The notes beneath the pieces are model-generated. The model saw only the letters and a program-made list of their open reading frames with translations. It was not told the origin of the DNA and ran no database searches. A stretch of 64,000 bases of DNA, from the NCBI GenBank assembly GCA_963704655.1, contig OY969927.1, positions 288,001 through 352,000 on the forward strand, read 5' to 3'. Positions within the stretch are counted from its first letter, which is position 1. Every line of letters starts with the position of its first letter. The DNA is from an uncultured Candidatus Babeliaceae bacterium (lineage in GTDB: Bacteria > Babelota > Babeliae > Babelales > Babelaceae). Positions 1 to 64,000 of this stretch are shown piece by piece. Made by a program: the position numbers and the translations under genes.

Positions 1-3000
1 ACTCACCGGTAACAGTTTAATAAATTACAGCTCTATTGGTGGTTGTGGTATTGGACAAGGCTTTGTCTGGGCGCCAACAAACCAAAACACTATTATCGGG
101 TTAGGTGCAGGTAATAATAATGTCCTTACAGGAACATCAAACATTGCTCTTGGCTACCAAGCACTTGCAAATGCAAAAACTATCAATAACTTTGACAATA
201 TCGCTATCGGTGCATTTACTCTTACAGCAACTGCTGTATTGGGTGACAATATAGCTATCGGTGTAAATGCGCTTTCAAGTGCAAACTATTCTGGTGGACA
301 GCAGATTGCTATAGGCACAAATAATTTAGCATTAAATACAACAGGGACAGCAAATATTGCAATAGGCTACGAGGTGCTTGATGCAAATACCGTTGGTTCA
401 TCAAATGTTGGTGTTGGATTTATGGCTTTAGGAAACAATGTGAGTGGTAATGACAACACAGCAATTGGAACGCTAGCACTGTATAATAATACGACAAGTC
501 AATTAACTGCCGTCGGTTCTGGAGCATTATATAACAATACTTCTGGTAGTGATAATGTTGCCATTGGATATTACGCATTAAATGCAAATACAACCGGCCA
601 AAACAATGTTGCAGTAGGCAATCAAGCATTATCGGTTAGCGTTAATAATAACGGCAATACCGCAGTTGGAACAAATGCGTTACAAAATAATATCACTTTG
701 CGCCTTACGGCAGTCGGTGCTAACGCATTGCAACATAATACTTCCGGCATTCAAAATGTCGCTGTTGGGTATAATGCATTAACTGCAAATACTACCGGCA
801 CGAATAACGTAGCAGTTGGTTACAACGCGCTTTCAGAAAATTTAATCGGAACGTCTAATATCGCCATTGGTTATCAAGCACTTACAGCAAATACCGCCGG
901 CGATGACAATATCGGTATCGGAACAAATGCATTAGTTAATGCACAAGGAAATAGAAATGTGGCAATGGGCTCCAGTGCATTCCAGACGATAAGTGGAAAT
1001 ACAGCATCAGATAACGTTGCTTTAGGTTATTATGCGCTTATTGTCTCGACTACAGGTCAAAGCGTTGCTATCGGCTCTGGTGCGTTAGCCGCTAATACTT
1101 TTGGAACTCAAAATACCGCTGTTGGCTATTATGCGCTTAATGCGAATATTACTGGAACATCGAATGTCGCGCTTGGCTATCAAGCTTTAGCAAATGCTAA
1201 AACCATAAACAACTTTGATAATATCGCAATTGGCGCATTTACACTTTCGGGAACCGCTGTTCTTGGTGATAATATTGCAATAGGTGTAAATGCGCTTTCA
1301 AATGCAAACTATAACCAAGCTAATCAGATAGCAATTGGTTCAGGCGCATTGCAAAATAACACATCTGGCTTTCAGAATACTGCTGTTGGGTATCAAGCAC
1401 TTAACTCATTAACCACATCAACAGCAAATACCGCAATTGGTTATCGTGCATTACAAAATGTTACTACACGTTTTGGTGGGCACGTTGCTCTGGGAAGTTT
1501 AACGTTAACGTCACTTTCTGGTGGCGGCCAAGGAAACACGGGTATTGGCTCAAGTGCGTTTACCCAATTAACCACGGGAAGCATCAATACGGCACTTGGT
1601 TTTAATGCGGGCAATAGCTTAACTACTGGAACAGGAAATATTATCATTGGCGCCTATACCGCGCAAGGTTTAACCTCTGGAGCAAATAACATTATCATCG
1701 GCCAGGGTGCAGTTGCAGCAGCATCAACAGCAAGTAATAATACTATTATCGGTACACTTGTAGGTGTTAATAGTACCTCAAGCAATAATGCTGTAGTTGG
1801 GTATCAAGCATTGCAAAATGATACCGCAGGAAACCAAGTTGCTGTTGGATACCAAGCAATGCAAAGTAATACAGCCGGTATACAGAATACTGCTGTTGGC
1901 TATTATGCGCTTAATGCGAATATTACTGGAACATCAAACGTTGCTATTGGATTTAGGGCACTTGCAAATGCTAATACCATAAATAACTTTGACAATATCG
2001 CAATTGGTGCATTTACTTTAACAAGCACAACAGCTTTTGGTGATAATGTTGCAATTGGCGCAAATGCATTAGCAAGCCCGAATTATTATAATCTTATAAG
2101 CGCGTTACCAACTTTTCCTGGAGGGCAGCAAGTTGCTATCGGCTCAGGCGCTTTACAGAATAACACGAATGGTTTTTTTAATACCGCAATAGGATATTAT
2201 GCATTACAAGCAAATACAGAGGGGTTTGGTAATACTGCCGTTGGTTACCAAGCATTAGTCAATACCAATGGTCCAGGCTTTCCAACTCTAACAGGTTGTT
2301 ATAATGTTGGTTTAGGGGCTGAAGTGCTTCAAAATAATACCACCGGCGCTAGAAATACCGCTGTTGGTTATAGTGCACTGCAACTTTCTACTACTGTATC
2401 TGACAATACCGCAGTTGGTTATGGTGCACTTTCTGGAACACTCACAGGAGGATCAACAGCAATTGGTAGCTCGGCACTAATTGAAAATACTACAGGTATT
2501 CAAAATACTGCAGTTGGATATTCTGCACTTAAGGGAAATACAATTGGCAATAGCAATACCGTATTAGGGTATAATGCAGGAGCTGATTTTACGACAGGTA
2601 GCCAAAATACCTTTATAGGTTACAGTGCCGGAATTGGAGGTGTAAACCCAACTGGATCATTTAATACAATAGTTGGTTCTTCTGCAGGTTCATTAATTAC
2701 AACAGGAACATGCAATATTATTATTGGACAAAGTAGCGCCGTAAATTTAAGCTCCGGCTCGAATAACGTGATAATTGGTCAAGGTGCAGCAAGCGCAATT
2801 ACTACAGGGACTAATAACATTATCATTGGAAACTTAGCACTTTCGGGAAATGTAGCAGCTAACATCAATAATAGTATCATTATCGGAGACCCAAACCCTG
2901 GTTTTGCTGCAGGATCTAGCGGTAATATTCAAATTGGTTTTTTTACGGGTAATCCCGCTGCAACAGTATGTTATATCGATGGCATCTATGGAAAAGCTGG

Positions 3001-3394
3001 AAGCGGAAATGCTGTGTCATGTACAACTTCTGGTCAATTAGTAGCACCAAGCTCATCCAAAAAATATAAAGAAAATGTTATAAATTTAACAAATATCTCA
3101 GAAAATATTTTTAAATTACGTCCTATAAGTTTTAATTATATTGCTGATACTAAAAAAGAAATCGCTTATGGGCTTCTTGCTGAAGAAGTCGAAGAAGTTT
3201 TACCAGAGTTGATTGTTAAAACTGAACAAGGCGTAACAGATTCTGTAAAATATCTTTACTTACCAATTTTGATGCTTAATGAGCAGCAAAAAGATCATGC
3301 ACGCATTGTGGCCCTTGAAAAAGAGAATGTTCTGATGCGCGGACAGATTTATGATCTTCAAGTAAAAATAGAGAAGTTACTTGCACAGGCATAA
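1..3394 (+). CDS. 5'-partial giant fibre/adhesin-like repeat protein with C-terminal peptidase-S74-like chaperone domain
   Basis: Frame is open from base 2 (LTGNSLINYSSIGGCG...), upstream of the ORF-track start at 239. Tandem N-x-A-[IV]-G-x-x-AL repeats. C-terminus SSKKYKENV...LRPISFNY...YGLLAEEVEEVLPELI plus coiled coil. Confidence 0.85.
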   Translation, partial: LTGNSLINYSSIGGCGIGQGFVWAPTNQNTIIGLGAGNNNVLTGTSNIALGYQALANAKTINNFDNIAIGAFTLTATAVLGDNIAIGVNALSSANYSGGQQIAIGTNNLALNTTGTANIAIGYEVLDANTVGSSNVGVGFMALGNNVSGNDNTAIGTLALYNNTTSQLTAVGSGALYNNTSGSDNVAIGYYALNANTTGQNNVAVGNQALSVSVNNNGNTAVGTNALQNNITLRLTAVGANALQHNTSGIQNVAVGYNALTANTTGTNNVAVGYNALSENLIGTSNIAIGYQALTANTAGDDNIGIGTNALVNAQGNRNVAMGSSAFQTISGNTASDNVALGYYALIVSTTGQSVAIGSGALAANTFGTQNTAVGYYALNANITGTSNVALGYQALANAKTINNFDNIAIGAFTLSGTAVLGDNIAIGVNALSNANYNQANQIAIGSGALQNNTSGFQNTAVGYQALNSLTTSTANTAIGYRALQNVTTRFGGHVALGSLTLTSLSGGGQGNTGIGSSAFTQLTTGSINTALGFNAGNSLTTGTGNIIIGAYTAQGLTSGANNIIIGQGAVAAASTASNNTIIGTLVGVNSTSSNNAVVGYQALQNDTAGNQVAVGYQAMQSNTAGIQNTAVGYYALNANITGTSNVAIGFRALANANTINNFDNIAIGAFTLTSTTAFGDNVAIGANALASPNYYNLISALPTFPGGQQVAIGSGALQNNTNGFFNTAIGYYALQANTEGFGNTAVGYQALVNTNGPGFPTLTGCYNVGLGAEVLQNNTTGARNTAVGYSALQLSTTVSDNTAVGYGALSGTLTGGSTAIGSSALIENTTGIQNTAVGYSALKGNTIGNSNTVLGYNAGADFTTGSQNTFIGYSAGIGGVNPTGSFNTIVGSSAGSLITTGTCNIIIGQSSAVNLSSGSNNVIIGQGAASAITTGTNNIIIGNLALSGNVAANINNSIIIGDPNPGFAAGSSGNIQIGFFTGNPAATVCYIDGIYGKAGSGNAVSCTTSGQLVAPSSSKKYKENVINLTNISENIFKLRPISFNYIADTKKEIAYGLLAEEVEEVLPELIVKTEQGVTDSVKYLYLPILMLNEQQKDHARIVALEKENVLMRGQIYDLQVKIEKLLAQA

Positions 3395-3410
3395 AGATAA
3401 CCTTGTTATA

Positions 3411-3450
3411 AAAAAAAAGGGGCCGTGGACAAATCCACGGCCCCTCTTTT
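3411..3450. terminator. Bidirectional intrinsic terminator
   Basis: AGGGGCCGTGGA-caaa-TCCACGGCCCCT stem with A-run before and T-rich tail after, between convergent genes. Confidence 0.85.
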
Positions 3451-3470
3451 GTGAGCGTTCATTAACTAAA

Positions 3471-4829
3471 TTAACTGTTGGTACAATTATTGCTGCATAT
3501 TTGGGTCACAGTTGTACTTTCAGCCAGTGAAACATTATTGTAAGCATCAATAGCAACAACATAGTAGGTATTTGATGGCGGGTTGACGGTGTAATCTATA
3601 TATTGATAGATTGTTGATGGCACGGATGCTACCAGTTCTGTCAGCGCTGCATCATAATAAATATTATATGATACCGGTGGATTAATCTCACTTGCCGGTG
3701 CTGACCACTTGATTACATTTGATAGAGAAATCGGTTGATTAAGGGCTATCGTTTTTTGCATGCAGGAAGATACATTTTGTGGCGCGTTAGTAAGTACCGT
3801 TCTTAGTGTAGATACGCTGTTGCCCGTATAATTGGCTACGTAGGCATAATAGTTATCTGGGTGTATAACTAATGCAATTGGTCCTGAAAATCCTGGAACT
3901 GTTGTTATAACTGTTGGGTTTGCCGGGTTCATGAGATTAAGCGCGGTAACAGAGTTGGTAGATTCATCACATACATAAGCGTATAATCCACTGGGGGTTA
4001 CGGCAATAGCAGTTGGGTTGCTAACGGCAACTGATGCGCCAACTACAGGTGTTGTAGGGTCAGAAAGATTAAGTGTGGTAACAGCGTTTCCACTTTGGTT
4101 GCATACATATGCGTAATTACCTGATGGGTGAATGGCAATTGCAACGGGGTTGTTAATAGTTACAGAATTGCCAGCTGTTGGGCTTGCAGGGGTTGTTAAA
4201 TCTTGAACAAGAACCACATTATCAACTGCGTCGCACACATAGGCATATTGACCACTTGGAATTATTGCCATGGCAGCAGGGTTATTAACAGTAGTAAAGG
4301 TATTGTATGCGCTTGCTGATTCAGGAGTTGAATAGAAAATTACATAGCCGGTGTTGCTTGATTCATTGAGTACATACAGATAATAACCGGCACCAGGGTA
4401 CATTGCGGTTACTACTGGTGTAACCAATGATGGAAATGTATAAAAAATTCCATATGATGGTTCAGCAGGATCTGTGAACGCGAAGTAATATATAATGCCT
4501 GTTGCACCATTGTTAGTGCCTATATAACCATATTGGCCCCCGTATAATCCGCCGGGTATAATAGTTAGGTTGCTCGTTGGTTCTAAAGGAAATGTAATGT
4601 AATAACCAACGATACTTGGTGCTGCAGGATTTGTTAGATCAAGACTATTAAGTGCTGGAGTGCTTGAAATAGTATCTATCACATACGCAAAGTCACCTTG
4701 TGGGCGTATGGCAATTGTGCTTGGGGTATCTAATGGGCCTGCTGTATTGACAATGGTATTTGGTGGGTTAAGAGCATAGACAATGTTTGATAATGTCACT
4801 AGCGCACTTAAAAATATTTTTTTATTCAT
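3471..4829 (-). CDS. Secreted YncE/YVTN-like beta-propeller protein with C-terminal fibronectin-type-III-like domain
   Basis: Signal peptide; ~40-aa repeats NPxAIAIxPSGxYAYVC; C-terminal VIKWSAP...YNIY...YYVVAIDAYNNVS. Confidence 0.75.
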   Translation of the reverse strand: MNKKIFLSALVTLSNIVYALNPPNTIVNTAGPLDTPSTIAIRPQGDFAYVIDTISSTPALNSLDLTNPAAPSIVGYYITFPLEPTSNLTIIPGGLYGGQYGYIGTNNGATGIIYYFAFTDPAEPSYGIFYTFPSLVTPVVTAMYPGAGYYLYVLNESSNTGYVIFYSTPESASAYNTFTTVNNPAAMAIIPSGQYAYVCDAVDNVVLVQDLTTPASPTAGNSVTINNPVAIAIHPSGNYAYVCNQSGNAVTTLNLSDPTTPVVGASVAVSNPTAIAVTPSGLYAYVCDESTNSVTALNLMNPANPTVITTVPGFSGPIALVIHPDNYYAYVANYTGNSVSTLRTVLTNAPQNVSSCMQKTIALNQPISLSNVIKWSAPASEINPPVSYNIYYDAALTELVASVPSTIYQYIDYTVNPPSNTYYVVAIDAYNNVSLAESTTVTQICSNNCTNS

Positions 4830-5052
4830 AGGTTTTTTCCTTTGTTTTTTGAATACATGCTTGATAGAAAGTTACCTAATAGCAGCTTTACAAGTCAAGT
4901 TGCATAAGGATTTTCTGCGTTCTGATAATTTACGGTGTCGTTTATACGCAAATACATTAAGAGCTGTTATTGATTATGTATTGACTCATGTCATATTTGC
5001 ATGTTAATAACAACTACAATATCTACATTTTAAAAAAAGAGAGTTAGTAGTT

Positions 5053-8000
5053 ATGAAGCAATATCTTTATGCAGCAGTCGCTGCAGCCATGTTATGTGTA
5101 TCTTTACAAGCAGAAATAATCTCATTGGAACAGGCTTATGTGGTTTTACAAGAGCTTGAAATGTTCGCACAAGGCGATCAACTTGATGCATCGAGTGATA
5201 CTATTATGTTCGCGCTTGATGAACTTATAGGTTATCTTGAAAGTGATACACAGCTTTCAGCAGATGTTCGTTTGGATATTTCAAAAAAGATTAATCTGCT
5301 TGTTAAAAAAATTAATCTGCAGACACGTGCGCCACGTTTAGATGCACCAGAAATACGTGAAACTACAATACTTAATGAAAATTATTACCCAACGCGCGAT
5401 CTCTATTTACGCAACTTACTCATTACCGGCTCGCTTATTTTAAATGGCCAGCAGATCGGCGGTGGCGGCAGTGTGCCAAGTAATCTCTATGTATTAAAAG
5501 CTGGCGACACCATGACGGGCGATTTAACCATGGCAGACCAGCATGGCATTGTATTAGAAGATGCTTCTGGCGCCAATGCAATTACCGTGCAAGCCCCAAA
5601 TACTACCGAAACTTATAGCTTTACGTTGCCAGATAGTGCTGGCGCTGCAAACCAAGCGCTTACTACAGACGGCTTTGGGAATTTAACGTGGGCATCTGCG
5701 ATTGCAACAACCTCTGGATTACAAAGTATTAATAATCTCACAACACCGCACCAATATCTTCTTACCAGCACGGGGACATCAACTGCATTTCAGTTTATCG
5801 AAACAAGTTCTTCGCATATTTTAAATATTCCATACGTTCAGGATTCTAGCCAAGGGTATGGTCTTCTAGATTCTGCTGATTACAATAATTTTGTTAATGC
5901 CGCAAACATGGTTAATGCTGCAACCAGCGACGACGTTTGTGGCACACTTGTAAAGCGTGATGCTAATTGTAATTTTTCAGCTAATATAATTACGGCAACC
6001 GTAACGTATGCTAACTTTGCCTTAACGTCTTCAAGTGCATTAACGGCAGTAACATCAACAACGGCACAATATGCACAGGTAGCAAACAGCGCCAACTATC
6101 TTTGTGGCGTACCTGCATGTAATTTAGTAAGTACCTATTCACAAGTTCTTTCCGGGACAAGTTTTGATATTCCATTAACACTCGTCTTGCGTGATAGCAC
6201 CGGCAGCTTTGCAGCAACAACTATTACACTCACCGGTGAATTGTTGTTACAAAATGCAAATGGTAATCTAACAGCGCTTCAAGCAGGTGCGCAAAGTTTT
6301 GCTCCAGTGTATACACTGATATTGCCAACAACAATTGGTGGTGATAATCAGGTATTAACAACAGACGGTAATAACCCAGCAAATCTTTTTTGGCAGCCTG
6401 TTTCTGCAATTGTAACTTCTACAATTGAACTTTATGGCGATGTTATGGGGTCATCAACTGCAAATATCGTTAATACTATATGCGGACAAAGTGCATGTTC
6501 AATTGTTACCACCGTTACCACTGCAACAAGTGACAATATCTGTGGTACTTTGGTAAAACGTGACAGTAACTGTAACTTTTCTGCTAATTTAATTACTGCA
6601 ACGGTGACAAATGCACTTCTTTCACAAACAGCATTATATGCAACTAATGCGCTACTTTCGGTAACTTCGCAATATGCGCAAAACGCAGGTTCGACTAACT
6701 TTGCTTACACGTCATCGCTTGCACAATATGCACAGGTAGCAAACAGTGCCAACTATCTTTGTGGTGTGCCTGCATGTAATTTAGTAAATACATATTCACA
6801 GGTACTTTCCGGGACAAGTTTTGATATTCCATTAACACTCGTCTTGCGTGATAGCACCGGCAGCTTTGCAGCAACAACTATTACACTCACCGGTGAATTG
6901 TTGTTACAAAATGCAAATGGTAATCTAACAGCGCTTGAAGCTGGTGCGCAAAGTTTTGCTCCAGTCTATACATTAATATTGCCAACAACAATTGGTGGTG
7001 ATAATCAGGTATTAACAACAGACGGTAATAACCCAGCAAATCTTTTTTGGCAGCCTGTTTCTGCAATTGTAACTTCTACAATTGAACTTTATGGCGATGT
7101 TATGGGGTCATCAACTGCAAATCATGTTGCATTTGTATGTGGCGTGCCTGCATGTGCACTCGCACAAACGTATTCAACGGTTCTTTCAGCAACTGCATGT
7201 GATATTCCACTCACGCTTATATTGCGTGACAGCACGGGCAGCTTTGCGGCAACAACTATTACACTCACGGGAAACAGTTTAATAAATTACAGCTCTGTCG
7301 GCGGATGCAACACTGGAGCTGGCTTTGTCTTTGCTCCGACAAAACAAAACACCATTATCGGGCTTGGTGCTGGTAATAATAACGTTCTCACTGGAACATC
7401 AAACATTGCAGTTGGATATCAGGCACTTGCAAAAAATACTTCTGGTTATAATAATGTGGCTCTTGGATTTAAGGCACTTGCAAATGGCAATACGATCAAT
7501 AACTTTGACAATATCGCCATTGGCGCCAATACGCTTTCTGGCGCATCTATTTTAGGTGATAACGTTGCAGTTGGAACAAATGCGCTTTCTGCGTCGGGTT
7601 ATACCGGCGGGCAGCAGATAGCAATTGGAACGGGTGCGTTACAAGCAAATACCACCGGTACTGGAAACATCGCAATTGGTTATGATGCATTACAAACAAA
7701 TACAAGTGGGGTAAATAATATAGCAATAGGCGCTTATGCACTGAGTAAGTTAAACTATAACCTACCGTTTCTTGGTATACCTAGCGGGGCAAATAATATT
7801 GCTATAGGCTCCAATGCATTAAGTAATATAGCTATAGCTGGTGAAAATGTCGCTATAGGCTCAAATACCTTACAGAATGGATCTTTTTCATACGGAAATG
7901 TTGCTATTGGTTATAACGCATTTGTTTTTGGCAATTCAGCATTCAATGTGGCTGTTGGTAATTCGAGTATGGTCAGCAATAATACGGGCGCAAGCAACAC

Positions 8001-10941
8001 AGCTGTTGGTTATTATTCACTTTCTGGTAACATAAGTGGCAATAGCAATACAGCTATAGGTTCTTATTCACTTTCTGGTAACATAACTGGCTTTAATAAC
8101 ACTGCAGTTGGTTATAATGCTCTAACGGCTTCAGTTGGCAGTGACCTTACTGCTGTGGGAGCTCAAGCTTTACAAAATAATACCTTAGGTACTCAAAACG
8201 TTGGCGTGGGTTATAGCGCACTACAAGACAATACTATAGGATCTAATAGTACTGCTGTTGGATACAATGCTCTTATCAATGCAGTAAGCTCAAACAATAA
8301 TACTGCCATTGGTAATTTTACACTTAACAATGCGGCTGTTGGTTCAGACAATACCGCTGTTGGTAATCAGGCTCTATCAAATACCCAAACAAGTTCGTTG
8401 GTTGGAATAGGTTCTGGTGCGCTATTCAATAATAGCACCGGCGCACAAAATGTTGCTGTTGGTTATTATGCACTTAATGCAAATACAACTGGTGGATCAA
8501 ACACTGCGTTAGGATACAATGTGCTCAACCAATCAACCGGCAGCAATAACACGGTAGTCGGCGCAAACTCTGGCACCGGCATAACATCTGGAGCACATAA
8601 TATTTATCTTGGTGACAGCATTAATAATGGCAATGAAAGTAATACTATACGAATTGGCAACAGTAACCAAACTGAAGCATATGTTGCGGGCATTTATGGA
8701 ACATCATTACCAAGTGGTTCACCTGTTGTTGTTACATCAAGTGGCCAGCTTGGCATCGGTTCTTCAACAACAGTCACCGGCACCAGCTGCGATACAGCAC
8801 TCACGTTTATATTGCGTGACAGCACGGGCAGCTTTGCAGCAACAACCGTCACACTCACCGGCCACAGCTTAATTAATTACAGCTCTGTGGGCGGGTGCGA
8901 TACGGGCGCTGGCTTTGTCTGGGCGCCAACAAACCAAAATACTATTATCGGCTTAAACGCAGGAAATAATAATGTCATTACTGGCACATCAAACGTTGCT
9001 TTAGGCTACCATGCACTTGCAAATGCAAAAACTATAAATAACTTTGACAATATAGCTATCGGCGCATTTACCCTTACTGGAACTGCCGTGCTTGGCGACA
9101 ATATCGCAATTGGGGTGAATGCCCTTTCAAATGTGAACTATAACAAAGGCCAGCAGATTGCTATTGGTACTGGAGCATTGCAAAATAATACAAGCGGTAT
9201 ACAAAATACTGCAGTGGGTTATTATGCGTTAAACTTAAATACAACCGGAACATCAAACGTCGCTCTAGGTTATAATGCTGGAAGTGGTTTAATTACTGGT
9301 ACAGGGAACATTATCATTGGCGCATATACCGCCCAAGGTTTAACCTCTGGAGCAAATAATATTATTATCGGGCAAGGCGCTACCGCAGCAGCATCAACCG
9401 CAAGTAATAATACTACTATTGGTACACTTGTAGGTGTTAATAGTACCTCGAGTAATAATGTCGTAGTTGGTTATCAAGCATTACAAAATGATACGGCCGG
9501 AAACCAAGTTGCTGTTGGATATCAAGCATTACAAAATAACACTGACGGTTCACAAAATACTGCTGTTGGGTACCAAGCGCTTAATGCGAATACTACTGGA
9601 ACATCAAATGTGGCTCTTGGGTTTAAGGCACTTGCAAATGGCAATACTATCAATAATTCTCGCAATATAGCAATTGGGGCCAATGCCCTTTCTGGATCTG
9701 CCGTGCTTGGTGACAATGTCGCAATTGGGGTGAATGCACTTTCAAATGTGAACTATAACCAGAAGCAGCAGATAGCTATCGGAACAGGTGCATTGCAAGA
9801 TAATACAAACGGTACGCAAAATATTGCTATAGGATATCAAGCGCTTAATGCAAATACTGGGTCAGGACAGAACGTTGTTATAGGGACCGAAGCATTATCA
9901 TCTGTTAATGATGCTAGTTCGTTTTCTAATGTAGTAATAGGGCATCAAGCTCTACAAACTGGGAACAATACCATATATGAAAACGTGGCCATTGGTTATC
10001 AAGCAATGCAAGCGAATAATGCTAGTGCCCAATGCGTTGCTATCGGTTGTCAGGCACTTCTAAATAATCAAAATCCGTATATAACCGCTATAGGTTATCA
10101 GGCACTTCAAATGAATAATGCGGGAGCGCTAAACACGGCAGTGGGAGCAGGTGCATTAAGTCAATCAAGTGGTCAAGCTAACAATACAGCCGTGGGCTAT
10201 AGTGCATTAGCTAATAATTCCAATGGTAATAATAATACCGCGGTGGGTACTTATGCTTTATCCGGAGGAGCTGTAAGTACTGGTTATTACAATGTTGGAG
10301 TTGGGGTTGGGGCTGGTACACAAATAACATCTGGAAATTCAAATACGCTTATTGGTTGTATCGCAGGTACAAATCTTGACTCAGGCAACAATAATACCAT
10401 GATTGGTTATAATACAGGCGGCAGCGTTACTACTGGAAACAACGTTATTGTTATTGGAGCAGGCCTGCCCGGTTCAAACACTGCAAACAGCACATATATA
10501 GCTGGCATTTCTGGGGCAACGGCAAGTGGTGGCGTAGAGGTATATTGTAATACCAGCAGTCAACTTGGAACTGTTAATTCTTCTCGACGTTATAAAGAAA
10601 ATATTAAGGACCTAGGTAATTTTTCAGATAATATCTATAAATTACGTCCCGTGCAATTTAATTACATAAGTGATCAAGAAAAGTGGTTTGAAGCTGGTTT
10701 AATAGCAGAAGAAGTAGAGGATGTTTATCCAGAAATAATTGTTTATAACAAAGATGGTGAAGTTGAAACGATACGCTATAAACAGGTGTATATGATGATG
10801 CTTAATGAACAGCAAAAAGATCATGCACGCATTGCCACCCTTGAAGATCAATGTAGTGCATTGCAACAAACCAATAACCTGATGTCCGCACAGATCGCCG
10901 ATCTCCAAGCAAAAATTGAGATGTTATTAGCAAAGGCATAA
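5053..10941 (+). CDS. Secreted 1962-aa mosaic fibre protein with C-terminal S74-like chaperone
   Basis: Signal peptide; tail-fibre-like motifs (YVLKAGDTMTGDL; TLPDSAGAANQALTTDGFGNLTW); head-like repeats; SSRRYKENI at 10579. Confidence 0.85.
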   Translation: MKQYLYAAVAAAMLCVSLQAEIISLEQAYVVLQELEMFAQGDQLDASSDTIMFALDELIGYLESDTQLSADVRLDISKKINLLVKKINLQTRAPRLDAPEIRETTILNENYYPTRDLYLRNLLITGSLILNGQQIGGGGSVPSNLYVLKAGDTMTGDLTMADQHGIVLEDASGANAITVQAPNTTETYSFTLPDSAGAANQALTTDGFGNLTWASAIATTSGLQSINNLTTPHQYLLTSTGTSTAFQFIETSSSHILNIPYVQDSSQGYGLLDSADYNNFVNAANMVNAATSDDVCGTLVKRDANCNFSANIITATVTYANFALTSSSALTAVTSTTAQYAQVANSANYLCGVPACNLVSTYSQVLSGTSFDIPLTLVLRDSTGSFAATTITLTGELLLQNANGNLTALQAGAQSFAPVYTLILPTTIGGDNQVLTTDGNNPANLFWQPVSAIVTSTIELYGDVMGSSTANIVNTICGQSACSIVTTVTTATSDNICGTLVKRDSNCNFSANLITATVTNALLSQTALYATNALLSVTSQYAQNAGSTNFAYTSSLAQYAQVANSANYLCGVPACNLVNTYSQVLSGTSFDIPLTLVLRDSTGSFAATTITLTGELLLQNANGNLTALEAGAQSFAPVYTLILPTTIGGDNQVLTTDGNNPANLFWQPVSAIVTSTIELYGDVMGSSTANHVAFVCGVPACALAQTYSTVLSATACDIPLTLILRDSTGSFAATTITLTGNSLINYSSVGGCNTGAGFVFAPTKQNTIIGLGAGNNNVLTGTSNIAVGYQALAKNTSGYNNVALGFKALANGNTINNFDNIAIGANTLSGASILGDNVAVGTNALSASGYTGGQQIAIGTGALQANTTGTGNIAIGYDALQTNTSGVNNIAIGAYALSKLNYNLPFLGIPSGANNIAIGSNALSNIAIAGENVAIGSNTLQNGSFSYGNVAIGYNAFVFGNSAFNVAVGNSSMVSNNTGASNTAVGYYSLSGNISGNSNTAIGSYSLSGNITGFNNTAVGYNALTASVGSDLTAVGAQALQNNTLGTQNVGVGYSALQDNTIGSNSTAVGYNALINAVSSNNNTAIGNFTLNNAAVGSDNTAVGNQALSNTQTSSLVGIGSGALFNNSTGAQNVAVGYYALNANTTGGSNTALGYNVLNQSTGSNNTVVGANSGTGITSGAHNIYLGDSINNGNESNTIRIGNSNQTEAYVAGIYGTSLPSGSPVVVTSSGQLGIGSSTTVTGTSCDTALTFILRDSTGSFAATTVTLTGHSLINYSSVGGCDTGAGFVWAPTNQNTIIGLNAGNNNVITGTSNVALGYHALANAKTINNFDNIAIGAFTLTGTAVLGDNIAIGVNALSNVNYNKGQQIAIGTGALQNNTSGIQNTAVGYYALNLNTTGTSNVALGYNAGSGLITGTGNIIIGAYTAQGLTSGANNIIIGQGATAAASTASNNTTIGTLVGVNSTSSNNVVVGYQALQNDTAGNQVAVGYQALQNNTDGSQNTAVGYQALNANTTGTSNVALGFKALANGNTINNSRNIAIGANALSGSAVLGDNVAIGVNALSNVNYNQKQQIAIGTGALQDNTNGTQNIAIGYQALNANTGSGQNVVIGTEALSSVNDASSFSNVVIGHQALQTGNNTIYENVAIGYQAMQANNASAQCVAIGCQALLNNQNPYITAIGYQALQMNNAGALNTAVGAGALSQSSGQANNTAVGYSALANNSNGNNNTAVGTYALSGGAVSTGYYNVGVGVGAGTQITSGNSNTLIGCIAGTNLDSGNNNTMIGYNTGGSVTTGNNVIVIGAGLPGSNTANSTYIAGISGATASGGVEVYCNTSSQLGTVNSSRRYKENIKDLGNFSDNIYKLRPVQFNYISDQEKWFEAGLIAEEVEDVYPEIIVYNKDGEVETIRYKQVYMMMLNEQQKDHARIATLEDQCSALQQTNNLMSAQIADLQAKIEMLLAKA
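6064..7120 (+). repeat. Internal direct repeat, ~400-bp near-identical blocks 657 bp apart
   Basis: CGTGATAGCACCGGC at 6190 and 6847; duplicated peptide AQYAQVANSANYLCGVPAC...GDVMGSSTAN. Confidence 0.9.
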
Positions 10942-10957
10942 TGATACTATTGTTATA

Positions 10958-10997
10958 ACAAGGGGGGCCGTGGAGATATCCATGGCCCCTTGTTTTT
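10958..10997 (+). terminator. Intrinsic terminator, paralogous to 3411-3450
   Basis: ACAAGGGGGGCCGTGGA-gata-TCCATGGCCCCTTGT followed by T-run. Confidence 0.8.
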
Positions 10998-11064
10998 ATG
11001 TGCAGTTGCATAAGAATTGTCTGCGTTGTATGCTTTCCCCAAATAAAAAAAGGGAGTTAGTTGT

Positions 11065-11958
11065 ATGATGCAGATGTATAAAAAAATATTTTTTTTAATC
11101 GTAGTGTGTGTGTCGCTTTTTCATGCGCGGGATTCTCATGCTCTGGATATGATTTCTTTTATTATGCCCTGTTATAATGCAGACAAATTAGAACATGCGC
11201 TTGCAAGTATTTATCGGCAAAAAATAGATTGCCCGTTTGAAGTTATCTGTTGTGACGATGGCTCGACAGATGATACCTTTAAAAGGCTTTTAAGTTGTAA
11301 GCGAATGTACCCAAATCTTAAAGTGGTTCGCCATGGTACCAATAAAGGTGCCGGCGCTGCAGCAAATACCTGTGTACAATACAGCAAGGGTAAGTGGTTA
11401 TACCGATTAGATTCTGATAATATGTTGCCCGAACCAGAGCTTGAAGTGATTAATAAGTTAGTTGCACTTTTAGAGAGCAGTGGGTGCGATGCGGCTATGG
11501 TTGAAACGATGGTGCTCTTTGAAGGTGACAGAAATATTAAAGCGCTGTGGCGCTATGAATCAGCAAGTGGTATGTGTGACCTTGAACATTGTATTACCGT
11601 GCCACATGATCCTGCAATGTCAGGTAATTTTTTAATGCGCAAAAGTGCCTATCTGCGCGTAGGCGGTTACCCAGAGGATCACGGTTCTGATACCTTTAGA
11701 TTCGGCTTTAAATTATATGCAACCGGTGGCAAAGTGGCGATTTTACGCGGTGCGTGGTACTGGCACTTTTATAACCCACATGGTTACTGGTGGCGCGAAC
11801 AAAAATCAGGTAATAATGACGCTAAAGCGTTGCAGACCGTTATGGAACATAAAGATCTTTTTACACGCACTTCGCAACGGTATTTACATGATGCGCAAAT
11901 GGGAAAAACAACACTATTTTTATTGATACATAATAAATTACTTCAATTAAAAAACTAA
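11065..11958 (+). CDS. Glycosyltransferase family 2 (GT-A) with N-terminal hydrophobic leader
   Basis: ISFIMPCYN, EVICCDDGSTD, NKGAGAAAN, and DSD (DxD) motifs. Confidence 0.9.
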   Translation: MMQMYKKIFFLIVVCVSLFHARDSHALDMISFIMPCYNADKLEHALASIYRQKIDCPFEVICCDDGSTDDTFKRLLSCKRMYPNLKVVRHGTNKGAGAAANTCVQYSKGKWLYRLDSDNMLPEPELEVINKLVALLESSGCDAAMVETMVLFEGDRNIKALWRYESASGMCDLEHCITVPHDPAMSGNFLMRKSAYLRVGGYPEDHGSDTFRFGFKLYATGGKVAILRGAWYWHFYNPHGYWWREQKSGNNDAKALQTVMEHKDLFTRTSQRYLHDAQMGKTTLFLLIHNKLLQLKN

Positions 11959-12046
11959 TAGTATATTTAAAATATAATGCATTATATTGGTATTTTGGTA
12001 AAATGGTTATATAAAAAAATTATAACCATTTTTACCTGAGTACTCT

Positions 12047-12520
12047 ATGAAAACATTGTATTTATTTTTAGTATCTGTAGTAATTTTGAGCATTTCAGCC
12101 ATGCAGCATGAAGAATTTTTTATTGCCCCGACTTTGGAAAATGATAAATTGTCATTGTTTCAAGAAGTATGTGGCCGTAATGATAAAGATTTTCTCTGCA
12201 ATTTACATGATGAAATTGAGCAATTGACTCCGGAGATAAGACAGAAGATAGACGAAGAAATAAACCGGCTAGAATTTCAAGTTGCTGGTTTGTCTGACAA
12301 TAAACCTGCCTTATTGACGGTAAATTCGAAGCTTATGTTTTTTGAGAGAAAACGATTAAATATTTCGATTGCGGCTATTTATGCACAAAATGTTTTAGAG
12401 TTGTATAAGCAATTTCCGTTGTGTGAGAGTAGTGACAACAATGCTAGCTTAATCCAGAGTTCTCTCAAAAATGCTCGTTTAATAATGCTACAAAATAAAT
12501 CTTTGCTTAGATTTTATTAA
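12047..12520 (+). CDS. Hypothetical secreted protein
   Basis: 157-aa ORF with signal-peptide-like N-terminus. Confidence 0.65.
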   Translation: MKTLYLFLVSVVILSISAMQHEEFFIAPTLENDKLSLFQEVCGRNDKDFLCNLHDEIEQLTPEIRQKIDEEINRLEFQVAGLSDNKPALLTVNSKLMFFERKRLNISIAAIYAQNVLELYKQFPLCESSDNNASLIQSSLKNARLIMLQNKSLLRFY

Positions 12521-12522
12521 TA

Positions 12523-12630
12523 TAACGTGAGTTCGATGAAAAGCCTTTTAATTTAAGCAATTTTTGATCCCGTCAGTATCATGGAGCGCTATGTGCTCTA
12601 CTGGTGCGTTTAGCGCACTATTTTCGGGCT
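12523..12630. mobile_element. Truncated MITE copy with one IS982-like end
   Basis: Starts TAACGTGAGTTCGA and shares GT(A/G)TCATGGAGC(G/A)CTATGTGCTCTACT with 25018-25105. Confidence 0.6.
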
Positions 12631-12647
12631 TAATGATGATTAAGATG

Positions 12648-13487
12648 TTAGCGATTGTTTGTAAACTTAAAAAGCGTCTCAGCATTTGCACTGGTGATGC
12701 GTGCAACGTCTTCTATGTTGCTCTGTGTAAGTTCAGCGATATAGTCCGCAATGGTCGCAATCTGTTCAGGTGAATTTGTTTTGCCGCGAATAACTTGTGG
12801 CGGCAAAAATGGCGCATCTGTTTCTAACACAATATGTTCAACACCAACAGTTTTAACAATCTCACGCAATGCATTATTTTTTGGATAGGTCACCGTGCCA
12901 CCAATTCCCAAAAACCATCCCCATGCGGTGACCGCTTGTGCAAATTGCATGTCATTAGAATAACAATGAATCGTTACTCTTTTTAATTGATCTTTATACT
13001 GCTCAAGAACCGCGTAGGTTTCGTCTTGCGCGTCGCGGGTGTGGACGACAAGCGCTTTGTCATAGTGAAGCGCTAGCTCGATTTGTGCCCTAAATAAATC
13101 GATTTGCGCGGTGATGTTATAATCCGGGTAATGTTTATCAAGTCCACATTCGCCAACGCCAACAATTTTTTCATGATGCGACGCAAGAAGATTTTTTAAA
13201 AAGAGAGCATCTTCTTTCCAATTTCCTTGTGCTTCATGAGGGTGTATTCCGACAACGGAGGAGACAGTTTCAAAAAGTTTTGCAATTTCTATTGCTAAAG
13301 CGCTGTCGATTTTAGTGGTGCCAATTTCTATAATATGGGTAACATTCTTGAGTGAGGCTTGATGTAGAATTTTACGAATCTCTTGAATCTCATTGTCTGA
13401 AAATGCGCTTATAGACGTTTTATCGATCATGTGTAAAAGATGGCAGTGGGTGTCGACAAGTTGAAAAGCAGAATCGTATTTTTTCAT
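12648..13487 (-). CDS. tatD: TatD family DNase
   Basis: VDTHCHL, VGIHPH, VGECGLD, VVHTRDA, IHCYS, VLETDAPFL motifs. Confidence 0.95.
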   Translation of the reverse strand: MKKYDSAFQLVDTHCHLLHMIDKTSISAFSDNEIQEIRKILHQASLKNVTHIIEIGTTKIDSALAIEIAKLFETVSSVVGIHPHEAQGNWKEDALFLKNLLASHHEKIVGVGECGLDKHYPDYNITAQIDLFRAQIELALHYDKALVVHTRDAQDETYAVLEQYKDQLKRVTIHCYSNDMQFAQAVTAWGWFLGIGGTVTYPKNNALREIVKTVGVEHIVLETDAPFLPPQVIRGKTNSPEQIATIADYIAELTQSNIEDVARITSANAETLFKFTNNR

Positions 13488-13687
13488 GAAGTTTCTCTTT
13501 ATGTTATAAATTTTTTTTAGTTTTTATTGACAAAGTATTAAATGAAATTAGTATATTTTAGTGGTCATAATAAGCTATGTGTTATATGCAAGTCAATTAA
13601 TACCTAGTTTATCTGATCACAAGCAGTGTTACAAACAAAAAAAATGTGAGTGTGACTCACAATAACCTATATCTCAAGGAGCGTCTT

Positions 13688-13966
13688 ATGAATAAGACTG
13701 AGTTAATAGATTCGTTAAGCGAAGAAACAACTTTCAGCAAAAAAGATATTACTCGTGTACTCGATGCGTTAACACGCATTGTTATGCGTACATTAAAAAA
13801 GGGTAATAAATTACAATGGTCTGGCTTTGGAACATTTTCTTTAGCACAGCGTCCAGAACGTAATGGAATTAATCCTGCTACTAAAGAAAAAATTCGTCTT
13901 CCACAAACGAATGTTCCTAAGTTCAAAGCAGGTAAAAACTTCAAAGAAGCTGTACGCCAAGTTTAA
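13688..13966 (+). CDS. hup: HU family DNA-binding protein
   Basis: MNKTELID...GFGTFS...RNGINPATKEKI...PKFKAGK; AAGGAG RBS before ATG at 13688. Confidence 0.95.
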   Translation: MNKTELIDSLSEETTFSKKDITRVLDALTRIVMRTLKKGNKLQWSGFGTFSLAQRPERNGINPATKEKIRLPQTNVPKFKAGKNFKEAVRQV

Positions 13967-14003
13967 GTAGATGTTGCTTTAAATATCAAGCTTTTACCCT
14001 TTC

Positions 14004-14030
14004 AAAAAGCCGCTTTTATAGCGGCTTTTT
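14004..14030 (+). terminator. Intrinsic terminator after hup
   Basis: AAAAAGCCGCT-ttt-ATAGCGGCTTTTT hairpin. Confidence 0.8.
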
Positions 14031-14032
14031 CT

Positions 14033-14061
14033 TTGCATCTTTCATTTTTTTCAAGTATTCT
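14033..14061 (+). promoter_or_regulatory. Putative sigma70 promoter for serS
   Basis: TTGCAT-17 bp-TATTCT. Confidence 0.45.
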
Positions 14062-14068
14062 TTATGGT

Positions 14069-14211
14069 GTCATTCCGGACCTATAAGTGTCATCCCGGAC
14101 TTGCCTGTCCGCCATAGCCCTTCGGCAAGCTCAGGAGTAAACCCGAGGTGACGGCTGGGATCTGGGATCTTATACGTTAATTAAGAGACCCTGAGACACG
14201 CTCAGGGTGAC
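14069..14211. repeat. Composite, nested REP-like palindrome cluster in the serS leader
   Basis: GTCAT(T/C)CCGGAC twice; 14186-14211 is the exact reverse complement of 15609-15634. Confidence 0.8.
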
Positions 14212-14235
14212 TAGTGAAATTAAGAAAGAGCCTCT

Positions 14236-15474
14236 ATGATAGATTTAGCACTTGTACGTGAAAACCCAGATACGTTTAAGCAATTGATTTTAAAAAAAGA
14301 TCCAGAATTTCCAGTGGATCGTTTTATAGAACTTGAAAAAAAACAGTCCAGTCTAAAACGTGAAATTGAACATCTTCGTTCAGAAAAAAACCGCCTTGCA
14401 AAAGAAGCACAAAAAGGTGTAACTCCAGAAATTCGTCAAGAGTCTCAAAAAATTGGCGCAGAACTTAAAGAAAAAGAATCACTTTTTGAAACTGTTGAAG
14501 CTGAATTTAATAACCTCTATTTACACTGCCCAAACTTGCCAGCAGAAGATATCCCAGTTGGGAATAAAGAGTCTAATAAAGTAGTTAAAGTGGTTGGTGA
14601 ACAACCAACATTTATGTTTGAGCCAAAAAACCATGTTGAATTAGGTAAGCAGCTTGGTTGGTTCGATTTTGAAGCTGCCGCTGCAATGACCGGCAGTAAC
14701 TTTGCCCTTTATAAAGGTGACGCTGTCCGTATGCTCTACTCTTTAACTATGATGATGTTAAATAACAATTCTCAGCACGGCTATAGTCCAGTGCTGCCTC
14801 CCTATTTGGTGACTGAACAATCGTTGACCAATGCAAGTAATTTTCCACGATTTAAAGATAATGTATACAAGGTCAGTGATGAAAATTTGTATTTAACGCC
14901 AACAGCGGAAGTTAATATTACCAATTTGTACCGCGATACCATTTTTGCAGCCCAAGATTTGCCGCAACGCACTACTGCCTGGACAAGCTGTTTCAGAAAA
15001 GAGGCCGGCACCTATGGCGCTACAGAGCGTGGGCTTATTCGTATTCATCAATTTGAAAAGGTTGAGGCTTATACTGTTTGTACGCCAGAACAGGCTCAAG
15101 CTGAACATGAGCGTATGCTTGCATGTGCAGAATCTATTTTGCAAAAATTAGGGTTACATTATCGCGTGAGTCTTTTGGCTGCGCAGGACTGTTCTTTTGC
15201 GGCATTTAAAACGTATGATATTGAGGTCTGGATGCCCGGGCAAAAGGCTTACTATGAAGTTTCATCTTCAAGTAACTGTACCGATTTTCAGGCGCGGCGT
15301 ACGGGTATCCGTTTTAAAAATCAGCCAGCCGATAAGGCCCAATATGCGTATACGCTTAATACATCATCACTTGCAGTTCCGCGATTGATGGTTGCGCTTA
15401 TGGAAACATATCAGCAGGCAGATGGCTCGATAGTTTGGCCGGAGGCACTTAAAAATATTTCGATACAGTTTTAA
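14236..15474 (+). CDS. serS: Serine--tRNA ligase
   Basis: N-terminal coiled-coil arm; LTPTAEV, CFRKEAG, GLIRIHQFEKVE, EVSSSSNCTDFQARR. Confidence 0.97.
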   Translation: MIDLALVRENPDTFKQLILKKDPEFPVDRFIELEKKQSSLKREIEHLRSEKNRLAKEAQKGVTPEIRQESQKIGAELKEKESLFETVEAEFNNLYLHCPNLPAEDIPVGNKESNKVVKVVGEQPTFMFEPKNHVELGKQLGWFDFEAAAAMTGSNFALYKGDAVRMLYSLTMMMLNNNSQHGYSPVLPPYLVTEQSLTNASNFPRFKDNVYKVSDENLYLTPTAEVNITNLYRDTIFAAQDLPQRTTAWTSCFRKEAGTYGATERGLIRIHQFEKVEAYTVCTPEQAQAEHERMLACAESILQKLGLHYRVSLLAAQDCSFAAFKTYDIEVWMPGQKAYYEVSSSSNCTDFQARRTGIRFKNQPADKAQYAYTLNTSSLAVPRLMVALMETYQQADGSIVWPEALKNISIQF

Positions 15475-15492
15475 AACACAGTTTTCATAATC

Positions 15493-15521
15493 AAGCCTTG
15501 CGTTATGTGAGGCTTTTTTTT
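15493..15521 (+). terminator. Intrinsic terminator after serS
   Basis: AAGCCTTGC-gttat-GTGAGGCTT followed by T-run. Confidence 0.6.
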
Positions 15522-15608
15522 CTGGCGTGTGCGTTATTGTATATTCTTTGGTGGCACATCATGTGTCAGCCGAGCGAGTCACAGGCTCTCTTTGGCGTTA
15601 TACCACGT

Positions 15609-15897
15609 GTCACCCTGAGCGTGTCTCAGGGTCTTTTTATTAGATTAAAGACTGACAGGGATATTTTTTTTGTAAAAGCGCTTCCACTTTGGTGAATATG
15701 CTCAAATAATCTTCGCGCAAGATTATTAGTGATACCAATATATAAAGTTCCGTGAGGTTTGTTTGTAAGAATATAAACATAATAAATTTTCATAGTATGA
15801 TTTATTATATTGTTTTTTGTTGTTAAAAAAATATTCTTATCATGAAATACAACATGATGCTTTAAGTTAACAAAGAGACCCTGAGACGCGCTCAGGG
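15609..15897. mobile_element. REP-flanked GIY-YIG cassette remnant
   Basis: Inverted palindromic repeats at 15609-15634 and 15876-15897 bracket a GIY-YIG gene fragment. Confidence 0.65.
15626..15793 (-). pseudogene. Truncated, frameshifted GIY-YIG nuclease (YhbQ/UPF0213-like)
   Basis: MKIYYVYILTNKPHGTLYIGITNNLARRLFEH...AFTKK. An extra A in an A8 run shifts the frame; removing it gives FTKKYPCQSLI followed by stops. The C-terminal half is missing. Confidence 0.85.
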
Positions 15898-16060
15898 AAG
15901 CGGAGTTTATCGTACCGCGTCCGCCATAGCTCGCGAGAGCGCCGGTCGAAACAGAGCACACAATGCCTCATGACATTAATATGCTTCTGCTACGCATTAT
16001 TTTTATAATTATGATATACTTTAACTCAATAAATTTTTTAAACTTAAACTCATATTAATT

Positions 16061-17230
16061 ATGTTATTTAGTTCATCTTGTGACGTTGCGTCATTGTATA
16101 TTCATTGGCCATTTTGCCCCTATAAATGCCATTTTTGTCCCTTTGTAGCACTTGCGTCACATGATGAATACATGGAGCAGTACCATAATGCACTTACTAA
16201 AGAGATTATGCTTTATGGCGACTATGCCCAGAAAGTGCCTATTAAAACAATCTTTTTTGGGGGTGGCACTCCAAGTACGTATCCACCAAAGTTGCTACTT
16301 GACACGTTTGGTATACTAAGAAGTACATTCGAGTTTGACCCTGCGTGTGAGATTACGCTTGAGGTGAATCCTGGAACCGTGACCCCGGAAAAAATACGTG
16401 CCTGGAAAGATGCTGGAATAACAAGATTGAGTATTGGTGTGCAGAGTTTAAATAACGATGTATTAACGTCACTTAATCGGCATCAAAAAGCCGCTGATGT
16501 TTTAGAACTGCTTAAGCAGGCGTCGCCGCATTTTGAAGTTCTTTCAGTTGATTTGATTTTGGGGCTGCCTGGAATTAGTTTTGCTGAATGGCAAGAGCTT
16601 ATAAGAACTGTTGTTACGTGGCCGATTAAGCATCTTTCGGTATATTTTTTGACGGTGCATGAAGATACACCGTTATATTATGGGGTTGCGCGGAAAAAGA
16701 TTCATCTACCAACTGATGATGTGATGGTTGATACGTATCAATGGACGGCACAAGTATTAGAAGAGCATGGTTTTATGCAGTATGAAGTTTCAAATTTTGC
16801 CCGTACTGGTTTTGAATCTCGTCACAATAGTATCTATTGGAAGCGATTGCCTTATAAGGGCTTTGGAATGGGCGCCTGTTCGTTTGATGGCGCATCCCGG
16901 TTTCAGACAGAAAAGAACCTTATGAACTATTTAAAAATAGTTGAGCAGGCAAACTCTATGCAAGAGCTTGAAAAACTTTCTATAGTGGCAGAAACCTTAA
17001 CTGAAAACCAAGTTTGGATTGAAGAGCTTATGTTGGGCCTTCGTCAAAAAAATGGCATTGCCTGGCAGGTAATTCAGGTAAAGCTACCAATAGAAAAGCA
17101 AGCTTTTTTTAAAAATAAGATTGCTGAATTTGTTGCATTGGGATACGTCGTGGATGATCAGCAGCGGTTTTGGCTCACTACATTAGGGCGCGCAGTAGAA
17201 AATGAAATTGTAGTTGCACTCTTGCAGTAG
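16061..17230 (+). CDS. hemW: Radical SAM heme chaperone HemW (HemN-like)
   Basis: LYIHWPFCPYKCHFC, FFGGGTPS, EITLEVNP, YEVSNFA, HNSIYW. Confidence 0.9.
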   Translation: MLFSSSCDVASLYIHWPFCPYKCHFCPFVALASHDEYMEQYHNALTKEIMLYGDYAQKVPIKTIFFGGGTPSTYPPKLLLDTFGILRSTFEFDPACEITLEVNPGTVTPEKIRAWKDAGITRLSIGVQSLNNDVLTSLNRHQKAADVLELLKQASPHFEVLSVDLILGLPGISFAEWQELIRTVVTWPIKHLSVYFLTVHEDTPLYYGVARKKIHLPTDDVMVDTYQWTAQVLEEHGFMQYEVSNFARTGFESRHNSIYWKRLPYKGFGMGACSFDGASRFQTEKNLMNYLKIVEQANSMQELEKLSIVAETLTENQVWIEELMLGLRQKNGIAWQVIQVKLPIEKQAFFKNKIAEFVALGYVVDDQQRFWLTTLGRAVENEIVVALLQ

Positions 17231-17265
17231 AAAAATAATTATAACCACAAGATTAAAGGATAGTC

Positions 17266-17727
17266 ATGGCAAAAAACGTAGGCATTAAGTTGCCAGAAGA
17301 TCTGGTAAAGATACTTAAGCAGGAAAAGACCGTTGCGATTTTGGCAACTTTTTCTGAAAAAGGGCTCCCGCATACTACCCCTATTCAATGTGTTTATCCA
17401 AAAGGGCTTGAAAGTATTTTAATGACCATTAATAAAGAGCATATTGGCTACCACAATATGGTTTGGCAAAAAAAAGTTATGCTCTGTTTTCTTGATGAAG
17501 GCAACGTTGCTTATAGCATTTTGGGACGTGCTGGCGTAGTTCGCGCACCTTCTTTGGTTCATCCGCTTATGAACGTTGTGCGTATTGATATTATTGATAT
17601 CAAGTGTGACCGATCAATTGTTACCCGTGTTGATTCTGGCGTCCGTTGGAGTTATACTTCTTCAGAAGCAGAAGAATTATCAGTTGCGTTAATGGATGAG
17701 CTTAAGGAGCTTGCACGTACGTTATAA
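17266..17727 (+). CDS. Pyridoxamine 5'-phosphate oxidase-like (split-barrel) protein
   Basis: LPEDLVKILKQEKTVAILATFSEKGLPHTTPI N-terminus typical of the family. Confidence 0.7.
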   Translation: MAKNVGIKLPEDLVKILKQEKTVAILATFSEKGLPHTTPIQCVYPKGLESILMTINKEHIGYHNMVWQKKVMLCFLDEGNVAYSILGRAGVVRAPSLVHPLMNVVRIDIIDIKCDRSIVTRVDSGVRWSYTSSEAEELSVALMDELKELARTL

Positions 17728-17738
17728 GGAGCTACTTG

Positions 17739-18824
17739 ATGAACAAAAAAAAGTTTGTATATATTGGATTATTACTACCGTTAGTTTGCAGGGCGCAGGA
17801 GCAAGAAGCTCCTGCTCCGGTACTTTCACGCAAGGCTGATGAACAAGAAATGGTCGCTTTGCAACCAGATGTTGGGGTATCAGAAGATCTTAAAAATCAG
17901 CAAGCCAGTGGTGAACAAGCCGAGGGTCTGGAAGATGAGAGTCTGGATGACGAGCAGGATGACGAAGGTCAGGATGACTCGTCAGAATCAGACATAGATT
18001 TAACCGAGTCCCCTGAGTATGCGCGGGGTAACTGGTATGAAAAACAACAGACACTTAAACAGGCCCATGATGTTTACCAAGAGGTTCGTCAAAAAGAGGC
18101 TGGTGTCGCTCAGTTTGAAACTACGTTTATCACTAAGAAAAATGAGTTGACCAACAAGTTTGAAGAGTTTTCACAGTCGTTAAACGTTGCTTTGCCGAGT
18201 TTACATAAGGCCATTGTTGACGAGCTTGAAAAGCTTGAGGCTATACCTAAACCCACTGGGCAATTAACGCAAGAAGAACGTATTAAAATTACGCAGGATC
18301 AAGAAACAAAGAATGTTCTTACGCAGTTGAAAAAAGATCTTGATGCGATAACTGAACTATATAAAGCAGCAGACCAAGCTATGGTTGTTCTTATGCAACA
18401 AATTACCGCGACTCATAATTTCGAACAAAAAGCATTTGAATCGTACGAAAAAATTGCACAGGTACTGAGTGACCAAGTAGCTAAGCAGCTTTATGCAGAG
18501 ATAGTAGCCGCGCGTGAAAATATATCCGGAATTGCTGAGTATATTAAGGGTGATTTTTCACGTTATTTTGATGAGCTATCTGAAAATATTACAAAATCTA
18601 TTACCTTGGTGCATCAACAGCTTGCGACATTGAAAGAGCGTGGATTGGATCTCACCAAAACGCATGATGAAAAAATTGTTGAGGTAAAGGTGGTTGTACC
18701 TGAGCCGGCAAAGCCATCGCAAAGTTATTTTAGTACATTCATTTCTGGCGTCTATAATTTTTGGTTCGCTTTAGCGAACTACTTTGTGGGAATTTGGCGC
18801 TGGTTTGTAGGATTTTTTGCGTAA
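17739..18824 (+). CDS. Hypothetical exported coiled-coil protein
   Basis: Signal peptide, acidic tract, long helical region, aromatic C-terminal helix. Confidence 0.75.
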   Translation: MNKKKFVYIGLLLPLVCRAQEQEAPAPVLSRKADEQEMVALQPDVGVSEDLKNQQASGEQAEGLEDESLDDEQDDEGQDDSSESDIDLTESPEYARGNWYEKQQTLKQAHDVYQEVRQKEAGVAQFETTFITKKNELTNKFEEFSQSLNVALPSLHKAIVDELEKLEAIPKPTGQLTQEERIKITQDQETKNVLTQLKKDLDAITELYKAADQAMVVLMQQITATHNFEQKAFESYEKIAQVLSDQVAKQLYAEIVAARENISGIAEYIKGDFSRYFDELSENITKSITLVHQQLATLKERGLDLTKTHDEKIVEVKVVVPEPAKPSQSYFSTFISGVYNFWFALANYFVGIWRWFVGFFA

Positions 18825-18855
18825 AAGGTGAGCGTTAAATTTTCGATGATTTTAT

Positions 18856-18884
18856 TTGCAAGAATAAAGGTTATCTGGTACATT
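18856..18884 (+). promoter_or_regulatory. Putative sigma70 promoter for tRNA-Leu/secD
   Basis: TTGCAA-17 bp-TACATT. Confidence 0.5.
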
Positions 18885-18957
18885 TAATGACATGTAAATC
18901 CCCAAGTCTTTGCTTATTCAGGCCTACAGGCTTGGCAAGCTTCTACGGGGCTAACGC

Positions 18958-19043
18958 GCGGAAGTGGTGAAATGGTATACACGCAGCCTTGAGGTGGCTG
19001 TGGGAGAAATCCCGTGGGGGTTCGAGTCCCTTCTTCCGCACCA
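18958..19043 (+). tRNA. tRNA-Leu(GAG)
   Basis: GCGGAAG/CTTCCGC acceptor stem, anticodon arm CAGCC-TTGAGGT-GGCTG, long variable arm, GGTTCGAGTCC, encoded CCA. Confidence 0.95.
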
Positions 19044-19245
19044 TCCTGCACTTATCCGGGCGTAAACGCTCGGCAAGTTTCGGATGGCAGGCCAGTTTAC
19101 GTTTCTTCTCAACCTGCTACTTTGATTATGTTCAGTAATGGGGCCCGCGCCGCTCGTGGTGAGCGAAGTCGAATCCATGGCGAAGGCCGGGTGAAAGTGT
19201 TAGCGAAAATAAGTTATTCTTACAAACAAAAAAAGGGTTTTGAGT

Positions 19246-20652
19246 ATGACAGTTTCTTTAAAAAGAGTTCTATTTTCCCAGTTGGGCGTTTGGTTTTTAA
19301 TCACGCTTTTTGGGGTCTATTTTCTCCTGAATTTACGACAAAATTTAAACTTTGGTATCGATCTTGTAGGTGGAACCTATATAACACTTGAAGTAAAAAC
19401 AGATTTATTACTTGAGCATGAACAGGCGTTGCGTGGCAAAGAGGGCAAACCCCTTAATGATCGCGAAAAGCAAGAAGTTGTAAGAAATGCAGTTCATGAC
19501 AATATCGAAGTTCTGCGTTCACGTTTAGATAAATCGGGTGTTGGCGAAGTAACTATCGCGGCACATGGTGACAAAAATATATTGATTGAACTTCCTAATG
19601 TGCATAATCCTGAACAAGCAAAGGCTATGATCGGCAAATCTGCATTATTAGAAGTTAAACTTGTTGAAGATTCAGCTAGTTCAGAAGAAGAGCTTTTAGA
19701 AAAATATAAAGGTAAACTTCCTGATGATAAAATCATTGTTAAAGAGATCAGAAACCGTGGTTACAGCGCTCAACCAATGGCAACCTATCATGTTGTAGCT
19801 AAATTTACCGATCTTACGGGTAAATTATTAAAAACGGCACAAGCTCGTTTAAGTGATGCGAAAAGTCTTTCAATTGCGCCGGTTATTGCTTTTGAATTTA
19901 AACCAGAAGGTGCTGAAAAGTTTTACCAACTTACAAAGAAAAATGTAGGTAAATCGATTGCTCTTATTCTTGATAATGAAGTTATTACCGCTCCTCGAGT
20001 TAATGAGCCTATTAATGGTTCTGGTCAAATTAGCGGTGACTTTGATATGCAAGAGGCAAAAGATATTGCACTTATGTTGCGTACCGGTGCTTTTACCGCT
20101 CCAGTTCAGATTGTTGAAGAACGTCACATTGGGCCATCTTTAGGTGAGGCTGCAATTTCACAAGGGCTCACTTCATGCCTTATTGGCTTGGCTCTGTTAT
20201 TCCTGTTCAGTATAATCTTTTATAAAGTTGCTGGCCTTTTTGCTTTTATCGTATTATTGTACAATTTATTGCTGATACTTTTTGCTCTTTCTTGGTTCCA
20301 AGCGGCGCTTACGCTTCCTGGTATTGCTGGGATAGTGTTGAGTATCGGTATGGCAATTGATGCTTCAATTTTAATTTATGAGCGTATCAAAGAGGTCCTG
20401 GCAAGTGGGGCATCTCTCAAAAAAGCTGTTGATGAAGGCTTTTCCGGTGCACTTACGGTAATTTTAGATGCTAATATTACCCACTTTATCGTTGCGGTTG
20501 TATTATACTATCTTGGTGCTGGCCCTATTCAAGGTTTTGCTGTAACCATGATTATTGGTATCATTGCAACGTTGTTGACCGGGATACTCTTATTACGTGC
20601 TATTTTTGAATTTTATACCTCAGTTTTAGGTATACAAAAAATTTCAATTTAG
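19246..20652 (+). CDS. secD: Protein translocase subunit SecD
   Basis: NFGIDLVGG, IGPSLG, LTLPGIAGIVLSIGMAIDASILIYERIKE, ILDANIT, GPIQGFAVT. Confidence 0.95.
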   Translation: MTVSLKRVLFSQLGVWFLITLFGVYFLLNLRQNLNFGIDLVGGTYITLEVKTDLLLEHEQALRGKEGKPLNDREKQEVVRNAVHDNIEVLRSRLDKSGVGEVTIAAHGDKNILIELPNVHNPEQAKAMIGKSALLEVKLVEDSASSEEELLEKYKGKLPDDKIIVKEIRNRGYSAQPMATYHVVAKFTDLTGKLLKTAQARLSDAKSLSIAPVIAFEFKPEGAEKFYQLTKKNVGKSIALILDNEVITAPRVNEPINGSGQISGDFDMQEAKDIALMLRTGAFTAPVQIVEERHIGPSLGEAAISQGLTSCLIGLALLFLFSIIFYKVAGLFAFIVLLYNLLLILFALSWFQAALTLPGIAGIVLSIGMAIDASILIYERIKEVLASGASLKKAVDEGFSGALTVILDANITHFIVAVVLYYLGAGPIQGFAVTMIIGIIATLLTGILLLRAIFEFYTSVLGIQKISI

Positions 20653-20664
20653 TATAATATACGT

Positions 20665-20731
20665 GTCACCATGGACTCGTTTCAGAGTCTCTTTATTAGC
20701 GAATAAGATGCTGAACCACGTTCAGCATGAC
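20665..20731. repeat. Inverted REP doublet (BIME-like)
   Basis: GTCACCATGGACTCGTTTCAGAGTCT ... AGATGCTGAACCACGTTCAGCATGAC, same family as 15609. Confidence 0.7.
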
Positions 20732-20768
20732 AATGCGGACAAGTAGGTATTGAAATAAAGTTTTATGT

Positions 20769-20845
20769 GGCGGCGTAGCTCAGCTGGTTAGAGCGACGGA
20801 ATCATAACCCGTAGGTCCGGGGTTCGAGTCCCTGCGCCGCCACCA
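20769..20845 (+). tRNA. tRNA with CAT anticodon, probably elongator tRNA-Met
   Basis: GGCGGCG/CGCCGCC acceptor (paired 1-72, so not initiator), loop ATCATAA, GGTTCGAGTCC, CCA. Ile2 is not strictly excluded. Confidence 0.9.
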
Positions 20846-20975
20846 TCTTGCGCATATCCACGCCTGCAAACTTGGCATGCTACAGATGGCGGGCCATATT
20901 CGGGCCTTATATAAAGTAAATTTACAGTTCCAAAAGTGTCATTCTAGTACTTAGATAAATAAAGTATTCAATACT

Positions 20976-21000
20976 CGCTCATCCTGAGCGTGTCGAAGGG
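20976..21000. repeat. REP-like palindrome (family C)
   Basis: CGCTCATCCTGAGCGTGTCGAAGGG; relatives at 19151-19176 and 14118-14142 (reverse). Confidence 0.65.
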
Positions 21001-21012
21001 TTAGCGAAATTA

Positions 21013-21525
21013 ATGAACATATCCCTTATTTTTACTCTCTTACGTCTTTTTCTTTCGCCATTACTCTTGGCGCCACTTATCGCGCTGCAAGCGCCTGTTC
21101 TTCTTACTTTTTCTTTGTATGTCTTTTTAGCATTAACAGATTTTTTTGACGGTTTTTTTGCGCGTAAATTTAATCAAGTTAGTGGGTTAGGTGCGTTTCT
21201 TGACCAATTTGCCGATAAGATTTTTCTCTTCTCTGTTGTTTTTGCAACATTGTATACGCATCAATTGCCATTACATATCGCGTTATTGTTAGCGTTTCGT
21301 GAACTTGGGGTTATGGGCATGCGTGAGTATGGTATGCAAAAAAATATCCAATTGCCTGTTATTTTTTCAGCAAAATTAAAAACGGCGTTTCAGATGATTC
21401 TTTTTGGCTGGATTATTTTAAATCAGCACTTTCCTGGAGCAGAATATATCACCGCGTCTCTCTTTTTTATTACCATTGGATTATCGTATTATTCTGCATA
21501 TTTTTATGTAAGAAAATTTTTGTAA
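21013..21525 (+). CDS. pgsA: CDP-alcohol phosphatidyltransferase (PgsA-like)
   Basis: TDFFDGFFARKFNQVSGLGAFLDQFADK signature. Confidence 0.85.
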   Translation: MNISLIFTLLRLFLSPLLLAPLIALQAPVLLTFSLYVFLALTDFFDGFFARKFNQVSGLGAFLDQFADKIFLFSVVFATLYTHQLPLHIALLLAFRELGVMGMREYGMQKNIQLPVIFSAKLKTAFQMILFGWIILNQHFPGAEYITASLFFITIGLSYYSAYFYVRKFL

Positions 21526-21587
21526 TTTTCATGCTGCGGTATGGTATACTAATTGTAACGTAAAGCTATTTAAAAATTGGATTATCT

Positions 21588-23357
21588 ATGAAATTTCAAG
21601 AAGTAGTATCTGTCTTTGAGTCTATAGAAAAACTGGCGTCACGTAATGCTATCATGGAACTTCTAGCAGATATTTTCAAGCGCGCTACGCCTCATGAAGC
21701 ACAAATGCTTACCTATCTTTCTGTTGGGCAGGTTCGCCCGACCTATTTAGGGAGCCAGTTTAATATTGCCGATAAGACACTTAAAAAAGTTATTCAAGAG
21801 ATCACTCAGCTTTCACCAACTGATTTTGCGCATCAAGTAAAAGAGTTTGGTGATCTGGGGACGTTGTTGGCTGCACAAAGTTGGCAACCGAATGAAACCC
21901 TGACACTTAAATATGTCTTTGATGCTCTTGTCGAGTTACAAACTATCTCTGGCGAAGGTTCACAAGATGTACGTGCACAATTCCTGGAAAAGCTTTTGCG
22001 CCAATTGAGTCCTGCCGGCGCAGGCTTTGTGGTACGTATTATTTTAGGTAAACTGCGTACCGGATTTTCTGATATGACCATTATTGATGCATTCTCTTGG
22101 ATGCTTGCCGGTAATAAAAGCCTAAGCAAAGAGATCGAGCATGCCTATAATGTCTGTGCCGATTTGGGGCTTATTGCCTATACGTTAAAAAAAGATGGGC
22201 AAGCGGGTCTTGAACATATTCATATTACCGTTGGTATACCTATTTTGCCCTCACTTGCAGAACGTTTGGCAACAGCGTTAGAGATTGTCGATAAATTGGG
22301 TCACTGTGCCGCACAGCCAAAACTTGATGGGTTTAGACTCCAAGTGCATATTGTGCATAGTGACAAAACCAAAGGACCGAAGGTCTATTTTTACTCACGT
22401 AATTTAATAAACATGACGCATATGTTTCCCGATCTTACCCGCGCAGCTGAAAAGCTGCCAGTTGAAGATGCGATCTTTGAAGGTGAAGCTATTGTCTTTG
22501 ACGAGTCAACCGGGGCATTTCTGCCTTTTCAAGAGACGGTAAAACGTAAACGAAAACATGACATTGAAACTGTTGCACAAGAGTTCCCTTTAAAACTTTT
22601 TGTTTTTGATCTTTTGTATCTTAATGGTGAATCGATGCTCAATAAAGGGCACGAAACCCGCAGAAAAGCAGCGCTTACATTTTTATCAGCTGATCATGCC
22701 GATACTCTTTCATTAATCGATGAGCGTGAGGTTAACACACCACAAGAGCTTGAAGATTATTTTCTTGAATGCATAGAAGAGGGTCTTGAAGGTTTGGTGG
22801 TAAAAAAAATGAATGCGCATTATCAGCCGGGTAAACGAAATTTTAATTGGATAAAACTAAAACGTACACAAGAGTCCGGAACGCTTACTGACACTATCGA
22901 CGCAGTAGTTTTAGGCTATTATCATGGCCGCGGAAGACGTGCCGCTTTTGGCATCGGCGCCTTTTTAATTGGCGTTTATGACAAAAAACATGACCGTTTT
23001 GAAACACTTGCTAAAGTGGGTACCGGGCTTTCCGACCAGGGCTTTAAAGATATAAAAAAAATGTGCGATGGAATAAAAATTGATCATAAACCTTTTAATG
23101 TAGTTTGCGCAAAAGAGCTTTTTCCCGATGTTTGGGTGGTACCAAAGCTTGTGTGGGTAGTTATTGCTGATGAAATTACTCGTTCACCACTGCATACAGC
23201 TGGCAAGACAGAACATGAATTGGGCTATGCCTTACGTTTTCCACGGGCGATTGAATATCGTGCGGATAAAGATGAAAATCAAGCCACTACGGTTGATGAA
23301 ATAATTCATATGTTTAATAATTCGCATCTTAAAAAAGCTGAAAATAGAAAACAGTGA
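21588..23357 (+). CDS. ATP-dependent DNA ligase with N-terminal DNA-binding domain
   Basis: KLDGFR adenylation motif, FEGEA, FDLLYLNG, EGLEGLVVK, WIKLK, ALRFPR. Confidence 0.93.
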   Translation: MKFQEVVSVFESIEKLASRNAIMELLADIFKRATPHEAQMLTYLSVGQVRPTYLGSQFNIADKTLKKVIQEITQLSPTDFAHQVKEFGDLGTLLAAQSWQPNETLTLKYVFDALVELQTISGEGSQDVRAQFLEKLLRQLSPAGAGFVVRIILGKLRTGFSDMTIIDAFSWMLAGNKSLSKEIEHAYNVCADLGLIAYTLKKDGQAGLEHIHITVGIPILPSLAERLATALEIVDKLGHCAAQPKLDGFRLQVHIVHSDKTKGPKVYFYSRNLINMTHMFPDLTRAAEKLPVEDAIFEGEAIVFDESTGAFLPFQETVKRKRKHDIETVAQEFPLKLFVFDLLYLNGESMLNKGHETRRKAALTFLSADHADTLSLIDEREVNTPQELEDYFLECIEEGLEGLVVKKMNAHYQPGKRNFNWIKLKRTQESGTLTDTIDAVVLGYYHGRGRRAAFGIGAFLIGVYDKKHDRFETLAKVGTGLSDQGFKDIKKMCDGIKIDHKPFNVVCAKELFPDVWVVPKLVWVVIADEITRSPLHTAGKTEHELGYALRFPRAIEYRADKDENQATTVDEIIHMFNNSHLKKAENRKQ

Positions 23358-23432
23358 GCTGGAGAGCGGTGTTACCATGGGCGTGTCTCAGTTCTTCAAG
23401 GATGGATATTTTAGTAGTCGTGAGTAATTTAG

Positions 23433-24056
23433 TTAATCGTGAATTAATTTATAAAACTTTTCAGCCTCAGCTGCTGGGTTAGCGGCAGAAGTTATCTCCT
23501 TGCCAATAACTATTGCAGCAGGGTTAAGTTCGATAATTGTAGGTAAGGTTTCAGGTGAGATATTGCCCGAAATATATACCGGCAATGGTGTGTTACCCTT
23601 AACCATATCCCAGGTTTCCAAAAAGGTAAGTTGAGAAGAATCTTGTGTTGGCATAGGCAATAATAATGCATCAACACCAAAACTTTTAGCTTCGAGTGCA
23701 GATTGCCCTAATGAGCTTGCATCGATAAGATCAAGCATCACCTTTTTGCCGCGTTCATGTGCAGCATTGCATGCGCTATGTATCACATTGCGACGCGTGC
23801 CTGCAAGAACTGTTACCCAGTCTGCTCCAGCATCTGAACATAAAAGAGTTGCCTCTTTTGCGCGATCGGCGATTTTTACATCAGCAAGAATCGTTTTGTG
23901 GGGAAACTGCTGTTTAAAGCGTGTTACTGCCTGCATGCCGTTTTTGTAGATAAGCAGAGAGCCGACCTCAAAAATATCAGCGTATTTTTCTATGCTCTGC
24001 GCGATTGAAAGGGCGGTTTCAAGATCTGTAAGATCAAATGCAATGTGCAACTTCAT
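23433..24056 (-). CDS. 3-hexulose-6-phosphate synthase / OMP-decarboxylase-fold protein
   Basis: MKLHIAFD, FEVGSLLI, ILADVKIAD, GADWVTV, IVIGKEITSAANP. Confidence 0.8.
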   Translation of the reverse strand: MKLHIAFDLTDLETALSIAQSIEKYADIFEVGSLLIYKNGMQAVTRFKQQFPHKTILADVKIADRAKEATLLCSDAGADWVTVLAGTRRNVIHSACNAAHERGKKVMLDLIDASSLGQSALEAKSFGVDALLLPMPTQDSSQLTFLETWDMVKGNTPLPVYISGNISPETLPTIIELNPAAIVIGKEITSAANPAAEAEKFYKLIHD

Positions 24057-24140
24057 ATCTTAATAATCCTTTAGTGGTACCTGAAAATGGTCGAATACTT
24101 CAAAAAAAGTATAGCAGCAACTAGAATAATTATCTATTAT

Positions 24141-24872
24141 TTATGCTTTAATTGCTTGCGCAAAAGATTGCGGTTCAACCTTTTTCTCAATAACCAATGG
24201 CGCAAAAAAGCGGTTAATCTTTAAAAATTTTAAAACGCAAAATGGCGTATCGATAGATGTATGCACAAAGATATCGGGTAATATGAAATTCGGCCCAGGG
24301 ACACTTTCATGGGTACCTTGTGTAATTTCTATATCTTTTGGTTTTGCCATAATAATAAGTGCGTGACTGTCTATCTGTGATTTTGCCGGACGTTCAAGCT
24401 GTGTGATATTCCAGTACCATTTTTTATGCTGTTCATCATGCTTAAGATTATAACGGTAAAATGTGGCATTAACTTCTTCTGGAACTTCAAAATGGTGCAC
24501 CGTGTTCCCCTGGAACATTACCGGGTATATCTGGCTTGTTACCACTACCGTTAAAGAATTACTGCTTTCTTTATTGGGCAACAGTATTTCGCCCTGATAA
24601 TCGGTATATGTTATATACCCTACATAATTAACATAAACTCCCTGTACTAAGGGACTTGTTAAATGGCGCTGTAATATCATGTTGCTGATATCGGCATGCG
24701 AGCTGATAAGTCCAGTTAATTTGTCTGCGGGGAACTTTTTAGCGCATGCGGGGTTGCTGGCGCAGGGCACCATAAAAAAGCTGATAACATGTGGCGTTGG
24801 CGCAGATTGCCCATAGGTTGTAAGCGGTATAAAACTACTTAACCAAAAAAGAAGAAATAAGATTTTTTTCAT
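24141..24872 (-). CDS. Hypothetical secreted protein
   Basis: Signal peptide; GGGGGAAG RBS upstream of ATG at 24872. Confidence 0.7.
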   Translation of the reverse strand: MKKILFLLFWLSSFIPLTTYGQSAPTPHVISFFMVPCASNPACAKKFPADKLTGLISSHADISNMILQRHLTSPLVQGVYVNYVGYITYTDYQGEILLPNKESSNSLTVVVTSQIYPVMFQGNTVHHFEVPEEVNATFYRYNLKHDEQHKKWYWNITQLERPAKSQIDSHALIIMAKPKDIEITQGTHESVPGPNFILPDIFVHTSIDTPFCVLKFLKINRFFAPLVIEKKVEPQSFAQAIKA

Positions 24873-25017
24873 TGACACTTCCCCCCAGAAATAGACTATT
24901 TGCTTTCAGTTTACTTAATTACAATGGCAGATTGCAACTTTTAAATAAGATCCCACCCATTTTTATTAATTACCAAATGTTAACTAGACTTAACATATAG
25001 TTCAACTAAGTGTTAAT

Positions 25018-25310
25018 TAACGTGAGTTCGACTAAAATAAGCCATACTTAAAGCCTCTTATTTCCCGTAGTGTCATGGAGCACTATGTGCTCTACTTTCG
25101 GGCAGTGACCCGGAATCTATCTATTAAAGTAAATTTCGATAATAATATTGATCTATTCGATTTTTTTTTACAAAGTAAGATAGACCCCGACTCCAGCCGT
25201 CGCTTATCCAGGCCTTCCTATCGAAGTACGGGGGTGACACCTTAATAATTCGTAATTAAACTTTGAAACAACAATATTTTCTGCTATTTTTTATCATCGA
25301 ACTCATGTTA
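25018..25310. mobile_element. MITE with IS982-like terminal inverted repeats, containing REP hairpins
   Basis: TAACGTGAGTTCGA (25018) and TCGAACTCATGTTA (25297-25310), 13/14 match; no transposase ORF. Confidence 0.7.
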
Positions 25311-25316
25311 ACTTAA

Positions 25317-26771
25317 TTACTCACCAGTTCTTTTTGCCTGAACCTTTCCCGTTCCAAAAAGCCTTTGGAATAGAGTTTTTTCCTTTTTCTCTTCTTCCTC
25401 TTGCTCTTGCTCAGGCTCAAGGTTTGCTTGTGAAGATGATGCTGATGTTTTTGCCGGCTTACGCTCAGGTTCATGGCCAGCGAGTCTCGATGTAACACGT
25501 TCATAACTCTGAGTTGAAGCAATGTTTTTGCGACTTTTAATTATTGCATTTTTTTGTGCTTGACTCATAAGACCTTCAAGTATAGCCTTTTCAAATTCAT
25601 CCCCAGAAAGCCTTAAGGCCTTTTGAGCATGACCAATTGCAAGAGCATATTCCTCTTTATTAAAATATATCTTTGCTAATTCAGACTCTACATAAAAGTT
25701 CTTATCAGTTTTTAATGTAGCATCTTTAAGTATAAGAAACACTTCGTCCTCAATGTCTTTTTGTGAGCGTTGTGACTTATTTTCACGTATTTCGCGAACT
25801 CTTATTGCATAAGATTCATTTTTAAGTGCACCAGACAATTCCAGAGCCTGTGTTTTTAAATGTTCAGGTGCCAATGGTATTGCATAATCTATATATTTTT
25901 TTGCTAAATCCAAGTTCCCGTTTTCATAATATAATTTTGCTAAATTATACTCTACATTATAAAGGGAATGGTTAGTTCTTTTACTCGCTTGCAAAAGCAA
26001 CTGCAAAGCTTCATTCTTTAAGCTAAGGCGCTTTGTTACATCATTTTCTTGCTCAGCATTACCTAGAATGATTAATGCTTGCGATGCAAGATCAAGAGCC
26101 TCTTTATCCCAAATCTCTTTGGCTTTTCCTTTGCCACGAGCAGCTTCTTTGGCTAATTGAGCACGATATAGCTTTTCTTTGCTTGCTAACCATTTTTTAT
26201 GTTTTGGCTCCAAGTCTAAAGAATAACGCGTACCAGATAAATTTTTATATTTCCCATCTTTTATAATATCAAGTAAAATTTGTGCAAATGTAGTAGTATC
26301 CTCTTTTTGCAACTGTGCAAGCAGAAAAAGCTCATCATAACATTTAACTATTTTGAAAGAATATACTTTTACACTTTCTGGATCTTGCTCTTGGCCTTTT
26401 TGATAATATTCCTTGACAGCTTCAGCTGCTTTAATTTTTGCAATATACCCAGGAATACTATTTGTGTGCGCCTCAGCAGCCTGCTTTAACGTTTGCAAGG
26501 CCTCAGTTTTTCTATTTGCTTTATTAAGAGCTAAAGCATTTTCATAAAGAAGCTCAGGCTCTTGCTTTTGTGCTGGTATAAACATACGGTTACCACTGCT
26601 TGAACTGGCAACAGTTTTTTGTGTTACTACAGGCATTCGGCTACTACTACTACTACTACTTGAACCTGCTTGACGATAATCACCTAAAAGATCTAAATCG
26701 AACTCACCGGCAAAAGCTGGTGCACTAGCATATAACGCTAGCAGATATACTTTATTTTTCATATTCTTCAT
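25317..26771 (-). CDS. Secreted TPR-like helical repeat protein
   Basis: AAGGAGAG RBS; signal peptide, poly-Ser; TPR-like YNLAKLYYENGNLDLAKKYIDYAI and ELAKIYFNKEEYALAIGHAQKAL. Confidence 0.75.
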   Translation of the reverse strand: MKNMKNKVYLLALYASAPAFAGEFDLDLLGDYRQAGSSSSSSSSRMPVVTQKTVASSSSGNRMFIPAQKQEPELLYENALALNKANRKTEALQTLKQAAEAHTNSIPGYIAKIKAAEAVKEYYQKGQEQDPESVKVYSFKIVKCYDELFLLAQLQKEDTTTFAQILLDIIKDGKYKNLSGTRYSLDLEPKHKKWLASKEKLYRAQLAKEAARGKGKAKEIWDKEALDLASQALIILGNAEQENDVTKRLSLKNEALQLLLQASKRTNHSLYNVEYNLAKLYYENGNLDLAKKYIDYAIPLAPEHLKTQALELSGALKNESYAIRVREIRENKSQRSQKDIEDEVFLILKDATLKTDKNFYVESELAKIYFNKEEYALAIGHAQKALRLSGDEFEKAILEGLMSQAQKNAIIKSRKNIASTQSYERVTSRLAGHEPERKPAKTSASSSQANLEPEQEQEEEEKKEKTLFQRLFGTGKVQAKRTGE

Positions 26772-26904
26772 AACACTCTCCTTAATGGCCATATAATATC
26801 CTATTTATTCACTCTATTTCTCTATTTTTTTCAGCTTAAACAAAGCGTAAACGCAGAGTCAACAATTTCAAATATATATTTATAGAAATTCCCCTAATAC
26901 CTTT

Positions 26905-29900
26905 CTATGCCACCAACTTCTCTATTTTTGTTTGAAGATCAGCAATTTGCTCCTGCATAGTCGCAATTGTTTCCTTATAACATATTTCTAACGTCTCTAA
27001 ACGTTTTCTATAGTCAAGTAACATTGCACGATCTTTTTGCAGCTCATTAAGCATCATCAAAGGGATATACTGATATTGCACTGTTTGAGGCTGTCCATAA
27101 GCATCCTTAATAACAATGCCAGGATAGATTTCTTCAACCTCTTCAGCAATAAGACCATATTCTAGATGATCTTCATAACCATCCCAAATATAATTAAATG
27201 TTACCGGGCGTAGCTTATGCAGATCTTCTGTAATATTATCCATATCTTGAATATTTTTCTTAACACGTCGCGTTGATGCTGTTGTACCAAGCTTTCCATT
27301 AGACCCTATGCTAACTGCTGCTCCCCCTGTGGTATAGGTCTGTCCAAAGATACCTTGAATATAACAAGCACCCGAGCCCGCACCATACAGAGCTCCTATA
27401 CGAATCGTATCACTTTCAGCTGTGGATGTTGTTATTGCACCAGCATATACGTTGGCACCAATATAAATATTACCCGTACCTGTCAATAAATTTGTTCCAG
27501 CATTATAACCAATAGCAACATTATTTGTGCCAGTAGTTAAAGCAGCAAGTGCATCGGCGCCAATTGCGGTGTTATTGCCCCCATAGGTGATCGTGCCACT
27601 CAATTTAGTAAGTGCATAACATCCGACAGCAACGTTATTGACACTTGCAGTATTTGCAGCAAGTGTTTGGTGCCCAATAGCAACGTTAGATGTGCCGGTG
27701 GTGTTTGCATTTAATGCATAATACCCAACAGCGGTATTTTGAATGCCAGTAGTAGCATTTGCTAATGCACCTGAACCAACTGCGGTGAGCTGACTTGCTG
27801 TACTATTTGCCAGAGCATTTGTACCAATTGCTGTATTATCATTGCCACTAATATTAATGGTTAATGCTTCATTTCCAAGCGCCACATTGTTTGACCCAAT
27901 GGTATTTGCATCTAATACTTGGTAACCGATACCAACGTTTGCCGTGCCTGTGGTATTAAATTGTAACACGCCGGTTCCAATACCAGTTTGCTGGCCGCCA
28001 GTATAGTTTGCGCTTGATAATGCGTTATAACCAATAGCAATATTATCACCAAGTATACTTGCTCCGGAAAGTGCAAATGCGCCGATGGCAATATTGTCAA
28101 AGTTATTTATAGTTTTAGCATTTGCAAGTGCTTGATAACCAATTGCAACGTTTGATGTTCCGGTTGTATTTGCATTAAGCGCATAATACCCCTCAGCATG
28201 ATTTTGTACACCACTCGTGTTATTTTGCAATGCACCAGTACCAATAGCAATCTGCTGACCCTTATTATAGTTTGCGCTTGATAATGCGTTATAACCAATT
28301 GCTATATTATCACCAAGCACTGCAGTTCCGGTTAATGTAAATGCGCCAATGGCAATATTGTCAAAGTTATTAATTGTTCTTGCATTTGCAAGCGCTTGGT
28401 AACCAATTGCAATATTTGAAGTTCCGGTGGTATTTAAGTTTAATGCATTGAAACCAACTGCGGTATTTTGAATGCCAGTAGTAGCATTTGCTAATGCACC
28501 TGAACCAACTGCGGTGAGCCGACTTGCGGTGCTATTTGCCAGAGCATTTGTACCAATTGCCGTATTATCATTGCCACTAATATTAATGGTTAATGCTTCA
28601 TTTCCAAGCGCCACATTGTTTGACCCAATGGTATTTGCATCTAATACTTGGTAACCGATACCAACGTTTGCCGTGCCAGTGGTGTTAAACTGTAACACGC
28701 CCGTCCCAATAGCAGTCTGCTGGCCCTTTGTGTAGTTTGCGCTTGATAATGCGTTATAACCAATTGCGATATTATCACCTAAAATAGATGCCCCAGAAAG
28801 CGTATTTGCACCGATAGCAATATTATCAAAGTTATTTGCAGTGTTAGCATTTGCAAGCGCTTGGTAACCAAGTGCGGTGTTATTGAACCCAGTAATATTA
28901 GCATTTAATGCATAATAACCAACGGCAACATTTTGTGCGCCGGTGGTATTATTGAATAATGCACCAGAACCTATTCCAACCAACGAGCTTGTTTGGTTAG
29001 TTGATAAAGCCTGGTTACCAACTGCGGTATTGTCTGAACCAACAGCCGCATTGTTAAGTGTTAAATTTCCGATGGCAGTATTATTGTTTGAAAATTGTGA
29101 TAATGACAGCGCATTGAATCCAACAGCAGTATTATTAGACCCTGATGTATTTGATTGTAAGGTACTATAACCCACGCCAACGTTTTGAGTGCCTAAGGTA
29201 TTATATTGTAAAGCTCCAGACCCCACAGCAGTAAGGGCATTGCCAACTGAAGCCGTGAGAAGAGCATTATAACCAACTGCAGTGTTATTAAAGCCAATTA
29301 TGTTACCAGAAAGTGAATAAGAACCTATAGCTGTATTGCTATTGCCAGTTGTGTTACCAGAAAGTGAATAGTAACCAACAGCTGTGTTGCTTGCGCCCGT
29401 ATTATTGCTGCCCATACTCGAATTACCAACAGCCACATTGAACGCTGAATTGCCAAAAACAAATGCATTATAACCAATAGCAACGTTTCCGTATGAAAAA
29501 GATCCATTCTGTAAGGTATTTGAGCCTATAGCGACATTTTCACCAGCTTGAATTATATTACTTAATGCATTGGAGCCTATAGCAATATTATTTGCCCCGC
29601 TAGGTATACCAAGAAACGGTAGGTTATAGTTTAACTTACTCAGTGCATAAGCGCCTATTGCAATATTATTTACCCCACTTGTATTTGTTTGTAATGCATC
29701 ATAACCAATTGCGATGTTTCCAGTACCTGTAGTATTTGCCTGTAACGCGCCCGTTCCAATTGCTATCTGCTGCCCGCCGGTATAACCCGACGCAGAAAGC
29801 GCATTTGTTCCAACAGCGATGTTATCACCTAAAATAGATGCGCCAGAAAGCGTATTTGCCCCAATTGCAATATTGTCAAAATTATTAATACCTGCAGCAT

Positions 29901-32900
29901 TTGCTAATGCTTGATAGCCTAATGCAACGTTTGATGTGCCGGTTGTATTTGAGCCAAGAGCATTATACCCAAGAGCAGTATTTTGAATACCTGTAGTATT
30001 CGAACCAAGCGCATAATACCCAACCGCTGTTAAATTATTTGCACGATTGCTATAAAGACTTTGGTACCCAACTCCAACGTTATTACTTACATTCTTGGCA
30101 GCACTAGCGCCATTTCCAAATAATGCACTAGTACCAAGAGCAACATTATAAGATCCAGAAGTATTTGTTCCTAGCGAAGAGATACCCATAGCAACGTTAT
30201 TAACGCCTGTAGTGTTATTAGTCATGCTACTGAAACCTATTGCAATATTAAAACCTATAGTATCGCTTGGTAATGTAAGCGCCCCGATTGCTATATCTTG
30301 ACCATTTATTGGCGTGGCATTCTGCATTGCTAAACTGCCAATAGCAATATTAGCTCCTTGACCATTATCTTTTTGCAATGCACTGTATCCTATAGCAATA
30401 TCTGAAGCAGCAGCATTTAATGGTGTAGCATTTTGCATTGCACCAGAACCAATCGCCACATTTTGACCAATTGCACCATTGAAAGTCGCTAATGCATTAT
30501 TGCCAAGTGCAACATTATCACTAGATGTCATATTAGATTTTGCAGCTTGATATCCTACTGCAGTATTATTTTTTCCCGTTGTATTTGCATTAAGTGCTTG
30601 ATTACCTAATGCGACATTTAATGTGCCGGTGAGGGTATTATTATTTCCTGCATTCAAGCCGATAATGGTATTACCATATGTTGGCGCAAAGACAAAGCCC
30701 TGACCAATATTGCAACCGCCGACAGAACTGTAATTAATTAAACTATTACCGGTGAGTGTGACTGTTGTTGCTTCAAAGCTGCCGGTGCTATCACGTAAAA
30801 TGAGTGTTAATGCGGTGTCACATGATGTTGCCGTGTTAATAAGATTTGAGTATGAGCCTATGCCAAGTTGGCCGCTGCTGGTAACAACCACCGGTTCACC
30901 CACTTGTAAGTTATTGTAAATGCCAGCAACATATGCAGCAGTTTGCGTTCCTTGTGTACCGATATACGTAACGTTACTATCAGTTGAATTACCTTGATTT
31001 GCAATATAAATACTATTTGAAGTGCTTGTTCCTGCGTTTACGCCAGCTTCATAACCAAGTGCAACATTGTAAGTTCCCGTTATTATGTTAGATAAAGTTG
31101 CCTCCCCAACAGCTACATTAAACCCTGCACTATCTAGTCCTAATGAATTATATCCAATAGCAACGTCATGAGAAGCCTGTGCGCTGTTCATCGCATTAAT
31201 TCCAAGCGCGGTATTATAATAACCAGCTGTTGTTGCGTACATTGCTTGCGAACCAACTGCAGTATTATAATTACCAATCATATTAGCATTGAGTGCCAAA
31301 GTGCCAATTGCGGTATTTGAACCGCCGGATGTATTTGCTGATAACGCAAAAGCACCAAATGCGCTGTTTCCTAACCCTGAGTTATTGTCTTGTAAAGCAA
31401 ATGTGCCAACTGCTGTATTATCATATCCGGTAGTATTTGCACTTAATGCTTGTGAGCCAACGGCAACGTTGTAGCCAGAGCTATCATGAGCAAGTGCTTG
31501 ATAGCCAATTGCAACAGAGTTTCCAAAATATGGATTAGCCGAGGCCATTGCGTTGGTACCGATAGCAACGTTGTTGCTCTTATTAGTATTGGTTGCAAGC
31601 GTGCCAAACCCGAGTGCAGTGTTATTATACCCAGTGATATTGTTTGCAAGCGCTTGATAACCAAGTGCAACATTTGATGTTCCAGTTAAGTTATTACTAT
31701 TGCCTGCTCCAAGACCAATAAGGGTATTTTGTTTTGTTGGTGCCCAGACAAAACCAGCGCCTGTATCGCATCCGCCAACAGAGCTATAATTGATTAAGCT
31801 GTTGCCCGTGAGTGTGATAGTGGTTGCTGCAAAGCTGCCCGTGCTGTCGCGCAGCACAAGTGCTAATGCATTGTCACATGATGTTGCGGTGTTAATAAGA
31901 TTTGAATATGATCCCACACCAAGTTGTCCGTTGCTGGTAATAACTACCGGTTCACCCACTTGTAAGTTATTGTAAATGCCCGCAACATACGTTTGGGTTT
32001 GTCCATTACCAATTTTTATAAGATTGTTATCTCCTGCAGAGCCAACAACATTTGCTCCTAAGTAGATATTGTTTGATCCTGTAAGGCAATTAAGCCCTGC
32101 ATAGTAACCTAGGGCAGTATTAGCATAGCCGCTGTTGTTATAATAGAGTGAATAGTACCCTATCCCGACGTTACTAGTGCCAGTTATGTTAGATTGCAAT
32201 GCTCTTGAACCAATTGCAACTTGCTGTTGCCCCTGTGTATTATTAGTGAGGCTATATATACCAATAGCTATATTGTCACCAGAATTACTATTTGCCAGCG
32301 TAGATATTCCAATGCCGATGTTAGAGCTGCCTACAGTATTATTTTGTAATGAATAGTCGCCAATAGCTGTGTTAAATTGCCCAGCGGTATTGTTTGCAAG
32401 TGCATAATATCCTGCGGCAAAGTTATTGGTTCCTGTATTATTTTGTAATGCGTTAGTCCCCAGAGCTATTTGATATGGTCCAGTATTATTTTGTAATGCA
32501 TTTAAGCCAATGCCGATATTGTCATGTCCTGAGCTATTAAGCTGTAACGCATTATAACCAATGGCTATATTACTTGTCCCTGTGGCAATTAATTGTAAAG
32601 CATTTTGTCCAATAGCGATATTTCCGCTACCCGTTAATGTGTTGTTATTACCAGCATTTAATCCAATAATAGTATTATTATGTGTTGGCGCAAAGATAAA
32701 GCCTTGGCCAGTATTGCATCCGCCGAGCGAGCTGTAATTAATTAAGCTCTTTCCCGAAAGCGCAACTGTTGTAGCTTCAAATGTGCCCGTGTTATCACGC
32801 AAGACAAGGGTTGATGGAGTGTCGCATGCTGTTGCAGCCGTAAGTAAGGTATATGTTGGAAGCGTTGACCAAGAAAGTTGTGCTGGATTATTTCCATCTG

Positions 32901-35900
32901 TTGTCAATAATTGACCAAAAGCACCTTGGTTAATAGGCATTTGTAAGGTGTACGTAAACGCATATGTTGCAGATGGTGCAGTAATGCCTGCGTAGTTTGT
33001 ATTACCACTATCGTAAATATTAAACTGTTTTGCCAGCACGTTATTAAAAAGGTTATTTGGAGCATACCCAAGGTTTGTGCTATTTATTGTGCCACTTGGC
33101 ATAATATACCGCACTGAGCTGTTACCCAGCATGACGCTGTTATCAACGAATGCAGCAGCGCCTGCGCCTATGGCCGTTCTATTTTGCGCTGGTTCACCAA
33201 CATCTGCGCCAGTACCTAGTGCCGTGTTGTTACTACCAGAAGTTACCGTTAATAATGCCGAATAGCCCACTGCAGTATTAGAACCCCCAAGTACATTAGC
33301 GCTTAATGCCGAATAGCCCTCTGCGGTGTTATAACTTCCAATTACATTGGCGCTTAATGCGTTGTTGCCAACGGCGGTATTATAATTGCCCGATATATTA
33401 TTTGTTAAGGCAAAACTTCCTATTGCAGTATTAATAATTGGTTCTGGTCGTGGGTCAAAAATTGAATCTCCAAAAAACTGATAAGCAATTGCATTCATCG
33501 ATGCTTGATACCCAATGGCAACATTATATTGCATCGGATAAGTTCCAGCAAAGATGCCACCATTTACCACCAAATCGGTTCCGGTCATCAATGCCGAAGT
33601 TCCTATAGCAACATTAGAAAAACCTTGTTGCGTTGATGCTAATGCGCCTGTACCAATAGCGATATTATCTGCTGCGCCATTAAAAATATAAGAGTTATTC
33701 TCACCCTCTCCACCTATAAGACTTTGTCCAGCAAATGCGCCAATGGCGATATTGTCAAAACCTGCGGTGATACTTGCAAGAGCATCAAAACCAAGTGCAA
33801 CGTTTGATGTGCCCGTTAAGATATTATTATTGCCTGCATTCAAACCAATAAGAGTATTTTGATTTGTTGGCGCAAAGACAAAGCCTTGGCCAGTATTGCA
33901 TCCGCCAATTGTGCTGTAATTAATTAAACTGTTTCCCGTGAGTGTGATAGTTGTTGCTGCAAAGCTGCCCGTGCTGTCGCGCAGAACCAGCGACAATATA
34001 TTGTCGCATGATGTTGCGGTGTTAATAAGATCTGAATATGTCCCCACACCAAGTCGTCCGCTGCTGGTAACAACTACCGGTTCACCAACAAGTAGAGTGT
34101 TATAAATGCCCGCAACATATGCAGCAGTTTGTGTGCCTTGTGTACCGATATACGTGACGTTATTATCTGTTGAATTACCTAAATTTGATATATAAATACT
34201 ATTAGAAGTATTTGACCCTGCATTCTGACCCGCTGCATAGCCAAGTGCCACATTCGAGTTTCCCGATGTTATAAGCTCTATTGCATTAACTCCGACTGCG
34301 GTATTATATTGACCTGTAGTTAAGTCTAGCAATGCGTTCGTTCCAACTGCTGTGTTATAACTTCCTCCAATATTATTATTAAGTGCTGAAGCGCCAATGC
34401 CAGTATTTTGTACACCAGTTGTATTAGTTGTCAGTGCATTAAAACCAAGGGCCGTATTGAAATTACCAGTAGTGTTAGCTTGTAATGCAAACGTACCAAC
34501 TGCGGCATTATATGGGCTTAAATTTGCGCTTAATGCTTGCGAACCAACGGCAACGTTGTAGCCAAAACTATCATGGGCAAGTGCTTGATAGCCAATTGCA
34601 ACAGAGTTTCCTGAAAGGGGATTAGCCGAGGCCATAGCCTGGGTGCCAATAGCAACGTTGTTGCTCTTATTAACATTGGTTGCAAGCGTGCCAAATCCGA
34701 GTGCCGTGTTATTGCTGCCAGACGTATTGAGTGCCAATGCATTAAACCCAAGCGCAAGATTACCTGTGCCGGTGATATTGATATTATTATTTCCAGCATT
34801 TAAACCAATAATGGTATTACCCTTTGTTGGCGCAAAGACAAAGCCAGCGCCGGTATTGCAACCGCCCACCGTGCTGTAATTAATTAAGCTATTGCCAGTT
34901 AACGTTATTGTTGTTGCTGCAAAGCTGCCCGTGCTGTCGCGCAGCACAAGTGTTGATGCATTATCGCATGATGTTGCAGTGTTAAGTAAATTAAGTTGAG
35001 CACTATTAGTTACCGTGGTAATCCAGCTTAATTGTGCAGGTGCGCCACCATTTGTGGATAATACTTGGCCATTCGCGCCATGTGATGTTGGTAAAATAAG
35101 GCCATATGATGAAGAAAAGCTTGAGGGCACGGTAAATGTTATGTTACCGGTGCTATTTCCTTGGAATACTAAACCACTTTGTGCACGGATATTAAAGGTA
35201 TCATTTGATGTTGATGCAAATGATGAGCCTTGTGAATCGGCAAAGACAAATGCACCATTGTTTGCAGCATTTGCTTGTTGGCCAAGTGCCACAGAATATT
35301 CCCCATTTGCTTGGTTGTTATAACCGCCGGGTACTGTTGCATATTGTCCGCCTGCTGCGTTGCCATTACCGCCACCAACTGTTCCAGCATAACCCGCAGA
35401 ATTATTCTGGCCACCACCAACTGTTGCATATGAACTTGATGTGCTATTATTATAGCCACCGGTTATAACCGCGTAATAGCCATTTAGATTATTCGACAAA
35501 CCCCCGCCGATAATGGACCAATTTCCTAGTGAACTTCCTAGAGTATTATTTTGGCCACCAACAACAACAGAATAATCACTATTTGCGGTATTGGTATATC
35601 CAGCGCCTACAAATGAGCTGTTACCAGATGCGGTGTTATAAGTTCCACCGCCAACAACAGCATAATAATTAGATGCGTTATTATAATAGCCCCCTGTTAT
35701 AACCGAGTAATCACTATTTGCGGTATTGGTATATCCAGCGCCTACAAATGAACTGTTACCAGATGCGGTGTTATAATTTCCACCGCCAACAACAGCATAA
35801 TAATTAGATGCTTTATTTTGATAACCACCAACAACTGTGGCGTAATCATCTGTAGCATTGTGGTTTTGGCCACCGCCTATAAATGAGCTGTTTCCTGCAG

Positions 35901-38900
35901 CCTTATTGTTAAAACCACCAACGACAATTCCATAGGTATTTGATGCGGTGTTGGCAGATCCGCCAACAACTGTGGCGAAAGTATTTGAAGCACTATTTCC
36001 TTCGCCGCCCACAATAACAGCTTGGTCGCCTGTTGTATTGGAGTTGCCGATGCCACCGCCAATAAATGAGCTATTACCTGCAGCGTTATTGCCAAAACCA
36101 CCAACAACAACTCCGTAGGTATTAGAAGCAGTGTTGCTTTGGCCACCAAGTATAGCAGCGTTAGTATTTGATGCGTGGTTATACTGTCCACCGCCAACAA
36201 CAGCATAATTACCAGATGCTGTATTTTCATAACCGCCAGTTACCGATGAGTAATCACCTGAAGCAGTGTGGTGTTCACCATTACCGACAAATGAGCTATT
36301 TCCTGTAGAGTTATTATAACTGCCACCAACAACAATTCCATAGGAATTTGATGCAGTGTTATTTTGTCCACCAAGTATAGCAGCGTAACTATTTGATGCG
36401 GTGTTGCTTTGTCCGCCTGCAATAACAGCGTAAGAACCGGATGCAACATCAGACCCGCTTGCATTAATTTGTAAATCAACAGCATATGTTCCGCGTGTGT
36501 TACCACTTGCAGATGCTTGTAATGCGCGAGAACCTTGCGGAGCTACTGTAAGTGCTGAAATGCTACCACAGATTTGTCCTGCAGGTGAAAGGGTAGGGTC
36601 ATTTACTGTTAAACATCCATCTGCTGTTATGTTGTATGCGGCAAAGCTGCCTGTATTGTCCCGTAACACAAGTGTGTTTGGAATATCTGCGCTTGTTGCG
36701 GTGTAAATCCAATTTAATTCTGTTGAATTAGTTACCGTTGTTATCCAGCCAAGCTGTTCTGTTTTTCCTGGTCCTGAAACGACCCCAAGAACTTGATACA
36801 ATCCAGGGGCAGCGTTAGTTGGCAATATTAATGTGTACGTATTAGTTAGATTTCCAGCGGTTAATGACACTGAACCAGCGCCTGTTGAGCCTTGGAAAAC
36901 TTGATATCCTGTTACGGTAATATTTGTTGCCGCAAAGCTTCCCGTACTATCGCGTTCTACTATTGTTCCTTGAATATCAAGTGGTGTTGCATTATAAACA
37001 CCGTTATAAGCAAACTCAAAGTTTTGATAGTCAATGCCAGAAATTAAACCAACGCTGGTTGTGCCAATTAAGTTACCTGCGTAGGGAATGTTCAATTCAT
37101 GTGTTCCAGGTTCAATGTCATTCCATACAACAAGTGTTAAATTACCGGTATTTGTAGTTAAAAATTGTTCTGGTGCTGTTAAGCCATTAAGACTTTCAAT
37201 GCCACCTGTTAATGTTGCAACCCAGCTTAATTGCCCAGAGCCGTTATTAAACAATGCTTGATTTGGTCCAGTAGCCTGTGCTGCTGGCAATATTAATGTG
37301 TACGTATTAGTTAGATTTCCAGCGGTTAATGACACTGAACCAGCGCCTGTTGAGCCTTGGAAAACTTGATATCCTGTTACGGTGATATTGGTTGCTGCGA
37401 AGCTTCCCGTACTATCGCGTTCTACTATTGTTCCTTGAATATCAAGTGGTGTTGCATTATAAACACCGTTATAAGCAAACTCAAAGTTTTGATAGTCAAT
37501 GCCAGAAATTAAACCAACGCTGGTTGTGCCAATTAAGTTACCTGCGTAGGGAATGTTCAATTCATGTGTTCCAGGCTCAATGTCATTCCATACAACAAGT
37601 GTTAAATTACCGGTATTTGTAGTTAAAAATTGTTCTGGTGCCGTTAAGCCATTAAGACTTTCAATGCCACCTGTTAATGTTGCAACCCAGCTTAATTGCC
37701 CAGAGCCGTTATTAAACAATGCTTGATTTGGTCCAGTAGCCTGTGCTGCTGGCAATATTAATGTGTACGTATTAGTTAGATTTCCAGCGGTTAATGACAC
37801 TGAACCAGCGCCTGTTGAGCCTTCGAATACTTGATATCCTGTTACGGTGATATTGGTTGCTGCAAAGCTTCCAGTACTATCGCGTTCTACTATTGTTCCT
37901 TGAATATCAAGTGGTGTTGCATTATAAACACCATTATAAGCAAACTCAAAGTTTTGATAATCTTCACCGGTGATTAAACCAACATGGTTATTGTCATCAG
38001 GTAAATTACCAGCATATGGGATATCTAATTGATGTACGCCAGTTACTGCGTTATCAGTCCAACCAAAGAATGTTTCAGCTGTGTAGGTAGTTAAGAATTG
38101 ATTTACAACAGTTACACTATTCAAGCTTTCAATTGCTGAACCAATAACAACGGTCTGCCATGAAAGATTACCGAACCCATCATTAATAAGTGTCTGACTT
38201 GAGTTACCCTGTGCTTGTGGAAGAGTTACACCATAACTTGTTGAAACTGTTGCTGGGCCAGTAATAGAGACAGTACCACTGTTATCTTTTGCTTCAAACG
38301 CTACCGTTGTTACCGTTACAGTTGTTGCTGCAAAGCTGCCGGTAGAATCGCGTAATACGAGTGTTAATGGAATATCTGCGCTTGTTGCAGACAGCACGGT
38401 TGAATAGGTTTGTGCAAGTGCGCATGCAGGAATGCCACAGACAAATGCAACGTGTGTTGCAGTTTGCGTGCCGATGACATCACCATATAATTGTCCGGTA
38501 AATGAAGTGGTAGTTATTGTCCCCACGCCAAGTTGCCCAAGTGAAGTTACTACAACAGGTGAACCGGTTACCGGTGTTCCATAAATACCAGCAACATATG
38601 CAGAAGTTTGTGTGCCTTGTGTGCCAATGCGAATGGTATTTTGGTCACCAGGTGCGCCACCACTGCTTATTAAAATATTATTACTTTCATTAGAAGTATA
38701 AGGATAACCAGCATTTAAGCCCAATGCAATATTATTAACACCTGTTAATACATTACCTAATGCAGAGTGACCAAGTGCAAGGTTTTGTCCACCAACATCT
38801 TTAGCAAGTGCGCCGTTACCCAGGGCTATATCAAAACCATTTGAAGGAGACGCAGATTGCATAGCTTCATAACCGATAGCGATGTTTGATCCCAAACCGT

Positions 38901-41244
38901 TATCATTTTGAAGCGCGCTATTACCAATAGCAATGTCGGTAGTTGGATTTTGTGTCAAGTTTAATGCAGAATACCCAAGTGCGATATTGCCATTACCATG
39001 TAAATTTGCCGCCATTGCATTGTTGCCGATTGCAGTGTTATTTTCACCTGTGGAATTATTTGTTAAAGCAAAACTGCCCACAGCGGTGTTGATGAAAGGG
39101 CTAAATCCACCGTGGCCACCGATTATACCCGCTTGAGTATTTGCAAGTGTTTGATACCCAACAGCAACATTAAATACAAGTGGCCCATATACACCACCTG
39201 CTGCTATATCAACGGCATTGCTGAGTGCGCCGCTGCCAAGAGCAACATTGCCAAAGCCGTGCGTTGTTGTTGCAAGTGCGTTTACGCCGATGGCAACGTT
39301 TTCTGCGCCACCGATGGCTGTTATTTGGTTGTCTAAATAATTATAATAGGTAAATTGTGCGCCGCCTTGCAGTGTCTGTGCACTGTTGGCACCAATTGCA
39401 ACGTTATCACATGCAACTGTTGCGGTCATGAGCGCATTAAAGCCAAGTGCAACATTGCTTGTGCCGGTAAGTGTATTATTATTGCCTGCATTAAGACCAA
39501 TAATGGTATTTTGATGTGTCGGTGCAAAGACGAATCCAGAACCAGTGTCGCATCCGCCAACAGAACTATAATTAATTAAGCTGTTACCAGTAAGAGTAAT
39601 AGTTGTTGCTGCAAAGCTGCCGGTGCTGTCACGCAAAACAAGTGTGAGTGCAGAATTACAACTTGTGCCAGTAGCAGTAGATGATGTCCCTACGCCAAGT
39701 TGCCCAAGTGAAGTTACTACAACAGGTGAACCGGTTACCGGTGTTCCATAAATACCAGCAACATATGCAGAAGTTTGTGTGCCTTGTGTGCCAATGCGAA
39801 TGGTATTTTGGTCACCAGGTGCGCCACCACTGCTTATTAAAATATTATTACTTTCATTAGAAGTATAAGGATAACCAGCATTTAAGCCCAATGCAATATT
39901 ATTAACACCTGTTAATACATTACCTAATGCAGAGTGACCAAGTGCAAGGTTTTGTCCACCAACATCTTTAGCAAGTGCGCCGTTACCCAGGGCTATATCA
40001 AAACCATTTGAAGGAGACGCAGATTGCATAGCTTCATAACCGATAGCGATGTTTGATCCCAAACCGTTATCATTTTGAAGCGCGCTATTACCAATAGCAA
40101 TGTCGGTAGTTGGATTTTGTGTCAAGTTTAATGCAGAATACCCAAGTGCGATATTGCCATTACCATGTAAATTTGCCGCCATTGCATTGTTGCCGATTGC
40201 AGTGTTATTTTCACCTGTGGAATTATTTGTTAAAGCAAAACTGCCCACAGCGGTGTTGATGAAAGGGCTAAATCCACCGTGGCCACCGATTATACCCGCT
40301 TGAGTATTTGCAAGTGTTTGATACCCAACAGCAACATTAAATACAAGTGGCCCATATACACCACCTGCTGCTATATCAACGGCATTGCTGAGTGCGCCGC
40401 TGCCAAGAGCAACATTGCCAAAGCCTTGCGTTGTTGTAGCAAGTGCGTTTATGCCGATGGCAACGTTTTCTGCGCCACCGATGGCTGTTATTTGGTTGTC
40501 TAAATAATTATAATAGGTAAATTGTGCGCCGCCTTGCAGTGTCTGTGCACTGTTGACACCAATTGCAACGTTATCACATGCAACTGTTGCGGTCATAAGC
40601 GCATTAAAGCCAAGTGCAACGTTGCTTGTGCCGGTAAGTGTATTATTATTGCCTGCATTAAGACCAATAATGGTATTTTGATGTGTTGGTGCAAAGACGA
40701 ATCCAGAACCAGTGTCGCATCCGCCAACAGAACTATAATTAATTAAGCTGTTACCAGTAAGAGTAATAGTTGTTGCTGCAAAGCTGCCGGTGCTATCGCG
40801 CAAAATGAGTGTGAGTGGCTTGTCGCATGATGTTGCAGTATATATAAAATTGAGTTGGTTAGAATTTGTCAGTGTTGTGAGCCAGGTTAAGGTGCCAGCA
40901 TTATCTGCTAATCCTAAAACTTGGCCCTGAAGCCCTTCTGCCGAGGGTAATACTAATTGATATGACGTTGTTGGTGTGCATGCACGTGTTGGGAGCATTT
41001 CTTCTGTGCTTAAATAGTAGCTTGGTGATTCGGATAAGCTGTTACCATTTTCGTCAAGAATATAGAGTGGTATATAGGTATCGGATAGAATCATATTTTT
41101 GTTATGCTCAAGATTTTTATTAATCGGTTCAAGTGCTTGAGCAAGAATGTGCAAATCATTAAAATTTGTTGACTCTGTTTGCAGTAAATTTGGAAAAAGC
41201 CCTATAGAAAGGGCATAGATTAAGTGATTGTACTTCATATACAT
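26905..41244 (-). CDS. Giant 4779-aa secreted mosaic fibre protein with C-terminal S74-like chaperone
   Basis: Uninterrupted 14.3-kb ORF; 12 RDxTGxFxA junctions; STRRVKKNI...LRPVTFNY...YGLIAEEVEEIYP C-terminus. Confidence 0.88.
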   Translation of the reverse strand: MYMKYNHLIYALSIGLFPNLLQTESTNFNDLHILAQALEPINKNLEHNKNMILSDTYIPLYILDENGNSLSESPSYYLSTEEMLPTRACTPTTSYQLVLPSAEGLQGQVLGLADNAGTLTWLTTLTNSNQLNFIYTATSCDKPLTLILRDSTGSFAATTITLTGNSLINYSSVGGCDTGSGFVFAPTHQNTIIGLNAGNNNTLTGTSNVALGFNALMTATVACDNVAIGVNSAQTLQGGAQFTYYNYLDNQITAIGGAENVAIGINALATTTQGFGNVALGSGALSNAVDIAAGGVYGPLVFNVAVGYQTLANTQAGIIGGHGGFSPFINTAVGSFALTNNSTGENNTAIGNNAMAANLHGNGNIALGYSALNLTQNPTTDIAIGNSALQNDNGLGSNIAIGYEAMQSASPSNGFDIALGNGALAKDVGGQNLALGHSALGNVLTGVNNIALGLNAGYPYTSNESNNILISSGGAPGDQNTIRIGTQGTQTSAYVAGIYGTPVTGSPVVVTSLGQLGVGTSSTATGTSCNSALTLVLRDSTGSFAATTITLTGNSLINYSSVGGCDTGSGFVFAPTHQNTIIGLNAGNNNTLTGTSNVALGFNALMTATVACDNVAIGANSAQTLQGGAQFTYYNYLDNQITAIGGAENVAIGVNALATTTHGFGNVALGSGALSNAVDIAAGGVYGPLVFNVAVGYQTLANTQAGIIGGHGGFSPFINTAVGSFALTNNSTGENNTAIGNNAMAANLHGNGNIALGYSALNLTQNPTTDIAIGNSALQNDNGLGSNIAIGYEAMQSASPSNGFDIALGNGALAKDVGGQNLALGHSALGNVLTGVNNIALGLNAGYPYTSNESNNILISSGGAPGDQNTIRIGTQGTQTSAYVAGIYGTPVTGSPVVVTSLGQLGVGTITTTSFTGQLYGDVIGTQTATHVAFVCGIPACALAQTYSTVLSATSADIPLTLVLRDSTGSFAATTVTVTTVAFEAKDNSGTVSITGPATVSTSYGVTLPQAQGNSSQTLINDGFGNLSWQTVVIGSAIESLNSVTVVNQFLTTYTAETFFGWTDNAVTGVHQLDIPYAGNLPDDNNHVGLITGEDYQNFEFAYNGVYNATPLDIQGTIVERDSTGSFAATNITVTGYQVFEGSTGAGSVSLTAGNLTNTYTLILPAAQATGPNQALFNNGSGQLSWVATLTGGIESLNGLTAPEQFLTTNTGNLTLVVWNDIEPGTHELNIPYAGNLIGTTSVGLISGIDYQNFEFAYNGVYNATPLDIQGTIVERDSTGSFAATNITVTGYQVFQGSTGAGSVSLTAGNLTNTYTLILPAAQATGPNQALFNNGSGQLSWVATLTGGIESLNGLTAPEQFLTTNTGNLTLVVWNDIEPGTHELNIPYAGNLIGTTSVGLISGIDYQNFEFAYNGVYNATPLDIQGTIVERDSTGSFAATNITVTGYQVFQGSTGAGSVSLTAGNLTNTYTLILPTNAAPGLYQVLGVVSGPGKTEQLGWITTVTNSTELNWIYTATSADIPNTLVLRDNTGSFAAYNITADGCLTVNDPTLSPAGQICGSISALTVAPQGSRALQASASGNTRGTYAVDLQINASGSDVASGSYAVIAGGQSNTASNSYAAILGGQNNTASNSYGIVVGGSYNNSTGNSSFVGNGEHHTASGDYSSVTGGYENTASGNYAVVGGGQYNHASNTNAAILGGQSNTASNTYGVVVGGFGNNAAGNSSFIGGGIGNSNTTGDQAVIVGGEGNSASNTFATVVGGSANTASNTYGIVVGGFNNKAAGNSSFIGGGQNHNATDDYATVVGGYQNKASNYYAVVGGGNYNTASGNSSFVGAGYTNTANSDYSVITGGYYNNASNYYAVVGGGTYNTASGNSSFVGAGYTNTANSDYSVVVGGQNNTLGSSLGNWSIIGGGLSNNLNGYYAVITGGYNNSTSSSYATVGGGQNNSAGYAGTVGGGNGNAAGGQYATVPGGYNNQANGEYSVALGQQANAANNGAFVFADSQGSSFASTSNDTFNIRAQSGLVFQGNSTGNITFTVPSSFSSSYGLILPTSHGANGQVLSTNGGAPAQLSWITTVTNSAQLNLLNTATSCDNASTLVLRDSTGSFAATTITLTGNSLINYSTVGGCNTGAGFVFAPTKGNTIIGLNAGNNNINITGTGNLALGFNALALNTSGSNNTALGFGTLATNVNKSNNVAIGTQAMASANPLSGNSVAIGYQALAHDSFGYNVAVGSQALSANLSPYNAAVGTFALQANTTGNFNTALGFNALTTNTTGVQNTGIGASALNNNIGGSYNTAVGTNALLDLTTGQYNTAVGVNAIELITSGNSNVALGYAAGQNAGSNTSNSIYISNLGNSTDNNVTYIGTQGTQTAAYVAGIYNTLLVGEPVVVTSSGRLGVGTYSDLINTATSCDNILSLVLRDSTGSFAATTITLTGNSLINYSTIGGCNTGQGFVFAPTNQNTLIGLNAGNNNILTGTSNVALGFDALASITAGFDNIAIGAFAGQSLIGGEGENNSYIFNGAADNIAIGTGALASTQQGFSNVAIGTSALMTGTDLVVNGGIFAGTYPMQYNVAIGYQASMNAIAYQFFGDSIFDPRPEPIINTAIGSFALTNNISGNYNTAVGNNALSANVIGSYNTAEGYSALSANVLGGSNTAVGYSALLTVTSGSNNTALGTGADVGEPAQNRTAIGAGAAAFVDNSVMLGNSSVRYIMPSGTINSTNLGYAPNNLFNNVLAKQFNIYDSGNTNYAGITAPSATYAFTYTLQMPINQGAFGQLLTTDGNNPAQLSWSTLPTYTLLTAATACDTPSTLVLRDNTGTFEATTVALSGKSLINYSSLGGCNTGQGFIFAPTHNNTIIGLNAGNNNTLTGSGNIAIGQNALQLIATGTSNIAIGYNALQLNSSGHDNIGIGLNALQNNTGPYQIALGTNALQNNTGTNNFAAGYYALANNTAGQFNTAIGDYSLQNNTVGSSNIGIGISTLANSNSGDNIAIGIYSLTNNTQGQQQVAIGSRALQSNITGTSNVGIGYYSLYYNNSGYANTALGYYAGLNCLTGSNNIYLGANVVGSAGDNNLIKIGNGQTQTYVAGIYNNLQVGEPVVITSNGQLGVGSYSNLINTATSCDNALALVLRDSTGSFAATTITLTGNSLINYSSVGGCDTGAGFVWAPTKQNTLIGLGAGNSNNLTGTSNVALGYQALANNITGYNNTALGFGTLATNTNKSNNVAIGTNAMASANPYFGNSVAIGYQALAHDSSGYNVAVGSQALSANTTGYDNTAVGTFALQDNNSGLGNSAFGAFALSANTSGGSNTAIGTLALNANMIGNYNTAVGSQAMYATTAGYYNTALGINAMNSAQASHDVAIGYNSLGLDSAGFNVAVGEATLSNIITGTYNVALGYEAGVNAGTSTSNSIYIANQGNSTDSNVTYIGTQGTQTAAYVAGIYNNLQVGEPVVVTSSGQLGIGSYSNLINTATSCDTALTLILRDSTGSFEATTVTLTGNSLINYSSVGGCNIGQGFVFAPTYGNTIIGLNAGNNNTLTGTLNVALGNQALNANTTGKNNTAVGYQAAKSNMTSSDNVALGNNALATFNGAIGQNVAIGSGAMQNATPLNAAASDIAIGYSALQKDNGQGANIAIGSLAMQNATPINGQDIAIGALTLPSDTIGFNIAIGFSSMTNNTTGVNNVAMGISSLGTNTSGSYNVALGTSALFGNGASAAKNVSNNVGVGYQSLYSNRANNLTAVGYYALGSNTTGIQNTALGYNALGSNTTGTSNVALGYQALANAAGINNFDNIAIGANTLSGASILGDNIAVGTNALSASGYTGGQQIAIGTGALQANTTGTGNIAIGYDALQTNTSGVNNIAIGAYALSKLNYNLPFLGIPSGANNIAIGSNALSNIIQAGENVAIGSNTLQNGSFSYGNVAIGYNAFVFGNSAFNVAVGNSSMGSNNTGASNTAVGYYSLSGNTTGNSNTAIGSYSLSGNIIGFNNTAVGYNALLTASVGNALTAVGSGALQYNTLGTQNVGVGYSTLQSNTSGSNNTAVGFNALSLSQFSNNNTAIGNLTLNNAAVGSDNTAVGNQALSTNQTSSLVGIGSGALFNNTTGAQNVAVGYYALNANITGFNNTALGYQALANANTANNFDNIAIGANTLSGASILGDNIAIGYNALSSANYTKGQQTAIGTGVLQFNTTGTANVGIGYQVLDANTIGSNNVALGNEALTINISGNDNTAIGTNALANSTASRLTAVGSGALANATTGIQNTAVGFNALNLNTTGTSNIAIGYQALANARTINNFDNIAIGAFTLTGTAVLGDNIAIGYNALSSANYNKGQQIAIGTGALQNNTSGVQNHAEGYYALNANTTGTSNVAIGYQALANAKTINNFDNIAIGAFALSGASILGDNIAIGYNALSSANYTGGQQTGIGTGVLQFNTTGTANVGIGYQVLDANTIGSNNVALGNEALTINISGNDNTAIGTNALANSTASQLTAVGSGALANATTGIQNTAVGYYALNANTTGTSNVAIGHQTLAANTASVNNVAVGCYALTKLSGTITYGGNNTAIGADALAALTTGTNNVAIGYNAGTNLLTGTGNIYIGANVYAGAITTSTAESDTIRIGALYGAGSGACYIQGIFGQTYTTGGAAVSIGSNGKLGTTASTRRVKKNIQDMDNITEDLHKLRPVTFNYIWDGYEDHLEYGLIAEEVEEIYPGIVIKDAYGQPQTVQYQYIPLMMLNELQKDRAMLLDYRKRLETLEICYKETIATMQEQIADLQTKIEKLVA
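36820..37960 (-). repeat. Tandem repeat, 465-bp period (about 2.5 copies)
   Basis: CGCGTTCTAC at 36951, 37416 and 37881. Confidence 0.9.
38518..40817 (-). repeat. Near-perfect tandem duplication, 1167-bp period
   Basis: Identical shadow ORFs at 38933/40100; matching TGTCCC(C/T)ACGCCAAGTTG at 38518/39685. Confidence 0.95.
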
Positions 41245-41350
41245 ACTCTTTTTTTTATAGGATACCTTTTGAAAGCAATGTTAGTATGCCAAACTGTTTT
41301 TGGCAAATGCAAGATAGTTATGTTTTTAAAAATTGATATACTGTTTTGTT

Positions 41351-41971
41351 ATGGAACATACAAATGCACTATGGCAAAAATTTGCCCAAAAAAATAATCT
41401 TACAGAAAAGCAACTTACTCAATTTCAGCGTTATTACGATCTTTTAATAGCTGCAAATGAGCTTTTTAATATTACTGCCATTACTGATGTAGAATCGGTG
41501 ATAGCGTACCATTTTGAAGATTCCCTGAAGCTTGGGCAAGCTTTAGATATTAATGCTATTAAAAGTTTATGTGATATCGGTACTGGTGGCGGTTTTCCTG
41601 GGATCCCCCTTAAAATAGTCTATCCGCACCTAAAAGTTCTTTTGTTAGAAGTATCACAGAAAAAGATTAATTTTTTAGAAACTGTGGTTCAGGAGCTTGG
41701 TTTGCAAGATGTTGAAACGTGTGATTATGATTGGCGGACGTTTTTACGAAAAACTGAAGGGGCCATAGATCTATTTTGTGCACGTGCGTCATTGCATCCA
41801 GATGAATTACTACGCATGTTTGCAGGCTCATCGTCATATCAAAGTAGTACGTTAGTTTATTGGGCATCGCAAGAATGGAAAGCCTCTGAAAAAGAGAAGC
41901 CATTTTTGAAGACGATGTACGAATATACTGTTGGTGATCGTAAGCGCTTTTACGTGATTTTCAAAAAATAA
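41351..41971 (+). CDS. rsmG: 16S rRNA m7G527 methyltransferase
   Basis: FNITAITD, HFEDSL, DIGTGGGFPGIPLKI, KKINFL. Confidence 0.93.
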   Translation: MEHTNALWQKFAQKNNLTEKQLTQFQRYYDLLIAANELFNITAITDVESVIAYHFEDSLKLGQALDINAIKSLCDIGTGGGFPGIPLKIVYPHLKVLLLEVSQKKINFLETVVQELGLQDVETCDYDWRTFLRKTEGAIDLFCARASLHPDELLRMFAGSSSYQSSTLVYWASQEWKASEKEKPFLKTMYEYTVGDRKRFYVIFKK

Positions 41972-42030
41972 TAATTCATATTTTTATACAGTTGTTTTGA
42001 TTGCAATTTTTCAGCATAAAGCTAAGATAT

Positions 42031-42068
42031 CCCTACTTCGCACCTTGTGGGTGCTTCGAAGGGCAGGC
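42031..42068. repeat. REP-like hairpin
   Basis: CCCTACTTCGCACC-ttgtg-GGTGCTTCGAAGGGCAGGC, with an end similar to the post-tRNA hairpins. Confidence 0.5.
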
Positions 42069-42094
42069 ATGTCAGGACATAGTGTCGGGAGATT

Positions 42095-43498
42095 ATGATG
42101 AAACATACGCAATCACTTTTTGCAAGTTACCTTTCTGGTATCAAAGATTCTGATAACGGTAATTCATATAGCACTATTTTGGCGCTCTTTTTCCCCGAGC
42201 TGATTACCGCCTTTGTTTTAATGATTAATATTGTTGATATGAAATTTGTTGCGCAGCTGAACTCAACCGGTTTATATAATGCCTTGGGTGTTACCTATAC
42301 GCTGCTGCATACTATCACCAAAATTGCAGAGGGCCTTTCTGTGGGCGCGGTGATTATGTGTGGCCATTATAATGGCGCTGACGATAAAAAAAATGTGGGT
42401 AACTCATTAAGTGCGGCTCTGTGGGTTTCACTGCTTGTAGGCGGCTTGATCGCATGGGCGCTTTTTGTGGGCGCGCATTCAATTTTTGTGTGGTACAACT
42501 TGCCTGAACGGTTAATAACTATTGGCGCTGCATATTTAAAAGTTCGTTGTCTCAGTATTTTTTGTATGTTTGTCAGTTACGGTATCGTAGGTTTTTTACG
42601 TGGTGTAAAAAATACACGGGTACCCATGAACCTTTTTCTTTTTGGCGCAGGGCTTTTTGTTGTTTTTGATTATCTTTTAATTTTTGGAAAATTTGGGTTT
42701 CCCCAGTTGGGTATTATGGGTTCTGCATGGGCCGCCGTGATCCAGTATGTGGTTATTAGTATTATTGGCCTGATTTATATATTTATGAGTAAGTACCATA
42801 AACTGTATGACGTTCAGATCTTTAACCTCCAGATTTTATGGCTCATGGGCAAGATCTTTATGGTCAGTTTGCCGGTTATGGTGGATAAGGCCACGCTCGC
42901 TATTGCAAAGATTTGGTTGTGTAGTTTGATTAACCCATTGGGTAAGGTTGCTATGGGTACATTTAATGTGATTAAAGATATGGAGCAGTTTGCCTTTGCC
43001 CCGGCAGTTGCCTTTGCACAAGTGATAACACTTTTGGTAAGTAATGATTACGGAAGTAAAAATTGGCAGGGGATTAAAAGCACGATTAAAAAAATTCTCT
43101 TTTTAAGTTCGCTCATGGTCTTTGTTATTTTAGTGGCCTTTTCTGTGATGCCGCACCTTGTTATTAGCCATTTTGATACTAAACAGGTATTTACCGATTT
43201 TGCAGCAACGGCATTTCCATTTATTAGTATTTTAGTGTTTTTTGATATTTTGCAGATTATTTTGGCTGCAGCGTTACGTGGTGCATCTAATGTGCGGGTG
43301 GTTATGATCGTGCGGTTGGTCTCACTATTATTTTTTTTCATGCCCGTTTCATACGCTTTTTCACTCTTGCCGCTTGAAAATACGCTCATTAAGTTTATCC
43401 TGATATACAGTACATTTTATATTGGCAACGGGCTTATGGGTATTATATATCTTATGCGGTTCCGTTCAGAAAGTTGGAAGAGCATATCATGGAGATAA
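42095..43498 (+). CDS. MATE family efflux transporter
   Basis: ~12 hydrophobic segments; GFLRGVKNTRVPM, LIFGKFGFPQLGIMGSAWA, AALRGA. Confidence 0.9.
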   Translation: MMKHTQSLFASYLSGIKDSDNGNSYSTILALFFPELITAFVLMINIVDMKFVAQLNSTGLYNALGVTYTLLHTITKIAEGLSVGAVIMCGHYNGADDKKNVGNSLSAALWVSLLVGGLIAWALFVGAHSIFVWYNLPERLITIGAAYLKVRCLSIFCMFVSYGIVGFLRGVKNTRVPMNLFLFGAGLFVVFDYLLIFGKFGFPQLGIMGSAWAAVIQYVVISIIGLIYIFMSKYHKLYDVQIFNLQILWLMGKIFMVSLPVMVDKATLAIAKIWLCSLINPLGKVAMGTFNVIKDMEQFAFAPAVAFAQVITLLVSNDYGSKNWQGIKSTIKKILFLSSLMVFVILVAFSVMPHLVISHFDTKQVFTDFAATAFPFISILVFFDILQIILAAALRGASNVRVVMIVRLVSLLFFFMPVSYAFSLLPLENTLIKFILIYSTFYIGNGLMGIIYLMRFRSESWKSISWR

Positions 43499-43791
43499 AG
43501 GCGGTAAGATTAATTACGCAGGAAGAACTATTAAAACTTGCAAAACTTTCGTGCATTAAACTCGAGTCGCATGAAGTTGAACCTTTACGTGAGAGTTTGG
43601 ATGCCGTTTTGGGATACGCATCACGGTTAAATGGTGTGGCGGCGCAATATCCTGACATTACTGCGCAGCAGAAATTGTCTAATGTCTTTCGTCCCGATGT
43701 GGCGACCTTATGCACTGAGCCTATTGTTGAGTGTGCCAAGGCGCATGAAAATAATTATTTTGTTGTACCCGTGATCATCAAGCAGTCATAG
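43489..43791 (+). CDS. gatC: Asp/Glu-tRNA amidotransferase subunit C
   Basis: ITQEELLKLAKLS...NVFRPD...YFVVPVII; directly upstream of gatA. Confidence 0.88.
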   Translation: MEIKAVRLITQEELLKLAKLSCIKLESHEVEPLRESLDAVLGYASRLNGVAAQYPDITAQQKLSNVFRPDVATLCTEPIVECAKAHENNYFVVPVIIKQS

Positions 43792-43808
43792 CAGGAGAGC
43801 CCATTTTT

Positions 43809-45281
43809 ATGAAAGATTTAGCATTTGCTACTATACAAGAGCTTTCTCAAGCGCTTGAAGATAAAAAAATTTCCGTCTCAGAGCTTACAGACTATTTTAC
43901 CAAACGATTCGCTGAGCACGATGATAAAATCGGCAGCGCACTGGAAATATTTGATGCCCCTTCGATACATTCCCTTGCAGGGAACACTCAGGGTGCACGG
44001 GGGGAGAAGAGCAAGTTAACCGGTATCCCTGGCTTAATTAAAGACAATATCTGTCAAAAAGGGCGTGTCGCGTCATGTGCTTCAAAGATGTTAGAAAATT
44101 ACCAAGCGTCGTATGATGCAACGGTTGTTGAACGTCTAAAAGCTGTTGGTGCGCCATTGATTGGTCGTGCTAACATGGACGAATTCGCCATGGGAAGTTC
44201 AACAGAAACTTCAGCCTTTAAAAAGACCGCAAACCCATGGGATCTTTCTCGTGTTCCGGGTGGTTCAAGTGGTGGTTCTGCTGCCGCAGTTGCCGCTGGT
44301 TTAGTTCCCTGGTCGCTCGGTTCCGATACGGGCGGTTCAATTCGTCAGCCCGCATCGTTTTGTAATTTAGTAGGAAGTAAGCCAACGTATGGTTTAGTTT
44401 CACGTTATGGGTTGATCGCCTATGCGTCATCGCTTGATCAAATTGGTGCATTTACACGTACCGTGTATGACAATGCTATAGTGTTGTCTGAAATTGCCGG
44501 ACATGATAAACGTGATGGTACAAGCTTGCCCGTGCAGAAAAAAGATTATACCAAGTCCCTTGATAAAAAAATTCCTGCTGGGCTTAAGATCGGTATCGTT
44601 ACTAATGCGTTACAAGCAGAAGGTATTGATGCTGATGTACTTAACCTATTAGATGATGTTATTAAAGTGTATGAAAAATCTGGCGCAACTATCAAGCACC
44701 TTGCTGTTCCTGCTATGGATTATGCGGCCGCTGTGTATTTTATGGTAAGTCGTGCAGAAGCAGCTTCAAACTTGGCCCGCTTTGATGGTATTCGTTATGG
44801 GTACCGTGATATGCAGGCTGAGACATTGTCTGATGTGTATGTAAATGACCGCTCGCGTGGGTTTGGTGCAGAGGTTAAGCGTCGTATCCTGATTGGCAAC
44901 TATGCGTTGTCTAGTGGGCACGCTGATGCATATTATCAAAGCGCTAAAACGGTTCAGGCGGTAATGCGGCAAGAGTTCTTGGACGCTTTTAAAGAAGTTG
45001 ATCTTCTTTTTATGCCTACTACGCCATCTGGTGCGTTTACGTTTGGCGCGTTTGATAATGACCGTCTTAAAATGGATTTACAAGATTACTTTAACGCAAG
45101 TGCGAACTTGACCGGATTGCCGGCACTTTCTGTTCCTGCTGGTTTTACCCGTAACGGGTTACCGGTTGGTTTCCAGTTGATGGGGCCCGATTTATCTGAA
45201 GAATTACTATTTAAAGTTGCATATGCATATGAGCAGCAAACTTCATGGCACACCATGGTTCCTGAACAATTCAAAATATAA
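43809..45281 (+). CDS. gatA: Asp/Glu-tRNA amidotransferase subunit A
   Basis: Amidase signature PGGSSGGSAAAVA, GSDTGGSIRQPA, SNLARFDGIRYG, GFGAEVKRRILIG. Confidence 0.97.
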   Translation: MKDLAFATIQELSQALEDKKISVSELTDYFTKRFAEHDDKIGSALEIFDAPSIHSLAGNTQGARGEKSKLTGIPGLIKDNICQKGRVASCASKMLENYQASYDATVVERLKAVGAPLIGRANMDEFAMGSSTETSAFKKTANPWDLSRVPGGSSGGSAAAVAAGLVPWSLGSDTGGSIRQPASFCNLVGSKPTYGLVSRYGLIAYASSLDQIGAFTRTVYDNAIVLSEIAGHDKRDGTSLPVQKKDYTKSLDKKIPAGLKIGIVTNALQAEGIDADVLNLLDDVIKVYEKSGATIKHLAVPAMDYAAAVYFMVSRAEAASNLARFDGIRYGYRDMQAETLSDVYVNDRSRGFGAEVKRRILIGNYALSSGHADAYYQSAKTVQAVMRQEFLDAFKEVDLLFMPTTPSGAFTFGAFDNDRLKMDLQDYFNASANLTGLPALSVPAGFTRNGLPVGFQLMGPDLSEELLFKVAYAYEQQTSWHTMVPEQFKI

Positions 45282-45295
45282 ACATGAGGAGTTTT

Positions 45296-45880
45296 ATGAA
45301 AAAGATGTTGGTTTTATTATTGAGCATAAGTACACTGTATGCTACGCAAGAGCCTGAAAATCCTGTTGGCCCAGAAATGGGTATTAATATCCCCATGCAA
45401 GAACAAGTTGATATAAGTAAAAATGTTACACTTGAAGAAAAAGTTACAACAGATGCTGAAAAAATGCGCAATAAAATTAATGGTTTTTTGGAATCAGAGG
45501 AAGTTAAGGCTGTGCAGAGTGCAACGTTAACCATTGCAAAAACTGGATGGGGATTAACGAAATCGCTTTTTTATGATGAGCAAAGCGGTCCTAATTATCG
45601 GAATATCGGCATTGCTGCAACTTTTATTTCGATAATTGCAGCAAAAAGATATTTTTTTGGTTTAGGTGGATTAAAAAGACAAATGCAACAGAATCAGGCA
45701 CATTTAATCAAACTGAATCAAAAGAACCAAGCAGCATTAATGGAGCAGCATCAAGCAACGCAAGAGCTCATTGCAAATAGTATGCGGATTCTAAATAATA
45801 ACTTAACTAACAAAGAAATTGCGGCGAATGCACGACTTAATGAGCTTGCATCAAAAATGAGTGCGCAAACGGTGAAATAA
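45296..45880 (+). CDS. Hypothetical protein (signal peptide, hydrophobic segment, coiled coil)
   Basis: GAGGAG RBS; Q-rich helical C-terminus. Confidence 0.7.
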   Translation: MKKMLVLLLSISTLYATQEPENPVGPEMGINIPMQEQVDISKNVTLEEKVTTDAEKMRNKINGFLESEEVKAVQSATLTIAKTGWGLTKSLFYDEQSGPNYRNIGIAATFISIIAAKRYFFGLGGLKRQMQQNQAHLIKLNQKNQAALMEQHQATQELIANSMRILNNNLTNKEIAANARLNELASKMSAQTVK

Positions 45881-45902
45881 GAAGTTAATTATTTCAGAAA
45901 AT

Positions 45903-45950
45903 TATTAAGTAAAAAGCCCTAGACAAAAATCTAGGGCTTTTTACTTAATA
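45903..45950. terminator. Bidirectional terminator, perfect 21-bp inverted repeat
   Basis: TATTAAGTAAAAAGCCCTAGA-caaaaa-TCTAGGGCTTTTTACTTAATA between convergent genes. Confidence 0.85.
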
Positions 45951-45951
45951 G

Positions 45952-46587
45952 TTACTTTGTTGTAAAGCGTGTCAAAAGTGATGCGATGCCAAAGTTGCTA
46001 GTTTTTTGGTTTTCTTCAAGTGTCTTTATGCGGCTTAGAACTTGTTTAATGTGTATGTTTTGTAACATTACAAGGCGTTTTACTTCTTCTATATTTGCAT
46101 TACCGTGAACTACTTTAGATTGTAATGCGTGTATCTGGCGGGCCAAGTCTGCATTGCCCGTTGCGATATTCACGTTTATACGGTCCACATTTTTATGTAA
46201 CGCTGCTATATCATCGTGGGTTTTTTTGTGAGCTTGTGAGCTTTGTACGGCATGTTCAGCGATATCAGCATGTACTCTTTTAAAGTTAGATCTAACGGCT
46301 TCAGATAATGCGCTGAGATTTTTTAATATTTGTGACGTATCTTTTTTAATTTTCCAAGATATCGCGATATTTGCAAGACCAATGGCCTGCACTGTGCCAA
46401 AGCGCATAAGATGTGGCCCAACAAGAGCTGCGGTCATAGTGACTCCACCGATAGCGTTACCTGAAGAGGCGCCGTGAGCGATAGCTTCTGAAATAGCAAC
46501 AATAGAGTGAGTACTTATTGCCTGTACTGTGTAATTATTAAGTAAACTAGCAGCAATAAATAGTGAAAGTACCCGTTTCTTTTTCAT
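45952..46587 (-). CDS. Hypothetical protein (signal peptide, hydrophobic segment, coiled coil)
   Basis: 211-aa ORF with AAGGGG RBS. Confidence 0.7.
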   Translation of the reverse strand: MKKKRVLSLFIAASLLNNYTVQAISTHSIVAISEAIAHGASSGNAIGGVTMTAALVGPHLMRFGTVQAIGLANIAISWKIKKDTSQILKNLSALSEAVRSNFKRVHADIAEHAVQSSQAHKKTHDDIAALHKNVDRINVNIATGNADLARQIHALQSKVVHGNANIEEVKRLVMLQNIHIKQVLSRIKTLEENQKTSNFGIASLLTRFTTK

Positions 46588-46754
46588 GCGATTTACCCCT
46601 TTAAATGTAAGTTAAATAGTGATTTAATTATAGTAAATATTATCAGTTTGTCAATTTTGCGCTAGATGAGGCTTTAGATGCAGATTTAGAATGTTGAATC
46701 TCGTACGCGCCCTGTTGTAAGCTAAATCAAGGGATTATCGTTAAAGGGCGATCC

Positions 46755-47567
46755 ATGAAACGTATTACGCGTAGTTTCTGTATAGTAGTATTGATATTTT
46801 TAGCAAGGGGTATAAAAATAACTGCATCCTATCAGGAGTATACAGAAAGAAATACCCCCTTGACTCATTTTATGCAGAATTTAGTCAGCGATATGGTCCA
46901 TTTTAATAAGTATCTCTTTTTAACTTCTGATACGTATAAAATACTTATGGTAAGTAGCCCATTTTATATGGCAGGGCGTGCTGCAGATAAGCCAACACAT
47001 AATTATTTTTATAATAAAACGGACCATCGCAATATTCACCAGATCGCACCTGTTTTTAAATATAGTGTCGATCCTATTATGGGTGTATCCATAACAACGT
47101 TATTGTTATTACAATTTTTTTCTAAAGATGCGCATACCCGTAAAGTATCTGAAGTTTTTCTTGCAGCATTGCCTTTTTTATGGCTCTATAAAGATGCTCT
47201 TAAACTCTTGTTGATTAAAGCTGCTTTACGACCTAAAAATCAATGTTTTTCTGCCTGTAAAAAATATTATGGTGGGTTTCCTTCTGGACATATGTTTGAG
47301 GCAACTTTTATGGCCTATCTTTTTGGTGCAGAACTAGGACCCGATTACGCTGTTCCGCTGGGTGCATTTGCAACATTGGTAGCAATCCAATCGGTCGCTA
47401 TTAACCGGCATACCATATCACAAGTGGTTGCAGGTACAGCGCTTGGGGTTATTTTTGGAGTGGCGTCGCAAAAAGTAGTGCATCGCGCCTTACATCAAGA
47501 TAGTTCCTATGCTATTCTAGTAAACAAATCTGGTGGAGTTACCTTCACGCTTGAAAAAACATTTTAA
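46755..47567 (+). CDS. PAP2-family phosphatase
   Basis: K...RP, GFPSGH and RHTISQVVAG motifs. Confidence 0.85.
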   Translation: MKRITRSFCIVVLIFLARGIKITASYQEYTERNTPLTHFMQNLVSDMVHFNKYLFLTSDTYKILMVSSPFYMAGRAADKPTHNYFYNKTDHRNIHQIAPVFKYSVDPIMGVSITTLLLLQFFSKDAHTRKVSEVFLAALPFLWLYKDALKLLLIKAALRPKNQCFSACKKYYGGFPSGHMFEATFMAYLFGAELGPDYAVPLGAFATLVAIQSVAINRHTISQVVAGTALGVIFGVASQKVVHRALHQDSSYAILVNKSGGVTFTLEKTF

Positions 47568-47584
47568 AAAAGTTATGTATAACT

Positions 47585-48415
47585 ATGCGCATAAAAAATT
47601 TTATTATAGGCTCGTGTATTGTTTTGTTTTTCTGTTATGGGTTTATATGGCGCCCGCGTATTATCGTGTATCCGCTGGTTACTGCTATTAGTTTGGTGCA
47701 GTATCCCTTTTTATGTATGTATGCTCTGTTTGTTGAACCAGTTTTTGATGTGATTAGATCAGTTAAAACACATGCTGAATATCACCACATACTAGAATCT
47801 AATTATCGTGAACGTTCACGTTTACTTAAAGAACTTATTGAGGTTCGTGGGCAGCTTGTTTATTATAAAGATCTGCAAGACGCTGGGATAACCTGCGATA
47901 AAAATACCGTATGTACGGGACAAATTATTTATAAACAACTGCACCAAGGCGATTCTTTTTTTATTATCGATAAAGGATCTTCTGATGGTGTAACTGTTGA
48001 TATGCTTGCGGTACTTAACAATACTCTATTAGGCAGAGTCACTGCCGTGTATGCATCGTATGCGCAGGTAATGCCTATAAGTAATCCGCAATGTCATGTT
48101 CCTAGTGTATGCGTAGAATCACGGGCACATGGTGTTTTTCATGGTGGTTTAGCTTCGACTGGTCAGTTAGATTTCATTAGCCACCTTGAGCCATTGGTGC
48201 TTGATGAAATGGTGATAACTTCTGGTGACGGTTTAATTTATCCGCAAGGGCTTGCGCTTGGACGTATAAAGAAATTTACGCTTAATGAATTAGGCTTTTT
48301 GTATGAAGTTGACGTTGAGCCGCTCTATGATCTTGAAAAAATATCGTACTGTTCGATTATATCTAAAAACTGCCAGCACGCATTAACCCAGCAGGTTCAG
48401 CAGGAATCTCAATGA
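47585..48415 (+). CDS. mreC: Rod shape-determining protein MreC
   Basis: IIDKGSSDGV, LLGRV, VITSGDGLIYPQGLALGRI. Confidence 0.88.
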   Translation: MRIKNFIIGSCIVLFFCYGFIWRPRIIVYPLVTAISLVQYPFLCMYALFVEPVFDVIRSVKTHAEYHHILESNYRERSRLLKELIEVRGQLVYYKDLQDAGITCDKNTVCTGQIIYKQLHQGDSFFIIDKGSSDGVTVDMLAVLNNTLLGRVTAVYASYAQVMPISNPQCHVPSVCVESRAHGVFHGGLASTGQLDFISHLEPLVLDEMVITSGDGLIYPQGLALGRIKKFTLNELGFLYEVDVEPLYDLEKISYCSIISKNCQHALTQQVQQESQ

Positions 48416-50133
48416 TTATTCAAGGGCTTAAGTTTCAATGGAAAATTCCTGACGTTGATAGTGCGGCCGTTGCGCAACTTGCAGCTGATGTGGCACTGCC
48501 TATGCCACTTGCGTATGCGCTTTATGCGCGCGGGTTTACCCAAAAAGAGCAGTTACAAGATTATTTAATAAGTTCCTATGAAAAGGATGTTGCTGATCCA
48601 AAATTACTCAAAGATGGTCAAAAGGCGGTGGACCGGTTAATTTCTGCGTTACAGAATAATGAAAAAATTCTTATTGCTGGTGATTATGACGTTGATGGCA
48701 TAACTTCATCGGCGCTTATGATGATCTGCCTGTTGCCCTTGGGCGCGCAGGTTAATTTCTTTTTGCCCAATCGTGTAAAAGATGGTTATGGCTTATCGGT
48801 AAAAACAGTTGATCGTGCGCATGAAAATGAGTACAAAATAATTATCACAGTAGATAACGGCATTAGTGCTTTTAAGCCGGCCGAACGAGCCAACGAGCTT
48901 GGAATCGATCTTATTATTACCGATCATCACAGACCCCATGGGCAGTTACCTGCAGCATATGCAATTATTGACCCGCACCAAGAAGATTGTGCCTATCCGT
49001 ATAAATATTTTGCGGGTGTTGGCGTAAGTTTTAAACTTATGTCACTGTTATATGCGCAACTTGGCAAAGAGTTGCCCGGCGAAGTATACGAGCTATTGCT
49101 TTTGGGAACTGTTGCTGACGTGGTGCCTCTCACTGGTGAAAATAGATTTTGGGTGCGCCATGGATTACAGAAAATAAAGAATGGTCATAGTTATAGTTTA
49201 AGCGTGCTTAAAAGAAATGCTCGGGTTACTAAACCAGTTTTAAATTCTCTTGATATCGGCTTTTTTATAACGCCACAAATTAATGCCCTTGGCAGACTTG
49301 AAGATGCTCGTTCAGGAGTTAAGTTTCTGGTGGGAACCGATCTTGAAGTTACTGAAACTGTTGGCACACTGTTGCACCAGTTAAATGAAGCAAGAAAAAC
49401 TATTGAAAAAAATATTTATGAGGGTGTGCAAGCTCAGATTAAACAGGGGCTTATTAAACCGCATGAGGACCGTATGATTGTTGTTGCGCATGATGACTGG
49501 CCAACGGGTGTCATTGGACTGGTTGCCGGTAAATTAGTTGCTGCGCATAACGTGCCGACCATATTATTACACAAATCATCTAATGGTATGTTAAAAGGCT
49601 CGTGCCGTTCTATAGGTGATTGTGATATGTTTAAAGCGTTAAGTTCGGTGAAAGATCTTCTGATAAGTTTTGGTGGTCATCCGATGGCTGCCGGCCTTGC
49701 GTTAGCGCAAGAAGATTTTGATGAATTTAAAAGGCGTCTGTCTGAATATATTGTTCAGTTTGTCACGCCTGAATCACTTATTAAAAAAATTACCTGTGAT
49801 GCGCCTTTATTGTTGACCGATGTAACACAAAAACTTTCACAAGGGTTACACTATCTTGAGCCATTTGGATGTGAAAACCCACAACCCCTTTTTATTCTCA
49901 AAAATGTCATGTTGATTGAGCCGCCACAGTTACTCAAAGAGCAGCATGTTAAGGCGCGACTGTTTTCTGACGGAGTTATAAAACCGGTTGTTTTTTTTAA
50001 TAGACCAGATTTGTTTGAATGGCTCATTGAACATCAAAGTGATTCTTTCTCTGTCGCTTGTTATGTTACTGAAAATCATTGGAATGGGAAAGTATCAGTT
50101 GAGCTTCAGGGTGTAGATATTTCTTGCGTATAG
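48412..50133 (+). CDS. recJ: ssDNA exonuclease RecJ
   Basis: GDYDVDGITS, TVDNG, TDHH, LGTVADVVPL, KGSCRS, FGGHPMAAG. Confidence 0.97.
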   Translation: MIIQGLKFQWKIPDVDSAAVAQLAADVALPMPLAYALYARGFTQKEQLQDYLISSYEKDVADPKLLKDGQKAVDRLISALQNNEKILIAGDYDVDGITSSALMMICLLPLGAQVNFFLPNRVKDGYGLSVKTVDRAHENEYKIIITVDNGISAFKPAERANELGIDLIITDHHRPHGQLPAAYAIIDPHQEDCAYPYKYFAGVGVSFKLMSLLYAQLGKELPGEVYELLLLGTVADVVPLTGENRFWVRHGLQKIKNGHSYSLSVLKRNARVTKPVLNSLDIGFFITPQINALGRLEDARSGVKFLVGTDLEVTETVGTLLHQLNEARKTIEKNIYEGVQAQIKQGLIKPHEDRMIVVAHDDWPTGVIGLVAGKLVAAHNVPTILLHKSSNGMLKGSCRSIGDCDMFKALSSVKDLLISFGGHPMAAGLALAQEDFDEFKRRLSEYIVQFVTPESLIKKITCDAPLLLTDVTQKLSQGLHYLEPFGCENPQPLFILKNVMLIEPPQLLKEQHVKARLFSDGVIKPVVFFNRPDLFEWLIEHQSDSFSVACYVTENHWNGKVSVELQGVDISCV

Positions 50134-50187
50134 AGCGGGAGTTTTTGTAGCCTGTATAGGGAGATGCTTTTACAAGGGAGTAGGGTG

Positions 50188-51327
50188 ATGAATTTCAAAA
50201 AAGTCTTTGCATTATTATTAGTAAGTTGGGTGCCCGTTGTGCACGCTGTTCAATGGGTTGTTGTTGGTGCCGGCCCAGCAGGAATTGTTATAGTAGGTTT
50301 ATTATTAGATCTCGGAATTCCGCGAGAAGATATCTTGTGGGTGGACCCTGAATTTAATGTTGGGCGCCTAGGGCAGTATTACCAAACAGTACCGGGAAAC
50401 ACAAAAACGCAATTATATATAAATTTTATTAATTCATGCAGAACGTTTCAACAATGCAATTCGCCCTATGTTCAAGAGTTGTATAACTATGAACTTTTAA
50501 AAGAGTATCCGCTTTCAATTATTGTAAAGCCGTTGCAGGATATCACCGATTATATATGTTCTTTAGTTAATGCGCAGCAGACAACTATGACCGGTTTAGA
50601 ATTTAGTGGTGATGTGTGGCACATAGAACTTGCAAATGGGTTAGAATTTAGTGCAGATCGCGTTGTGCTTGCAACAGGATCCCGTCCAAGGTCATTGAAT
50701 TATGCCTGTTCACAAGAGATTCCTTTAGATATCGCGCTTAACCAGCAAGCACTTTCTCAAGAAGTTGCACCAGACGATACTGTTGCAGTTATTGGCAGTG
50801 CGCATTCAGCAGTGTTAGTGCTTAAATTTTTAAGTGAGGTTCCTGTTGGTAGAATTATTAACTTTTATAAGAACCCGTTAGTGTATACACAAGATATGGG
50901 CGGCTGGCTTTTGTATAGCAGCTCTGGTTTAAAGGGTATTGCTGCTGAGTGGGCAAAAAATGTTTTAGAAAAAAATCCACCATGCAATTTAGTGCGTGTA
51001 TATAATTCAGAAAAGGCTCGCGCGGCGTGGTTGCCACTTTGTAATAAAATTATTTATGCAGCTGGTTATGAACGTAACCCGATTCCAGGGTGTATGCCAG
51101 ACATGGCTTATGATACGCATACAGGCGCCATAGCCCCGGGACTTTTTGGTATCGGTATTGCATTTCCAGAAGTTATTGTTGATCAAGCGGGACATGAAGA
51201 GCATAAAATAGGGCTTAATAGCTTTATGGAACATGCTCTTGAAATGTTGCCAGAATGGATGCGGACAAAAGATGCGCTTTGTCGATTTAAAGGGTTTGAA
51301 GAGTTGTTCGATATCCAGATTTTATAA
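50188..51327 (+). CDS. FAD-dependent pyridine-nucleotide oxidoreductase-like protein with signal-peptide-like leader
   Basis: VVVGAGPAG, VVLATGSRP, AVIGSAHSA, GLFGIGIAFP. Confidence 0.8.
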   Translation: MNFKKVFALLLVSWVPVVHAVQWVVVGAGPAGIVIVGLLLDLGIPREDILWVDPEFNVGRLGQYYQTVPGNTKTQLYINFINSCRTFQQCNSPYVQELYNYELLKEYPLSIIVKPLQDITDYICSLVNAQQTTMTGLEFSGDVWHIELANGLEFSADRVVLATGSRPRSLNYACSQEIPLDIALNQQALSQEVAPDDTVAVIGSAHSAVLVLKFLSEVPVGRIINFYKNPLVYTQDMGGWLLYSSSGLKGIAAEWAKNVLEKNPPCNLVRVYNSEKARAAWLPLCNKIIYAAGYERNPIPGCMPDMAYDTHTGAIAPGLFGIGIAFPEVIVDQAGHEEHKIGLNSFMEHALEMLPEWMRTKDALCRFKGFEELFDIQIL

Positions 51328-51344
51328 AATACGTTCTTTATTAT

Positions 51345-51374
51345 AAAAAGGGGGATTTAAAAATCCCCCTTTTT
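51345..51374 (+). terminator. Intrinsic terminator
   Basis: AAAAAGGGGGATTT-aa-AAATCCCCCTTTTT. Confidence 0.8.
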
Positions 51375-51451
51375 GTTTGTTGCAAATTTTTTTTTCATGT
51401 GCAAGTATCTCTACTGATCTGACTAAAATTTTTAAATGGGATATTTGTAGT

Positions 51452-52639
51452 ATGAAGCTTCTCCAAAATATCGTTCTAGTCTGCTTATTTTCTACGGCAC
51501 ATGCTCAAATGCAGCAGGTTAATTTTTTAGAACCGCTTCATGATAATGATGGTGCGTTGCAAGACATTACTCGTGCATGCAGTCAGATTTCGTCATCTTA
51601 TACGTTGTTATTGCCCGCAAGCCAGGGTGAGCCCTATCAGGTTCTTGGGTTGATTGATGATATGGGAACACTTTCTTGGATCACCACGGTTACTGATGCA
51701 AGTCAGCTCAATTTATTATACACCGCAACTTCAGCAGACATTCCCTTAACGCTTGTTTTACGTGACAGTACTGGTTCATTTGCCGCAACTAATATTACAC
51801 TTACGGGAAATTTAACGCTTGCAACTCTTACAGGTGTGTTGGTTGCACAAGATGGTTTGGTCTCTGCAACAATTGGCATAGATGGAACACGTCTAGCATC
51901 GTTTCCGTTAACAGACGTCCCCGCTGTTAATTTTTTTCAACCGGTTGAACCATCACGAGAATCATATTTCTTTGATGATTTTATTGCATTTAATGCATCG
52001 GCTGGTGGCGTTTTTTATGGTGATACACCATGGGTTATTTCTAACAATTCTTACCCATCACGCGTTACGTCGTTAAAAAACACCAGCAGCTCTGTTGGTG
52101 TTACTCGCCTTTCAACGGGCAATATGCAAGATAGTTTGAACTATCTTATTAAGCAAATAAATGCAGACGGTACCAGTAATGGTGTTGGATTTGGCCTTGG
52201 TCCCTGCTTGAATGAATGGCGCGTATCAATTCCTGGTTCAACTCTTTCTTTGGCAAACAGTTTTACAGTATGTTGTGGCATGGGCGATAATTTGGGAACC
52301 GCACCTTACGTGCCACAAAATGGTATTTATTTTTCATACACAAATACGGGTTCTGGGGCTGTATGGCAAATTAACACAGCTTTTGGTGGAACAATAACGC
52401 AAAATACAAGTCCAGCTGTAACTCCACTGGCTGGGGTGTTCCAGAGGCTTGCATATGTTGTTGATGCAAGTAGCTCACAGGTAGATTTTTTTATTGATGA
52501 TCTTTACGTTGGCACACTTTATAACATTCCTAGTGGTAATGATTGTTCAGCATTTGCATCGATACGAACAGGAGGTTCTTCAGGCTCGATTGACTTAGAT
52601 TATTGGTATTATCATTATACTTTTAATCTGCGGCGTTAA
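51452..52639 (+). CDS. Short secreted fibre-family protein with lectin/ConA-like C-terminal domain
   Basis: Signal peptide from ATG 51452; one RDSTGSFAAT junction; beta-rich C-terminal domain FFDDF...DLDYWYYHYTFNLRR. Confidence 0.75.
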   Translation: MKLLQNIVLVCLFSTAHAQMQQVNFLEPLHDNDGALQDITRACSQISSSYTLLLPASQGEPYQVLGLIDDMGTLSWITTVTDASQLNLLYTATSADIPLTLVLRDSTGSFAATNITLTGNLTLATLTGVLVAQDGLVSATIGIDGTRLASFPLTDVPAVNFFQPVEPSRESYFFDDFIAFNASAGGVFYGDTPWVISNNSYPSRVTSLKNTSSSVGVTRLSTGNMQDSLNYLIKQINADGTSNGVGFGLGPCLNEWRVSIPGSTLSLANSFTVCCGMGDNLGTAPYVPQNGIYFSYTNTGSGAVWQINTAFGGTITQNTSPAVTPLAGVFQRLAYVVDASSSQVDFFIDDLYVGTLYNIPSGNDCSAFASIRTGGSSGSIDLDYWYYHYTFNLRR

Positions 52640-52670
52640 TATAATAAAACTAAAAAAAAAGGGTTTTGTA

Positions 52671-55400
52671 ATGAGTAATAGATTATTTATTTTTGCAGTA
52701 TTTTTGATCAGTTTATTTGTTCCGATATATGCGGAAATAACAAGTGTAGATGAAGCGCTTAAGGTTGTGGGTTTTCTTGATGCGCTTGAAGAAAATTATA
52801 AAGATGCATTTAAAGAAAAAAATATACGCTATGCATTGGAAGATTTATTAGCTTTTTATGAAAATTCAAATGAATTTACTCCAGAACAACGTGCAGGACT
52901 ATTTAATAAATTATATCGCTATTTCCAGCTGGTTGAAAAATTTGATGCTGAAAATGGCTCTGCAACAAAGTTTTTAAATTCAGATCAAAGTTTAGTAACC
53001 TACTGGACACAAATGGTAGCTGCTACTCATACTATACTTGATACGAATAATAGTTCTACGAGTAATGCATTAAATTTAATTGCGCCAATTTCTGGTGGAT
53101 TTAACTACACCTATACGTTGCAAATGCCGGTTAACCAGGGATCTTTTGGACAAGTTTTGTCAACTGATGGTAACAACCCTGCGCAACTTTCTTGGCTTAC
53201 TACTATAACTGCAGATGTAAGTCTTATTTACTCTGCAACAAGTTGTGATAATGTAAATACCATAGTATTACGTGATAATAATGGCAGTTTTGTAGCAACA
53301 AATATCGCGCTGATGGGCAATACAAATAACAGCTTAATAAATTATAGTACAACTTCATGTGGTCCGGGTACGTCGATGTTGAGTATTCCTGGAACACAAA
53401 ATATATTCTTAGGCACATCCGTTGGCAATTCAGCTGTATCGGGCCCAGGTAACGTAGCAGTTGGTAATACAACACTCAATGCTATAACTTCAGGCTCTGG
53501 TAACACTGCTATTGGTGTTAATGCATTAGCTGCAGTAGTGACAGGCTCTAATAATACTGCAGTTGGTTATGGCGCTAACGTAACTGGCGCAAATGCTCTG
53601 AATCAGACAGCAGTTGGTGCCGGCGCAGTTGCACCATTTAATAACAGCGTGGTATTAGGTAACGCTGCTGTAACCAATGTGGTCCCTATGGCAAGCGGTG
53701 TTACAAGTCTTGGTGGTGCAAGTAATATTTGGTCAACCCTCAATACCTATTCAACTAATTACTATGATAGATCAGGTGATGTAGTTACTATTGCAGCAAC
53801 GCCAGGTGGAACAGGAACTTATACAATGTATTGGCCAACTTCTGTAGGTCAAGCAGGGTATGTGCTTGAAGCAACCACCAGTAGTAGTCCGCAACAGCTT
53901 AATTGGATTCCTATTACCGCATTGCTGAGCGGTACCTATTGTGATTTCCCAAGCACCTACGTGCAGCGCGATCCAAATGGTAAATTTGCAGCAACAACGA
54001 TTACGTTAACGGGTGTATCGTTACTTAACTACAGCACTCTTGGTGGTTGTGACCTCGGTAACCCATTCTTGAGCGTTCCAGGAACAAACAACTTGTTCTT
54101 AGGCACTTCTGCTGGTAAACAAACAGTATCAGGCAGTGCCAACGTTGCTGTGGGTAACCAAGCATTAACAAGCATTAGTACTGGTACGTCTAATACTGCA
54201 ATTGGTTATAATGCTCTTGCTGCAGCAGCTGCCGGCTATAATAATGCTGCATTGGGTTATTATGCATTAGCTATTGCTACCGGAAATAATAACGTTGCAG
54301 TAGGTTATAATGCCGGTTCAGCAAGTACCGGATCTAATAATATCTATGTTGGTACAGGAGTAACCGGAAATTCTGGTGATGCCAGTGTTATCAGTATCGG
54401 TATTCAAAATGCTGGAACAAGTGGCACCTATATGGGTGGTATTTATAATACTACGCCTACAGGATTAAACTCTCTTGTAGGTATTACCAGCAGTGGTCAA
54501 CTTGGTGTTGCAACGTCAGCAACTATTACCACACTTACGGTATCAGGAAGTCTTACTGTTGATAATCTTAATGGTGCAGTTATTGCAACTAACGGGTTAT
54601 TAACAGCGACTATTGGTATTGACGGCACACGCCTTGCATCATTTATATTAACCGATACACCTGCAGTAAGCTTCTTCCAACCGGTTGAGCCATCACGTGA
54701 ATCATACTTCTTTGATGACTTTATGGCATTTAATTCTACTGCTGGCGACTTGTTCTATGGTGATACACAATGGGTAATTGGTAATAATACTGCCGGACGT
54801 GTTACGGCAATTGCACCGCTTGCATCTAATGGCGCAATTGGTGTGACTCGTTTAACATCTGGCGCTGCTGTAAATAACAGTAATTATATTACCAAACAGC
54901 TTACGGGCACAACGTCATTAAGCTTGTCGCTAGGATATGGCCCATGCTTGAATGAATGGCGTGTTTCTGTTCCAGCAACTTCAAGCGGAACAAATAGTTT
55001 CTATACTCGTGTTGGCTTTGGAGATAGTCCTGCTGCTACAGCAGTAAACCCAACAGGTGCGCCAAGTAATGGTATTTACTTCCAATGCCTTGATAGCATC
55101 AACAGTGGTTCATGGACGGTTAATACCGCAAGTAATGGAAGCAGAACATCGGCAAATACAGCAGTTGCTCCTACTCCAGGCGTATTCCAACGATTGAGTT
55201 TTCAAGTTAATGGAAATGCATCAAGTGTTACGTTCTACATAAATGATGTTTCGGTAGGAACTATTACGACAACGATACCAACAATAGCCAATGGTAACTA
55301 TTGTTCACCATATGCGTCTGTGGTGCGAAATGCTGGTACTGGAGGATCTCTTGATCTTGATTATTGGTATTTCCATTATACCTTTAATTCACGACGTTAA
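52671..55400 (+). CDS. Secreted 909-aa fibre-family protein with lectin/ConA-like C-terminal domain
   Basis: Signal peptide, helical N-domain, head-like repeats, C-terminal domain paralogous to the previous gene. Confidence 0.8.
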   Translation: MSNRLFIFAVFLISLFVPIYAEITSVDEALKVVGFLDALEENYKDAFKEKNIRYALEDLLAFYENSNEFTPEQRAGLFNKLYRYFQLVEKFDAENGSATKFLNSDQSLVTYWTQMVAATHTILDTNNSSTSNALNLIAPISGGFNYTYTLQMPVNQGSFGQVLSTDGNNPAQLSWLTTITADVSLIYSATSCDNVNTIVLRDNNGSFVATNIALMGNTNNSLINYSTTSCGPGTSMLSIPGTQNIFLGTSVGNSAVSGPGNVAVGNTTLNAITSGSGNTAIGVNALAAVVTGSNNTAVGYGANVTGANALNQTAVGAGAVAPFNNSVVLGNAAVTNVVPMASGVTSLGGASNIWSTLNTYSTNYYDRSGDVVTIAATPGGTGTYTMYWPTSVGQAGYVLEATTSSSPQQLNWIPITALLSGTYCDFPSTYVQRDPNGKFAATTITLTGVSLLNYSTLGGCDLGNPFLSVPGTNNLFLGTSAGKQTVSGSANVAVGNQALTSISTGTSNTAIGYNALAAAAAGYNNAALGYYALAIATGNNNVAVGYNAGSASTGSNNIYVGTGVTGNSGDASVISIGIQNAGTSGTYMGGIYNTTPTGLNSLVGITSSGQLGVATSATITTLTVSGSLTVDNLNGAVIATNGLLTATIGIDGTRLASFILTDTPAVSFFQPVEPSRESYFFDDFMAFNSTAGDLFYGDTQWVIGNNTAGRVTAIAPLASNGAIGVTRLTSGAAVNNSNYITKQLTGTTSLSLSLGYGPCLNEWRVSVPATSSGTNSFYTRVGFGDSPAATAVNPTGAPSNGIYFQCLDSINSGSWTVNTASNGSRTSANTAVAPTPGVFQRLSFQVNGNASSVTFYINDVSVGTITTTIPTIANGNYCSPYASVVRNAGTGGSLDLDYWYFHYTFNSRR

Positions 55401-55427
55401 TAAGTAGATAAAAAAAAGGGTAAAAAG

Positions 55428-58400
55428 ATGAAAATAAACATACTAGTTTTCACATTAACGTTAGTAACATTTTTGCCATTTTATGCTGCCATAAACAGTT
55501 TAAAAGAAGCACGAATTGTTTCGCGGTATCTTGGTGTTATTAAACAACATGACACTATCCTTTTTTCAGACCCTTTGGTGATTCAGACGGTAAACGATCT
55601 TATTGATTTTTGTGAAAATAATAATCAATTAAGTGAACAAGAAAAATTGGAGTTTGTAACGAAATTAGAAGAGTTTATTTTGTTGGTCCCCGCTGATAGC
55701 AGTGGGGATCAACAGATCGGAGATCAATTGGTGGGGAAAGCAAACCCGCTGTCTGTTAATGGGCAGACATTGGTTGCTTATTGGAGTCAAATTTTTAGCT
55801 CGACAGAATTTTTATTTGATAGCACAGGGAACAACACCGTAGCATTATCTGCTCCATTGGTGTTAAATGATAGTTATACTTTACAATTTCCTGTATCAGA
55901 AGGTTCTGCTTATCAAGTGCTGGGAACATTGGGTGGCAATCCCGCACAACTTGCTTGGCTTACTACTGTTACTAATACGAGTCAATTAAATTTACTGAAT
56001 ACCGCAACAAATTGTGATGTTGCAAATACATTAGTATTGCGTGATACAACTGGCAGCTTTGCAGCAACAACAATCACGTTAACCGGCAATAGTTTAATTA
56101 ATTTCAGTACTGTTGGTGGCTGCGATATCGGACAAGGCTTTGTCTTTGCGCCAACACATCAAAATACCATTATCGGCCTAAATGCAGGAAATAATAACAC
56201 CCTTACCGGCACAAGTAATGTTGCATTAGGTTATAATGCGCTAGCAGCGAACATTATTGGACATGACAATATCGCATTAGGTACCAATGCGCTTGCAAAT
56301 AACACCACCAACCTATCTACTGCTGTAGGCTCAGGAACTTTACAAAGTAATGTTTCTGGTAGCCAAAATACTGCTGTTGGATATTATGCATTGAATAAAG
56401 TTGTTGCCAATGGTAACAATACCGCAGTTGGATATTACGCCCTTTTGAATAATACTAATAACCAGCTTACCGCTGTTGGTGCTGGTGCATTACAAACGAA
56501 TGTCAACGGCTCAGCAAATGTTGCAGTTGGCTATAACGCATTGAATCAAAATAACGGAGCAAACAATACGGGTCTTGGTTTTCAGGCAGCGCAGGGAACA
56601 ACTGCTGCAGGTAATATTGTTGCAGTAGGTGCAAATGCTTTTGCAGCAGGCGTTGCTACTGGTGCACAAACGGTTGCAGTTGGCTCAGCTGCGATGCAGA
56701 ATGCAAAACCAGCTTTGGGTGCAGATATTGCCATAGGTTATCAAGCATTGCAGAATGATAATCAAGGGCTCAATGTTGCAGTTGGTACATCGAGCATGAC
56801 CACTAATAATACCGGCGCTTATAACACTGCTGTTGGAATATCAACATTGCAAAACAATGGTAGTGGGATTCAAAATACTGCTATCGGATATTATGCACTT
56901 CAAGCAAATACAACGGGAACATCAAACATTGCATTAGGCTACCAAGCACTTGCAAATGCAAACACCATAAATAACTTTGATAATATTGCAATTGGAGCAT
57001 TTACGCTTACTGGAACTGCGGTATTGGGTGATAATATTGCGGTGGGGGTCAATGCGCTTTCTGCGCCTGGCTATAACCAAGGTCAGCAGATAGCAATTGG
57101 AACAAATGCATTACAACTTAATACAACTGGAACGGCAAATATTGCAATCGGTTACGAAGTGCTTGATGCAAACACGGCTGGTTCATCAAACGTTGGGCTT
57201 GGGTATCAAGCTTTAGGTACTAATGTTAGTGGTAATGATAATACAGCTGTTGGAACATTAGCTCTTTTCAATAACACAACAAATCAGATCACCGCGGTTG
57301 GTTCTGGTGCACTACAAAATAATACTACTGGTATTCAAAATACTGCAATTGGTTATAAAGCGCTTAATGCTAATACCACAGGGACATCAAATGTTGCTAT
57401 CGGATATAAAGCGTTACAGACAAATACTATTGGTGATGATAATATTGCTATAGGTTATAACGCATTAAACACCTTCAATTCTGCTATTGGAAAAAATATA
57501 GCTATTGGTTCGCTAGCATTGCAAAGTTTAAATACTACCAATGCGCAGAGTGTTGCCATTGGTTATCAGTCAGGGCTAATTTCTACAGGTGCTAGCAATA
57601 CTATTGTTGGTTCAAATGCGGCGACTGGTTTAACAACAGGCGGAAGTAGTGTTGTTATTGGTGCAACTGCCGGCGCAGGCACAACAGTAAGTAATAACGT
57701 TGTTGTTGGCGCAGGCGCAGGAAACCAGACATTAACGGGTGCAACTAACGTTGTTGTAGGGCAGGGTTCCGGAACTGGATTAACTTCTGGCGCAAGTAAT
57801 ACCATTTTAGGACAAGCTGCCGGAACCGGTTTAACGTCAGGTGGAAGCAGTGTTGTTATAGGCGCAACTGCAGGTGCAGGTACAACAGTAAGTAATAACG
57901 TTGTTGTTGGCGCAGGCGCAGGAAACCAGACATTAACGGGTGCAACTAACGTTGTTGTAGGGCAGGGTTCCGGAACTGGATTAACTTCTGGCGCAAGTAA
58001 TACCATTTTAGGACAAGCTGCCGGAACCGGTTTAACGTCAGGTGGAAGCAGTGTTGTTATAGGCGCAACTGCAGGTGCAGGTACAACAGTAAGTAATAAC
58101 GTGGTTGTTGGTGCTGGTGCGGGAAACCAGACATTAACCGGCGCTAGCAATGTTATTGTTGGTCAGGGAACAGCTACGGGATTAACTTCAGGTGGAAGCA
58201 ATATTATTATTGGTCAAGGAAACACGGGCGGTACATTAACTACAGGAGCTAATAATATTATTATTAGTACCGGCAATAATGCTACGTACCCAATCGCTAA
58301 TGGTTCGAATGGTATCATTATAGGCTTTGGAACAACTTCTACAACAGCCTGTTGGATCGATGGGATTCTGCCTTTTGCCGCTGGCGCAAATACTGTACGT

Positions 58401-61037
58401 ATAACTGCTGCTGGCAGATTGGGTACAGCTGCTTCGTCTGCACGTTATAAAACTAATATAAAACCGATGACAAGTGAGTCTTCAAATATATATCAGTTAA
58501 GTCCTGTTTCATTTACGTTTATTCCAAGTATTGATCCAACACAAACAACCTACTATGGTTTAATAGCCGAAAATACTGTTGGTCTTTACCCAAGTTTAGT
58601 TGTTACAGATACAGCAGGTCTTCCTTGGGCGATTAACTATGATTTATTGTCACCGATAGTTTTAAATGAAACACTTAAGCTTAACGCCTTTGTGCCGATA
58701 ACATTAAATTATACAAGTACGCAAAATACGGTTATTGGTAAAAATGCGTTGCAGGCAATTACTACTGGTTCGGGTAACACTGTTTTTGGTTATCAAGCGG
58801 GGAATTCGATCACAACAGGATACGGTAACACACTTCTTGGCATGGGTGCAGATGTAGCTTCTGGTAACCTGGTAAATGCGACAGCAATTGGTGCTGGTGC
58901 AAAGGCCACTAATAATAATACTATTGTCTTAGGAAATTCAAATGTTGTTGCTGTAGTACCCGGTTCAACTAATGCTACGCTTGGTGCGCCTGGGCAGATG
59001 TGGTCATCTATTATGACAACACAATTGACTTCTGCTGGCAGTTTAACATCGCCTACAATTACGTTAACAAGTAATCCATTAATGTATTATTATGATGGCA
59101 TAACCACGTGGACTATGTTGTCAGCGCCTGGAACACAAAATACTTTCTTAGGGCAAAGTGCGGGTAATTTATCGGTGACAGGAGCACGTAATGCTGCCTT
59201 TGGTTATCAGGCTGCAAAATCAAACATAACATCAAGTGATAATGTGGCTGTTGGGGTGAATGCATTGGCAACATATAATGGTGCAGGTGGTCAACATGTT
59301 GCAATAGGATCAGGTTCTATGCAAAATGCGACTCCTACCGGACAGTCTGATATTGCAATCGGATATAATACGTTGCAAAAAGATAATGGTCAAGGATCTA
59401 ATATTGCCATTGGTAACTCAGCAATGCAGAATGCTACGCCTATAAATGGTCAAGATATTGCAATTGGGTTACTTACATTACCAAGTGATACCATAGGATT
59501 TAATATCGCAATCGGTAACAGTAGTATGACTAATAATACAACTGGTGTTAATAACGTTGCTCTGGGAATTTCTTCATTACAAACTAATACTTCTGGATCG
59601 TATAACGTCGCTATCGGTAATAGCGCATTATTTGGAAACGCTGCCAATGCTGCAAAAAATGTAAGTAATAACGTTGCTGTTGGGTATCAAAGTTTGTATA
59701 ACAATCGCGCAAATAATTTAACGGCAATTGGTTATTATGCGCTTGGCTCAAATACAACCGGTATTCAAAATACGGCACTTGGTTATTACGCACTTGGCCT
59801 GAATACAACCGGCACATCAAATATCGCTATCGGTTATCAAGCTTTAGCAAATGCAAACACTATCAATAATTTTGATAATATCGCCATTGGTATAAATACG
59901 CTTTCTGGAGCAGGTGTCTTAGGTGATAATATCGCCATTGGTGCAAATGCGCTTTCTGCATCTGGGTATAGTCAAGGCCAGCAGATTGCTGTTGGCACAA
60001 ACGCATTGCAAGTTAATACAACAGGGACAGCAAATATAGCAATTGGTTATGGGGTGCTTGATGCAAACACGGTTGGGTCGTCGAACGTGGGGCTTGGGTA
60101 CCAAGCATTAACTACTAATGTTAGCGGTAATGACAATACTGCAGTTGGAACGAATGCTTTACAGTTTACGACAACATGGCGTTTAACTGCCGTTGGTTCT
60201 GGCGCATTACAATATAATACGACTGGTTTTCAAAATACCGCCGTTGGCTATCAGGCGCTTAATGCAAATACAACCGGCACATCGAATGTTGCTATTGGTT
60301 ACCAAGCTCTTTTAACAAATACAGGAAGCAGTAGCAATATCGCCATTGGTGCCAATACATTAACAAGATTTAGCAGTGCTTCTAATTTTGGTGGCAATAA
60401 TACAGCAGTGGGTATCAATGCGTTAGTTTCACTCATTACGGGAACTGGCAATACAGTTTTGGGCTACAACGCTGGATCAAACTTAACAACTGGTAGTGGA
60501 AATATTTATGTCGGTGCATTTGTTGCCGCAGCAACAACTAACGAGAGCAACACAATACGTATTGGAAGTGTTGGCGGTGCAGGAACAGCAGCTTGCTATA
60601 TTCAAGGAATTAATGGTAAAACAGTTCTTCCTGTAGCTGGTGCGGGCACTGTTAGTGTAAGTACGACTGGACAGCTTGGTACTACCGTTTCATCACGACG
60701 TTTTAAGAAAAATATTCAAGATATGGGTCTAATCACTGAAGATTTGTATAAATTACGTCCTGTAACATTTAATTATAAAGTTGATGAGGCTGAAGAGCAT
60801 TTAGAATATGGTCTAATCGCTGAGGAAGTTGATGAGGTTTATCCAGGGATTATTATTAGGGATGATTATGGAGCGCCATTTTCGGTTCAATACCAATTTC
60901 TTCCTATGATGATGCTTAATGAATTGCAAAAAGATCGTGCACGTATTGTGGTATTAGAAGATAAAATTGTAAGATTGGAACAACAGATTAGCAAGCTTTT
61001 GAATAATAGTGAACGACTTTCAGTAAAGGATGTGTGA
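55428..61037 (+). CDS. Secreted 1869-aa fibre protein with two S74-like chaperone domains
   Basis: SSARYKTNI at 58434 (internal) and SSRRFKKNI at 60690 (terminal). Confidence 0.85.
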   Translation: MKINILVFTLTLVTFLPFYAAINSLKEARIVSRYLGVIKQHDTILFSDPLVIQTVNDLIDFCENNNQLSEQEKLEFVTKLEEFILLVPADSSGDQQIGDQLVGKANPLSVNGQTLVAYWSQIFSSTEFLFDSTGNNTVALSAPLVLNDSYTLQFPVSEGSAYQVLGTLGGNPAQLAWLTTVTNTSQLNLLNTATNCDVANTLVLRDTTGSFAATTITLTGNSLINFSTVGGCDIGQGFVFAPTHQNTIIGLNAGNNNTLTGTSNVALGYNALAANIIGHDNIALGTNALANNTTNLSTAVGSGTLQSNVSGSQNTAVGYYALNKVVANGNNTAVGYYALLNNTNNQLTAVGAGALQTNVNGSANVAVGYNALNQNNGANNTGLGFQAAQGTTAAGNIVAVGANAFAAGVATGAQTVAVGSAAMQNAKPALGADIAIGYQALQNDNQGLNVAVGTSSMTTNNTGAYNTAVGISTLQNNGSGIQNTAIGYYALQANTTGTSNIALGYQALANANTINNFDNIAIGAFTLTGTAVLGDNIAVGVNALSAPGYNQGQQIAIGTNALQLNTTGTANIAIGYEVLDANTAGSSNVGLGYQALGTNVSGNDNTAVGTLALFNNTTNQITAVGSGALQNNTTGIQNTAIGYKALNANTTGTSNVAIGYKALQTNTIGDDNIAIGYNALNTFNSAIGKNIAIGSLALQSLNTTNAQSVAIGYQSGLISTGASNTIVGSNAATGLTTGGSSVVIGATAGAGTTVSNNVVVGAGAGNQTLTGATNVVVGQGSGTGLTSGASNTILGQAAGTGLTSGGSSVVIGATAGAGTTVSNNVVVGAGAGNQTLTGATNVVVGQGSGTGLTSGASNTILGQAAGTGLTSGGSSVVIGATAGAGTTVSNNVVVGAGAGNQTLTGASNVIVGQGTATGLTSGGSNIIIGQGNTGGTLTTGANNIIISTGNNATYPIANGSNGIIIGFGTTSTTACWIDGILPFAAGANTVRITAAGRLGTAASSARYKTNIKPMTSESSNIYQLSPVSFTFIPSIDPTQTTYYGLIAENTVGLYPSLVVTDTAGLPWAINYDLLSPIVLNETLKLNAFVPITLNYTSTQNTVIGKNALQAITTGSGNTVFGYQAGNSITTGYGNTLLGMGADVASGNLVNATAIGAGAKATNNNTIVLGNSNVVAVVPGSTNATLGAPGQMWSSIMTTQLTSAGSLTSPTITLTSNPLMYYYDGITTWTMLSAPGTQNTFLGQSAGNLSVTGARNAAFGYQAAKSNITSSDNVAVGVNALATYNGAGGQHVAIGSGSMQNATPTGQSDIAIGYNTLQKDNGQGSNIAIGNSAMQNATPINGQDIAIGLLTLPSDTIGFNIAIGNSSMTNNTTGVNNVALGISSLQTNTSGSYNVAIGNSALFGNAANAAKNVSNNVAVGYQSLYNNRANNLTAIGYYALGSNTTGIQNTALGYYALGLNTTGTSNIAIGYQALANANTINNFDNIAIGINTLSGAGVLGDNIAIGANALSASGYSQGQQIAVGTNALQVNTTGTANIAIGYGVLDANTVGSSNVGLGYQALTTNVSGNDNTAVGTNALQFTTTWRLTAVGSGALQYNTTGFQNTAVGYQALNANTTGTSNVAIGYQALLTNTGSSSNIAIGANTLTRFSSASNFGGNNTAVGINALVSLITGTGNTVLGYNAGSNLTTGSGNIYVGAFVAAATTNESNTIRIGSVGGAGTAACYIQGINGKTVLPVAGAGTVSVSTTGQLGTTVSSRRFKKNIQDMGLITEDLYKLRPVTFNYKVDEAEEHLEYGLIAEEVDEVYPGIIIRDDYGAPFSVQYQFLPMMMLNELQKDRARIVVLEDKIVRLEQQISKLLNNSERLSVKDV
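57620..58200 (+). repeat. Tandem repeat, 201-bp (67-aa) period, ~3 copies
   Basis: GGAAACCAGACATTAAC at 57720, 57921 and 58122. Confidence 0.9.
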
Positions 61038-64000
61038 TGAAAAGAAAGATGTTATTTTTTTATACTATATTTTTGACGTTAAGTGCCTTAACAACGCTTA
61101 ACGCAGTTCAAGATAAAGTTGTTTTGGTTGATAACAATACATTATCTCAGCTAGATATGCATAGATGGTATAATGAAAATATACATCAGCTAGAATCTGT
61201 TCCTGCACAAGCGTATGTTCATCATAAGATTTTTAAACTGACACATGATAAAGATTCTGAATACATTTTTATATACGGAAATAAAAAATTCGTGTCACGA
61301 CAAGAAGCACAATTAGATGCGGGTGATTGTTGTTTAGGGCAACTGCCTGGCGCAACGCTGATCGCAGATTTTCTTGTGCATAATCAAGATCTTTTTGTCC
61401 GTAATGCGCAAAAAGTTTCACACCGTGCCGGTCAATTTATTTGGGATCGACTTACTCCTGGATTACCTTTATTGTTAGATTCAAATTTAGATGTTGTTAC
61501 ACAAAACGTTGATATAGCAAGTCAAACAAGCGGTGCTGTGGCAATAGCATTAGGTGGCACCAATTCAACTTCGCCATTACAGAACAATTGTCTTATGGAA
61601 TCAGTTGGTGGACAAATAGTTGAAGCTCCGGCGTTACAAAATGGACAGATTTTTATTGGTGCAACAGGCATGTCGCCAAGTCCTGCAACTATTTCTGGAA
61701 CAGCTTCTCAAATTAATATAACAAATGGCCCTGGATCTATAACACTTTCAACACCACAAAATATCGATTTACTGTCAACGCCGACATTTGTGGGTATTCA
61801 GTTTCAACCTAGTGGTTCATCTAATTATGTTACTCTTCAGGCACCTGCAACAGTAAGTTCAACGTATTCAGTAAGCCTACCAGGCTCTGCGCCAACTGCA
61901 GGTCAAGTATTACAGGCAACATCTACATCAACAACTCAGTGGGGGAATGTGAGTGACGCGCTTACTTTATATGTTGCTGTCAATGGAAATGATAGCACGG
62001 GAAATGGCTCATTAACAGCACCTTTTGCAAGCTTAAAGCGGGCACTAGCCGTCGCTAATGCTATTGCATCAGAATATACACCAGTTAAAATCTCAGTGGG
62101 GCCTGGTATATTTGTGGAAGACACTTCTTCTGGCCCATTAATAATTAATCCTGTAAGTGGTAGTGGTTATATCAACATTGTGGGAACATCAAGTCAAACA
62201 ACTCTCTTTACTTCTTATACCCCAACACAAACGTTTATCTATATGCCAGCAAATGGCCGGCTTTCTGATTTGGCAATTTTTGGTATATATGAAGCGCCCG
62301 CAGTGTGCGCAGATGGCACTGGTAATAATTCTGCCTTTATTAACGCTGTTGCAGTTGGTTGCCAGCAGGGTTTTCTTTTTCAAGGTGGTATAACAACTAA
62401 CTACTATTTACAAGGAGTTGCTACCGAAAGTTGCGGTGTTGGTGTGCTAGTTGATGATGCTCGCGTGTTGATGTATAACTCAAGTTTTGATGGGGCACTT
62501 GAAACAACAATTATTCCTGCAAATACGGGGGTTATTGTAACAGGTCCGGCAGGGCGTATGGTTGCAGAGTCATGCGCATTTTTATATTGCGGCCTTTGTG
62601 GATTGGTAGAAAATCAAGGGAACGCTACATTTATAGGCGGCTCGTTTATTAGTTCAACAAGTGGTGTTCAGGCAGCAAGTCAGTCAACGTGTATTGTTAA
62701 TGGTTCAACATTTTATAGTAATACCGCAACGAATATGATCGCTCGAGATTTGGGGACAACTTTGCAGTCAACTGCATGTAATGTTGATGGTAATAGTTTA
62801 AATAATCTTCCGCAAGGAACGGGTCTTTTGGTTACCACCAGTGCTCAGGCTAATATTGCAGTTGCGTCGTTAACTAATTTAATAAATGGTATTATCATTG
62901 GTCAAGATGGTGATGATAGCACAACGCAGGTTCTTTCAGTTGGAGTAACTATCGATAATTGTGCAGGATCACAAATTATTCAAAATGGGCTTGCGCAATT
63001 AACGTATGTTGATGGTGCTCTTAATAGGAACTTTATAACTATTTCAAATCCTACAAATGTTACCTTTAATACCACGGATGCTTCAAGCGGGCAGGCAACG
63101 ATTATTGGTCAGCATAGTGATGTTGATCAAGATTTGATTCTTGTTGATACTGGGGTTGCGCAGATGCCAGGGTTAGTTTATCAATCAAATTATATGGATT
63201 GTAAGGGTATAATTTATCAAAATACTAATCCTGCTTTTTCAACCATGCTTGGGGTGCAGGGACAAAACTCTGGCGCAACACTTTCTGCAGTTACTGCTTC
63301 AAATGCACAACCTGCAAAAGTCATGTTATTTTCAAACTCCGGTGCTTTTGGCGGAATGAGTAATATGCGCGGTTGGTTGTTGAATAAAAACGCAACAAAC
63401 GCTCAATTGGCAGGTGAATTTTATAATAATGATCTTGATGGTAAACCTGCTATAGATCAATATACAAGTTTTCAATTTGACGGTTTTAATAATATTTTGC
63501 AATTCCCGGCAGTAACCACAACAAATTTACCAACCAATACCGTGGCACAATTACAATGGGCGGGAGATACGAATCTTTACCGTGCACAAGCAGGTGTGTT
63601 ACAGACAGATAATAACTTTGCCATTCAAGGTCTTGCCACCGCAAATAGTGCATTATATGTAGATGGTAATAAGCAGGTTGCTGCAAGTGTTACCTCTTCA
63701 AGTGATTTAGCACAACTTGCAGGAATAACCGGTGGTCCTATTCAGCCGCAACTTAATAATAAAGTTTCAAAGGCTGGCGATGTTATGACCGGCGTGTTAA
63801 CTATTCCAGATGGCACCGTTGCAAGACCGGCACTTAGTTTTAATGGTTTTCCTAATACTGGATTAGCGATTATAGGTAACGTTTTTACCTTAATGACTTC
63901 AGGCAGTTCACGCTTAACAGTAGATGCTAACGGTGTTGTGGGTATTAATAGCTCGAATGTTTCAACGGTGTTGAACGTAGGCGGTGATGTATCTGTAGTG
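61037..64000 (+). CDS. 3'-partial secreted tail-fibre/tailspike-like protein with beta-helix-like region (not in the ORF track)
   Basis: ATG overlaps the previous stop (TGATG); MKRKMLFFYTIFLTLSALTTLNA leader; LYVAVNGNDSTGNGSLTAPFASLKRAL; KVSKAGDVMTGVLTIPDG; frame runs to the window end. Confidence 0.85.
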   Translation, partial: MKRKMLFFYTIFLTLSALTTLNAVQDKVVLVDNNTLSQLDMHRWYNENIHQLESVPAQAYVHHKIFKLTHDKDSEYIFIYGNKKFVSRQEAQLDAGDCCLGQLPGATLIADFLVHNQDLFVRNAQKVSHRAGQFIWDRLTPGLPLLLDSNLDVVTQNVDIASQTSGAVAIALGGTNSTSPLQNNCLMESVGGQIVEAPALQNGQIFIGATGMSPSPATISGTASQINITNGPGSITLSTPQNIDLLSTPTFVGIQFQPSGSSNYVTLQAPATVSSTYSVSLPGSAPTAGQVLQATSTSTTQWGNVSDALTLYVAVNGNDSTGNGSLTAPFASLKRALAVANAIASEYTPVKISVGPGIFVEDTSSGPLIINPVSGSGYINIVGTSSQTTLFTSYTPTQTFIYMPANGRLSDLAIFGIYEAPAVCADGTGNNSAFINAVAVGCQQGFLFQGGITTNYYLQGVATESCGVGVLVDDARVLMYNSSFDGALETTIIPANTGVIVTGPAGRMVAESCAFLYCGLCGLVENQGNATFIGGSFISSTSGVQAASQSTCIVNGSTFYSNTATNMIARDLGTTLQSTACNVDGNSLNNLPQGTGLLVTTSAQANIAVASLTNLINGIIIGQDGDDSTTQVLSVGVTIDNCAGSQIIQNGLAQLTYVDGALNRNFITISNPTNVTFNTTDASSGQATIIGQHSDVDQDLILVDTGVAQMPGLVYQSNYMDCKGIIYQNTNPAFSTMLGVQGQNSGATLSAVTASNAQPAKVMLFSNSGAFGGMSNMRGWLLNKNATNAQLAGEFYNNDLDGKPAIDQYTSFQFDGFNNILQFPAVTTTNLPTNTVAQLQWAGDTNLYRAQAGVLQTDNNFAIQGLATANSALYVDGNKQVAASVTSSSDLAQLAGITGGPIQPQLNNKVSKAGDVMTGVLTIPDGTVARPALSFNGFPNTGLAIIGNVFTLMTSGSSRLTVDANGVVGINSSNVSTVLNVGGDVSVV

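What the first reader, a model, noticed from the sequence alone, without database searches (positions are those of the whole stretch)
1..64000. Chromosomal family of signal-peptide-bearing, phage-tail-fibre-like mosaic proteins without an autotransporter anchor
Seen: seven related fibre genes cover about 36 kb. All six visible N-termini look like Sec signal peptides. Four genes end in an S74-like domain, two end in a lectin-like tip, one is cut by the window edge. No visible C-terminus is a YadA beta-barrel, and no capsid, terminase or baseplate genes are present. Known: S74 chaperones fold trimeric phage tail fibres, and Bdellovibrio uses chimeric MAT fibres, some with S74, for prey recognition. 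Inference: this is a domesticated, expanded fibre arsenal for host recognition in a likely protist-infecting lineage, with an unknown export and anchoring route.
Basis: partly seen in the sequence, partly recalled or inferred. Interest (0 to 1): 0.85.

Follow-up and report, generated by a model that had tools for sequence, protein, structure and literature searches.

The report
Phage-like fibre gene family in Dependentiae
A tiny-genome bacterium from a phylum that parasitises protists spends about 6% of its chromosome on twelve giant, secreted proteins resembling phage tail fibres, which probably serve as surface fibres for gripping host cells.

Summary
The seven window genes (36.1 kb) belong to a 12-gene family of 77,163 nt, 5.94% of a 1.298 Mb single-contig genome. 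Nine members end in Peptidase_S74 domains that score above Pfam's cut-off. The Ser-x4-Lys dyad is intact in 12 of 12 domains. Three genes carry a second, internal S74.

Three members end in a concanavalin-A-like lectin tip of the SO2946-like type. This rests on an AF2 model (pLDDT 85), fold matches, and 20 of 30 sampled profile relatives carrying PF22237.

All 12 N-termini look like Sec signals, but only by a crude heuristic. No YadA anchor or head, sheath, gpD hub, HK97 capsid, portal or reverse transcriptase was found, and the flanking genes are housekeeping.

The lineage is Dependentiae, family Babeliaceae. S74 fibre genes occur in 55 of 201 sampled genomes of the phylum, with up to 17 matches per genome.

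The closest analogue is the Bdellovibrio MAT fibre family. The N-terminal module differs from it and was found full length only in this genus among the genomes searched.

Blocks of 92-99% DNA identity between and within paralogues show ongoing recombination.

Surface display, trimer state and host binding are inferred, not shown, and the export route is unknown. Verdict: a new variant of a known kind, of moderately high interest.

The parts
2..3394 (+). Gene A: the last 1130 codons of a 2641-2669 aa fibre whose start lies upstream of the window. Beta-roll shaft with S74 at 3053-3211.
5053..10941 (+). Gene B, 1962 aa. Signal peptide; genus-specific N-module at 5053-5442 (three helices, RAPRxDAP, RDLYLRNLLITGSL); collar repeats; beta-roll shaft; S74 at 10579-10737; coiled-coil tail.
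26905..41244 (-). Gene C, 4779 aa, the largest member. Short N-terminus, 12 RD..G.F collar motifs, 28 beta-roll motifs, internal tandem repeats. S74 at 27112-27276.
51452..52639 (+). Gene D0, 395 aa from the ATG (the ORF opens at a TTG at 51377). Signal peptide, one collar unit, lectin tip at 51788-52636.
52671..55400 (+). Gene D, 909 aa. Signal peptide, helical N-region, short shaft, concanavalin-A-like (SO2946-like) tip at 54528-55397.
55428..61037 (+). Gene E, 1869 aa. Signal peptide, helical N-region and shaft. Internal S74 at 58434-58601 (Ser1003), about 750 aa of further shaft, then terminal S74 at 60690-60845 (Ser1755).
61034..64000 (+). Gene F: the first 989 codons of an 1822 aa protein. 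Its start overlaps the stop of E by 4 nt. Signal peptide and an N-terminal region of its own. Outside the window it ends in the same lectin tip as D and D0.

Best explanation
These genes encode a lineage-specific set of long surface fibres, probably trimeric, in an obligately host-dependent Dependentiae (Babeliaceae) bacterium. They are built from phage tail-fibre modules and work like the MAT (mosaic adhesive trimeric) fibres of Bdellovibrio.

Proposed course:
1. The Sec system exports each protein by an N-terminal signal peptide (inferred from sequence).
2. In the periplasm the C-terminal S74 intramolecular chaperone nucleates trimer folding of the beta-roll/beta-helix shaft. It then cuts itself off at the conserved Ser of the Ser-x4-Lys dyad and uncovers the distal end. 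The domain and dyad are shown; the cleavage is inferred from the family.
3. Three members carry a concanavalin-A-like lectin tip that folds on its own and most likely binds a glycan. The fold is shown; the ligand is inferred.
4. The conserved N-terminal modules hold the fibre on the cell, and the variable C-terminal end points outward (inferred by analogy with MAT).
5. The fibres bind surface glycans or proteins of the protist host and so start attachment and uptake (inferred).
6. Recombination and tandem duplication among paralogues keep reshuffling shaft and tip cassettes. The DNA blocks are shown; selection for host range is inferred.

How the fibres cross the outer membrane is unknown. The two GspD-type secretins are the only candidates I can name.
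For: S74:
- It scores above Pfam's cut-off in A, B, C and E.
- The genome holds 12 matches in 9 ORFs.
- Ser61 and Lys66 of alignment A5 are invariant in 12 of 12 domains.
- The A5 profile hits phage S16 long tail fibre 6f45 (2e-8), T5 L-shaped fibre 8hqz (2e-5) and MyRF 7dc3 (0.009).

Shaft: phrog_4636 (tail spike) matches with E down to 1e-228, alongside phrog_6002 and phrog_23837.

Tip:
- The tip profile finds 5328 representatives at E<=1e-3. In the 150 listed, the match nearly always ends at or near the C-terminus; P0010 and P0089 are exceptions.
- 20 of 30 sampled relatives carry PF22237 SO2946-like_C, and 4 of 30 carry Laminin_G_3.
- The AF2 model has pLDDT 85.1 and pTM 0.83.
- Foldseek matches SO2946 (2a5z), legume lectins, the Emp46p carbohydrate-recognition domain, GH16 glucanases and the SraP lectin module.
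- In the viral library it matches uncultured Caudovirales proteins with SO2946-like C-termini (E 2e-18 to 1.6e-17; TM-score by target length up to 0.87).

Signal peptides: 12 of 12 pass the heuristic.

Chromosomal, not phage.

Host-dependent lineage:
- Record titles of relatives read Candidatus Babeliaceae or TM6.
- The genome is 1.3 Mb and has ATP/ADP translocase (TLC) hits.
- All known isolates of the phylum infect phagotrophic protists (PMC12172432).

Trait of the lineage:
- S74 is found in 5 of 5 congeners and in 55 of 201 sampled genomes of the phylum.
- Another family of the phylum has a 92 kb array of 15 such ORFs, all with signal-like N-termini.

Fast turnover: SerRS is 75-87% identical in 4 of 5 congeners and 62% in the fifth, a copy with internal stops in a 66%-complete genome. 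D has no full-length counterpart; its best match is 55% over residues 502-909.

Mosaic DNA blocks.

MAT parallel: 21 proteins, 13 with S74 and 8 without, all with a signal peptide and a conserved N-domain (PMC10769870).
Against: - No experiment or expression data bear on the claim.
- Signal peptides rest on a permissive heuristic that also passes 51% of the genome's ORFs.
- The trimer state was not tested, because the complex predictor was unavailable.
- The N-module model is poor (pLDDT 46) and has no recognisable relatives, so its anchoring role is a guess.
- The N-termini are not uniform: there are four classes among the 12 genes.
- No dedicated outer-membrane exporter was identified.
- Lectin-fold tips and beta-helices also occur in glycan-degrading enzymes. 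GH16 glucanases rank among the top fold hits.
- The lectin tip is rare in the phylum, in 4 of 201 genomes.
- 146 of the 201 sampled genomes show no S74, so such fibres cannot be a universal entry device.
Confidence: 0.6

Rival explanations
1. The proteins are released tailspike-like enzymes or lectins, not cell-bound adhesins. They would act on host or prey glycans (glycocalyx, cyst wall, food bacteria) or work inside the host cell during replication.
For: - Phage tailspike families match strongly.
- GH16 glucanases and a sialidase are among the fold matches of the tip.
- The N-terminal part of F gives weak leads (scores 0.83-0.89, below the 0.9 level) to pectin-lyase-like / GH28-related beta-helix clusters.
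- No anchor was identified.
- S74 was first described as the chaperone of an enzyme, the endosialidase (Pfam's name for the family).
Against: - No glycosidase or lyase Pfam family matches any of the seven proteins, even at E<=5 for four of them.
- Conserved N-terminal modules paired with variable C-termini are the pattern expected of a retained fibre.
- Lengths up to 4779 aa suit a reach function better than catalysis.
Confidence: 0.17
2. The proteins form a structural coat or mediate contact between the bacteria themselves (aggregation, envelope integrity on an outer membrane without LPS). Host recognition would not be their job.
For: - The genome has two Omp85 genes but no LpxC, so the surface chemistry is unusual and could need a protein coat.
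- The family takes 5.94% of the genome.
Against: - A coat protein would be expected to be conserved. These genes lack orthologues even within the genus, while SerRS is 75-87% identical in 4 of 5 congeners.
- 146 of 201 sampled genomes of the phylum show no S74.
- Tip variety (S74-exposed ends, lectin tip, and a C1q domain recorded for one relative) fits recognition of variable ligands.
Confidence: 0.1
3. The genes are fibres of a prophage, tailocin, gene transfer agent or contractile injection system encoded elsewhere in the genome.
For: All shaft, collar and S74 modules have phage relatives.
Against: - Phage_sheath_1, Phage_GPD, Phage_capsid and Phage_portal find nothing in a 96%-complete single-contig genome.
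- 59 flanking ORFs around the off-window copies, and the window's own neighbours, hold no capsid, portal, terminase or tail gene. The single 'head maturation protease' hit is an S49/SppA-like membrane protease by my reading.
- Signal peptides do not fit assembly in the cytoplasm.
- GC3 matches the genome.
- Only four structural families were searched genome-wide, so divergent particles could have been missed.
Confidence: 0.03
4. They are trimeric autotransporter adhesins whose anchor was missed.
For: Signal peptide, long repetitive Ala/Gly/Thr/Asn-rich shaft, and repeats of the N-x-x-A-I-G type that recall YadA-head repeats. The resemblance is recalled, not tested beyond Pfam.
Against: - YadA_anchor has 0 matches in the genome.
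- No YadA_head/Hep_Hag match at E<=5.
- The C-termini are S74 or lectin domains, not barrels.
Confidence: 0.01

Closest known systems
Bdellovibrio bacteriovorus MAT (mosaic adhesive trimeric) fibres (Caulton et al. 2024, PMC10769870; passages and Discussion read)
   Same: - A multi-paralogue chromosomal family: 21 there, 12 here.
- A signal peptide on every member.
- A split into S74-ended and non-S74-ended members: 13 and 8 there, 9 and 3 here.
- The same catalytic Ser-x4-Lys spacing.
- Phage-like beta-helical shafts and swappable tips that include lectin-type folds.
- A conserved N-end with a variable C-end, in an organism that must recognise another cell.
   Different: - The N-terminal module is different. 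Fibre-like ORFs from Bdellovibrionales and Peredibacter share only the collar motif with B (46% over 68 aa), not the N-terminus.
- The N-termini here fall into four classes.
- Sizes reach 4779 aa, against about 1000 aa there.
- Three genes have an internal S74.
- The tip is SO2946-like rather than TNF-like, C-type lectin or a new beta-sandwich.
- The presumed target is a eukaryote.
- I did not compare directly with HD100 proteins, and that paper's supplementary tables of homologues in other bacteria could not be opened.
Phage tail fibres and tailspikes with a C-terminal S74 intramolecular chaperone (K1F endosialidase, T5 pb1, S16 gp37)
   Same: The S74 domain with its dyad, a coiled-coil tail after S74, collar and beta-roll shaft modules, and PHROG tail spike and long-tail-fibre matches.
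   Different: Signal peptides, no virion-attachment N-domain, no phage genes nearby or detected in the genome, and resident base composition.
SO2946-like C-terminal domain (PF22237; PDB 2a5z), within the concanavalin-A-like lectin/glucanase superfamily
   Same: Fold match. 20 of 30 sampled profile relatives carry PF22237. In nearly all of the 150 listed relatives the match ends at or near the C-terminus.
   Different: D, D0 and F do not themselves reach any Pfam model, so they form a divergent branch. The ligand of this domain family is not known to me.
Trimeric autotransporter adhesins (YadA family)
   Same: Sec signal and a long repetitive fibre, presumed trimeric, used for adhesion.
   Different: No C-terminal anchor barrel and no head or stalk Pfam families. 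Polarity is presumably reversed, with the conserved end at the N-terminus.
MyRF (eukaryotic myelin regulatory factor)
   Same: An S74-type domain that is internal, with further sequence downstream. The profile hits 7dc3 at E 0.009. That the domain is internal in MyRF is recalled, not checked here.
   Different: In MyRF, cleavage frees a transcription factor from a membrane anchor. Here the internal S74 sits between two fibre segments.

Membership tests
Peptidase_S74 (intramolecular chaperone / autoprocessing domain) | Match to the family model above the curated cut-off | tested here: met
   A, B, C and E score 35.8-72.6 bits against a 22-bit cut-off. The genome has 12 matches above the cut-off. 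D0, D and F have none.
Peptidase_S74 (intramolecular chaperone / autoprocessing domain) | Catalytic Ser and Lys five residues apart | tested here: met
   Ser61 and Lys66 are invariant in 12 of 12 aligned domains. The motif reads S[S/T/D]xxxK.
Peptidase_S74 (intramolecular chaperone / autoprocessing domain) | Trimer-dependent self-cleavage | not testable with these tools
   Needs expression of a C-terminal fragment and a Ser-to-Ala control.
MAT fibres as defined for Bdellovibrio | Signal peptide on every member | tested here: inconclusive
   12 of 12 pass a crude heuristic that also passes 624 of 1216 ORFs. SignalP was not available.
MAT fibres as defined for Bdellovibrio | Conserved beta-rich N-domain of about 130 aa directly after the signal peptide | tested here: not met
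   - Here the signal peptide is followed by three predicted helices or directly by a collar unit.
- BLASTP against two fibre-like ORFs from Bdellovibrio-like organisms shows no N-terminal similarity.
- Not compared with HD100 proteins themselves.
MAT fibres as defined for Bdellovibrio | S74-ended and non-S74-ended members with varied tips on a common shaft type | tested here: met
   9 S74-ended members and 3 with a lectin tip, with shared shaft modules.
MAT fibres as defined for Bdellovibrio | Trimeric fibre exposed on the cell surface | not testable with these tools
   The complex predictor was not available. No localisation data exist.
Trimeric autotransporter adhesins | C-terminal YadA-type anchor barrel | tested here: not met
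   PF03895 has 0 matches in the genome and none in the proteins.
Trimeric autotransporter adhesins | YadA head or stalk repeat families | tested here: not met
   No such Pfam match at E<=5 in A, D or F, nor at E<=0.01 in the seven proteins.
Prophage, tailocin or contractile-injection fibre | Neighbouring or genomic capsid, portal, tube, sheath or baseplate genes | tested here: not met
   Searches cover the neighbours. Searches cover the genome, for four families only.
Concanavalin-A-like lectin / SO2946-like_C tip | Direct match to PF22237 or PF13385 | tested here: not met
   No Pfam match for D, D0 or F.
Concanavalin-A-like lectin / SO2946-like_C tip | Homology through intermediates, plus the jelly-roll sandwich fold | tested here: met
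   Profile relatives: 20 of 30 with PF22237. Model pLDDT 85.1. Foldseek matches 2a5z and lectins at E 3e-8 to 1e-6.
Diversity-generating retroelement target | Reverse transcriptase in the genome | tested here: not met
   PF00078 has 0 matches.

The most novel reading that the evidence does not exclude
Dependentiae as a phylum use phage-derived, S74-chaperoned trimeric fibres as their main device for recognising protist hosts and triggering uptake. The fibres would be displayed on an LPS-less outer membrane through lineage-specific N-terminal modules and diversified by cassette recombination. The genes with an internal S74 would be stacked precursors that self-process into an anchored fibre plus a second, released fibre piece.
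Probability: 0.3. Interest if true: 0.8.

Novelty: new variant of a known kind. Interest (0 to 1): 0.62.

Why it matters
How Dependentiae (TM6, Babelota) find and enter their protist hosts is not known. The two genome papers I searched do not mention fibres, adhesins or attachment. In the held library only one paper contains both 'Dependentiae' and 'tail fib...', and the search listing suggests that is incidental.

A genome of 1.3 Mb that keeps 77 kb of fibre genes, and a phylum in which 55 of 201 sampled genomes carry such genes, points to a strongly selected function. It also gives concrete candidates for host-range determinants.

It would extend the MAT principle from a bacterial predator to parasites of eukaryotes. 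It also offers natural cases of internal S74 domains in bacterial fibres.

Tried and rejected
- Complex prediction, intended for a trimer of the lectin tip, was not available. The trimer state is untested.
- Supplementary files of PMC10769870 could not be opened. Its Supplementary Tables 3 and 4 list MAT-like proteins in other bacteria and may already include Dependentiae.
- The AF2 model of the N-module was too poor for fold search (pLDDT 46).
- ESM Atlas gave nothing above the noise level for the N-module (best 0.80) and only leads below 0.9 for the N-terminal part of F.
- NCBIfam has no family for any of the seven proteins.
- The tip profile has no hit in PDB sequences at E<=1.
- Sequencing runs: no RNA holder is listed. 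Three metagenome runs hold only short low-depth contigs on D0-E. I draw nothing on expression or habitat from this.
- A diversity-generating retroelement as the source of tip variation is rejected: no reverse transcriptase.
- Two-partner secretion was considered: no haemagglutination-activity (TPS) domain appeared in the Pfam scans. The TpsB-type exporter family was not searched separately.
- A lipoprotein anchor was considered: I saw no lipobox-like Cys context in the printed N-termini. This is a reading by eye.
Full report
**What is in the window.** The ORF list shows seven large genes: A 2-3394 (cut at its 5' end), B 5053-10941, C 26905-41244 on the minus strand, D0 51377-52639 (likely ATG at 51452), D 52671-55400, E 55428-61037, and F 61034-64000 (cut at its 3' end). 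Together they cover 36,117 nt, 56% of the window. Pfam finds Peptidase_S74 above its cut-off at the C-terminus of A, B, C and E, twice in E, and nothing in D or F. Of the 22 other ORFs of 150 aa or more, 16 carry ordinary cellular domains: seryl-tRNA synthetase, HemN, SecD, ATP-dependent ligase, OMP decarboxylase, GidB, GatA-type amidase, MreC and RecJ, among others. None of seven neighbours checked against PHROGs matches a phage structural family. The observation therefore stands.

**The family in the whole genome.**
- The window lies in a single 1,298,077 bp contig of 38% GC, rated 96% complete.
- A six-frame S74 scan gives 12 matches in 9 open frames.
- BLASTP of the fibre proteins against all 1423 ORFs of 100 aa or more hits 12 genes, plus one antisense ORF inside a fibre gene.
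- Five fibre genes lie outside the window, at 152, 261, 266, 271 and 811 kb. The 5' part of A and the 3' part of F also lie outside.
- The 12 genes sum to 77,163 nt, 5.94% of the genome.
- They form two same-strand runs. One holds the genes at 261, 266 and 271 kb and then A, with gaps of 68, 116 and 80 nt. The other holds D0, D, E and F, with gaps of 31, 27 and -4 nt. B and C stand nearby, and two members are solitary.
- Once complete, F ends in the same tip as D and D0. Its window part has no BLAST similarity to the other six.

**Anatomy.**
- Composition is Ala, Gly, Thr, Asn and Ser rich.
- From the N-terminus there is first a hydrophobic leader with a small-residue site, such as ...SLQA|EI or ...PIYA|EI.
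- Next comes one of four N-terminal classes:
  - Class I: three predicted helices, then RAPRxDAP and RDLYLRNLLITGSL, then a GDTMTGDL collar. It occurs in B and the genes at 261, 266, 271 and 811 kb, and partly in the gene at 152 kb.
  - Class II: helices only (D, E).
  - Class III: directly a collar unit, SYTLxLPxxxGxxGQVLG...W followed by LVLRDxxGxFxA (A, C, D0).
  - Class IV: an N-terminal region of F's own.
- Collar units recur up to 12 times per protein. N-x-x-A-I-G type beta-roll motifs recur up to 28 times.
- The shafts match phrog_4636 (tail spike) with E down to 1e-228, and two 'virion structural protein' families.

**The S74 ends.**
- In an alignment of all 12 domains, the Ser and the Lys five residues later are invariant.
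- The alignment profile finds phage S16 long tail fibre (6f45, 2e-8), the T5 L-shaped fibre (8hqz, 2e-5) and MyRF (7dc3, 0.009) among solved structures.
- Terminal copies are followed by a 30-40 residue helical tail.
- Three genes carry an extra, internal S74 with the dyad intact but without that tail. They are E (Ser1003, then about 750 aa of shaft and a terminal S74 at Ser1755) and the genes at 261 and 266 kb, whose two S74 domains lie 183 aa apart.
- One ORF of another genus also holds two S74 matches (G158, 1998 aa).
- Whether the internal copies cut is unknown. They may be scars of cassette addition, extra folding nuclei, or sites that split one precursor into two pieces.

**The lectin tip.**
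- D0, D and F share about 290 C-terminal residues at 44-54% identity.
- A profile of them finds 5328 cluster representatives at E<=1e-3 and 2757 at E<=1e-10 among 1.84 billion. In the 150 listed, the match nearly always ends at or near the C-terminus, in proteins of 153-1945 aa; P0010 and P0089 are exceptions.
- Of 30 that I sampled, 20 carry PF22237 (SO2946-like_C) and 4 carry Laminin_G_3.
- The window proteins themselves reach no Pfam model and no PDB sequence.
- An AF2 model built from 55 sequences has pLDDT 85.1 and pTM 0.83 and is all-beta.
- Foldseek places it with SO2946 (2a5z), Emp46p/47p carbohydrate-recognition domains, legume lectins, GH16 glucanases and the SraP lectin module.
- In the viral library it matches uncultured Caudovirales proteins with SO2946-like C-termini at E about 1e-18 and 23-25% identity.

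**What it is not.**
- Not a trimeric autotransporter: the YadA anchor is not found in the genome, and there are no YadA head or stalk families even at E<=5.
- Not part of a detectable phage particle or injection system: no sheath, gpD hub, HK97 capsid or portal.
- The 59 ORFs flanking the off-window copies hold no capsid, portal, terminase or tail family. Their one 'head maturation protease' hit is a membrane protein that I read as an SppA-type S49 peptidase.
- Fibre GC3 (0.24-0.29) lies within about one to one and a half standard deviations of the genome's genes (0.307 +/- 0.045), so the genes are long resident.
- There is no reverse transcriptase, so no retroelement-driven tip variation.

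**Lineage and distribution.**
- The class I N-module, searched in one genome per species, recovers near-full-length matches (query residues 1-300 or 57-300) only in one 'Candidatus Babeliaceae bacterium' MAG (3 of its 4 loci).
- Further N-terminal matches, starting at query residue 1 or 5 and reaching residue 178-221, come from that MAG's fourth locus and from two untitled MAGs. A TM6 record gives a partial match.
- NCBI names the relatives 'tail fiber domain-containing protein'.
- The genome has ATP/ADP translocase hits, two secretins, two Omp85 proteins and no LpxC.
- All known isolates of this phylum infect phagotrophic protists (PMC12172432, passages read).
- S74 occurs in 5 of 5 congeners, 15 of 24 genomes of the family and 2 of 16 genomes of other families in a first sample.
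- In an even sample of the phylum, S74 occurs in 55 of 201 genomes and 33 of 120 genera, with up to 17 matches per genome and ORFs up to 7403 aa. The same search matches only 2 of 14 control genomes.
- The collar part of the N-module is found in 42 of 201 genomes. The part from residue 1 is found only in this genus.
- The lectin tip is found in 4 of 201 genomes.
- A genome of another family carries a 91.6 kb run of 15 same-strand ORFs of 507-5696 aa. All have signal-like N-termini of a different, locally conserved type.
- Such fibre gene sets are therefore a recurrent, patchy trait of the phylum, with lineage-specific N-ends.

**Turnover.**
- Between paralogues that are otherwise 35-50% identical in protein there are long DNA blocks of high identity. 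A and C share 92% over 1412 nt. B and C share 92% over 1002 nt. B and the gene at 271 kb share 93.6% over the first 513 nt.
- Within genes there are near-identical repeats: 98.7% over 1141 nt in C, and tandem arrays of 465, 135 and 201 nt period.
- SerRS is 75-87% identical in 4 of 5 congeners. The fifth copy is 62% identical, has internal stops and lies in a 66%-complete genome.
- D has no full-length counterpart in any congener. Its best match is 55% over residues 502-909.
- In one congener, fibre-like ORFs lie on the same contig as serS.

**Most likely mechanism.**
- Shown: the domain content, the catalytic dyad, the lectin fold, the chromosomal setting, the lineage and the mosaic DNA.
- Inferred: Sec export, S74-driven trimer folding in the periplasm with self-cleavage, retention on the cell through the N-end, outward-pointing variable tips, and binding to host surface molecules that starts attachment and uptake.
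- Unknown: the outer-membrane passage and the anchor partner. The same two points are also open for the Bdellovibrio MAT fibres (PMC10769870, Discussion read).
- I put the surface-adhesin reading at 0.6. The main rival, at 0.17, is released glycan-active proteins.

**Comparison with what is known.**
- The closest system is the MAT family: 21 proteins, 13 with S74 (SDxxxK) and 8 without, all with a signal peptide and a conserved beta-rich N-domain of about 130 aa, surface exposed and mosaic.
- The present family works like it on every sequence-level criterion except the N-domain, which is different. I therefore do not file it as a member in the strict sense.
- It also differs in size, in the internal S74 domains and in the presumed eukaryotic target.

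**Literature.**
- The phrase 'mosaic adhesive trimeric' occurs in only two Bdellovibrio papers in the held library.
- 'Dependentiae' together with 'tail fib...' occurs in one virome preprint, judged incidental from the search listing only.
- The Chromulinavorax paper and the TM6 comparative genomics paper contain none of the words fiber, fibre, attachment or autotransporter. 'Adhes' appears once, about type IV pili.
- The supplementary tables of the MAT paper, which list homologues in other bacteria, could not be read.

**Limits.** There is no SignalP run, no multimer prediction, no expression data and no localisation data. Only four phage-particle families were searched genome-wide. The phylum counts come from samples of genomes, many of them incomplete.

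Noticed in passing
genome-wide (G000), outside the finding: Two Omp85-family genes (35.7 and 696.6 kb) and two secretins (1068-1075 kb) are present, but LpxC gives no match in a 96%-complete genome. This suggests an outer membrane without classical LPS.
   Followed up: partly
window 21588-23357 (+): A three-domain ATP-dependent DNA ligase (DNA_ligase_A_N, _M and _C), the type typical of archaea and eukaryotes, sits among bacterial housekeeping genes.
   Followed up: no
window 25317-26792 (-): A TPR protein with a signal-like N-terminus and a poly-Ser tract lies 112 nt downstream of giant gene C on the same strand. It could be a periplasmic helper of fibre assembly.
   Followed up: no
window 36820-37959, 35555-35892 and 28002-28508 (gene C); 57627-58138 (gene E): In-frame tandem repeats of 465, 135, 264 and 201 nt, with up to 98% matches. 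These are recent internal duplications that lengthen the shafts.
   Followed up: partly
window 58434-58601; G000:C1:265313-266002 and 270295-271005: Internal S74 domains with an intact Ser/Lys dyad but no coiled-coil tail. Two S74 matches in one ORF are also seen in G158 (C1:566357-567886).
   Followed up: partly
L086-L090 (G130:C1:1131749-1223323): In another family of the phylum, 15 consecutive minus-strand fibre-like ORFs (507-5696 aa) fill 91.6 kb of a 1.48 Mb genome. They have a different conserved leader (MKQLF...A|GLYNVF).
   Followed up: partly
P0161 and P0163 (relatives of B's N-region): One 3216 aa relative is recorded with a C1q domain, and another with Phage_fiber_2. This hints at further tip types on the same kind of fibre.
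   Followed up: no
model of window 54528-55397 against the viral structure library: Besides tailed-phage proteins, the lectin tip matches proteins of the giant viruses Marseillevirus LCMAC103 and Fadolivirus at fold level (E about 1e-10 to 1e-9).
   Followed up: no
G000:C1:575536-578513: Adjacent ATP/ADP translocase (TLC) genes, the hallmark of energy parasitism.
   Followed up: no
window 57566-58150 (-) and G000:C1:261970-262743 (-): Long antisense ORFs lie inside fibre genes. The one at 261970-262743 even gives a BLAST hit to a fibre protein. They are most likely artefacts of the repetitive, biased composition.
   Followed up: no
window 61034-62900 (N-terminal part of F): Weak Atlas leads (0.83-0.89) to phage hypothetical proteins and pectin-lyase-like/GH28-related beta-helix clusters, plus a phrog_4577 'tail protein' match (3e-6). 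This may be a tailspike-type domain.
   Followed up: partly

What the first reader, a model, noticed from the sequence alone, without database searches (positions are those of the whole stretch)
6190..56090. Recurring RDSTGSFAATTITLTG junction behaves like a module-shuffling hub
Seen: about 20 copies (4 in gene 5053, 12 in the giant, 1, 2 and 1 in the three complete cluster genes) plus two RDxNCNFSA variants. DNA is strongly conserved, e.g. CGTGA(T/C)AGCAC(C/G)GGCAGCTTTGC(A/G)GCAACAAC at 6190, 6847, 7225, 8815. Different module types precede and follow it, and the 1167-bp duplication ends beside it. Inference: it is a structural neck that also serves as a crossover site for in-frame module exchange and length variation.
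Basis: partly seen in the sequence, partly recalled or inferred. Interest (0 to 1): 0.7.

Follow-up and report, generated by a model that had tools for sequence, protein, structure and literature searches.

The report
Conserved junction box in fibre genes
A 28-residue sequence box recurs at the joints between building blocks of giant surface-fibre proteins in a small parasite-type bacterium, and blocks have been copied and swapped at or near these joints, as is already known for phage tail fibres.

Summary
Most of these genes end in a Peptidase_S74 chaperone domain, which marks phage-like trimeric fibres.

The box joins 7 upstream to 11 downstream flank types. Its sequence follows the downstream module, so it reads as each module's N-terminal cap.

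- Ends of recent high-identity segments are about 2.8-fold enriched in the box, but the head-end motif YVAGIY is enriched at least as much.
- Exchange therefore concentrates in a junction zone rather than at one hub.
- Most synonymous sites in the box are saturated.
- Only about 7 core codons are over-conserved, and that bias is shared with related species.

The box is not special to this genome. A profile finds 2254 protein clusters in many bacterial phyla, and it occurs on viral contigs. No Pfam family or solved structure matched in my searches.

The closest analogues are Bdellovibrio MAT fibres and T-even tail-fibre recombination at conserved motifs. The trimer structure and ongoing length variation remain untested. 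The scan has not noted this box on other DNA.

The parts
5053..10941 (+). Fibre gene (1962 aa): signal peptide, 6 boxes, two beta-roll heads, C-terminal Peptidase_S74
26905..41244 (-). Giant fibre gene (4779 aa): 12 boxes, many heads, C-terminal Peptidase_S74
51377..52639 (+). Short fibre gene (420 aa ORF): one box followed directly by a non-S74 tip domain
52671..55400 (+). Fibre gene (909 aa): 2 variant boxes, 2 heads, and the same tip domain as 51377-52639 (51% identity over 294 aa)
55428..61037 (+). Fibre gene (1869 aa): one box and Peptidase_S74 (2 stretches)
2..3394 (+). 3' part of a 2677-aa fibre gene. Its 5 boxes lie just upstream of the window; it ends in S74
61034..64000 (+). 5' part of a further fibre gene. 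Its 2 divergent boxes lie just beyond the window end
5920..6003 (+). Box, RDANCNFSA variant (codons -12..+15 around the Arg codon at 5956)
6154..6237 (+). Box (Arg codon at 6190)
6523..6606 (+). Box, RDSNCNFSA variant (Arg codon at 6559)
6811..6894 (+). Box (Arg codon at 6847)
7189..7272 (+). Box (Arg codon at 7225), precedes a head
8779..8862 (+). Box (Arg codon at 8815), lies between two heads
30748..30831 (-). Box (Arg codon at 30795)
31804..31887 (-). Box (Arg codon at 31851)
32752..32835 (-). Box, variant RDNTGTFEA (Arg codon at 32799)
33934..34017 (-). Box (Arg codon at 33981)
34894..34977 (-). Box (Arg codon at 34941)
36616..36699 (-). Box (Arg codon at 36663)
36907..36990 (-). Box in the 465-nt tandem unit (Arg codon at 36954)
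37372..37455 (-). Box in the 465-nt tandem unit (Arg codon at 37419)
37837..37920 (-). Box (Arg codon at 37884); 3' boundary of the cassette shared with the distant gene
38305..38388 (-). Box (Arg codon at 38352); 5' boundary of the cassette shared with the distant gene
39586..39669 (-). Box (Arg codon at 39633); start of the second 1167-nt unit
40753..40836 (-). Box (Arg codon at 40800); start of the first 1167-nt unit
51725..51808 (+). Box (Arg codon at 51761)
53235..53318 (+). Box, variant RDNNGSFVA (Arg codon at 53271)
53931..54014 (+). Box, variant RDPNGKFAA (Arg codon at 53967)
56004..56087 (+). Box (Arg codon at 56040)
38510..40817 (-). Tandem duplication of a box-plus-head unit, period 1167 nt (389 codons), 98.7% identical
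37850..38340 (-). 490-nt box-to-box cassette, 90.6% identical to a segment of the fibre gene at genome 811-817 kb. The upstream flanks are unrelated

Best explanation
The motif is the core of a roughly 28-residue box, (A/G)TSxDxPxTLVLRDxTGSFAATxITLTG. The box forms the conserved N-terminal cap of each module in a family of secreted, phage-like fibre proteins. Trimer formation is inferred from the C-terminal Peptidase_S74 chaperone.

Every module type starts with the same box in the same codon phase. Modules can therefore be stacked in any order. Any duplication, deletion or exchange whose ends fall in the junction zone stays in frame and keeps modules whole. The junction zone runs from the end of the preceding module through the box.

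The box DNA supplies 18-32 nt of near-identity between otherwise unrelated modules. It is one of at least two homology patches where RecA-type or slippage exchanges have occurred. The other is the head-end motif YVAGIY...GQLGVG.

Shown: the box anatomy, the combinatorial flanks, the clustering of similarity breakpoints in the junction zone, and box-bounded cassettes.

Inferred: that the box folds as an inter-module connector in a trimer, that DNA homology rather than selection on products places the breakpoints, and that the fibres bind host cells of this Dependentiae-type parasite.
For: Box anatomy and flanks.
- 50 of 50 regex hits are in frame in 11 fibre genes.
- S74 domains end 4 fibre genes in the window. 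Signal peptides are readable.
- There are 7 x 11 flank types in 17 combinations.
- Box identity follows the downstream type: 0.743 for different-upstream/same-downstream pairs, 0.621 for the reverse, 0.583 baseline. Cys at -9 occurs in 24 of 24 head-type copies and 0 of 26 others.

Breakpoints.
- All 11 of 11 head-box-head junctions change nearest paralogue across the box.
- 34 of 115 distinct segment ends lie in -60..+70, against 9.8% expected.
- 33 of 124 ends lie in -40..+70, against 11.7 +/- 4.3 under circular shifts, with 0 of 1000 as high.
- Conserved sites inside modules are not enriched: NTIIGL 1.4-fold, LxLP..QVL 0.7-fold, beta-roll repeats 0.4-0.9-fold.
- 3 of 38 segments are box-bounded at both ends, against 0.19 expected. 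The alignment shows similarity starting and stopping inside boxes.

Frame and length.
- Box-to-box periods of the tandem units (1167, 465, 378, 393, 657, 912/918 nt) are all multiples of 3.
- The adjacent genes 51377-52639 and 52671-55400 share their N-terminus and tip. They differ by two heads inserted at the box.
- The gene in the same position next to gidB in a same-genus genome is 1835 aa, against 4779 aa here.

Other.
- RecA is present.
- Core codons show 0.68 identity against 0.40 expected between unrelated copies. Flank codons show 0.35 against 0.345.
Against: - Counted per segment the enrichment is weak: 18 of 38 versus 11.6 +/- 3.8, and 68 of 1000 shifts are as high.
- The head-end motif YVAGIY is more enriched per site (4.5-fold) and GQLG(V/I)G is similar (3.05-fold). 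The box is not the only junction.
- Segment ends are not independent events.
- Selection for intact modules would give the same breakpoint map with no role for DNA homology.
- The over-conserved core is only about 7 codons. Its GGC bias is shared with other Dependentiae-type genomes (23 observed versus 9.3 expected in 33 boxes), so it is not simply recent conversion.
- GC3 shows a 6-codon spike, not a broad tract.
- Two near-identical assemblies carry a giant gene of the same length with one residue changed, so no rapid length variation is seen.
- The trimer structure was not obtained. The monomer model of a 170-residue construct has pLDDT below 50 across the box.
Confidence: 0.6

Rival explanations
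1. The box is purely a protein-level structural element. It is conserved because the fold needs it. Breakpoints cluster at module boundaries only because recombinants that cut through a module are lost. DNA identity in the box is a by-product of invariant residues, common codons and shared ancestry, and has no mechanistic role.
For: - Thirteen box codons flanking the core are at synonymous saturation: 0.35 observed against 0.345 expected.
- In other phyla and on viral contigs, codon choice at the invariant residues matches background. GGC is 23 versus 20.5 of 52, and 22 versus 17.5 of 73.
- The same box is conserved as protein in 2254 clusters.
- Breakpoints are equally or more enriched at the head-end motif.
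- Ser at +5 stays AGY where relatives alternate Ser/Asn (AGY/AAY). This explains the codon family without conversion.
Against: - The core codons GGC and AGC are minority codons (29% and 16% usage) yet reach 26 of 39 and 32 of 37 copies.
- Between unrelated copies, core codon identity is 1.7 times the expected value.
- Several segment ends fall inside the box itself, at +3 to +45.
Confidence: 0.3
2. The conserved core DNA is the target of a dedicated site-specific system, shufflon- or invertase-like. This system would programmatically swap fibre cassettes, including between the oppositely oriented giant gene and its neighbours.
For: - The over-conserved core (about 18-24 nt) is the size of a recombinase crossover site.
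- The core codon bias is kept across related species.
- Box copies occur in both orientations within 35 kb.
Against: - No recombinase is among the window's genes.
- The genome's only Phage_integrase hits (2) and Resolvase hit (1) lie at 389, 530 and 841 kb, far from the 261-354 kb cluster.
- Housekeeping genes lie between the oppositely oriented copies.
- Two assemblies have the same giant gene.
- No reliable joints were seen in metagenome contigs, though those were too short to count as evidence.
Confidence: 0.03
3. The repeats and the duplication are assembly artefacts of a repeat-rich region.
For: Repeat-rich fibre genes are hard to assemble. Related draft genomes break in them (one search shows many short contigs).
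Against: - The genome is one contig.
- A second assembly of 1,307,222 bases encodes a giant protein of identical length with one substitution, and an identical 1962-aa protein.
- All 50 boxes are in frame in long open frames.
- Short contigs from other runs match parts of the gene with 0 differences (table 8).
Confidence: 0.02

Closest known systems
Bdellovibrio bacteriovorus MAT (mosaic adhesive trimer) fibre family (Caulton et al. 2024, PMC10769870; abstract and passages read)
   Same: Both are multi-copy families of large secreted bacterial fibre proteins. Both have phage-like beta-rich shafts, a C-terminal self-cleaving Peptidase_S74 chaperone in one subgroup, and other tip domains in the rest. 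Both have mosaic domain usage and a proposed role in binding the cell that the bacterium invades.
   Different: - The passages I read do not describe a recurring RDxxGxF box or a junction motif. Their consensus loop motif is a different one (V-G-G/N-pi-x-x-P-x-x-x-L).
- MAT proteins are about 1000 aa. These reach 4779 aa, with several heads per chain.
- The host here is inferred to be a protist.
- Homology to MAT N-terminal domains was not tested.
T-even phage tail-fibre and adhesin genes (gp37/gp38): recombination at conserved motifs (Trojet et al. 2011, PMC3157838, passages read; it cites Tetart et al. 1996 and 1998, which I did not read)
   Same: Short, highly conserved motifs separate variable segments.
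   Different: - The motifs differ (glycine-rich motifs and His boxes; the latter name is recalled).
- Those are phage genes, and the exchanges were recovered experimentally. Here the genes are chromosomal, the partners are paralogues within one genome, and the evidence is comparative only.
Trimeric autotransporter adhesins with repeated head-neck-stalk modules (YadA, BadA, UspA; recalled from general knowledge, no paper read here)
   Same: Both are long trimeric surface fibres built from repeated heads joined by short conserved connectors. Both show module-number variation between alleles. The 14-15-residue head repeats here resemble YadA-type beta-rolls in pattern.
   Different: - No YadA anchor or other TAA domain reached threshold in Pfam.
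- These proteins end in S74 chaperones or soluble tips.
- The head repeats match phage tail-spike PHROGs instead.
Shufflons and invertase-switched phage tail-fibre genes (R64 Rci/sfx, Mu Gin; recalled)
   Same: A short conserved DNA site inside a fibre or pilus-tip gene allows in-frame exchange of the distal part.
   Different: No adjacent recombinase, no evidence of inversion, and direct as well as inverted copies.

Membership tests
Peptidase_S74-terminated trimeric fibre/tailspike proteins (incl. MAT S74 subgroup) | C-terminal Peptidase_S74 (intramolecular chaperone) domain | tested here: met
   PF13884 scores above its cut-off at the C-terminus of the genes 2-3394, 5053-10941, 26905-41244 and 55428-61037. 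It is absent from 51377-52639 and 52671-55400.
Peptidase_S74-terminated trimeric fibre/tailspike proteins (incl. MAT S74 subgroup) | Catalytic Ser...Lys at the start of the S74 domain (SDxxxK in PMC10769870) | tested here: inconclusive
   SSRRYK in gene 5053 and STRRVK in the giant gene keep Ser and Lys at the same spacing. The Asp is replaced, and cleavage is untested.
Peptidase_S74-terminated trimeric fibre/tailspike proteins (incl. MAT S74 subgroup) | Homotrimeric intertwined fibre | not testable with these tools
The monomer model has low confidence over the box.
Peptidase_S74-terminated trimeric fibre/tailspike proteins (incl. MAT S74 subgroup) | MAT-specific conserved ~130-aa beta-rich domain after the signal peptide | not tested
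   No MAT sequence was fetched or compared.
Tail-fibre mosaicism by recombination at conserved motifs (T-even gp37/gp38 type) | Short conserved motifs separating interchangeable variable segments | tested here: met
   7 upstream x 11 downstream flank types around one box, in 17 combinations.
Tail-fibre mosaicism by recombination at conserved motifs (T-even gp37/gp38 type) | Exchange points lie in or near the conserved motifs | tested here: met
   33 of 124 ends fall in the box zone against 11.7 expected. There are box-bounded cassettes. Equal enrichment at the head-end motif and weak per-segment significance apply.
Tail-fibre mosaicism by recombination at conserved motifs (T-even gp37/gp38 type) | Homology to gp37/gp38 and their motifs | tested here: not met
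   No such family covers the box. Only phrog_33119 ('long tail fiber protein distal subunit') matches, and only the C-terminal S74 region.
Trimeric autotransporter adhesins | C-terminal YadA-type membrane anchor | tested here: not met
   No anchor domain appears in Pfam scans of 9 window proteins.
Trimeric autotransporter adhesins | YadA-like head repeats | tested here: inconclusive
   Only a sub-threshold YadA_head hit in a relative (P0006, E 0.019) and an Atlas lead.
Shufflon / invertase-switched fibre genes | Dedicated site-specific recombinase encoded beside the switching sites | tested here: not met
   None in the window. Genome hits lie at 389, 530 and 841 kb only.

The most novel reading that the evidence does not exclude
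In this Babeliaceae-type lineage the box core DNA (about GGCAGCTTTGCAGCAAC) may be kept at the nucleotide level because it works as a recombination signal. This would turn the eleven fibre genes into a cassette system that reshuffles host-binding modules in frame. It would be a chromosomal, paralogue-based counterpart of phage tail-fibre shuffling, in an obligate intracellular parasite with a 1.3-Mb genome.
Probability: 0.12. Interest if true: 0.75.

Novelty: new member of a known kind. Interest (0 to 1): 0.45.

Why it matters
Dependentiae are poorly known parasites of protists. I found no paper in the held library that links them to S74 fibres (search; no 'adhesin', 'fiber' or 'attachment' in PMC4776705).

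This genome spends 5.5% of its DNA on eleven modular fibre genes. A rule for how modules are joined gives a handle on how such parasites might vary their host-binding surface.

The box is also a widespread fibre element. A profile finds 2254 protein clusters, and it occurs on viral contigs. It matched no Pfam model and no solved structure in my searches, so a structure of one box-containing trimer would annotate thousands of proteins.

The recombination idea itself is not new. It repeats what is known for T-even tail fibres.

Tried and rejected
- Monomer AlphaFold2 of a 170-aa module-box-head construct: mean pLDDT 56, and below 50 across the box. Uninformative.
- The 40-aa box model (pLDDT 91) gave no Foldseek match at E<=10 and no VIA-align match at Z>=2 among 48,161 chains. 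The model is too small to conclude anything from this.
- PDB sequence searches with a 559-aa segment and two box profiles gave nothing significant. The best hit was E 1.2 over 11 residues.
- Pfam has no family covering the box in window proteins or in viral and other bacterial box proteins. DUF5907 hit another part of a Pedobacter protein.
- Sequencing runs: 7 runs held at most 0.30 of the sampled words. Laying 4 of them gave only 150-490-nt low-depth contigs, and joints with 22-31-nt sides. This cannot show or exclude length variants.
- RNA structure over 5 boxes: z between -1.22 and +1.23. Rejected.
- GC-biased gene conversion: GC3 is 0.56 only in codons 0-5, then 0.12 in codons 6-11, against 0.27 gene-wide. 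This is not a broad tract. Not supported.
- Literature search for six box heptapeptides as text: 0 papers.
- A published Dependentiae isolate genome (1.1 Mb, 36.4% GC) does not fit this genome's size and GC. I did not pursue it further.
- ESM Atlas returned only unnamed clusters, plus one YadA_head lead in giant-virus proteins.


Full report
**Setting.**
- The window is bases 288001-352000 of a single-contig genome of 1,298,077 bases with 38% G+C.
- It contains ordinary housekeeping genes: SerRS, HemN-like, SecD, ATP-dependent ligase, PyrF, GidB, MatE, amidase, MreC and RecJ.
- Among these lie very long open frames rich in Ser, Thr, Asn, Gly and Ala.
- Four of these frames end in Pfam Peptidase_S74, the self-cleaving intramolecular chaperone of phage endosialidase-type trimeric fibres.
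- Their 14-15-residue 'NTAVGYxALxxNTxG' head repeats match PHROG tail-spike and virion-structural families, with E down to 1e-121.
- Their N-termini read as Sec signal peptides.
- The closest box-bearing loci in public genomes carry record titles naming Candidatus Babeliaceae, Dependentiae or TM6. Earlier AI notes on this genome say the same.

- The loose pattern RD..[GC].F.A occurs 50 times in six-frame translation of the genome. All 50 are in the reading frame of 11 fibre genes, at 261-354 kb and 811-817 kb. These genes total 71,520 nt, or 5.5% of the genome.
- The quoted 32-mer has 5 exact and 6 near matches, against none in 100 shuffles.
It is about 28 residues, (A/G)TSxDxPxTLVLRDSTGSFAATTITLTG.

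**What flanks the box.**
- Clustering 40 residues upstream and 45 downstream of the 50 copies gives 7 upstream and 11 downstream types in 17 combinations.
- The commonest downstream type (24 copies) is the start of a beta-roll head, NSLINYSSVGGCDTG....
- This head start is preceded by three main upstream types:
  - a head end (YVAGIY...VVVTSSGQLGVGS), 11 copies;
  - a small 'LxLP..GQVL..W.TTVTNS.QLNLLY' element, 8 copies;
  - a 'CGVPACxLVxTYSxVLS' element, 3 copies.
- Box sequence follows the downstream type more than the upstream type. Mean identity is 0.743 for different-upstream/same-downstream pairs, 0.621 for the reverse, and 0.583 for pairs that differ in both.
- Cys at position -9 is present in 24 of 24 head-type copies and 0 of 26 others. 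It pairs with a Cys at +27 in the head start.
- I therefore read the box as the N-terminal cap of each module, not as a free-standing linker.

**Breakpoints.**
- In anchored pairwise blastn, 333 of 1225 box pairs align box to box at the DNA level. In 181 of these 333 the similarity starts less than 30 nt upstream of the Arg codon.
- Among the 11 head-box-head junctions, the nearest paralogue 192 nt upstream differs from the nearest paralogue 198 nt downstream in all 11. Identities reach 96-100% on each side. The switches fall between about -160 and +130 nt.
- For segments of >=150 nt and >=90% identity I excluded three short-period tandem arrays in the genes at 261, 266 and 271 kb. That left 38 segments.
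- 34 of 115 distinct ends lie within -60..+70 nt of a box, against 9.8% of positions.
- Under circular shifts of the box positions, 33 of 124 ends lie within -40..+70, against 11.7 +/- 4.3, and 0 of 1000 shifts reach this. Counted per segment it is only 18 of 38 against 11.6 +/- 3.8, with 68 of 1000 as high.
- The two end counts differ because one search dropped ends inside the arrays.
- Controls are informative:

| Anchor | Sites | Enrichment | Shifts >= observed (of 1000) |
|---|---|---|---|
| Box RD..[GC].F.A | 50 | 2.78-fold | 0 |
| Head end YVAGIY | 13 | 4.5-fold | 0 |
| Head end GQLG(V/I)G | 12 | 3.05-fold | 13 |
| Head start NTIIGL | 22 | 1.4-fold | 259 |
| LxLP..QVL | 20 | 0.7-fold | 797 |
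| Beta-roll repeats (two patterns) | 112 and 172 | 0.9- and 0.4-fold | 660 and 997 |

- Exchange is therefore concentrated in the inter-module junction zone. The box is one boundary element among several, not a single hub.
- Three of the 38 segments have both ends in boxes in both copies, against 0.19 expected, with 13 of 1000 shifts as high.
- The clearest is a 490-nt cassette, window 37850-38340(-). It is 90.6% identical to part of the gene at 811-817 kb. Similarity begins inside one box and decays inside the next, and the upstream flanks are unrelated.
- The 1167-nt tandem duplication starts 17 nt before the Arg codon. It ends at the conserved head end, not at the next box.
- All tandem box-to-box periods (1167, 465, 378, 393, 657, 912/918 nt) are multiples of three.

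**Synonymous sites.**
- In the fibre genes GGC is 29% of Gly codons and AGC is 16% of Ser codons. At box positions +4 and +5 they are used in 26 of 39 and 32 of 37 copies.
- I then used only pairs of copies whose flanks are under 80% identical, which gives 26 clusters.
- Codons +2 and +4 to +9 show 0.68 codon identity against 0.40 expected from codon usage.
- Thirteen other box codons with equally conserved residues (TLVL, RD, TITLTG) show 0.35 against 0.345, which is saturation.
- The core bias is not purely intragenomic. In 33 boxes from other Dependentiae-type loci GGC is seen 23 times against 9.3 expected. In 52 boxes from other phyla it is 23 against 20.5, and in 73 viral boxes 22 against 17.5.
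- Between-genome codon identity is 0.55-0.66 at +4, +5 and +8, but only 0.42 at +7, where within-genome identity is 0.76.
- Ser at +5 alternates with Asn in relatives (AGY/AAY), which explains the codon family.
- GC3 peaks at 0.56 in codons 0-5 and falls to 0.12 in codons 6-11. This does not look like a conversion tract.
- There is no RNA structure signal.
- I regard the lineage-wide core codon bias as unexplained. It is compatible with repeated short exchanges through the box, but is not proof of them.

**Distribution.**
- A profile of the 22 window boxes finds 2254 representative proteins at E<=1e-3, 562 at E<=1e-10 and 90 at E<=1e-30 among 1.84 billion. Most have several stretches, up to 24.
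- Genome loci with the generic form '...NTPNTIVxRDxxGNFSAGTITA...' come from Acidobacteriota, Verrucomicrobiota, Planctomycetota, Pedobacter and others.
- 168 stretches on IMG/VR contigs encode it. The 80 loci kept hold 134 boxes. Some of those frames match PHROG tail-fibre families.
- Among 20 relatives, all 5 same-genus genomes have the box (7-25 matches in fragmented assemblies, against 53 here). It is found in 3 of 7 other genera of the family and 1 of 8 other families of the order. Not found does not mean absent.
- No Pfam model covered the box, and no PDB sequence matched.

**Structure.**
- A monomer model of a 170-residue construct is poor across the box.
- A 40-residue box with a 114-sequence alignment is modelled at mean pLDDT 91. 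It has a short helix and isolated bridges rather than a long hairpin.
- That model has no fold match.
- This suggests a compact, co-evolving mini-unit. The 'neck' role remains an inference.

**Length variation.**
- Over evolutionary time it is clear. The gene divergently adjacent to gidB is 1835 aa in a same-genus genome, against 4779 aa here. DNA similarity is confined mostly to boxes and head starts.
- The neighbouring genes 51377-52639 and 52671-55400 share the N-terminal module, the box and a 294-residue tip (51% identity). They differ by two heads inserted at the box.
- Over short time I see none. A second assembly of 1,307,222 bases encodes a giant protein of the same length with one substitution, and an identical 1962-aa protein.
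- Public runs gave only tiny contigs.

**Comparison with what is known.**
- The protein family works like the Bdellovibrio MAT fibres (PMC10769870).
- Membership in the S74 fibre class is supported by the Pfam domain.
- Membership in gp37/gp38, TAA or shufflon families is not supported.
- RecA is present.
- I found no paper in the held library linking Dependentiae to S74 fibres or printing the box. Subscription journals are not covered.

**Verdict.**
- The feature is real and accurately observed.
- The 'structural connector' reading is likely.
- The 'crossover hub' reading is partly right. Exchanges cluster at module junctions that include the box, but the box is not unique, and a mechanistic role for its DNA is unproven.
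- It is a new member of a known kind, of moderate interest.

Noticed in passing
window boxes listed under parts; loci L001-L042 and L057-L136: The box is a widespread, apparently unannotated fibre repeat. It is found in 2254 representative protein clusters, many bacterial phyla and 168 IMG/VR stretches. It has no Pfam or PDB match, yet a 40-aa AlphaFold2 model built with 114 sequences reaches pLDDT 91.
   Followed up: partly
every head-type box, e.g. window 7189-7310(+), 39550-39669(-): Cys at box position -9 and Cys at +27 (GGCD of the head start) occur together. Cys at -9 is in 24 of 24 head-type copies and 0 of 26 others. This may be a disulphide tying the box to the head.
   Followed up: no
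window 8641-8780(+), 39670-39807(-), compared with 10480-10600(+): Internal head ends (YVAGIYG...VVVTSSGQLGIGS) resemble the sequence just before the terminal S74 domain (YIAGISG...SSQLGTVNSSRRYKENI). Internal units therefore look like complete fibre ends without the chaperone.
   Followed up: no
window 51790-52639(+) and 54530-55400(+): Two adjacent genes share a ~290-residue C-terminal tip domain (51% identity). It has no Pfam match, lacks S74 and ends in DLDYWY(Y/F)HYTFNxRR.
   Followed up: partly
window 54500-54560(+): In gene 52671-55400 the tip is preceded by GQLGVATSATITTLTVSG. This looks like a box lacking its central RDxxGxF core (by eye).
   Followed up: no
genome 262-264 kb, 267-269 kb and 272-275 kb (upstream of the window): Three fibre genes hold long tandem arrays with 108-nt and 144-nt periods (TNALLSQTALYA...-type segments), 83-97% identical between shifted copies. 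I excluded them from the breakpoint counts.
   Followed up: no
box codons +2 to +9 in all copies: Minority codons GGC and AGC are favoured in the box core, both in this genome and in other Dependentiae-type genomes. They are not favoured in other phyla or in viral contigs. The cause is unexplained.
   Followed up: partly
window 26905-41244(-): A second public assembly (1,307,222 bases, about 9 kb longer) encodes the same-length giant protein with a single N-to-H change at residue 4478. Where the extra 9 kb lies is unknown.
   Followed up: partly
window 21588-23357(+): A three-domain ATP-dependent DNA ligase (DNA_ligase_A_N/M/C) lies among the housekeeping genes of this small bacterial genome.
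   Followed up: no
window 55428-61037(+): Pfam reports two Peptidase_S74 stretches in this gene. I did not examine it here.
   Followed up: no

Follow-up and report, generated by a model that had tools for sequence, protein, structure and literature searches.

Tail-fibre switches driven by an invertase are represented by the G segment of phage Mu with Gin, the C segment of phage P1 with Cin and the shufflon of plasmid R64 with Rci, and ectopic gene conversion acts in surface-protein families such as pilE/pilS of Neisseria, babA/babB of Helicobacter and mgpB/MgPar of Mycoplasma genitalium. In Campylobacter fetus, an inversion between sap homologues moves a promoter. The inversion IE3 of Neisseria meningitidis is reported (PMC1797815) to have its ends at loci that encode a large, repetitive surface protein of the two-partner-secreted kind, and another report (PMC4690869) gives pb1 of phage T5 as an example of a tail fibre with a C-terminal intramolecular chaperone of the Peptidase_S74 type.

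The locus compared here with these systems lies in a stretch of 64,000 nucleotides (hereafter the window) from a genome of a Babeliaceae-labelled genus (Dependentiae), in which a sequence-only reading had proposed that an inverted repeat of about 1 kb, shared by two convergent fibre genes, might invert the DNA between them and exchange the fibre tips. Members of the Dependentiae (Babeliales) live as parasites inside protist cells and are widespread. A literature search, which drew on partial texts, found no published case tying them to tail fibre genes.

The first gene of the pair, fibre gene A (F5A, 5053..10941, + strand, 1962 aa), has a type-L N-terminus followed by a long shaft of repeats, with a Peptidase_S74 chaperone at the C-terminus, detected by Pfam as PF13884 at aa 1843-1895 (E 3e-11) and by a profile match of 50.6 bits at 10579..10737 (+ strand, genome 298579-298737). 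The giant fibre gene (F6G, 26905..41244, - strand, 4779 aa) possesses a type-G N-terminus and also ends in S74, with PF13884 at aa 4657-4711 and a profile match of 48.3 bits at 27112..27276 (- strand, genome 315112-315276). Each is a complete ORF with its own ATG and N-terminal leader. The resemblance to phage tail fibres and tailspikes includes the C-terminal S74 domain, which in both genes lies above the curated Pfam cut-off of 22 (43.8 bits in gene A and 40.2 bits in the giant gene), high-scoring matches to PHROGs families of tail spikes and virion structural proteins (for gene A, tail spike phrog_4636, E 7e-104, and the long-tail-fibre distal subunit phrog_33119), and a PDB sequence match of aa 1768-1911 of gene A to 6f45_A, "Long tail fiber distal subunit" (E 1e-4). 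On these matches, the products of the two genes are phage-tail-fibre-like, putative surface proteins with a predicted C-terminal S74 intramolecular chaperone. Unlike those of phage tail fibres, these genes have housekeeping genes as neighbours in a cellular genome and form an 11-member family, and their N-termini look like signal peptides, which suggests a surface location. No other Pfam-recognisable phage gene was found in the window, several ORFs of which have no assigned family.

The repeat, designated IR-a, extends over 7495..8492 on the + strand (aa 815-1147 of gene A) and 28889..29889 on the - strand (aa 3786-4119 of the giant gene), in agreement with the arms previously placed at 7500-8480 and 28900-29885. 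A repeat search of the window divides it into a core pairing (7495-8123 with 29261-29889, 629 nt, 96% complementary) and a second pairing (8290-8492 with 28889-29091, 203 nt, 91%), and self-megablast of the genome returns it as one match (7498-8492 against 29886-28889, 92.2% over 1001 columns). In the global alignment the core is 95.9% identical across 629 nt, the longest exact run is 108 nt, and the single indel, of 3 nt, lies outside the core; the arms had been said to match almost base for base, which is right in that synonymous sites are mostly common but slightly overstated given 26 core mismatches and 91.7% identity across all 1001 columns. Both arms begin in phase 0. The geometry had been described correctly, with convergent genes and the repeat in frame in each: codon 897 in gene 5053-10941 begins at 7741 and codon 3868 in gene 41244-26905 at 29643, and the chimera sizes deduced from them are arithmetically sound (896+912=1808 aa and 3867+1066=4933 aa).

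The codon-level alignment gives IR-a sharp edges, with 92-100% nucleotide identity within and 42-61% in adjoining 20-codon blocks. The three blocks preceding aa 817 of gene A are 45-61% identical to the giant gene and aa 817-1035 are 92-100% identical, after which the identity dips to 72-80% at window positions 8218-8337, recovers to 90-93% and lies at 42-49% past aa 1156. The core at aa 817-1035 (about 219 codons) contains 16 synonymous and 9 non-synonymous codon differences and one gap, the synonymous sites being homogenised along with the non-synonymous ones. The module occurs twice in the genome, and the searches brought up no close outgroup copy: its middle has no third DNA-level copy anywhere in the genome, other paralogs match only the ~225 nt at its start and the ~85 nt at its end (67-80%), and the module protein has no match above 49% over long stretches in five congeners. 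Its relatives are at most 46% identical among the best 80 of 129 genome-contig matches, in 6 metagenome contigs and at 64 viral-contig loci.

It is very improbable that no exchange took place and that the two modules are old paralogs held alike by strong purifying selection. The module is indeed protein-coding and 92% identical in protein between the two copies, but synonymous differences affect just 16 of the roughly 219 core codons, nucleotide identity in the flanks drops to 42-61% inside one 20-codon block, and selection at the protein level neither keeps synonymous sites nor makes such edges.

An assembly artefact, with the repeat collapsed or duplicated or a misjoin across it, is likewise highly unlikely. 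Assemblers do fail at repeats in long fibre genes, and the congener assemblies break at fibre genes; against this, 26 of the 629 core positions and the 3-nt indel distinguish the arms, both frames (1962 and 4779 aa) are open throughout, the orientation of the DNA between the arms agrees with that in the genomes G001, G002 and G005 and in the wider family, and separate contigs of sequencing run X3 match each copy. A short X3 contig over 7875-8071 contains all 7 letters expected of the giant-gene copy and another at 7591-7741 contains 0 of 5, corresponding to the gene A copy, and the reads therefore contain each copy as a sequence of its own, although X3 and the best holder belong to one study and X3 is perhaps not independent of the assembly.

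The two genes belong to a larger mosaic. The 1.3-Mb genome (G000) harbors 11 long fibre genes, which take up about 90 kb (roughly 7% of the genome); nine of the 11 are clustered within about 95 kb, and nine have a C-terminal Peptidase_S74, with 12 S74 matches genome-wide in 9 genes, three members having two each. Since the giant gene is the sole - strand member of the cluster, each tract that it shares with a + strand paralog is an in-frame inverted repeat. Two such tracts connect it with fibre gene F4 (2669-aa frame, genome 283385-291394), the 3' part of which, including the S74 domain, occupies 2..3394 of the window (+ strand). The first, IR-b, was located by genome self-comparison and alignment at 30617..31989 (- strand) and in F4 at genome 286769-288141 (window -1231..141, with 1..141 on the + strand inside the window); it is 1373 nt long, 92.6% identical, ungapped and in phase 0/0, with exact runs of 243, 179 and 161 nt and identity peaking at 99.7% in 300-nt windows. 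The second, IR-c, joins 32830..34154 (- strand) with a + arm in F4 beyond the window (genome 284027-285352), with 85.2-85.8% identity overall, up to 97% in 300-nt windows, and a register offset that is a multiple of 3.

At least three nested in-frame inverted tracts (IR-a, IR-b and IR-c) are thus present alongside several direct ones. One of the latter, at 4981..5562 (+ strand), covers 72 nt upstream and the first ~510 nt of gene A and matches the 5' region of fibre gene F3 (genome 271226-811) with 93.2% identity over 586 columns and 90-99% in 150-nt windows. Gene A as a whole matches F3 at 90-99% in its 5' 510 nt and 3' ~400 nt, the giant gene at nt 2443-3440, and F3/F4 at 82-88% in other parts, and the giant gene has two tracts with F4 (up to 97% and up to 99.7%), one with gene A and one of 93.6% with Fy, a distant paralog on its own strand. 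The tracts join direct and inverted partners alike, and identity drops stepwise, gradually, near their edges, a pattern expected of repeated gene conversion.

Abrupt tract edges, homogenised synonymous sites and several partners per gene are all signs of conversion, and recent gene conversion, offered by the sequence-only reading as the alternative to inversion, best explains the origin of the repeat in view of the mosaic tracts and homogenised synonymous sites. Stretches of 0.3-1.4 kb would be copied between members of the fibre family whatever their relative orientation, presumably by the RecA machinery of the cell. RecA is encoded at genome 405272-406063 (411 bits), MutS is also present, and the tracts have the length and similarity that RecA requires, with exact runs of 108 nt in IR-a and 243 nt in IR-b. 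A crossover in any inverted tract would flip 20-35 kb between the arms and swap the C-terminal parts, comprising shaft, tip and S74, between the fibres. It is quite probable that IR-a is a recent ectopic gene-conversion tract and hence a conversion footprint and latent inversion substrate, not a dedicated switch; as its arms are already 4-8% diverged, the event was not very recent. A double crossover, that is inversion followed by re-inversion, may leave the same single sequence as gene conversion.

The Pfam search detected no recombinase among the 30 ORFs of the window, bearing out the earlier remark that no invertase is encoded there; the genome encodes a single serine recombinase, at 840.8 kb and about 500 kb from the window, and a pair of tyrosine recombinases at 389 and 530 kb, about 60 and 200 kb away. 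A switch of the Mu G-segment, P1 C-segment or shufflon kind, worked by a site-specific invertase, is extremely unlikely. The locus resembles these systems in proposed outcome only, with fibre C-termini exchanged through inversion and alternative C-terminal receptor-binding parts set on a constant N-terminal part, but the nearest recombinase is 60 kb off, the arms match through 1 kb of coding sequence in place of short crossover sites, each of the genes is complete and has a start of its own, and there are no promoterless alternative exons. Membership in the class of invertase tail-fibre switches was rejected, there being no adjacent invertase and no start-less alternative C-terminal segments. 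The analogy drawn earlier with the Mu G segment does not hold either, as neither gene is truncated, each having its own 5' end, and IR-a belongs to a set of at least three nested inverted tracts.

The DNA between the arms contains a housekeeping block of about 14 kb (11065..24878), annotated by Pfam and tRNA search, in the order GT2, TatD (- strand), SerRS, HemN-like radical SAM protein, PNPOx-like protein, an unknown protein, tRNA, SecD, tRNA, CDP-alcohol phosphatidyltransferase, ATP-dependent DNA ligase, OMP decarboxylase (- strand) and another unknown protein (- strand). A gene for a TPR-repeat protein (25317..26792, - strand, weak TPR matches) separates the block from the 3' end of the giant gene and by synteny has no counterpart at the same position in G003 or G004. 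The orientation of the block relative to its flanks is the same in G000, G001, G002 and G005. Contig C43 of G002 is collinear with ~140 kb of G000 over the block and both flanks, without any fibre genes, and in contigs G001:C76 and G005:C1 the left flank is joined straight to the block, oriented as in G000. In 10 genomes of other genera the left flank and SerRS are co-oriented within 25 kb, with the ligase third in order in 6 of the 10, those having all three genes located on one contig. The GC skew of the block in G000 is positive, matching the flanks and the region past the giant gene. From synteny and skew, the orientation in G000 is judged to be ancestral.

The comparison of the tatD-to-ligase block in relatives, suggested by the sequence-only reading, yielded a single positive instance: the block is forward in G001, G002 and G005 but inverted in the congener G004. 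On contig C26 of G004 the left flank is in + orientation and is followed, ~90 nt beyond, by the start codon of a type-L fibre, the blastp match of which is E 5e-9 to fibre gene F1 against 0.38 to the giant gene. This + fibre is a single gene of ~14 kb with one S74 match, ends beside the far end of the block, and has a C-terminal tail scoring 107 bits with the giant gene, 103 with F3 and 101 with F4, a small margin. The whole block then follows inverted with its internal order unchanged, and at the other end a - strand fibre C-terminus adjoins GT2, being closest to the F2 and F1 tails (58% and 54%) and having no match to the giant gene. The GC skew is +0.02 to +0.10 in flank and fibre and -0.005 to -0.14 in the block. 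G004 is a 66%-complete, frameshift-rich MAG in which the ligase is split into 4 or more pieces and contains stops. A search of its bin gave no right-flank genes, C26 carries one junction region only, and the inversion may be a misjoin at inverted fibre repeats. In G003, an inverted pair of fibre 5' fragments (88.7% over 755 nt) is found on contigs from either side of the block region, with no exact overlap between the contig ends around the block. The inverted block of G004 with fibres at both ends makes it probable that fibre-to-fibre inversion occurs in the genus.

It is possible, though rather unlikely, that the inversion is active and reversible, with RecA driving a homology "shufflon" of three nested tracts and the population holding several fibre variants. 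Such a flip of 20-35 kb at appreciable frequency, with the housekeeping genes carried along, reassorting N-terminal anchor/shaft and C-terminal tip+S74 halves, is doubtful to a similar degree. In its favor, there are three in-frame inverted tracts with exact runs of up to 243 nt in a genome with RecA, all predicted chimeras remain in frame, G004 shows the predicted product architecture with a skew flip indicative of a recent event, and G003 has its inverted pair of 5' fragments. Nevertheless, both orientations have not been seen together (the public reads found amount to 2-4x short contigs that bridge nothing), the assembled state of G000 is the ancestral one, conversion tracts are equally common between direct paralogs, so nothing is inversion-specific, and a flip would set SerRS, SecD, two tRNAs and the ligase against the present skew. 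In homeologous recombination, sequence divergence in the presence of MutS lowers crossover frequency, and with 4-8% divergence and MutS the frequency here should be low. That a shufflon without any dedicated recombinase diversifies host attachment by phage-derived surface fibres in an obligate protist parasite, with G004 as a frozen state, can be put forward only tentatively.

Conversion between fibre genes, the preferred origin of IR-a, places the locus close to pilE/pilS, babA/babB and mgpB/MgPar, with which it shares sharp-edged patches of near-identity in diverged paralogs, several donors, general recombination and genes for exposed host-interaction proteins. It differs in that the partners are full-length, apparently expressible genes and not silent cassettes, and in that the proteins are phage-tail-fibre homologues with S74 in a Dependentiae-type host. 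With IE3 and the sap inversion of C. fetus it has in common that inverted large repetitive surface-protein genes are the recombination sites and that the inversion is seen through comparison of related genomes, the break in G004 lying in or between fibre genes. Unlike in those cases, the arms are mid-gene in two convergent genes, the DNA between them is housekeeping, and a crossover would lead to an in-frame exchange of the C-terminal halves, whereas loci are relocated by IE3 and a promoter is moved in C. fetus.

For genome analysis, the locus carries the warning that fibre-gene repeats in these MAGs are assembly breakpoints as well as likely real inversion endpoints. It also offers a concrete, testable case of the way a reduced genome can make surface diversity by general recombination alone, and fibre genes that swap modules and sit at rearrangement breakpoints in the genus are leading candidates for host-range determinants.

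The stretch lies on a single contig of 1,298,077 bp with a G+C content of 38.0%, which constitutes the whole assembly (G000), is 96% complete according to marker genes and carries one bacterial 16S gene. The Pfam matches around and between the fibre genes include SerRS, SecD, TatD, GidB, a GatA-type amidase, MreC, RecJ and an ATP-dependent DNA ligase, and as these ordinary bacterial housekeeping genes flank the fibre genes, the molecule is a small cellular genome and not a phage. The host was taken to be a Babeliaceae/Dependentiae-type bacterium on the basis of the label of the congener G004 and the genus assignment.

The fibre family of this genome includes 11 long ORFs of 909–4779 aa, nine of which are located within about 95 kb around the window. 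Two of them, namely gene 5053 (5053–10941, plus strand, 1962 aa) and the giant gene (26905–41244, minus strand, 4779 aa), are separated by a block of housekeeping genes (11065–24878) running from GT2 past TatD, SerRS, SecD and the ligase; the paralogs mentioned below are designated F1–F4 and F7–F9. A lone gene coding for a lactonase-like beta-propeller (3471–4829, minus strand) is found inside the fibre island between F4 and gene 5053. At the start of every family member a hydrophobic stretch comes after a short basic one, and these N-termini were read as predicted Sec signal peptides. They fall into two types: type L in F1, F2, F3 and gene 5053, and type G in the giant gene, F4 and the fibre located beside GidB in the congener G003.

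A Peptidase_S74 domain was detected above the Pfam cut-off in nine of the 11 members, with 12 matches in total, three genes having two each. Since this domain is normally single, located at the extreme C-terminus and cleaved off, its duplication within one open frame in F1 (genome positions 265313 and 265862), F2 (270295 and 270844) and F8 (window 58434–58601 and 60690–60845) is unusual. F7 (52671–55400) and F9 (61034 to beyond 64000) have no S74 match and share a different tail (...LDYWYFHYTFNSRR and ...LDYAMYQYVYTSQR, respectively); two F7-like genes occur at a synteny break in the congener G001. In PHROGs, gene 5053, the tail of the giant gene and the module repeated between them all match the tail spike family phrog_4636 (E-values down to 5e-104) and virion structural protein families, and phrog_33119 (long tail fibre distal subunit) is matched by the gene 5053 and giant-gene queries, not by the module alone. 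The C-terminus of gene 5053 matches PDB 6f45_A, annotated as “Long tail fiber distal subunit”. The repeat shaft and module gave nothing meaningful in Pfam (E ≤ 1) and nothing in NCBIfam, and a literature search on Dependentiae together with tail fibre, S74 or endosialidase found nothing relevant. By analogy with S74-bearing phage fibres, the proteins may be secreted trimeric surface fibres, the C-terminal part of which would be the distal receptor-binding end.

The sequence-only reading had described an in-frame inverted repeat of about 1 kb between the two genes, and this repeat, hereafter IR-a, is real, with arms at 7495–8492 (plus) and 29889–28889 (minus). Aligned over 1001 columns, the arms show 91.7% identity and a single 3-nt indel; in the first 629 nt they differ at 26 positions (95.9% identity), and the longest exact run is 108 nt. 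Both arms start in codon phase 0, and, just as had been claimed, codon 897 begins at position 7741 and codon 3868 at position 29643. In the codon-level alignment, nucleotide identity is 45–61% in the three 20-codon blocks preceding IR-a, 92–100% across most of it with a dip to 72–80% at 8218–8337, and 42–49% past its end. The 219-codon core contains 16 synonymous and nine non-synonymous codon differences.

The central portion of the module, about 680 nt, has no other DNA-level copy in the G000 genome, so that no third sequence polarises the donor direction of the tract. Outside this genome, long protein matches to the module do not exceed 49% identity in the five congeners. In a search of other assemblies for parental or recombinant junctions, a 27-nt word taken exactly from the identical core has no matches in the metagenome contigs, and the distinctive 87 aa, scanned as protein, gave six loci there, all with at most 40% identity. 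The 333-aa module matched 64 loci in viral contigs at up to 46%, and the best 80 of its 129 matches in genome contigs likewise reach at most 46%.

IR-a is one of many such tracts. According to the sliding-window comparison, gene 5053 is a patchwork of paralog tracts: its first 510 nt with 72 nt upstream, as well as its last ~400 nt, match F3 at 90–99%, nt 2443–3440 match the giant gene, and other parts match F3 or F4 at 82–88%. Besides its tracts in common with gene 5053, the giant gene shares a 93.6% tract with a same-strand paralog 490 kb away and two tracts with F4, at nt 7201–7950 (up to 97%) and nt 9301–10521 (up to 99.7%). F4 is on the plus strand (genome positions 283385–291394), so its two tracts are also inverted repeats, nested outside IR-a. 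One F4/giant-gene tract, IR-b (arms at genome positions 286769–288141 and 318617–319989), comprises 1373 ungapped nt with 92.6% identity, is in phase 0/0 and contains exact runs of 243, 179 and 161 nt, which makes it a better recombination substrate than IR-a. The tracts join direct and inverted partners alike, with identity stepping down toward their edges, a pattern that fits repeated ectopic gene conversion and not an inversion-specific device. Gene conversion, which the sequence-only reading had offered as the alternative to a tip-swapping inversion, is thus the best explanation of the origin of the repeat.

Near-perfect tandem duplications were also found within the giant gene (38518–39650 and 39685–40817, 98.9% over 1133 nt; 36820–37525 and 37285–37989, 97% over 706 nt) and within gene 5053 (6064–6465 and 6721–7122, 97% over 402 nt), and they indicate very recent unequal recombination within the genes. 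G000 encodes RecA and MutS. Its only serine recombinase is located at 840.8 kb and its two tyrosine recombinases at 389 and 530 kb, and no invertase was found near the fibre genes. The proposed analogy with the Mu G segment does not hold, as both an adjacent invertase and promoterless alternative ends are absent, which rules out a switch of the Mu G-segment or shufflon type.

The comparison of block orientation among related genomes, suggested in the sequence-only reading, shows the block inverted in the G004 assembly and in one shared orientation in G000, G001, G002 and G005. In G002, contig C43 (70.9 kb) is collinear with G000 at 219.5–363.5 kb, with the flanks on both sides as well as the block included, and keeps the backbone of about 140 kb but has none of the three fibre islands (F1–F5, the giant gene and F7–F9; F5 being gene 5053). 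Five S74 matches are found on other G002 contigs, so the fibre genes behave as movable islands. In G001 (contig C76) and G005 (contig C1) the left flank is joined straight to the block, the two being oriented to each other as in G000; G001 is also broken at another place, inside the block and beside fibre genes.

Ten genomes of other genera of the family (G006, G007, G009, G011, G015, G016, G019, G042, G047 and G049) have the left-flank gene and SerRS in the same orientation no more than 25 kb apart; in the six of these with all three genes located on one contig, the ligase comes after them in order. The flank gene is far from the block in G013 and G023, and in G012 it is on the opposite strand to the ligase. 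From the collinear congeners and the co-orientation in other genera it follows that the block orientation of G000 is ancestral. In agreement with this, the block in G000 has a GC skew (+0.04 to +0.16) like that found past the giant gene. The ligase itself (21588–23357, LigA_M/N/C type) is kept in 40 of the 41 related genomes searched, with 46–83% identity among full-length matches.

The inverted arrangement is found on contig C26 of G004 (56.1 kb). The left flank is in plus orientation up to its last gene, about 90 nt past which there starts a plus-strand fibre gene with a type-L N-terminus (blastp E-values of 5e-9 against F1 and 0.38 against the giant gene). This gene of about 14 kb is frameshift-broken, has a single S74 match and terminates beside the ortholog of the window gene 24141–24878; the whole block then follows inverted as far as GT2, its internal order unchanged, and in the last 120 nt of the contig the C-terminus of a minus-strand fibre adjoins GT2. 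The C-terminal tail of the plus-strand fibre scores 107 bits to the giant gene, 103 to F3 and 101 to F4, a thin margin, and the minus-strand tail is 58% identical to F2 and 54% to F1, with no giant-gene match. This layout is what a crossover between a left plus-strand fibre gene and a right minus-strand one would produce. The GC skew is positive on the flank and the fibre and −0.005 to −0.14 on the inverted block, and this flip indicates that the inversion is recent in that lineage. As the G004 assembly has many frameshifts and a completeness of 66%, the arrangement may also come from a misjoin between inverted repeats of the fibre genes; the right flank (MatE, GatA and 10 kb of DNA), and thus the reciprocal junction, was not found in this 66%-complete bin. 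On balance, homology-driven inversion between fibre genes has probably occurred in this one congener.

In G003, fibres are found on both sides of the block, with four contig ends without exact overlap. The end of contig C3 and the start of contig C6 carry 5' fragments of type-L fibres from opposite sides of the block, 88.7% identical over 755 nt, which are in opposite orientation if the backbone layout of G000 holds; if they are inverted, G003 would be, after G000, the second species in which inverted fibre repeats lie on either side of this block. The right-hand G003 fibre was also considered as the predicted chimera of a gene 5053 N-terminal and a giant-gene C-terminal part, an idea dropped since the best-matching G000 paralog changes from one 120-aa window to the next.

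For G000 itself, public reads were considered. Five runs contain part of the stretch according to one search, with shares of at most 0.25. Four of them (X1, X2, X3 and X5) yielded only contigs of 150–350 nt at 2–4× for positions 6000–25999 and are uninformative on block orientation. Among the read pieces listed for these four runs (132 further pieces are not among them) no arm edge is bridged, and the joints have sides of 20–42 nt from repeats or other organisms. Over its span one short X3 contig shows precisely the seven letters expected of the giant copy, and another shows those of gene 5053, so the two arms exist as distinct sequences in the reads, with the reservation that X3 may stem from the same campaign as the assembly. 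The share of window contigs at least 99% alike is 28/45 in X1, 37/59 in X2 and 8/26 in X3; the label of these runs is soil metagenome in one study and marine metagenome in another. Identical short contigs thus show this strain, or one nearly identical to it, to be present in two studies at least, and the assembly may derive from one of these.

The tracts may be viewed as products of RecA-dependent gene conversion, and crossovers within them would invert the intervening DNA and swap the C-terminal halves of the fibres. Of the sequence-only interpretation, homology-driven inversion between fibre genes stands as plausible, and a working tip-switch in G000 is unproven. Mosaic surface-gene families that diversify by ectopic conversion are known, and the fibre family resembles them; the inversion between sap homologues in Campylobacter fetus is an analogue. 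At the genus level, the fibre-gene inversion resembles IE3 of Neisseria meningitidis, outlined in PMC1797815 as an inversion between paralogous loci for large repetitive surface proteins. These are known processes, here in a protein family and a lineage that are both unusual.

Follow-up and report, generated by a model that had tools for sequence, protein, structure and literature searches.

Can an S74 domain serve as a built-in separator, such that one exported chain gives rise to several fibres, or to a fibre and a shed piece? The usual view of S74 domains is that they sit at the end of a chain, assist the folding of a trimeric fibre, and then cleave themselves off. A gene in the 64,000-nucleotide window (the whole stretch of DNA analyzed here), from the 1.3-Mb chromosome of an uncultured, protist-associated Babeliales/Dependentiae bacterium, has one such domain in mid-chain and a second at the C terminus. 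The cleavage pattern of its product determines what the cell surface displays, and a conserved mid-chain S74 domain without its trimerizing helix also raises the question of how far folding information travels along a trimeric β-helix.

The gene is a single unbroken frame of 1,869 codons in a genome consisting of one contig without N, and an internal S74 domain is followed in frame by further fibre and a terminal S74 domain, as the initial annotation had it (Table 1). The 1869-aa product is, to judge from its sequence, a repeat fibre that bears two S74 domains and is predicted to be exported; each of the genome's nine S74 fibre proteins has the same type of signal-peptide-like start, as read by eye. 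Among PHROGs, the fibre repeats have phage tail-spike and virion matches (E values of 1e-106 to 1e-121), and the 201-bp repeat of fibre 1 encodes near-identical 67-aa units (DNA self-matches of 91% at a 201-bp offset). Pfam and NCBIfam gave zero matches in the N-terminal part of the protein, and NCBIfam contains no family covering its whole length. Stalk-end cassettes of the same kind lie 5' of both S74 domains (30 residues upstream were compared for all 12 S74 domains of the genome), and the cassette before the internal domain aligns with the end cassette of the gene's second half. Promoter-like sites within the gene (20 versus 19.9 expected by chance) and terminator-like sites (2 versus 5.1 expected) are at chance level, and neither suggests that the second half has a start of its own within the gene. 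Chromosomal neighbors are housekeeping genes, with SerRS, SecD, GidB, MreC, RecJ, and GatA among them. The 12 S74 domains are spread over nine fibre genes, two of which encode fibres of 4029 and 4779 aa, each with one, terminal, S74 domain in the genome-wide profile scan.

Table 1. Features of the dual-S74 fibre gene (positions in the window)
Feature	Positions	Strand	Description and basis
Whole dual-S74 fibre gene	55428..61037	+	1869 aa plus stop; open frame, two PF13884 matches
Signal-peptide-like N terminus	55428..55490	+	~aa 1-21: Lys, hydrophobic run, end ..F-Y-A-A; by-eye reading
N-terminal region and fibre 1	55491..58304	+	Asn/Gly/Ala/Thr-rich repeats; composition and PHROG tail-spike-like matches
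Tandem DNA repeat	57627..58138	+	201-bp unit, 2.5 copies, 95% matches
Stalk-end cassette preceding internal S74	58305..58433	+	..C-W-I-D-G-I.. R-L-G-T-A-A; alignment
Internal in-line S74	58434..58694	+	aa 1003-1089; PF13884 match, Ser1003 and Lys1008, AF2 model
Junction, helix to fibre repeats	58689..58739	+	aa 1088-1104, F-V-P-I-T-L-N-Y-T-S-T-Q-N-T-V-I-G; alignment
Fibre 2	58740..60560	+	first ~70 aa and end homologous to B/C linker; middle is a paralogous fibre cassette
Stalk-end cassette preceding terminal S74	60561..60689	+	alignment
Terminal S74 core	60690..60950	+	aa 1755-1841; PF13884 match, Ser1755 and Lys1760
Terminal helix	60903..61034	+	~aa 1826-1869; heptad-like pattern; weak leucine-zipper-type Pfam hit

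Both S74 domains claimed by the initial annotation are matched by Pfam model PF13884 (Peptidase_S74) above its curated cutoff of 22 bits: the internal one at aa 1003 to 1058 (33.7 bits; E value, 4.6e-8, from a 173-aa piece scanned alone) and the terminal one at aa 1755 to 1806 (48 bits; window position 60690 onward). The genome-wide PF13884 scan gave 35.8 and 49.5 bits, respectively. Each domain begins S-S-x-x-x-K, so that Ser1 and Lys6 are present with the claimed Lys(+5) spacing. These two positions and seven further columns are invariant over 16 aligned S74 domains, six of them internal, and the internal copy keeps all of them; Ser1 and Lys6 are also invariant in a 40-domain alignment. At 3 of 16 nearly invariant positions, the internal domain departs from the family (Tyr to Phe, Glu to Asn, and Val to Thr). 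A word-indexed homologue search with aa 960 to 1130 returned six weak hits (best, 6e-12), and phmmer found no match to the internal piece among PDB sequences, of which a profile of 16 S74 domains matched 8hqz (T5; E value, 7e-6).

Structure prediction also agrees with an S74 fold for the internal segment. The AF2 model of aa 985 to 1110 reached a pLDDT of 86 with a 40-row alignment that itself contained S74 domains, and a single-sequence run of aa 974 to 1130 reached 29.7. Clear PDB matches of the model are limited to four S74/ICA entries, those of MyRF (7dc3; VIA Z, 8.7; root mean square deviation, 3.1; 113 aligned), endoNF (3gw6; 7.2), GA-1 (3gud; 6.6), and T5 (4uw8; 6.2), with the next row at 3.1; Foldseek matched 7dc3 with a probability of 1.00. 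A three-copy model of aa 974 to 1130 gave an ipSAE of 0.89, versus 0.00 for the best of three controls, a score that may reflect memorized solved S74 trimers and whose calibration comes from two-copy jobs (the mark was reached by 21 of 30 solved one-chain pairs and by 0 of 23 single chains). Runs share at least 90% of contacts, with a pLDDT of at least 83, and the contacts cover the stalk, the core, the short helix, and the downstream repeats.

The two domains differ in what follows the core. As the initial annotation had stated, no trailing coiled coil follows the internal copy: directly after the conserved L-N-E-x-x-K come Pro1090 and fibre repeats, leaving ~14 to 18 helical residues, whereas the terminal copy has ~40 heptad-like residues, with 28 aa from the domain end to the stop inside the heptad-like helix. 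By analogy with MyRF, this terminal helix is presumed to be a trimerizing coiled coil; the four-heptad C-terminal triple coiled coil (α4 in MyRF) is absent from the internal domain, which remains a PF13884 member because the Pfam model omits the coiled-coil helix. In the AF2 monomer, a single long helix passes through the junction with reduced confidence (74 to 83), probably driven by terminal-type rows of the alignment, and the local post-core structure is thus tentative. Downstream of the internal S74 domain are fibre repeats and no hydrophobic membrane-spanning helix of the MYRF type.

The in-line S74 domain and its junction also occur in paralogues B and C on the same chromosome and, outside this genome, in the metagenome protein P0011/P0158/P0159, on three contigs; B, C, and P0011 have the same type of junction sequence. 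In a tree, the four in-line domains of the 1869-aa gene, B, C, and P0011 form a separate clade (support, 96/94; branch, 0.71) that lies apart from all terminal S74 domains, and the terminal domain of the 1869-aa gene is sister to that of the 4779-aa gene (97/90). Ser and Lys are kept in all four in-line domains, which represent few independent lineages (B/C, the 1869-aa gene, and P0011). Between B and C, dN/dS is 0.175 for the in-line domain, 0.18 for the terminal core, and 0.30 for the fibre, values indicating that the internal S74 domain is under purifying selection. On the evidence of tree and alignments, the in-line domain is an old, conserved, and specialized lineage, not an accidental fusion scar. 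Five fragmented genomes of the same genus (G001 to G005) contain 22 S74 matches, 20 of which were readable (the partial matches L022 and L027 were left outside this classification) and all of terminal type, with a stop 94 to 128 aa past Ser; no in-line orthologue was seen among these 20, in assemblies from which long repeat genes may be missing.

As one of two alternatives, the initial annotation had also suggested that the internal copy was left by gene fusion. This falls short for the S74 domain itself, and solely the long inter-domain stretch looks, from its matches, to have been imported from paralogous fibre genes. The best DNA match of fibre 2 is the 4779-aa gene (78.9% over 869 bp), the second half of the gene matches its own first half (77.5% over 550 bp), and each end of fibre 2 can be aligned with the linkers of B and C (40 to 44%). 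Because the other three carriers have only ~84 to 97 aa between their domains, paralogous fibre cassettes were probably inserted at a later time to give the long fibre 2: an ancestral module with ~85 to 100 aa between two S74 domains would have received a ~1.5-kb paralogous fibre cassette in the 1869-aa gene. The short inter-domain distance also argues against extending to B, C, and P0011 the annotation's proposal that one chain yields two fibres.

We favor, with a probability of roughly 0.5, a chromosomal, Sec-exported trimeric surface fibre with two-stage C-terminal maturation in which both Ser-Lys sites cut. The apparatus would consist of the in-line S74 domain (its own coiled coil lost), a trimeric fibre, and a canonical S74 domain with coiled coil (aa 1755 to 1869). 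The terminal coiled coil and S74 domain would set three chains in register, fibre 2 would fold toward the N terminus and clamp the three short helices of the in-line domain, and the latter would then trimerize and chaperone fibre 1 before cuts at both sites. Expected products are a cell-side fibre of ~aa 22 to 1002, a distal piece of aa 1003 to 1754 led by the in-line domain, and a freed chaperone of aa 1755 to 1869. What we infer from this architecture is the order of folding, the cut at Ser1003, and whatever role the distal piece may have, and the chances that the internal site cuts are about even. Of the coiled coil, the in-line domain retains no more than about two heptads, and its cleavage competence therefore depends on a putative rescue by the downstream trimer. 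A stricter scheme is a chaperone relay, in which the in-line domain trimerizes and cuts only after the terminal S74 domain and the intervening fibre have folded, so that maturation runs in a fixed C-to-N order and releases two different trimers, one a fibre that stays on the cell and the other a free fibre with an S74 domain as its cap; we put this forward tentatively and consider it rather unlikely.

Two readings would deprive the internal domain of any such role, and both fare poorly. That a misassembly in a repeat-rich region joined two genes, or that a break is hidden there, is very improbable. The gene is indeed repeat rich, including the 201-bp tandem repeat, no contig from the public runs spans it whole, and one X2 contig links 60415 to 59826 with 40 other letters between. 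However, the frame is open over its entire length in the one-contig genome, and the stop or misassembly near 58690 that would have undone the original reading was looked for and none was found: runs of two studies yield exactly matching contigs that cross from the S74 domain into the fibre with no stop and no indel (X1, 58530-58734; X2, 58630-780 and 58754-904; 0 other letters in each), these contigs being short and of low depth, with gaps in gene cover, and one run possibly being the source sample. A like junction is present in two further genes of this genome and in three independent metagenome contigs. A decaying relic, in which paralogue recombination pasted a second cassette and S74 domain behind an older one and left one domain redundant and drifting, is also improbable. 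It would fit the block exchange among the genome's fibre genes noted above and the somewhat greater number of private changes in the in-line copy than in its sister P0011 (8 versus 3 in a relative-rate test; chi-square, 2.3, not significant), but not the equal purifying selection on both S74 domains in B versus C, the retention of every invariant family position, or a distinct clade of four proteins with a conserved junction, which is not what a recent copy of the terminal domain would give.

More weight falls to an uncleaved in-line node, a possible but somewhat doubtful reading in which the internal S74 domain folds and trimerizes and does not cut, through coiled-coil loss or for other reasons; the mature fibre, ~aa 22 to 1754, would retain it as a knob or as a clamp that keeps the chains in register, and the terminal S74 domain alone would be removed. 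The truncated helix speaks for it, since MyRF needs its coiled coil for both steps: trimerization there is driven mainly by the C-terminal coiled coil of four heptads, and a single Leu/Ile mutation within this coiled coil is enough to block cleavage (Wu et al. 2021, PMC8326128). In the trimer model, the stalk passes without a break via S74 into the downstream repeats, which makes such a node geometrically plausible, and the three substitutions at nearly invariant positions also favor it. Furthermore, a cut at Ser1003 would separate 46% of the protein from its presumed cell-side anchor, a costly detachment for a 1.3-Mb genome that the uncleaved node avoids. Nevertheless, Ser1 and Lys6 are present in 4 of 4 members of the old clade and, across 24 multi-S74 proteins, in 26 of the 31 internal matches, and pure folding would not need the dyad; the in-line domain is as constrained as the terminal one. 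Ser-to-Ala endosialidase mutants reportedly still fold. The initial annotation's "uncleaved folding node" is also less needed than it seemed, as the same genome has much longer fibres, of 4029 and 4779 aa, that manage with one terminal S74 domain, and the fibre-length argument for a pure folding node therefore fails.

Further dual-S74 proteins, whose existence had been left to a search, do occur: 19 multi-S74 chains were among the best 150 hits from 1.84 billion proteins. The S74 hits numbered 95,539 in all. Such chains are, by this sequence survey, rare and recurrent, with several independent origins. No literature on proteins with multiple or internal S74 domains was found, nor any on Dependentiae fibres among the papers listed. 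Six head-to-tail metagenome chains (P0008, P0009, P0010, P0013, P0015, and the G256 protein) resemble the 1869-aa protein in being nonphage fibres with dyad-bearing S74 domains, two or three per chain. They differ in that each internal S74 domain has 20 to 70 helical residues and is followed by a complete further unit that has an N-domain of its own. In addition, their internal domains cluster with their own terminal domains and thus point to recent within-gene duplications, whereas that of the 1869-aa gene has no coiled coil and belongs to an old lineage apart. Should the relay be true, these independent chains and the present gene would together establish S74 as a general self-cleaving separator by which one bacterial polyprotein gives several trimeric fibres and, as a tool, as a self-removing trimerization tag that could be placed between two modules.

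Among known systems, the best structural match of the internal domain is the ICA domain of MYRF, which is reportedly also the subject of Li et al. 2013 and Senoo et al. 2013. Like the internal S74 domain, the ICA domain of MYRF/MrfA is not C terminal, and that of MYRF cuts at a Ser-Lys dyad once trimerized; cleavage takes place though more chain follows, according to the part of the MyRF report considered (Wu et al. 2021, PMC8326128). In the same source, the MYRF chain goes on from its four-heptad coiled coil through a linker to a membrane helix, whereas the 1869-aa protein continues with a trimeric fibre and a second S74 domain; MYRF is eukaryotic with one ICA domain per chain, and the present protein is bacterial with two S74 domains. 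Phage chaperones of K1F endosialidase (3gw6), the GA-1 neck appendage (3gud), and T5 pb1 (4uw8 and 8hqz) belong to the same family by profile and fold and, like the internal domain, are located on the end of a triple β-helix stalk. Unlike it, they are single, terminal, and released after folding, and mature phage virions are described as lacking the S74 chaperone (RBPseg).

The mosaic adhesive trimer (MAT) proteins of Bdellovibrio bacteriovorus provide the bacterial counterpart. S74 autocleavage has been shown for the fibre Bd3182 and is blocked by S782A, and the sections of that report drawn on here describe one terminal S74 domain in 13 of 21 MAT proteins and none in the others, together with a conserved β-rich domain of ~130 aa directly past the signal peptide (Caulton et al. 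2024, PMC10769870). As far as those sections go, the MAT S74 subgroup and the 1869-aa fibre are alike in being chromosomal, in having a signal peptide (predicted here), in forming a multigene family in one genome, and in combining a long trimeric β-helical phage-related fibre with a self-cleaving S74 end and Ser-x4-Lys, the trimeric state, the β-helix, and self-cleavage being predicted for the present protein. They differ in the dyad motif (SDxxxK in MAT and SSxxxK here), in the host, which is a Dependentiae bacterium and not a predator of bacteria as Bdellovibrio is, and in the internal S74 domain, which those sections do not mention for MAT and which the 1869-aa protein has in addition to its terminal one. 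As part of the two-stage reading, and with the same roughly even odds, we place this fibre in one broad class with the MAT fibres, and by analogy with them the Dependentiae S74 fibre family, with nine genes in 1.3 Mb, is likely a host-attachment apparatus.

The product of the two-S74 gene begins with a Lys and a hydrophobic run resembling a Sec signal peptide (by eye from the sequence), and most of the chain consists of Asn/Gly/Ala/Thr-rich repeats that match PHROGs for phage tail-spike and virion proteins (E values of 1e-106 to 1e-121). Two segments score above the 22-bit cutoff of Peptidase_S74 (Pfam PF13884) and each starts with S-S-x-x-x-K, which confirms the coordinates and motifs proposed for both domains in the initial annotation. 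In the terminal domain, ~40 heptad-like residues extend past the conserved L-N-E-x-x-K to the stop. The same motif is conserved in the in-line domain, where it is followed by a Pro at amino acid 1090 and the immediate resumption of fibre repeats. A canonical stalk-end cassette lies upstream of the in-line domain, which carries three substitutions at nearly invariant positions and more private changes than its sister P0011 (8 versus 3, a nonsignificant difference). Leaving aside the absent trailing coiled coil and its non-terminal position, the internal segment qualifies as a Peptidase_S74 member in every testable respect.

Locations of S74-bearing genes and domains
Feature	Location	Strand	Description
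Two-S74 gene	55428..61037	+	single unbroken frame, 1869 codons
In-line S74	aa 1003-1058		PF13884, 33.7 bits (scanned alone), 35.8 bits (genome scan)
Terminal S74	aa 1755-1806		PF13884, 48 and 49.5 bits
4779-aa fibre gene	26905-41244	-	single S74, terminal
Paralogue B (same chromosome)	C1:261212-266191		1653 aa, internal and terminal S74
Paralogue C (same chromosome)	C1:266254-271182		1640 aa, internal and terminal S74
Locus L035 (genome G194)	G194:C1, 1080-7070		1996 aa, two S74
Locus L036 (genome G256)	G256:C5, 1819-5769		1316 aa, three S74

Profile and structural-model comparisons likewise identified the internal segment as an S74 fold, as the initial annotation had supposed. A profile built from 16 S74 domains of Dependentiae matched PDB entries of T5 pb1 (8hqz, E value of 7e-6), 6f45 (1.3e-3) and, weakly, MyRF (7dc3, 0.18). 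The AF2 model of residues 985 to 1110, built from a 40-row alignment, had a mean pLDDT of 86 (core, 91 to 97); Foldseek placed the MyRF ICA domain first (E value of 1.4e-3, probability of 1.00), followed by 3gud, 3gw6 and 4uw8, and VIA-align gave Z scores of 8.7 (7dc3), 7.2 (3gw6), 6.6 (3gud) and 6.2 (4uw8), with the next row at 3.1. Three copies of residues 974 to 1130 were modelled as a trimer with an ipSAE of 0.89 (best of three controls, 0.00), contact agreement between runs of ≥90% and pLDDT of ≥83, with contacts running from the stalk through the core and short helix into the repeats beyond. Calibration of this three-copy job was on two copies; 21 of the 30 solved one-chain pairs reached the mark, against none of 23 single chains, and familiarity with S74 trimers already solved may account for the pass.

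The in-line domain is shared with tandem paralogues B and C, which are 72% identical overall. All three in-line domains have P-I/M-T in place of D-M-G, S/N/T-P-V in place of R-P-V and a shortened helix, and their genes share the junction Y-T-S-T-x-N-x-V-(I/V)-G and the first repeats after it. P0011, a metagenomic protein that clusters with P0158 and P0159 (three contigs in all), matches the junction nearly letter for letter. When 26 S74 domains were placed in a maximum-likelihood tree, the four in-line domains formed their own clade (96/94, branch of 0.71), apart from all terminal domains, even those of the same proteins, and Ser and Lys are retained in all four. Comparison of B with C gave a dN/dS of 0.175 for the in-line domain, 0.18 for the terminal core, 0.26 for the short linker and 0.30 for the main fibre. 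The separate clade, the retained dyad and the low dN/dS argue against a drifting scar, and sequence comparison therefore indicates that the in-line domain is an old, constrained and specialized form. Its recurrence in B, C and P0011 with the same junction, together with the clade and the dN/dS, also makes the earlier suggestion that it was left by gene fusion an oversimplification.

The host genome (G000) is a single 1.298-Mb contig without N. Short exact contigs from public sequencing runs X1 (58530-58734) and X2 (58630-58780 and 58754-58904) bridge the S74-to-fibre junction with no indels or other letters, showing there neither the stop nor the misassembly considered near 58690; the runs come from two different studies, one may be the source sample, and the contigs are low-depth unitigs, none covering the whole gene. 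Stronger evidence that the junction is real is that two further genes of the genome and three independent metagenome contigs have it as well. In one X2 contig, position 60415 leads back to 59826 across 40 other letters; a repeat-induced unitig, a paralogue or a strain variant is the probable cause, with no bearing on gene structure. The near-identical 67-aa fibre units just upstream of the in-line domain are encoded by a 201-bp tandem repeat (57627-58138, 2.5 copies, 95% matches), a place where length is likely to vary and assemblies are likely to collapse.

Neighbours of the two-S74 gene are housekeeping genes (SerRS, SecD, GidB, MreC, RecJ, GatA and others), which places the locus on a bacterial chromosome rather than in a phage. 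On the same strand, repeat fibre genes with signal peptides flank it at 52671-55400 (27-bp gap) and 61034-64000 (4-bp overlap, extending beyond the window); no S74 was matched in the portions seen, the downstream gene being incomplete in the window, and the three genes look like one operon of three fibres. Nine genes of G000 account for its 12 S74 matches; all of them have signal-peptide-like starts and seven lie between 261 and 349 kb. Of 261 genomes of the phylum, 70 have an S74 match. One of the nine (C1:152359-158460, outside the window) has a divergent S-D-K-x-x-K type, also found in same-genus genomes (loci L016, L026, L030, L032 and L033), a sequence pattern suggesting that the genus has two subfamilies of S74.

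The S74 domains of B, C and P0011 are only 84 to 97 aa apart. In B and C the segment from Ser to Ser is 183 aa long and matches both ends of the 752-aa segment of the two-S74 gene, at residues 1 to 159 (versus B) or 1 to 167 (versus C) with 40 to 41% identity and from about residue 641 to 656 to residue 750 with 42 to 44%. Given the tree ((B,C),(two-S74 gene,P0011)), parsimony makes the short S74-linker-S74 form the ancestor. The best matches to the additional DNA are the 3' part of the 4779-aa gene, the closest paralogue of the second half (78.9% over 869 bp; 68.8% over 1,159 bp with the terminal S74 included), and the first half of its own gene (77.5% over 550 bp), and in the tree the terminal S74 groups as sister to its counterpart in the 4779-aa gene (97/90). 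We infer that the middle of fibre 2, the stretch after the in-line domain, is paralogous cassette DNA inserted into an existing S74-linker-S74 module.

Searches for other dual-S74 proteins, as proposed in the initial annotation, recovered among others B, C, P0011 and proteins in G194 and G256. Among 1.84 billion representatives, a profile found 95,539 S74 proteins at an E value of ≤1e-3 (13,522 at ≤1e-10), and 19 of the best 150 of the 95,539 had two or three S74 stretches, a ranking biased toward multidomain proteins by summed scores. Among the matches listed, at least three genomes of the phylum have multi-S74 frames: G000 (three frames), G194 and G256. Ser1 and Lys6 are kept in 26 of 31 internal matches (24 multi-S74 proteins examined); two of the five misses reflect a truncated protein start and three genuinely lack the dyad. 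In one layout (P0008, P0009, P0010, P0013, P0015 and G256), S74 and 20 to 70 helical residues precede a whole new unit with its own N-domain; in the other (the two-S74 gene, B, C, P0011, G194, P0021/24 and P0017/19/62), S74 and a short helix lead directly back into fibre. None of the internal domains of G194, G256, P0009, P0015 and P0008 joined the in-line clade in the 26-domain tree. Those of the first four cluster with the terminal domain of their own protein, and the two of P0008 pair together, its terminal domain being of unsettled placement; multi-S74 architecture therefore arose several times independently.

Each of the three complete units of the G256 protein combines an N-domain and repeats with a dyad-bearing S74 and a short helix, and a signal-peptide-like start is present on the first alone. 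In the G194 protein, fibre repeats and a collagen-like G-x-T tract accompany two S74 domains of nearly identical sequence, of which the internal one is without a coiled coil; this is an independent recent instance of the in-line layout. P0009 (7,103 aa), the largest such chain seen, has three ~2,300-aa units; each is closed by a dyad-bearing S74, after which come ~40 helical residues and the N-terminal module again. In P0014 (880 aa, high-GC bacterial), a hydrophobic, membrane-helix-like stretch follows each of two S74 domains, an arrangement that reads from sequence like that of MYRF; it could be two genes read through.

S74/ICA domains form trimers, act as chaperones for the triple beta-helix before them and cut themselves at a Ser-Lys dyad. 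S74 autocleavage of a bacterial MAT fibre is blocked by S782A (PMC10769870), and the MyRF ICA cuts although more chain lies after it, its C-terminal four-heptad coiled coil being the main trimerization force, where single mutations abolish cleavage (PMC8326128). The in-line domain keeps about two heptads, and the best reading is a relay: the terminal S74 and coiled coil would put three chains in register; the fibre between the S74 domains would then fold, clamping the three short helices of the in-line domain, which could then trimerize, chaperone fibre 1 (the stretch before it) and cut. Cleavage at the Ser sites of both domains of the two-S74 protein has roughly even odds (about 0.5). It is favored by retention of the dyad in an old clade, by purifying selection equal to that on the terminal domain and by the canonical stalk-end cassette. 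Fibres of 4,029 and 4,779 aa in the same genome lack an internal S74, so fibre length does not explain the in-line domain, which also counts for cleavage.

That the in-line domain is instead an uncleaved node is possible but less probable. Against cleavage, it has about two heptads compared with four in MyRF and no coiled coil, this copy has the three substitutions and the nonsignificant private excess, and a cut would remove 46% of the chain. Readings as a relic, opposed by the clade and its constraint, or as an artefact, opposed by the recurrent junction, hold only small shares.

Multi-S74 chains recur across metagenomes, and MYRF is an already known case of an internal, cutting ICA. Where three papers discuss S74, they describe it solely as a C-terminal domain (PMC10769870, PMC12143355 and PMC12923769), and no description of an in-line S74 without a coiled coil between fibre stretches and paired with a terminal S74 was found in the literature covered. 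The two-S74 protein probably works like MAT-type bacterial fibres and belongs with them. Set against these systems, its distinguishing feature is an in-line S74 that lacks a coiled coil, lies amid fibre and is accompanied by a terminal S74, a layout that is real, conserved and testable.
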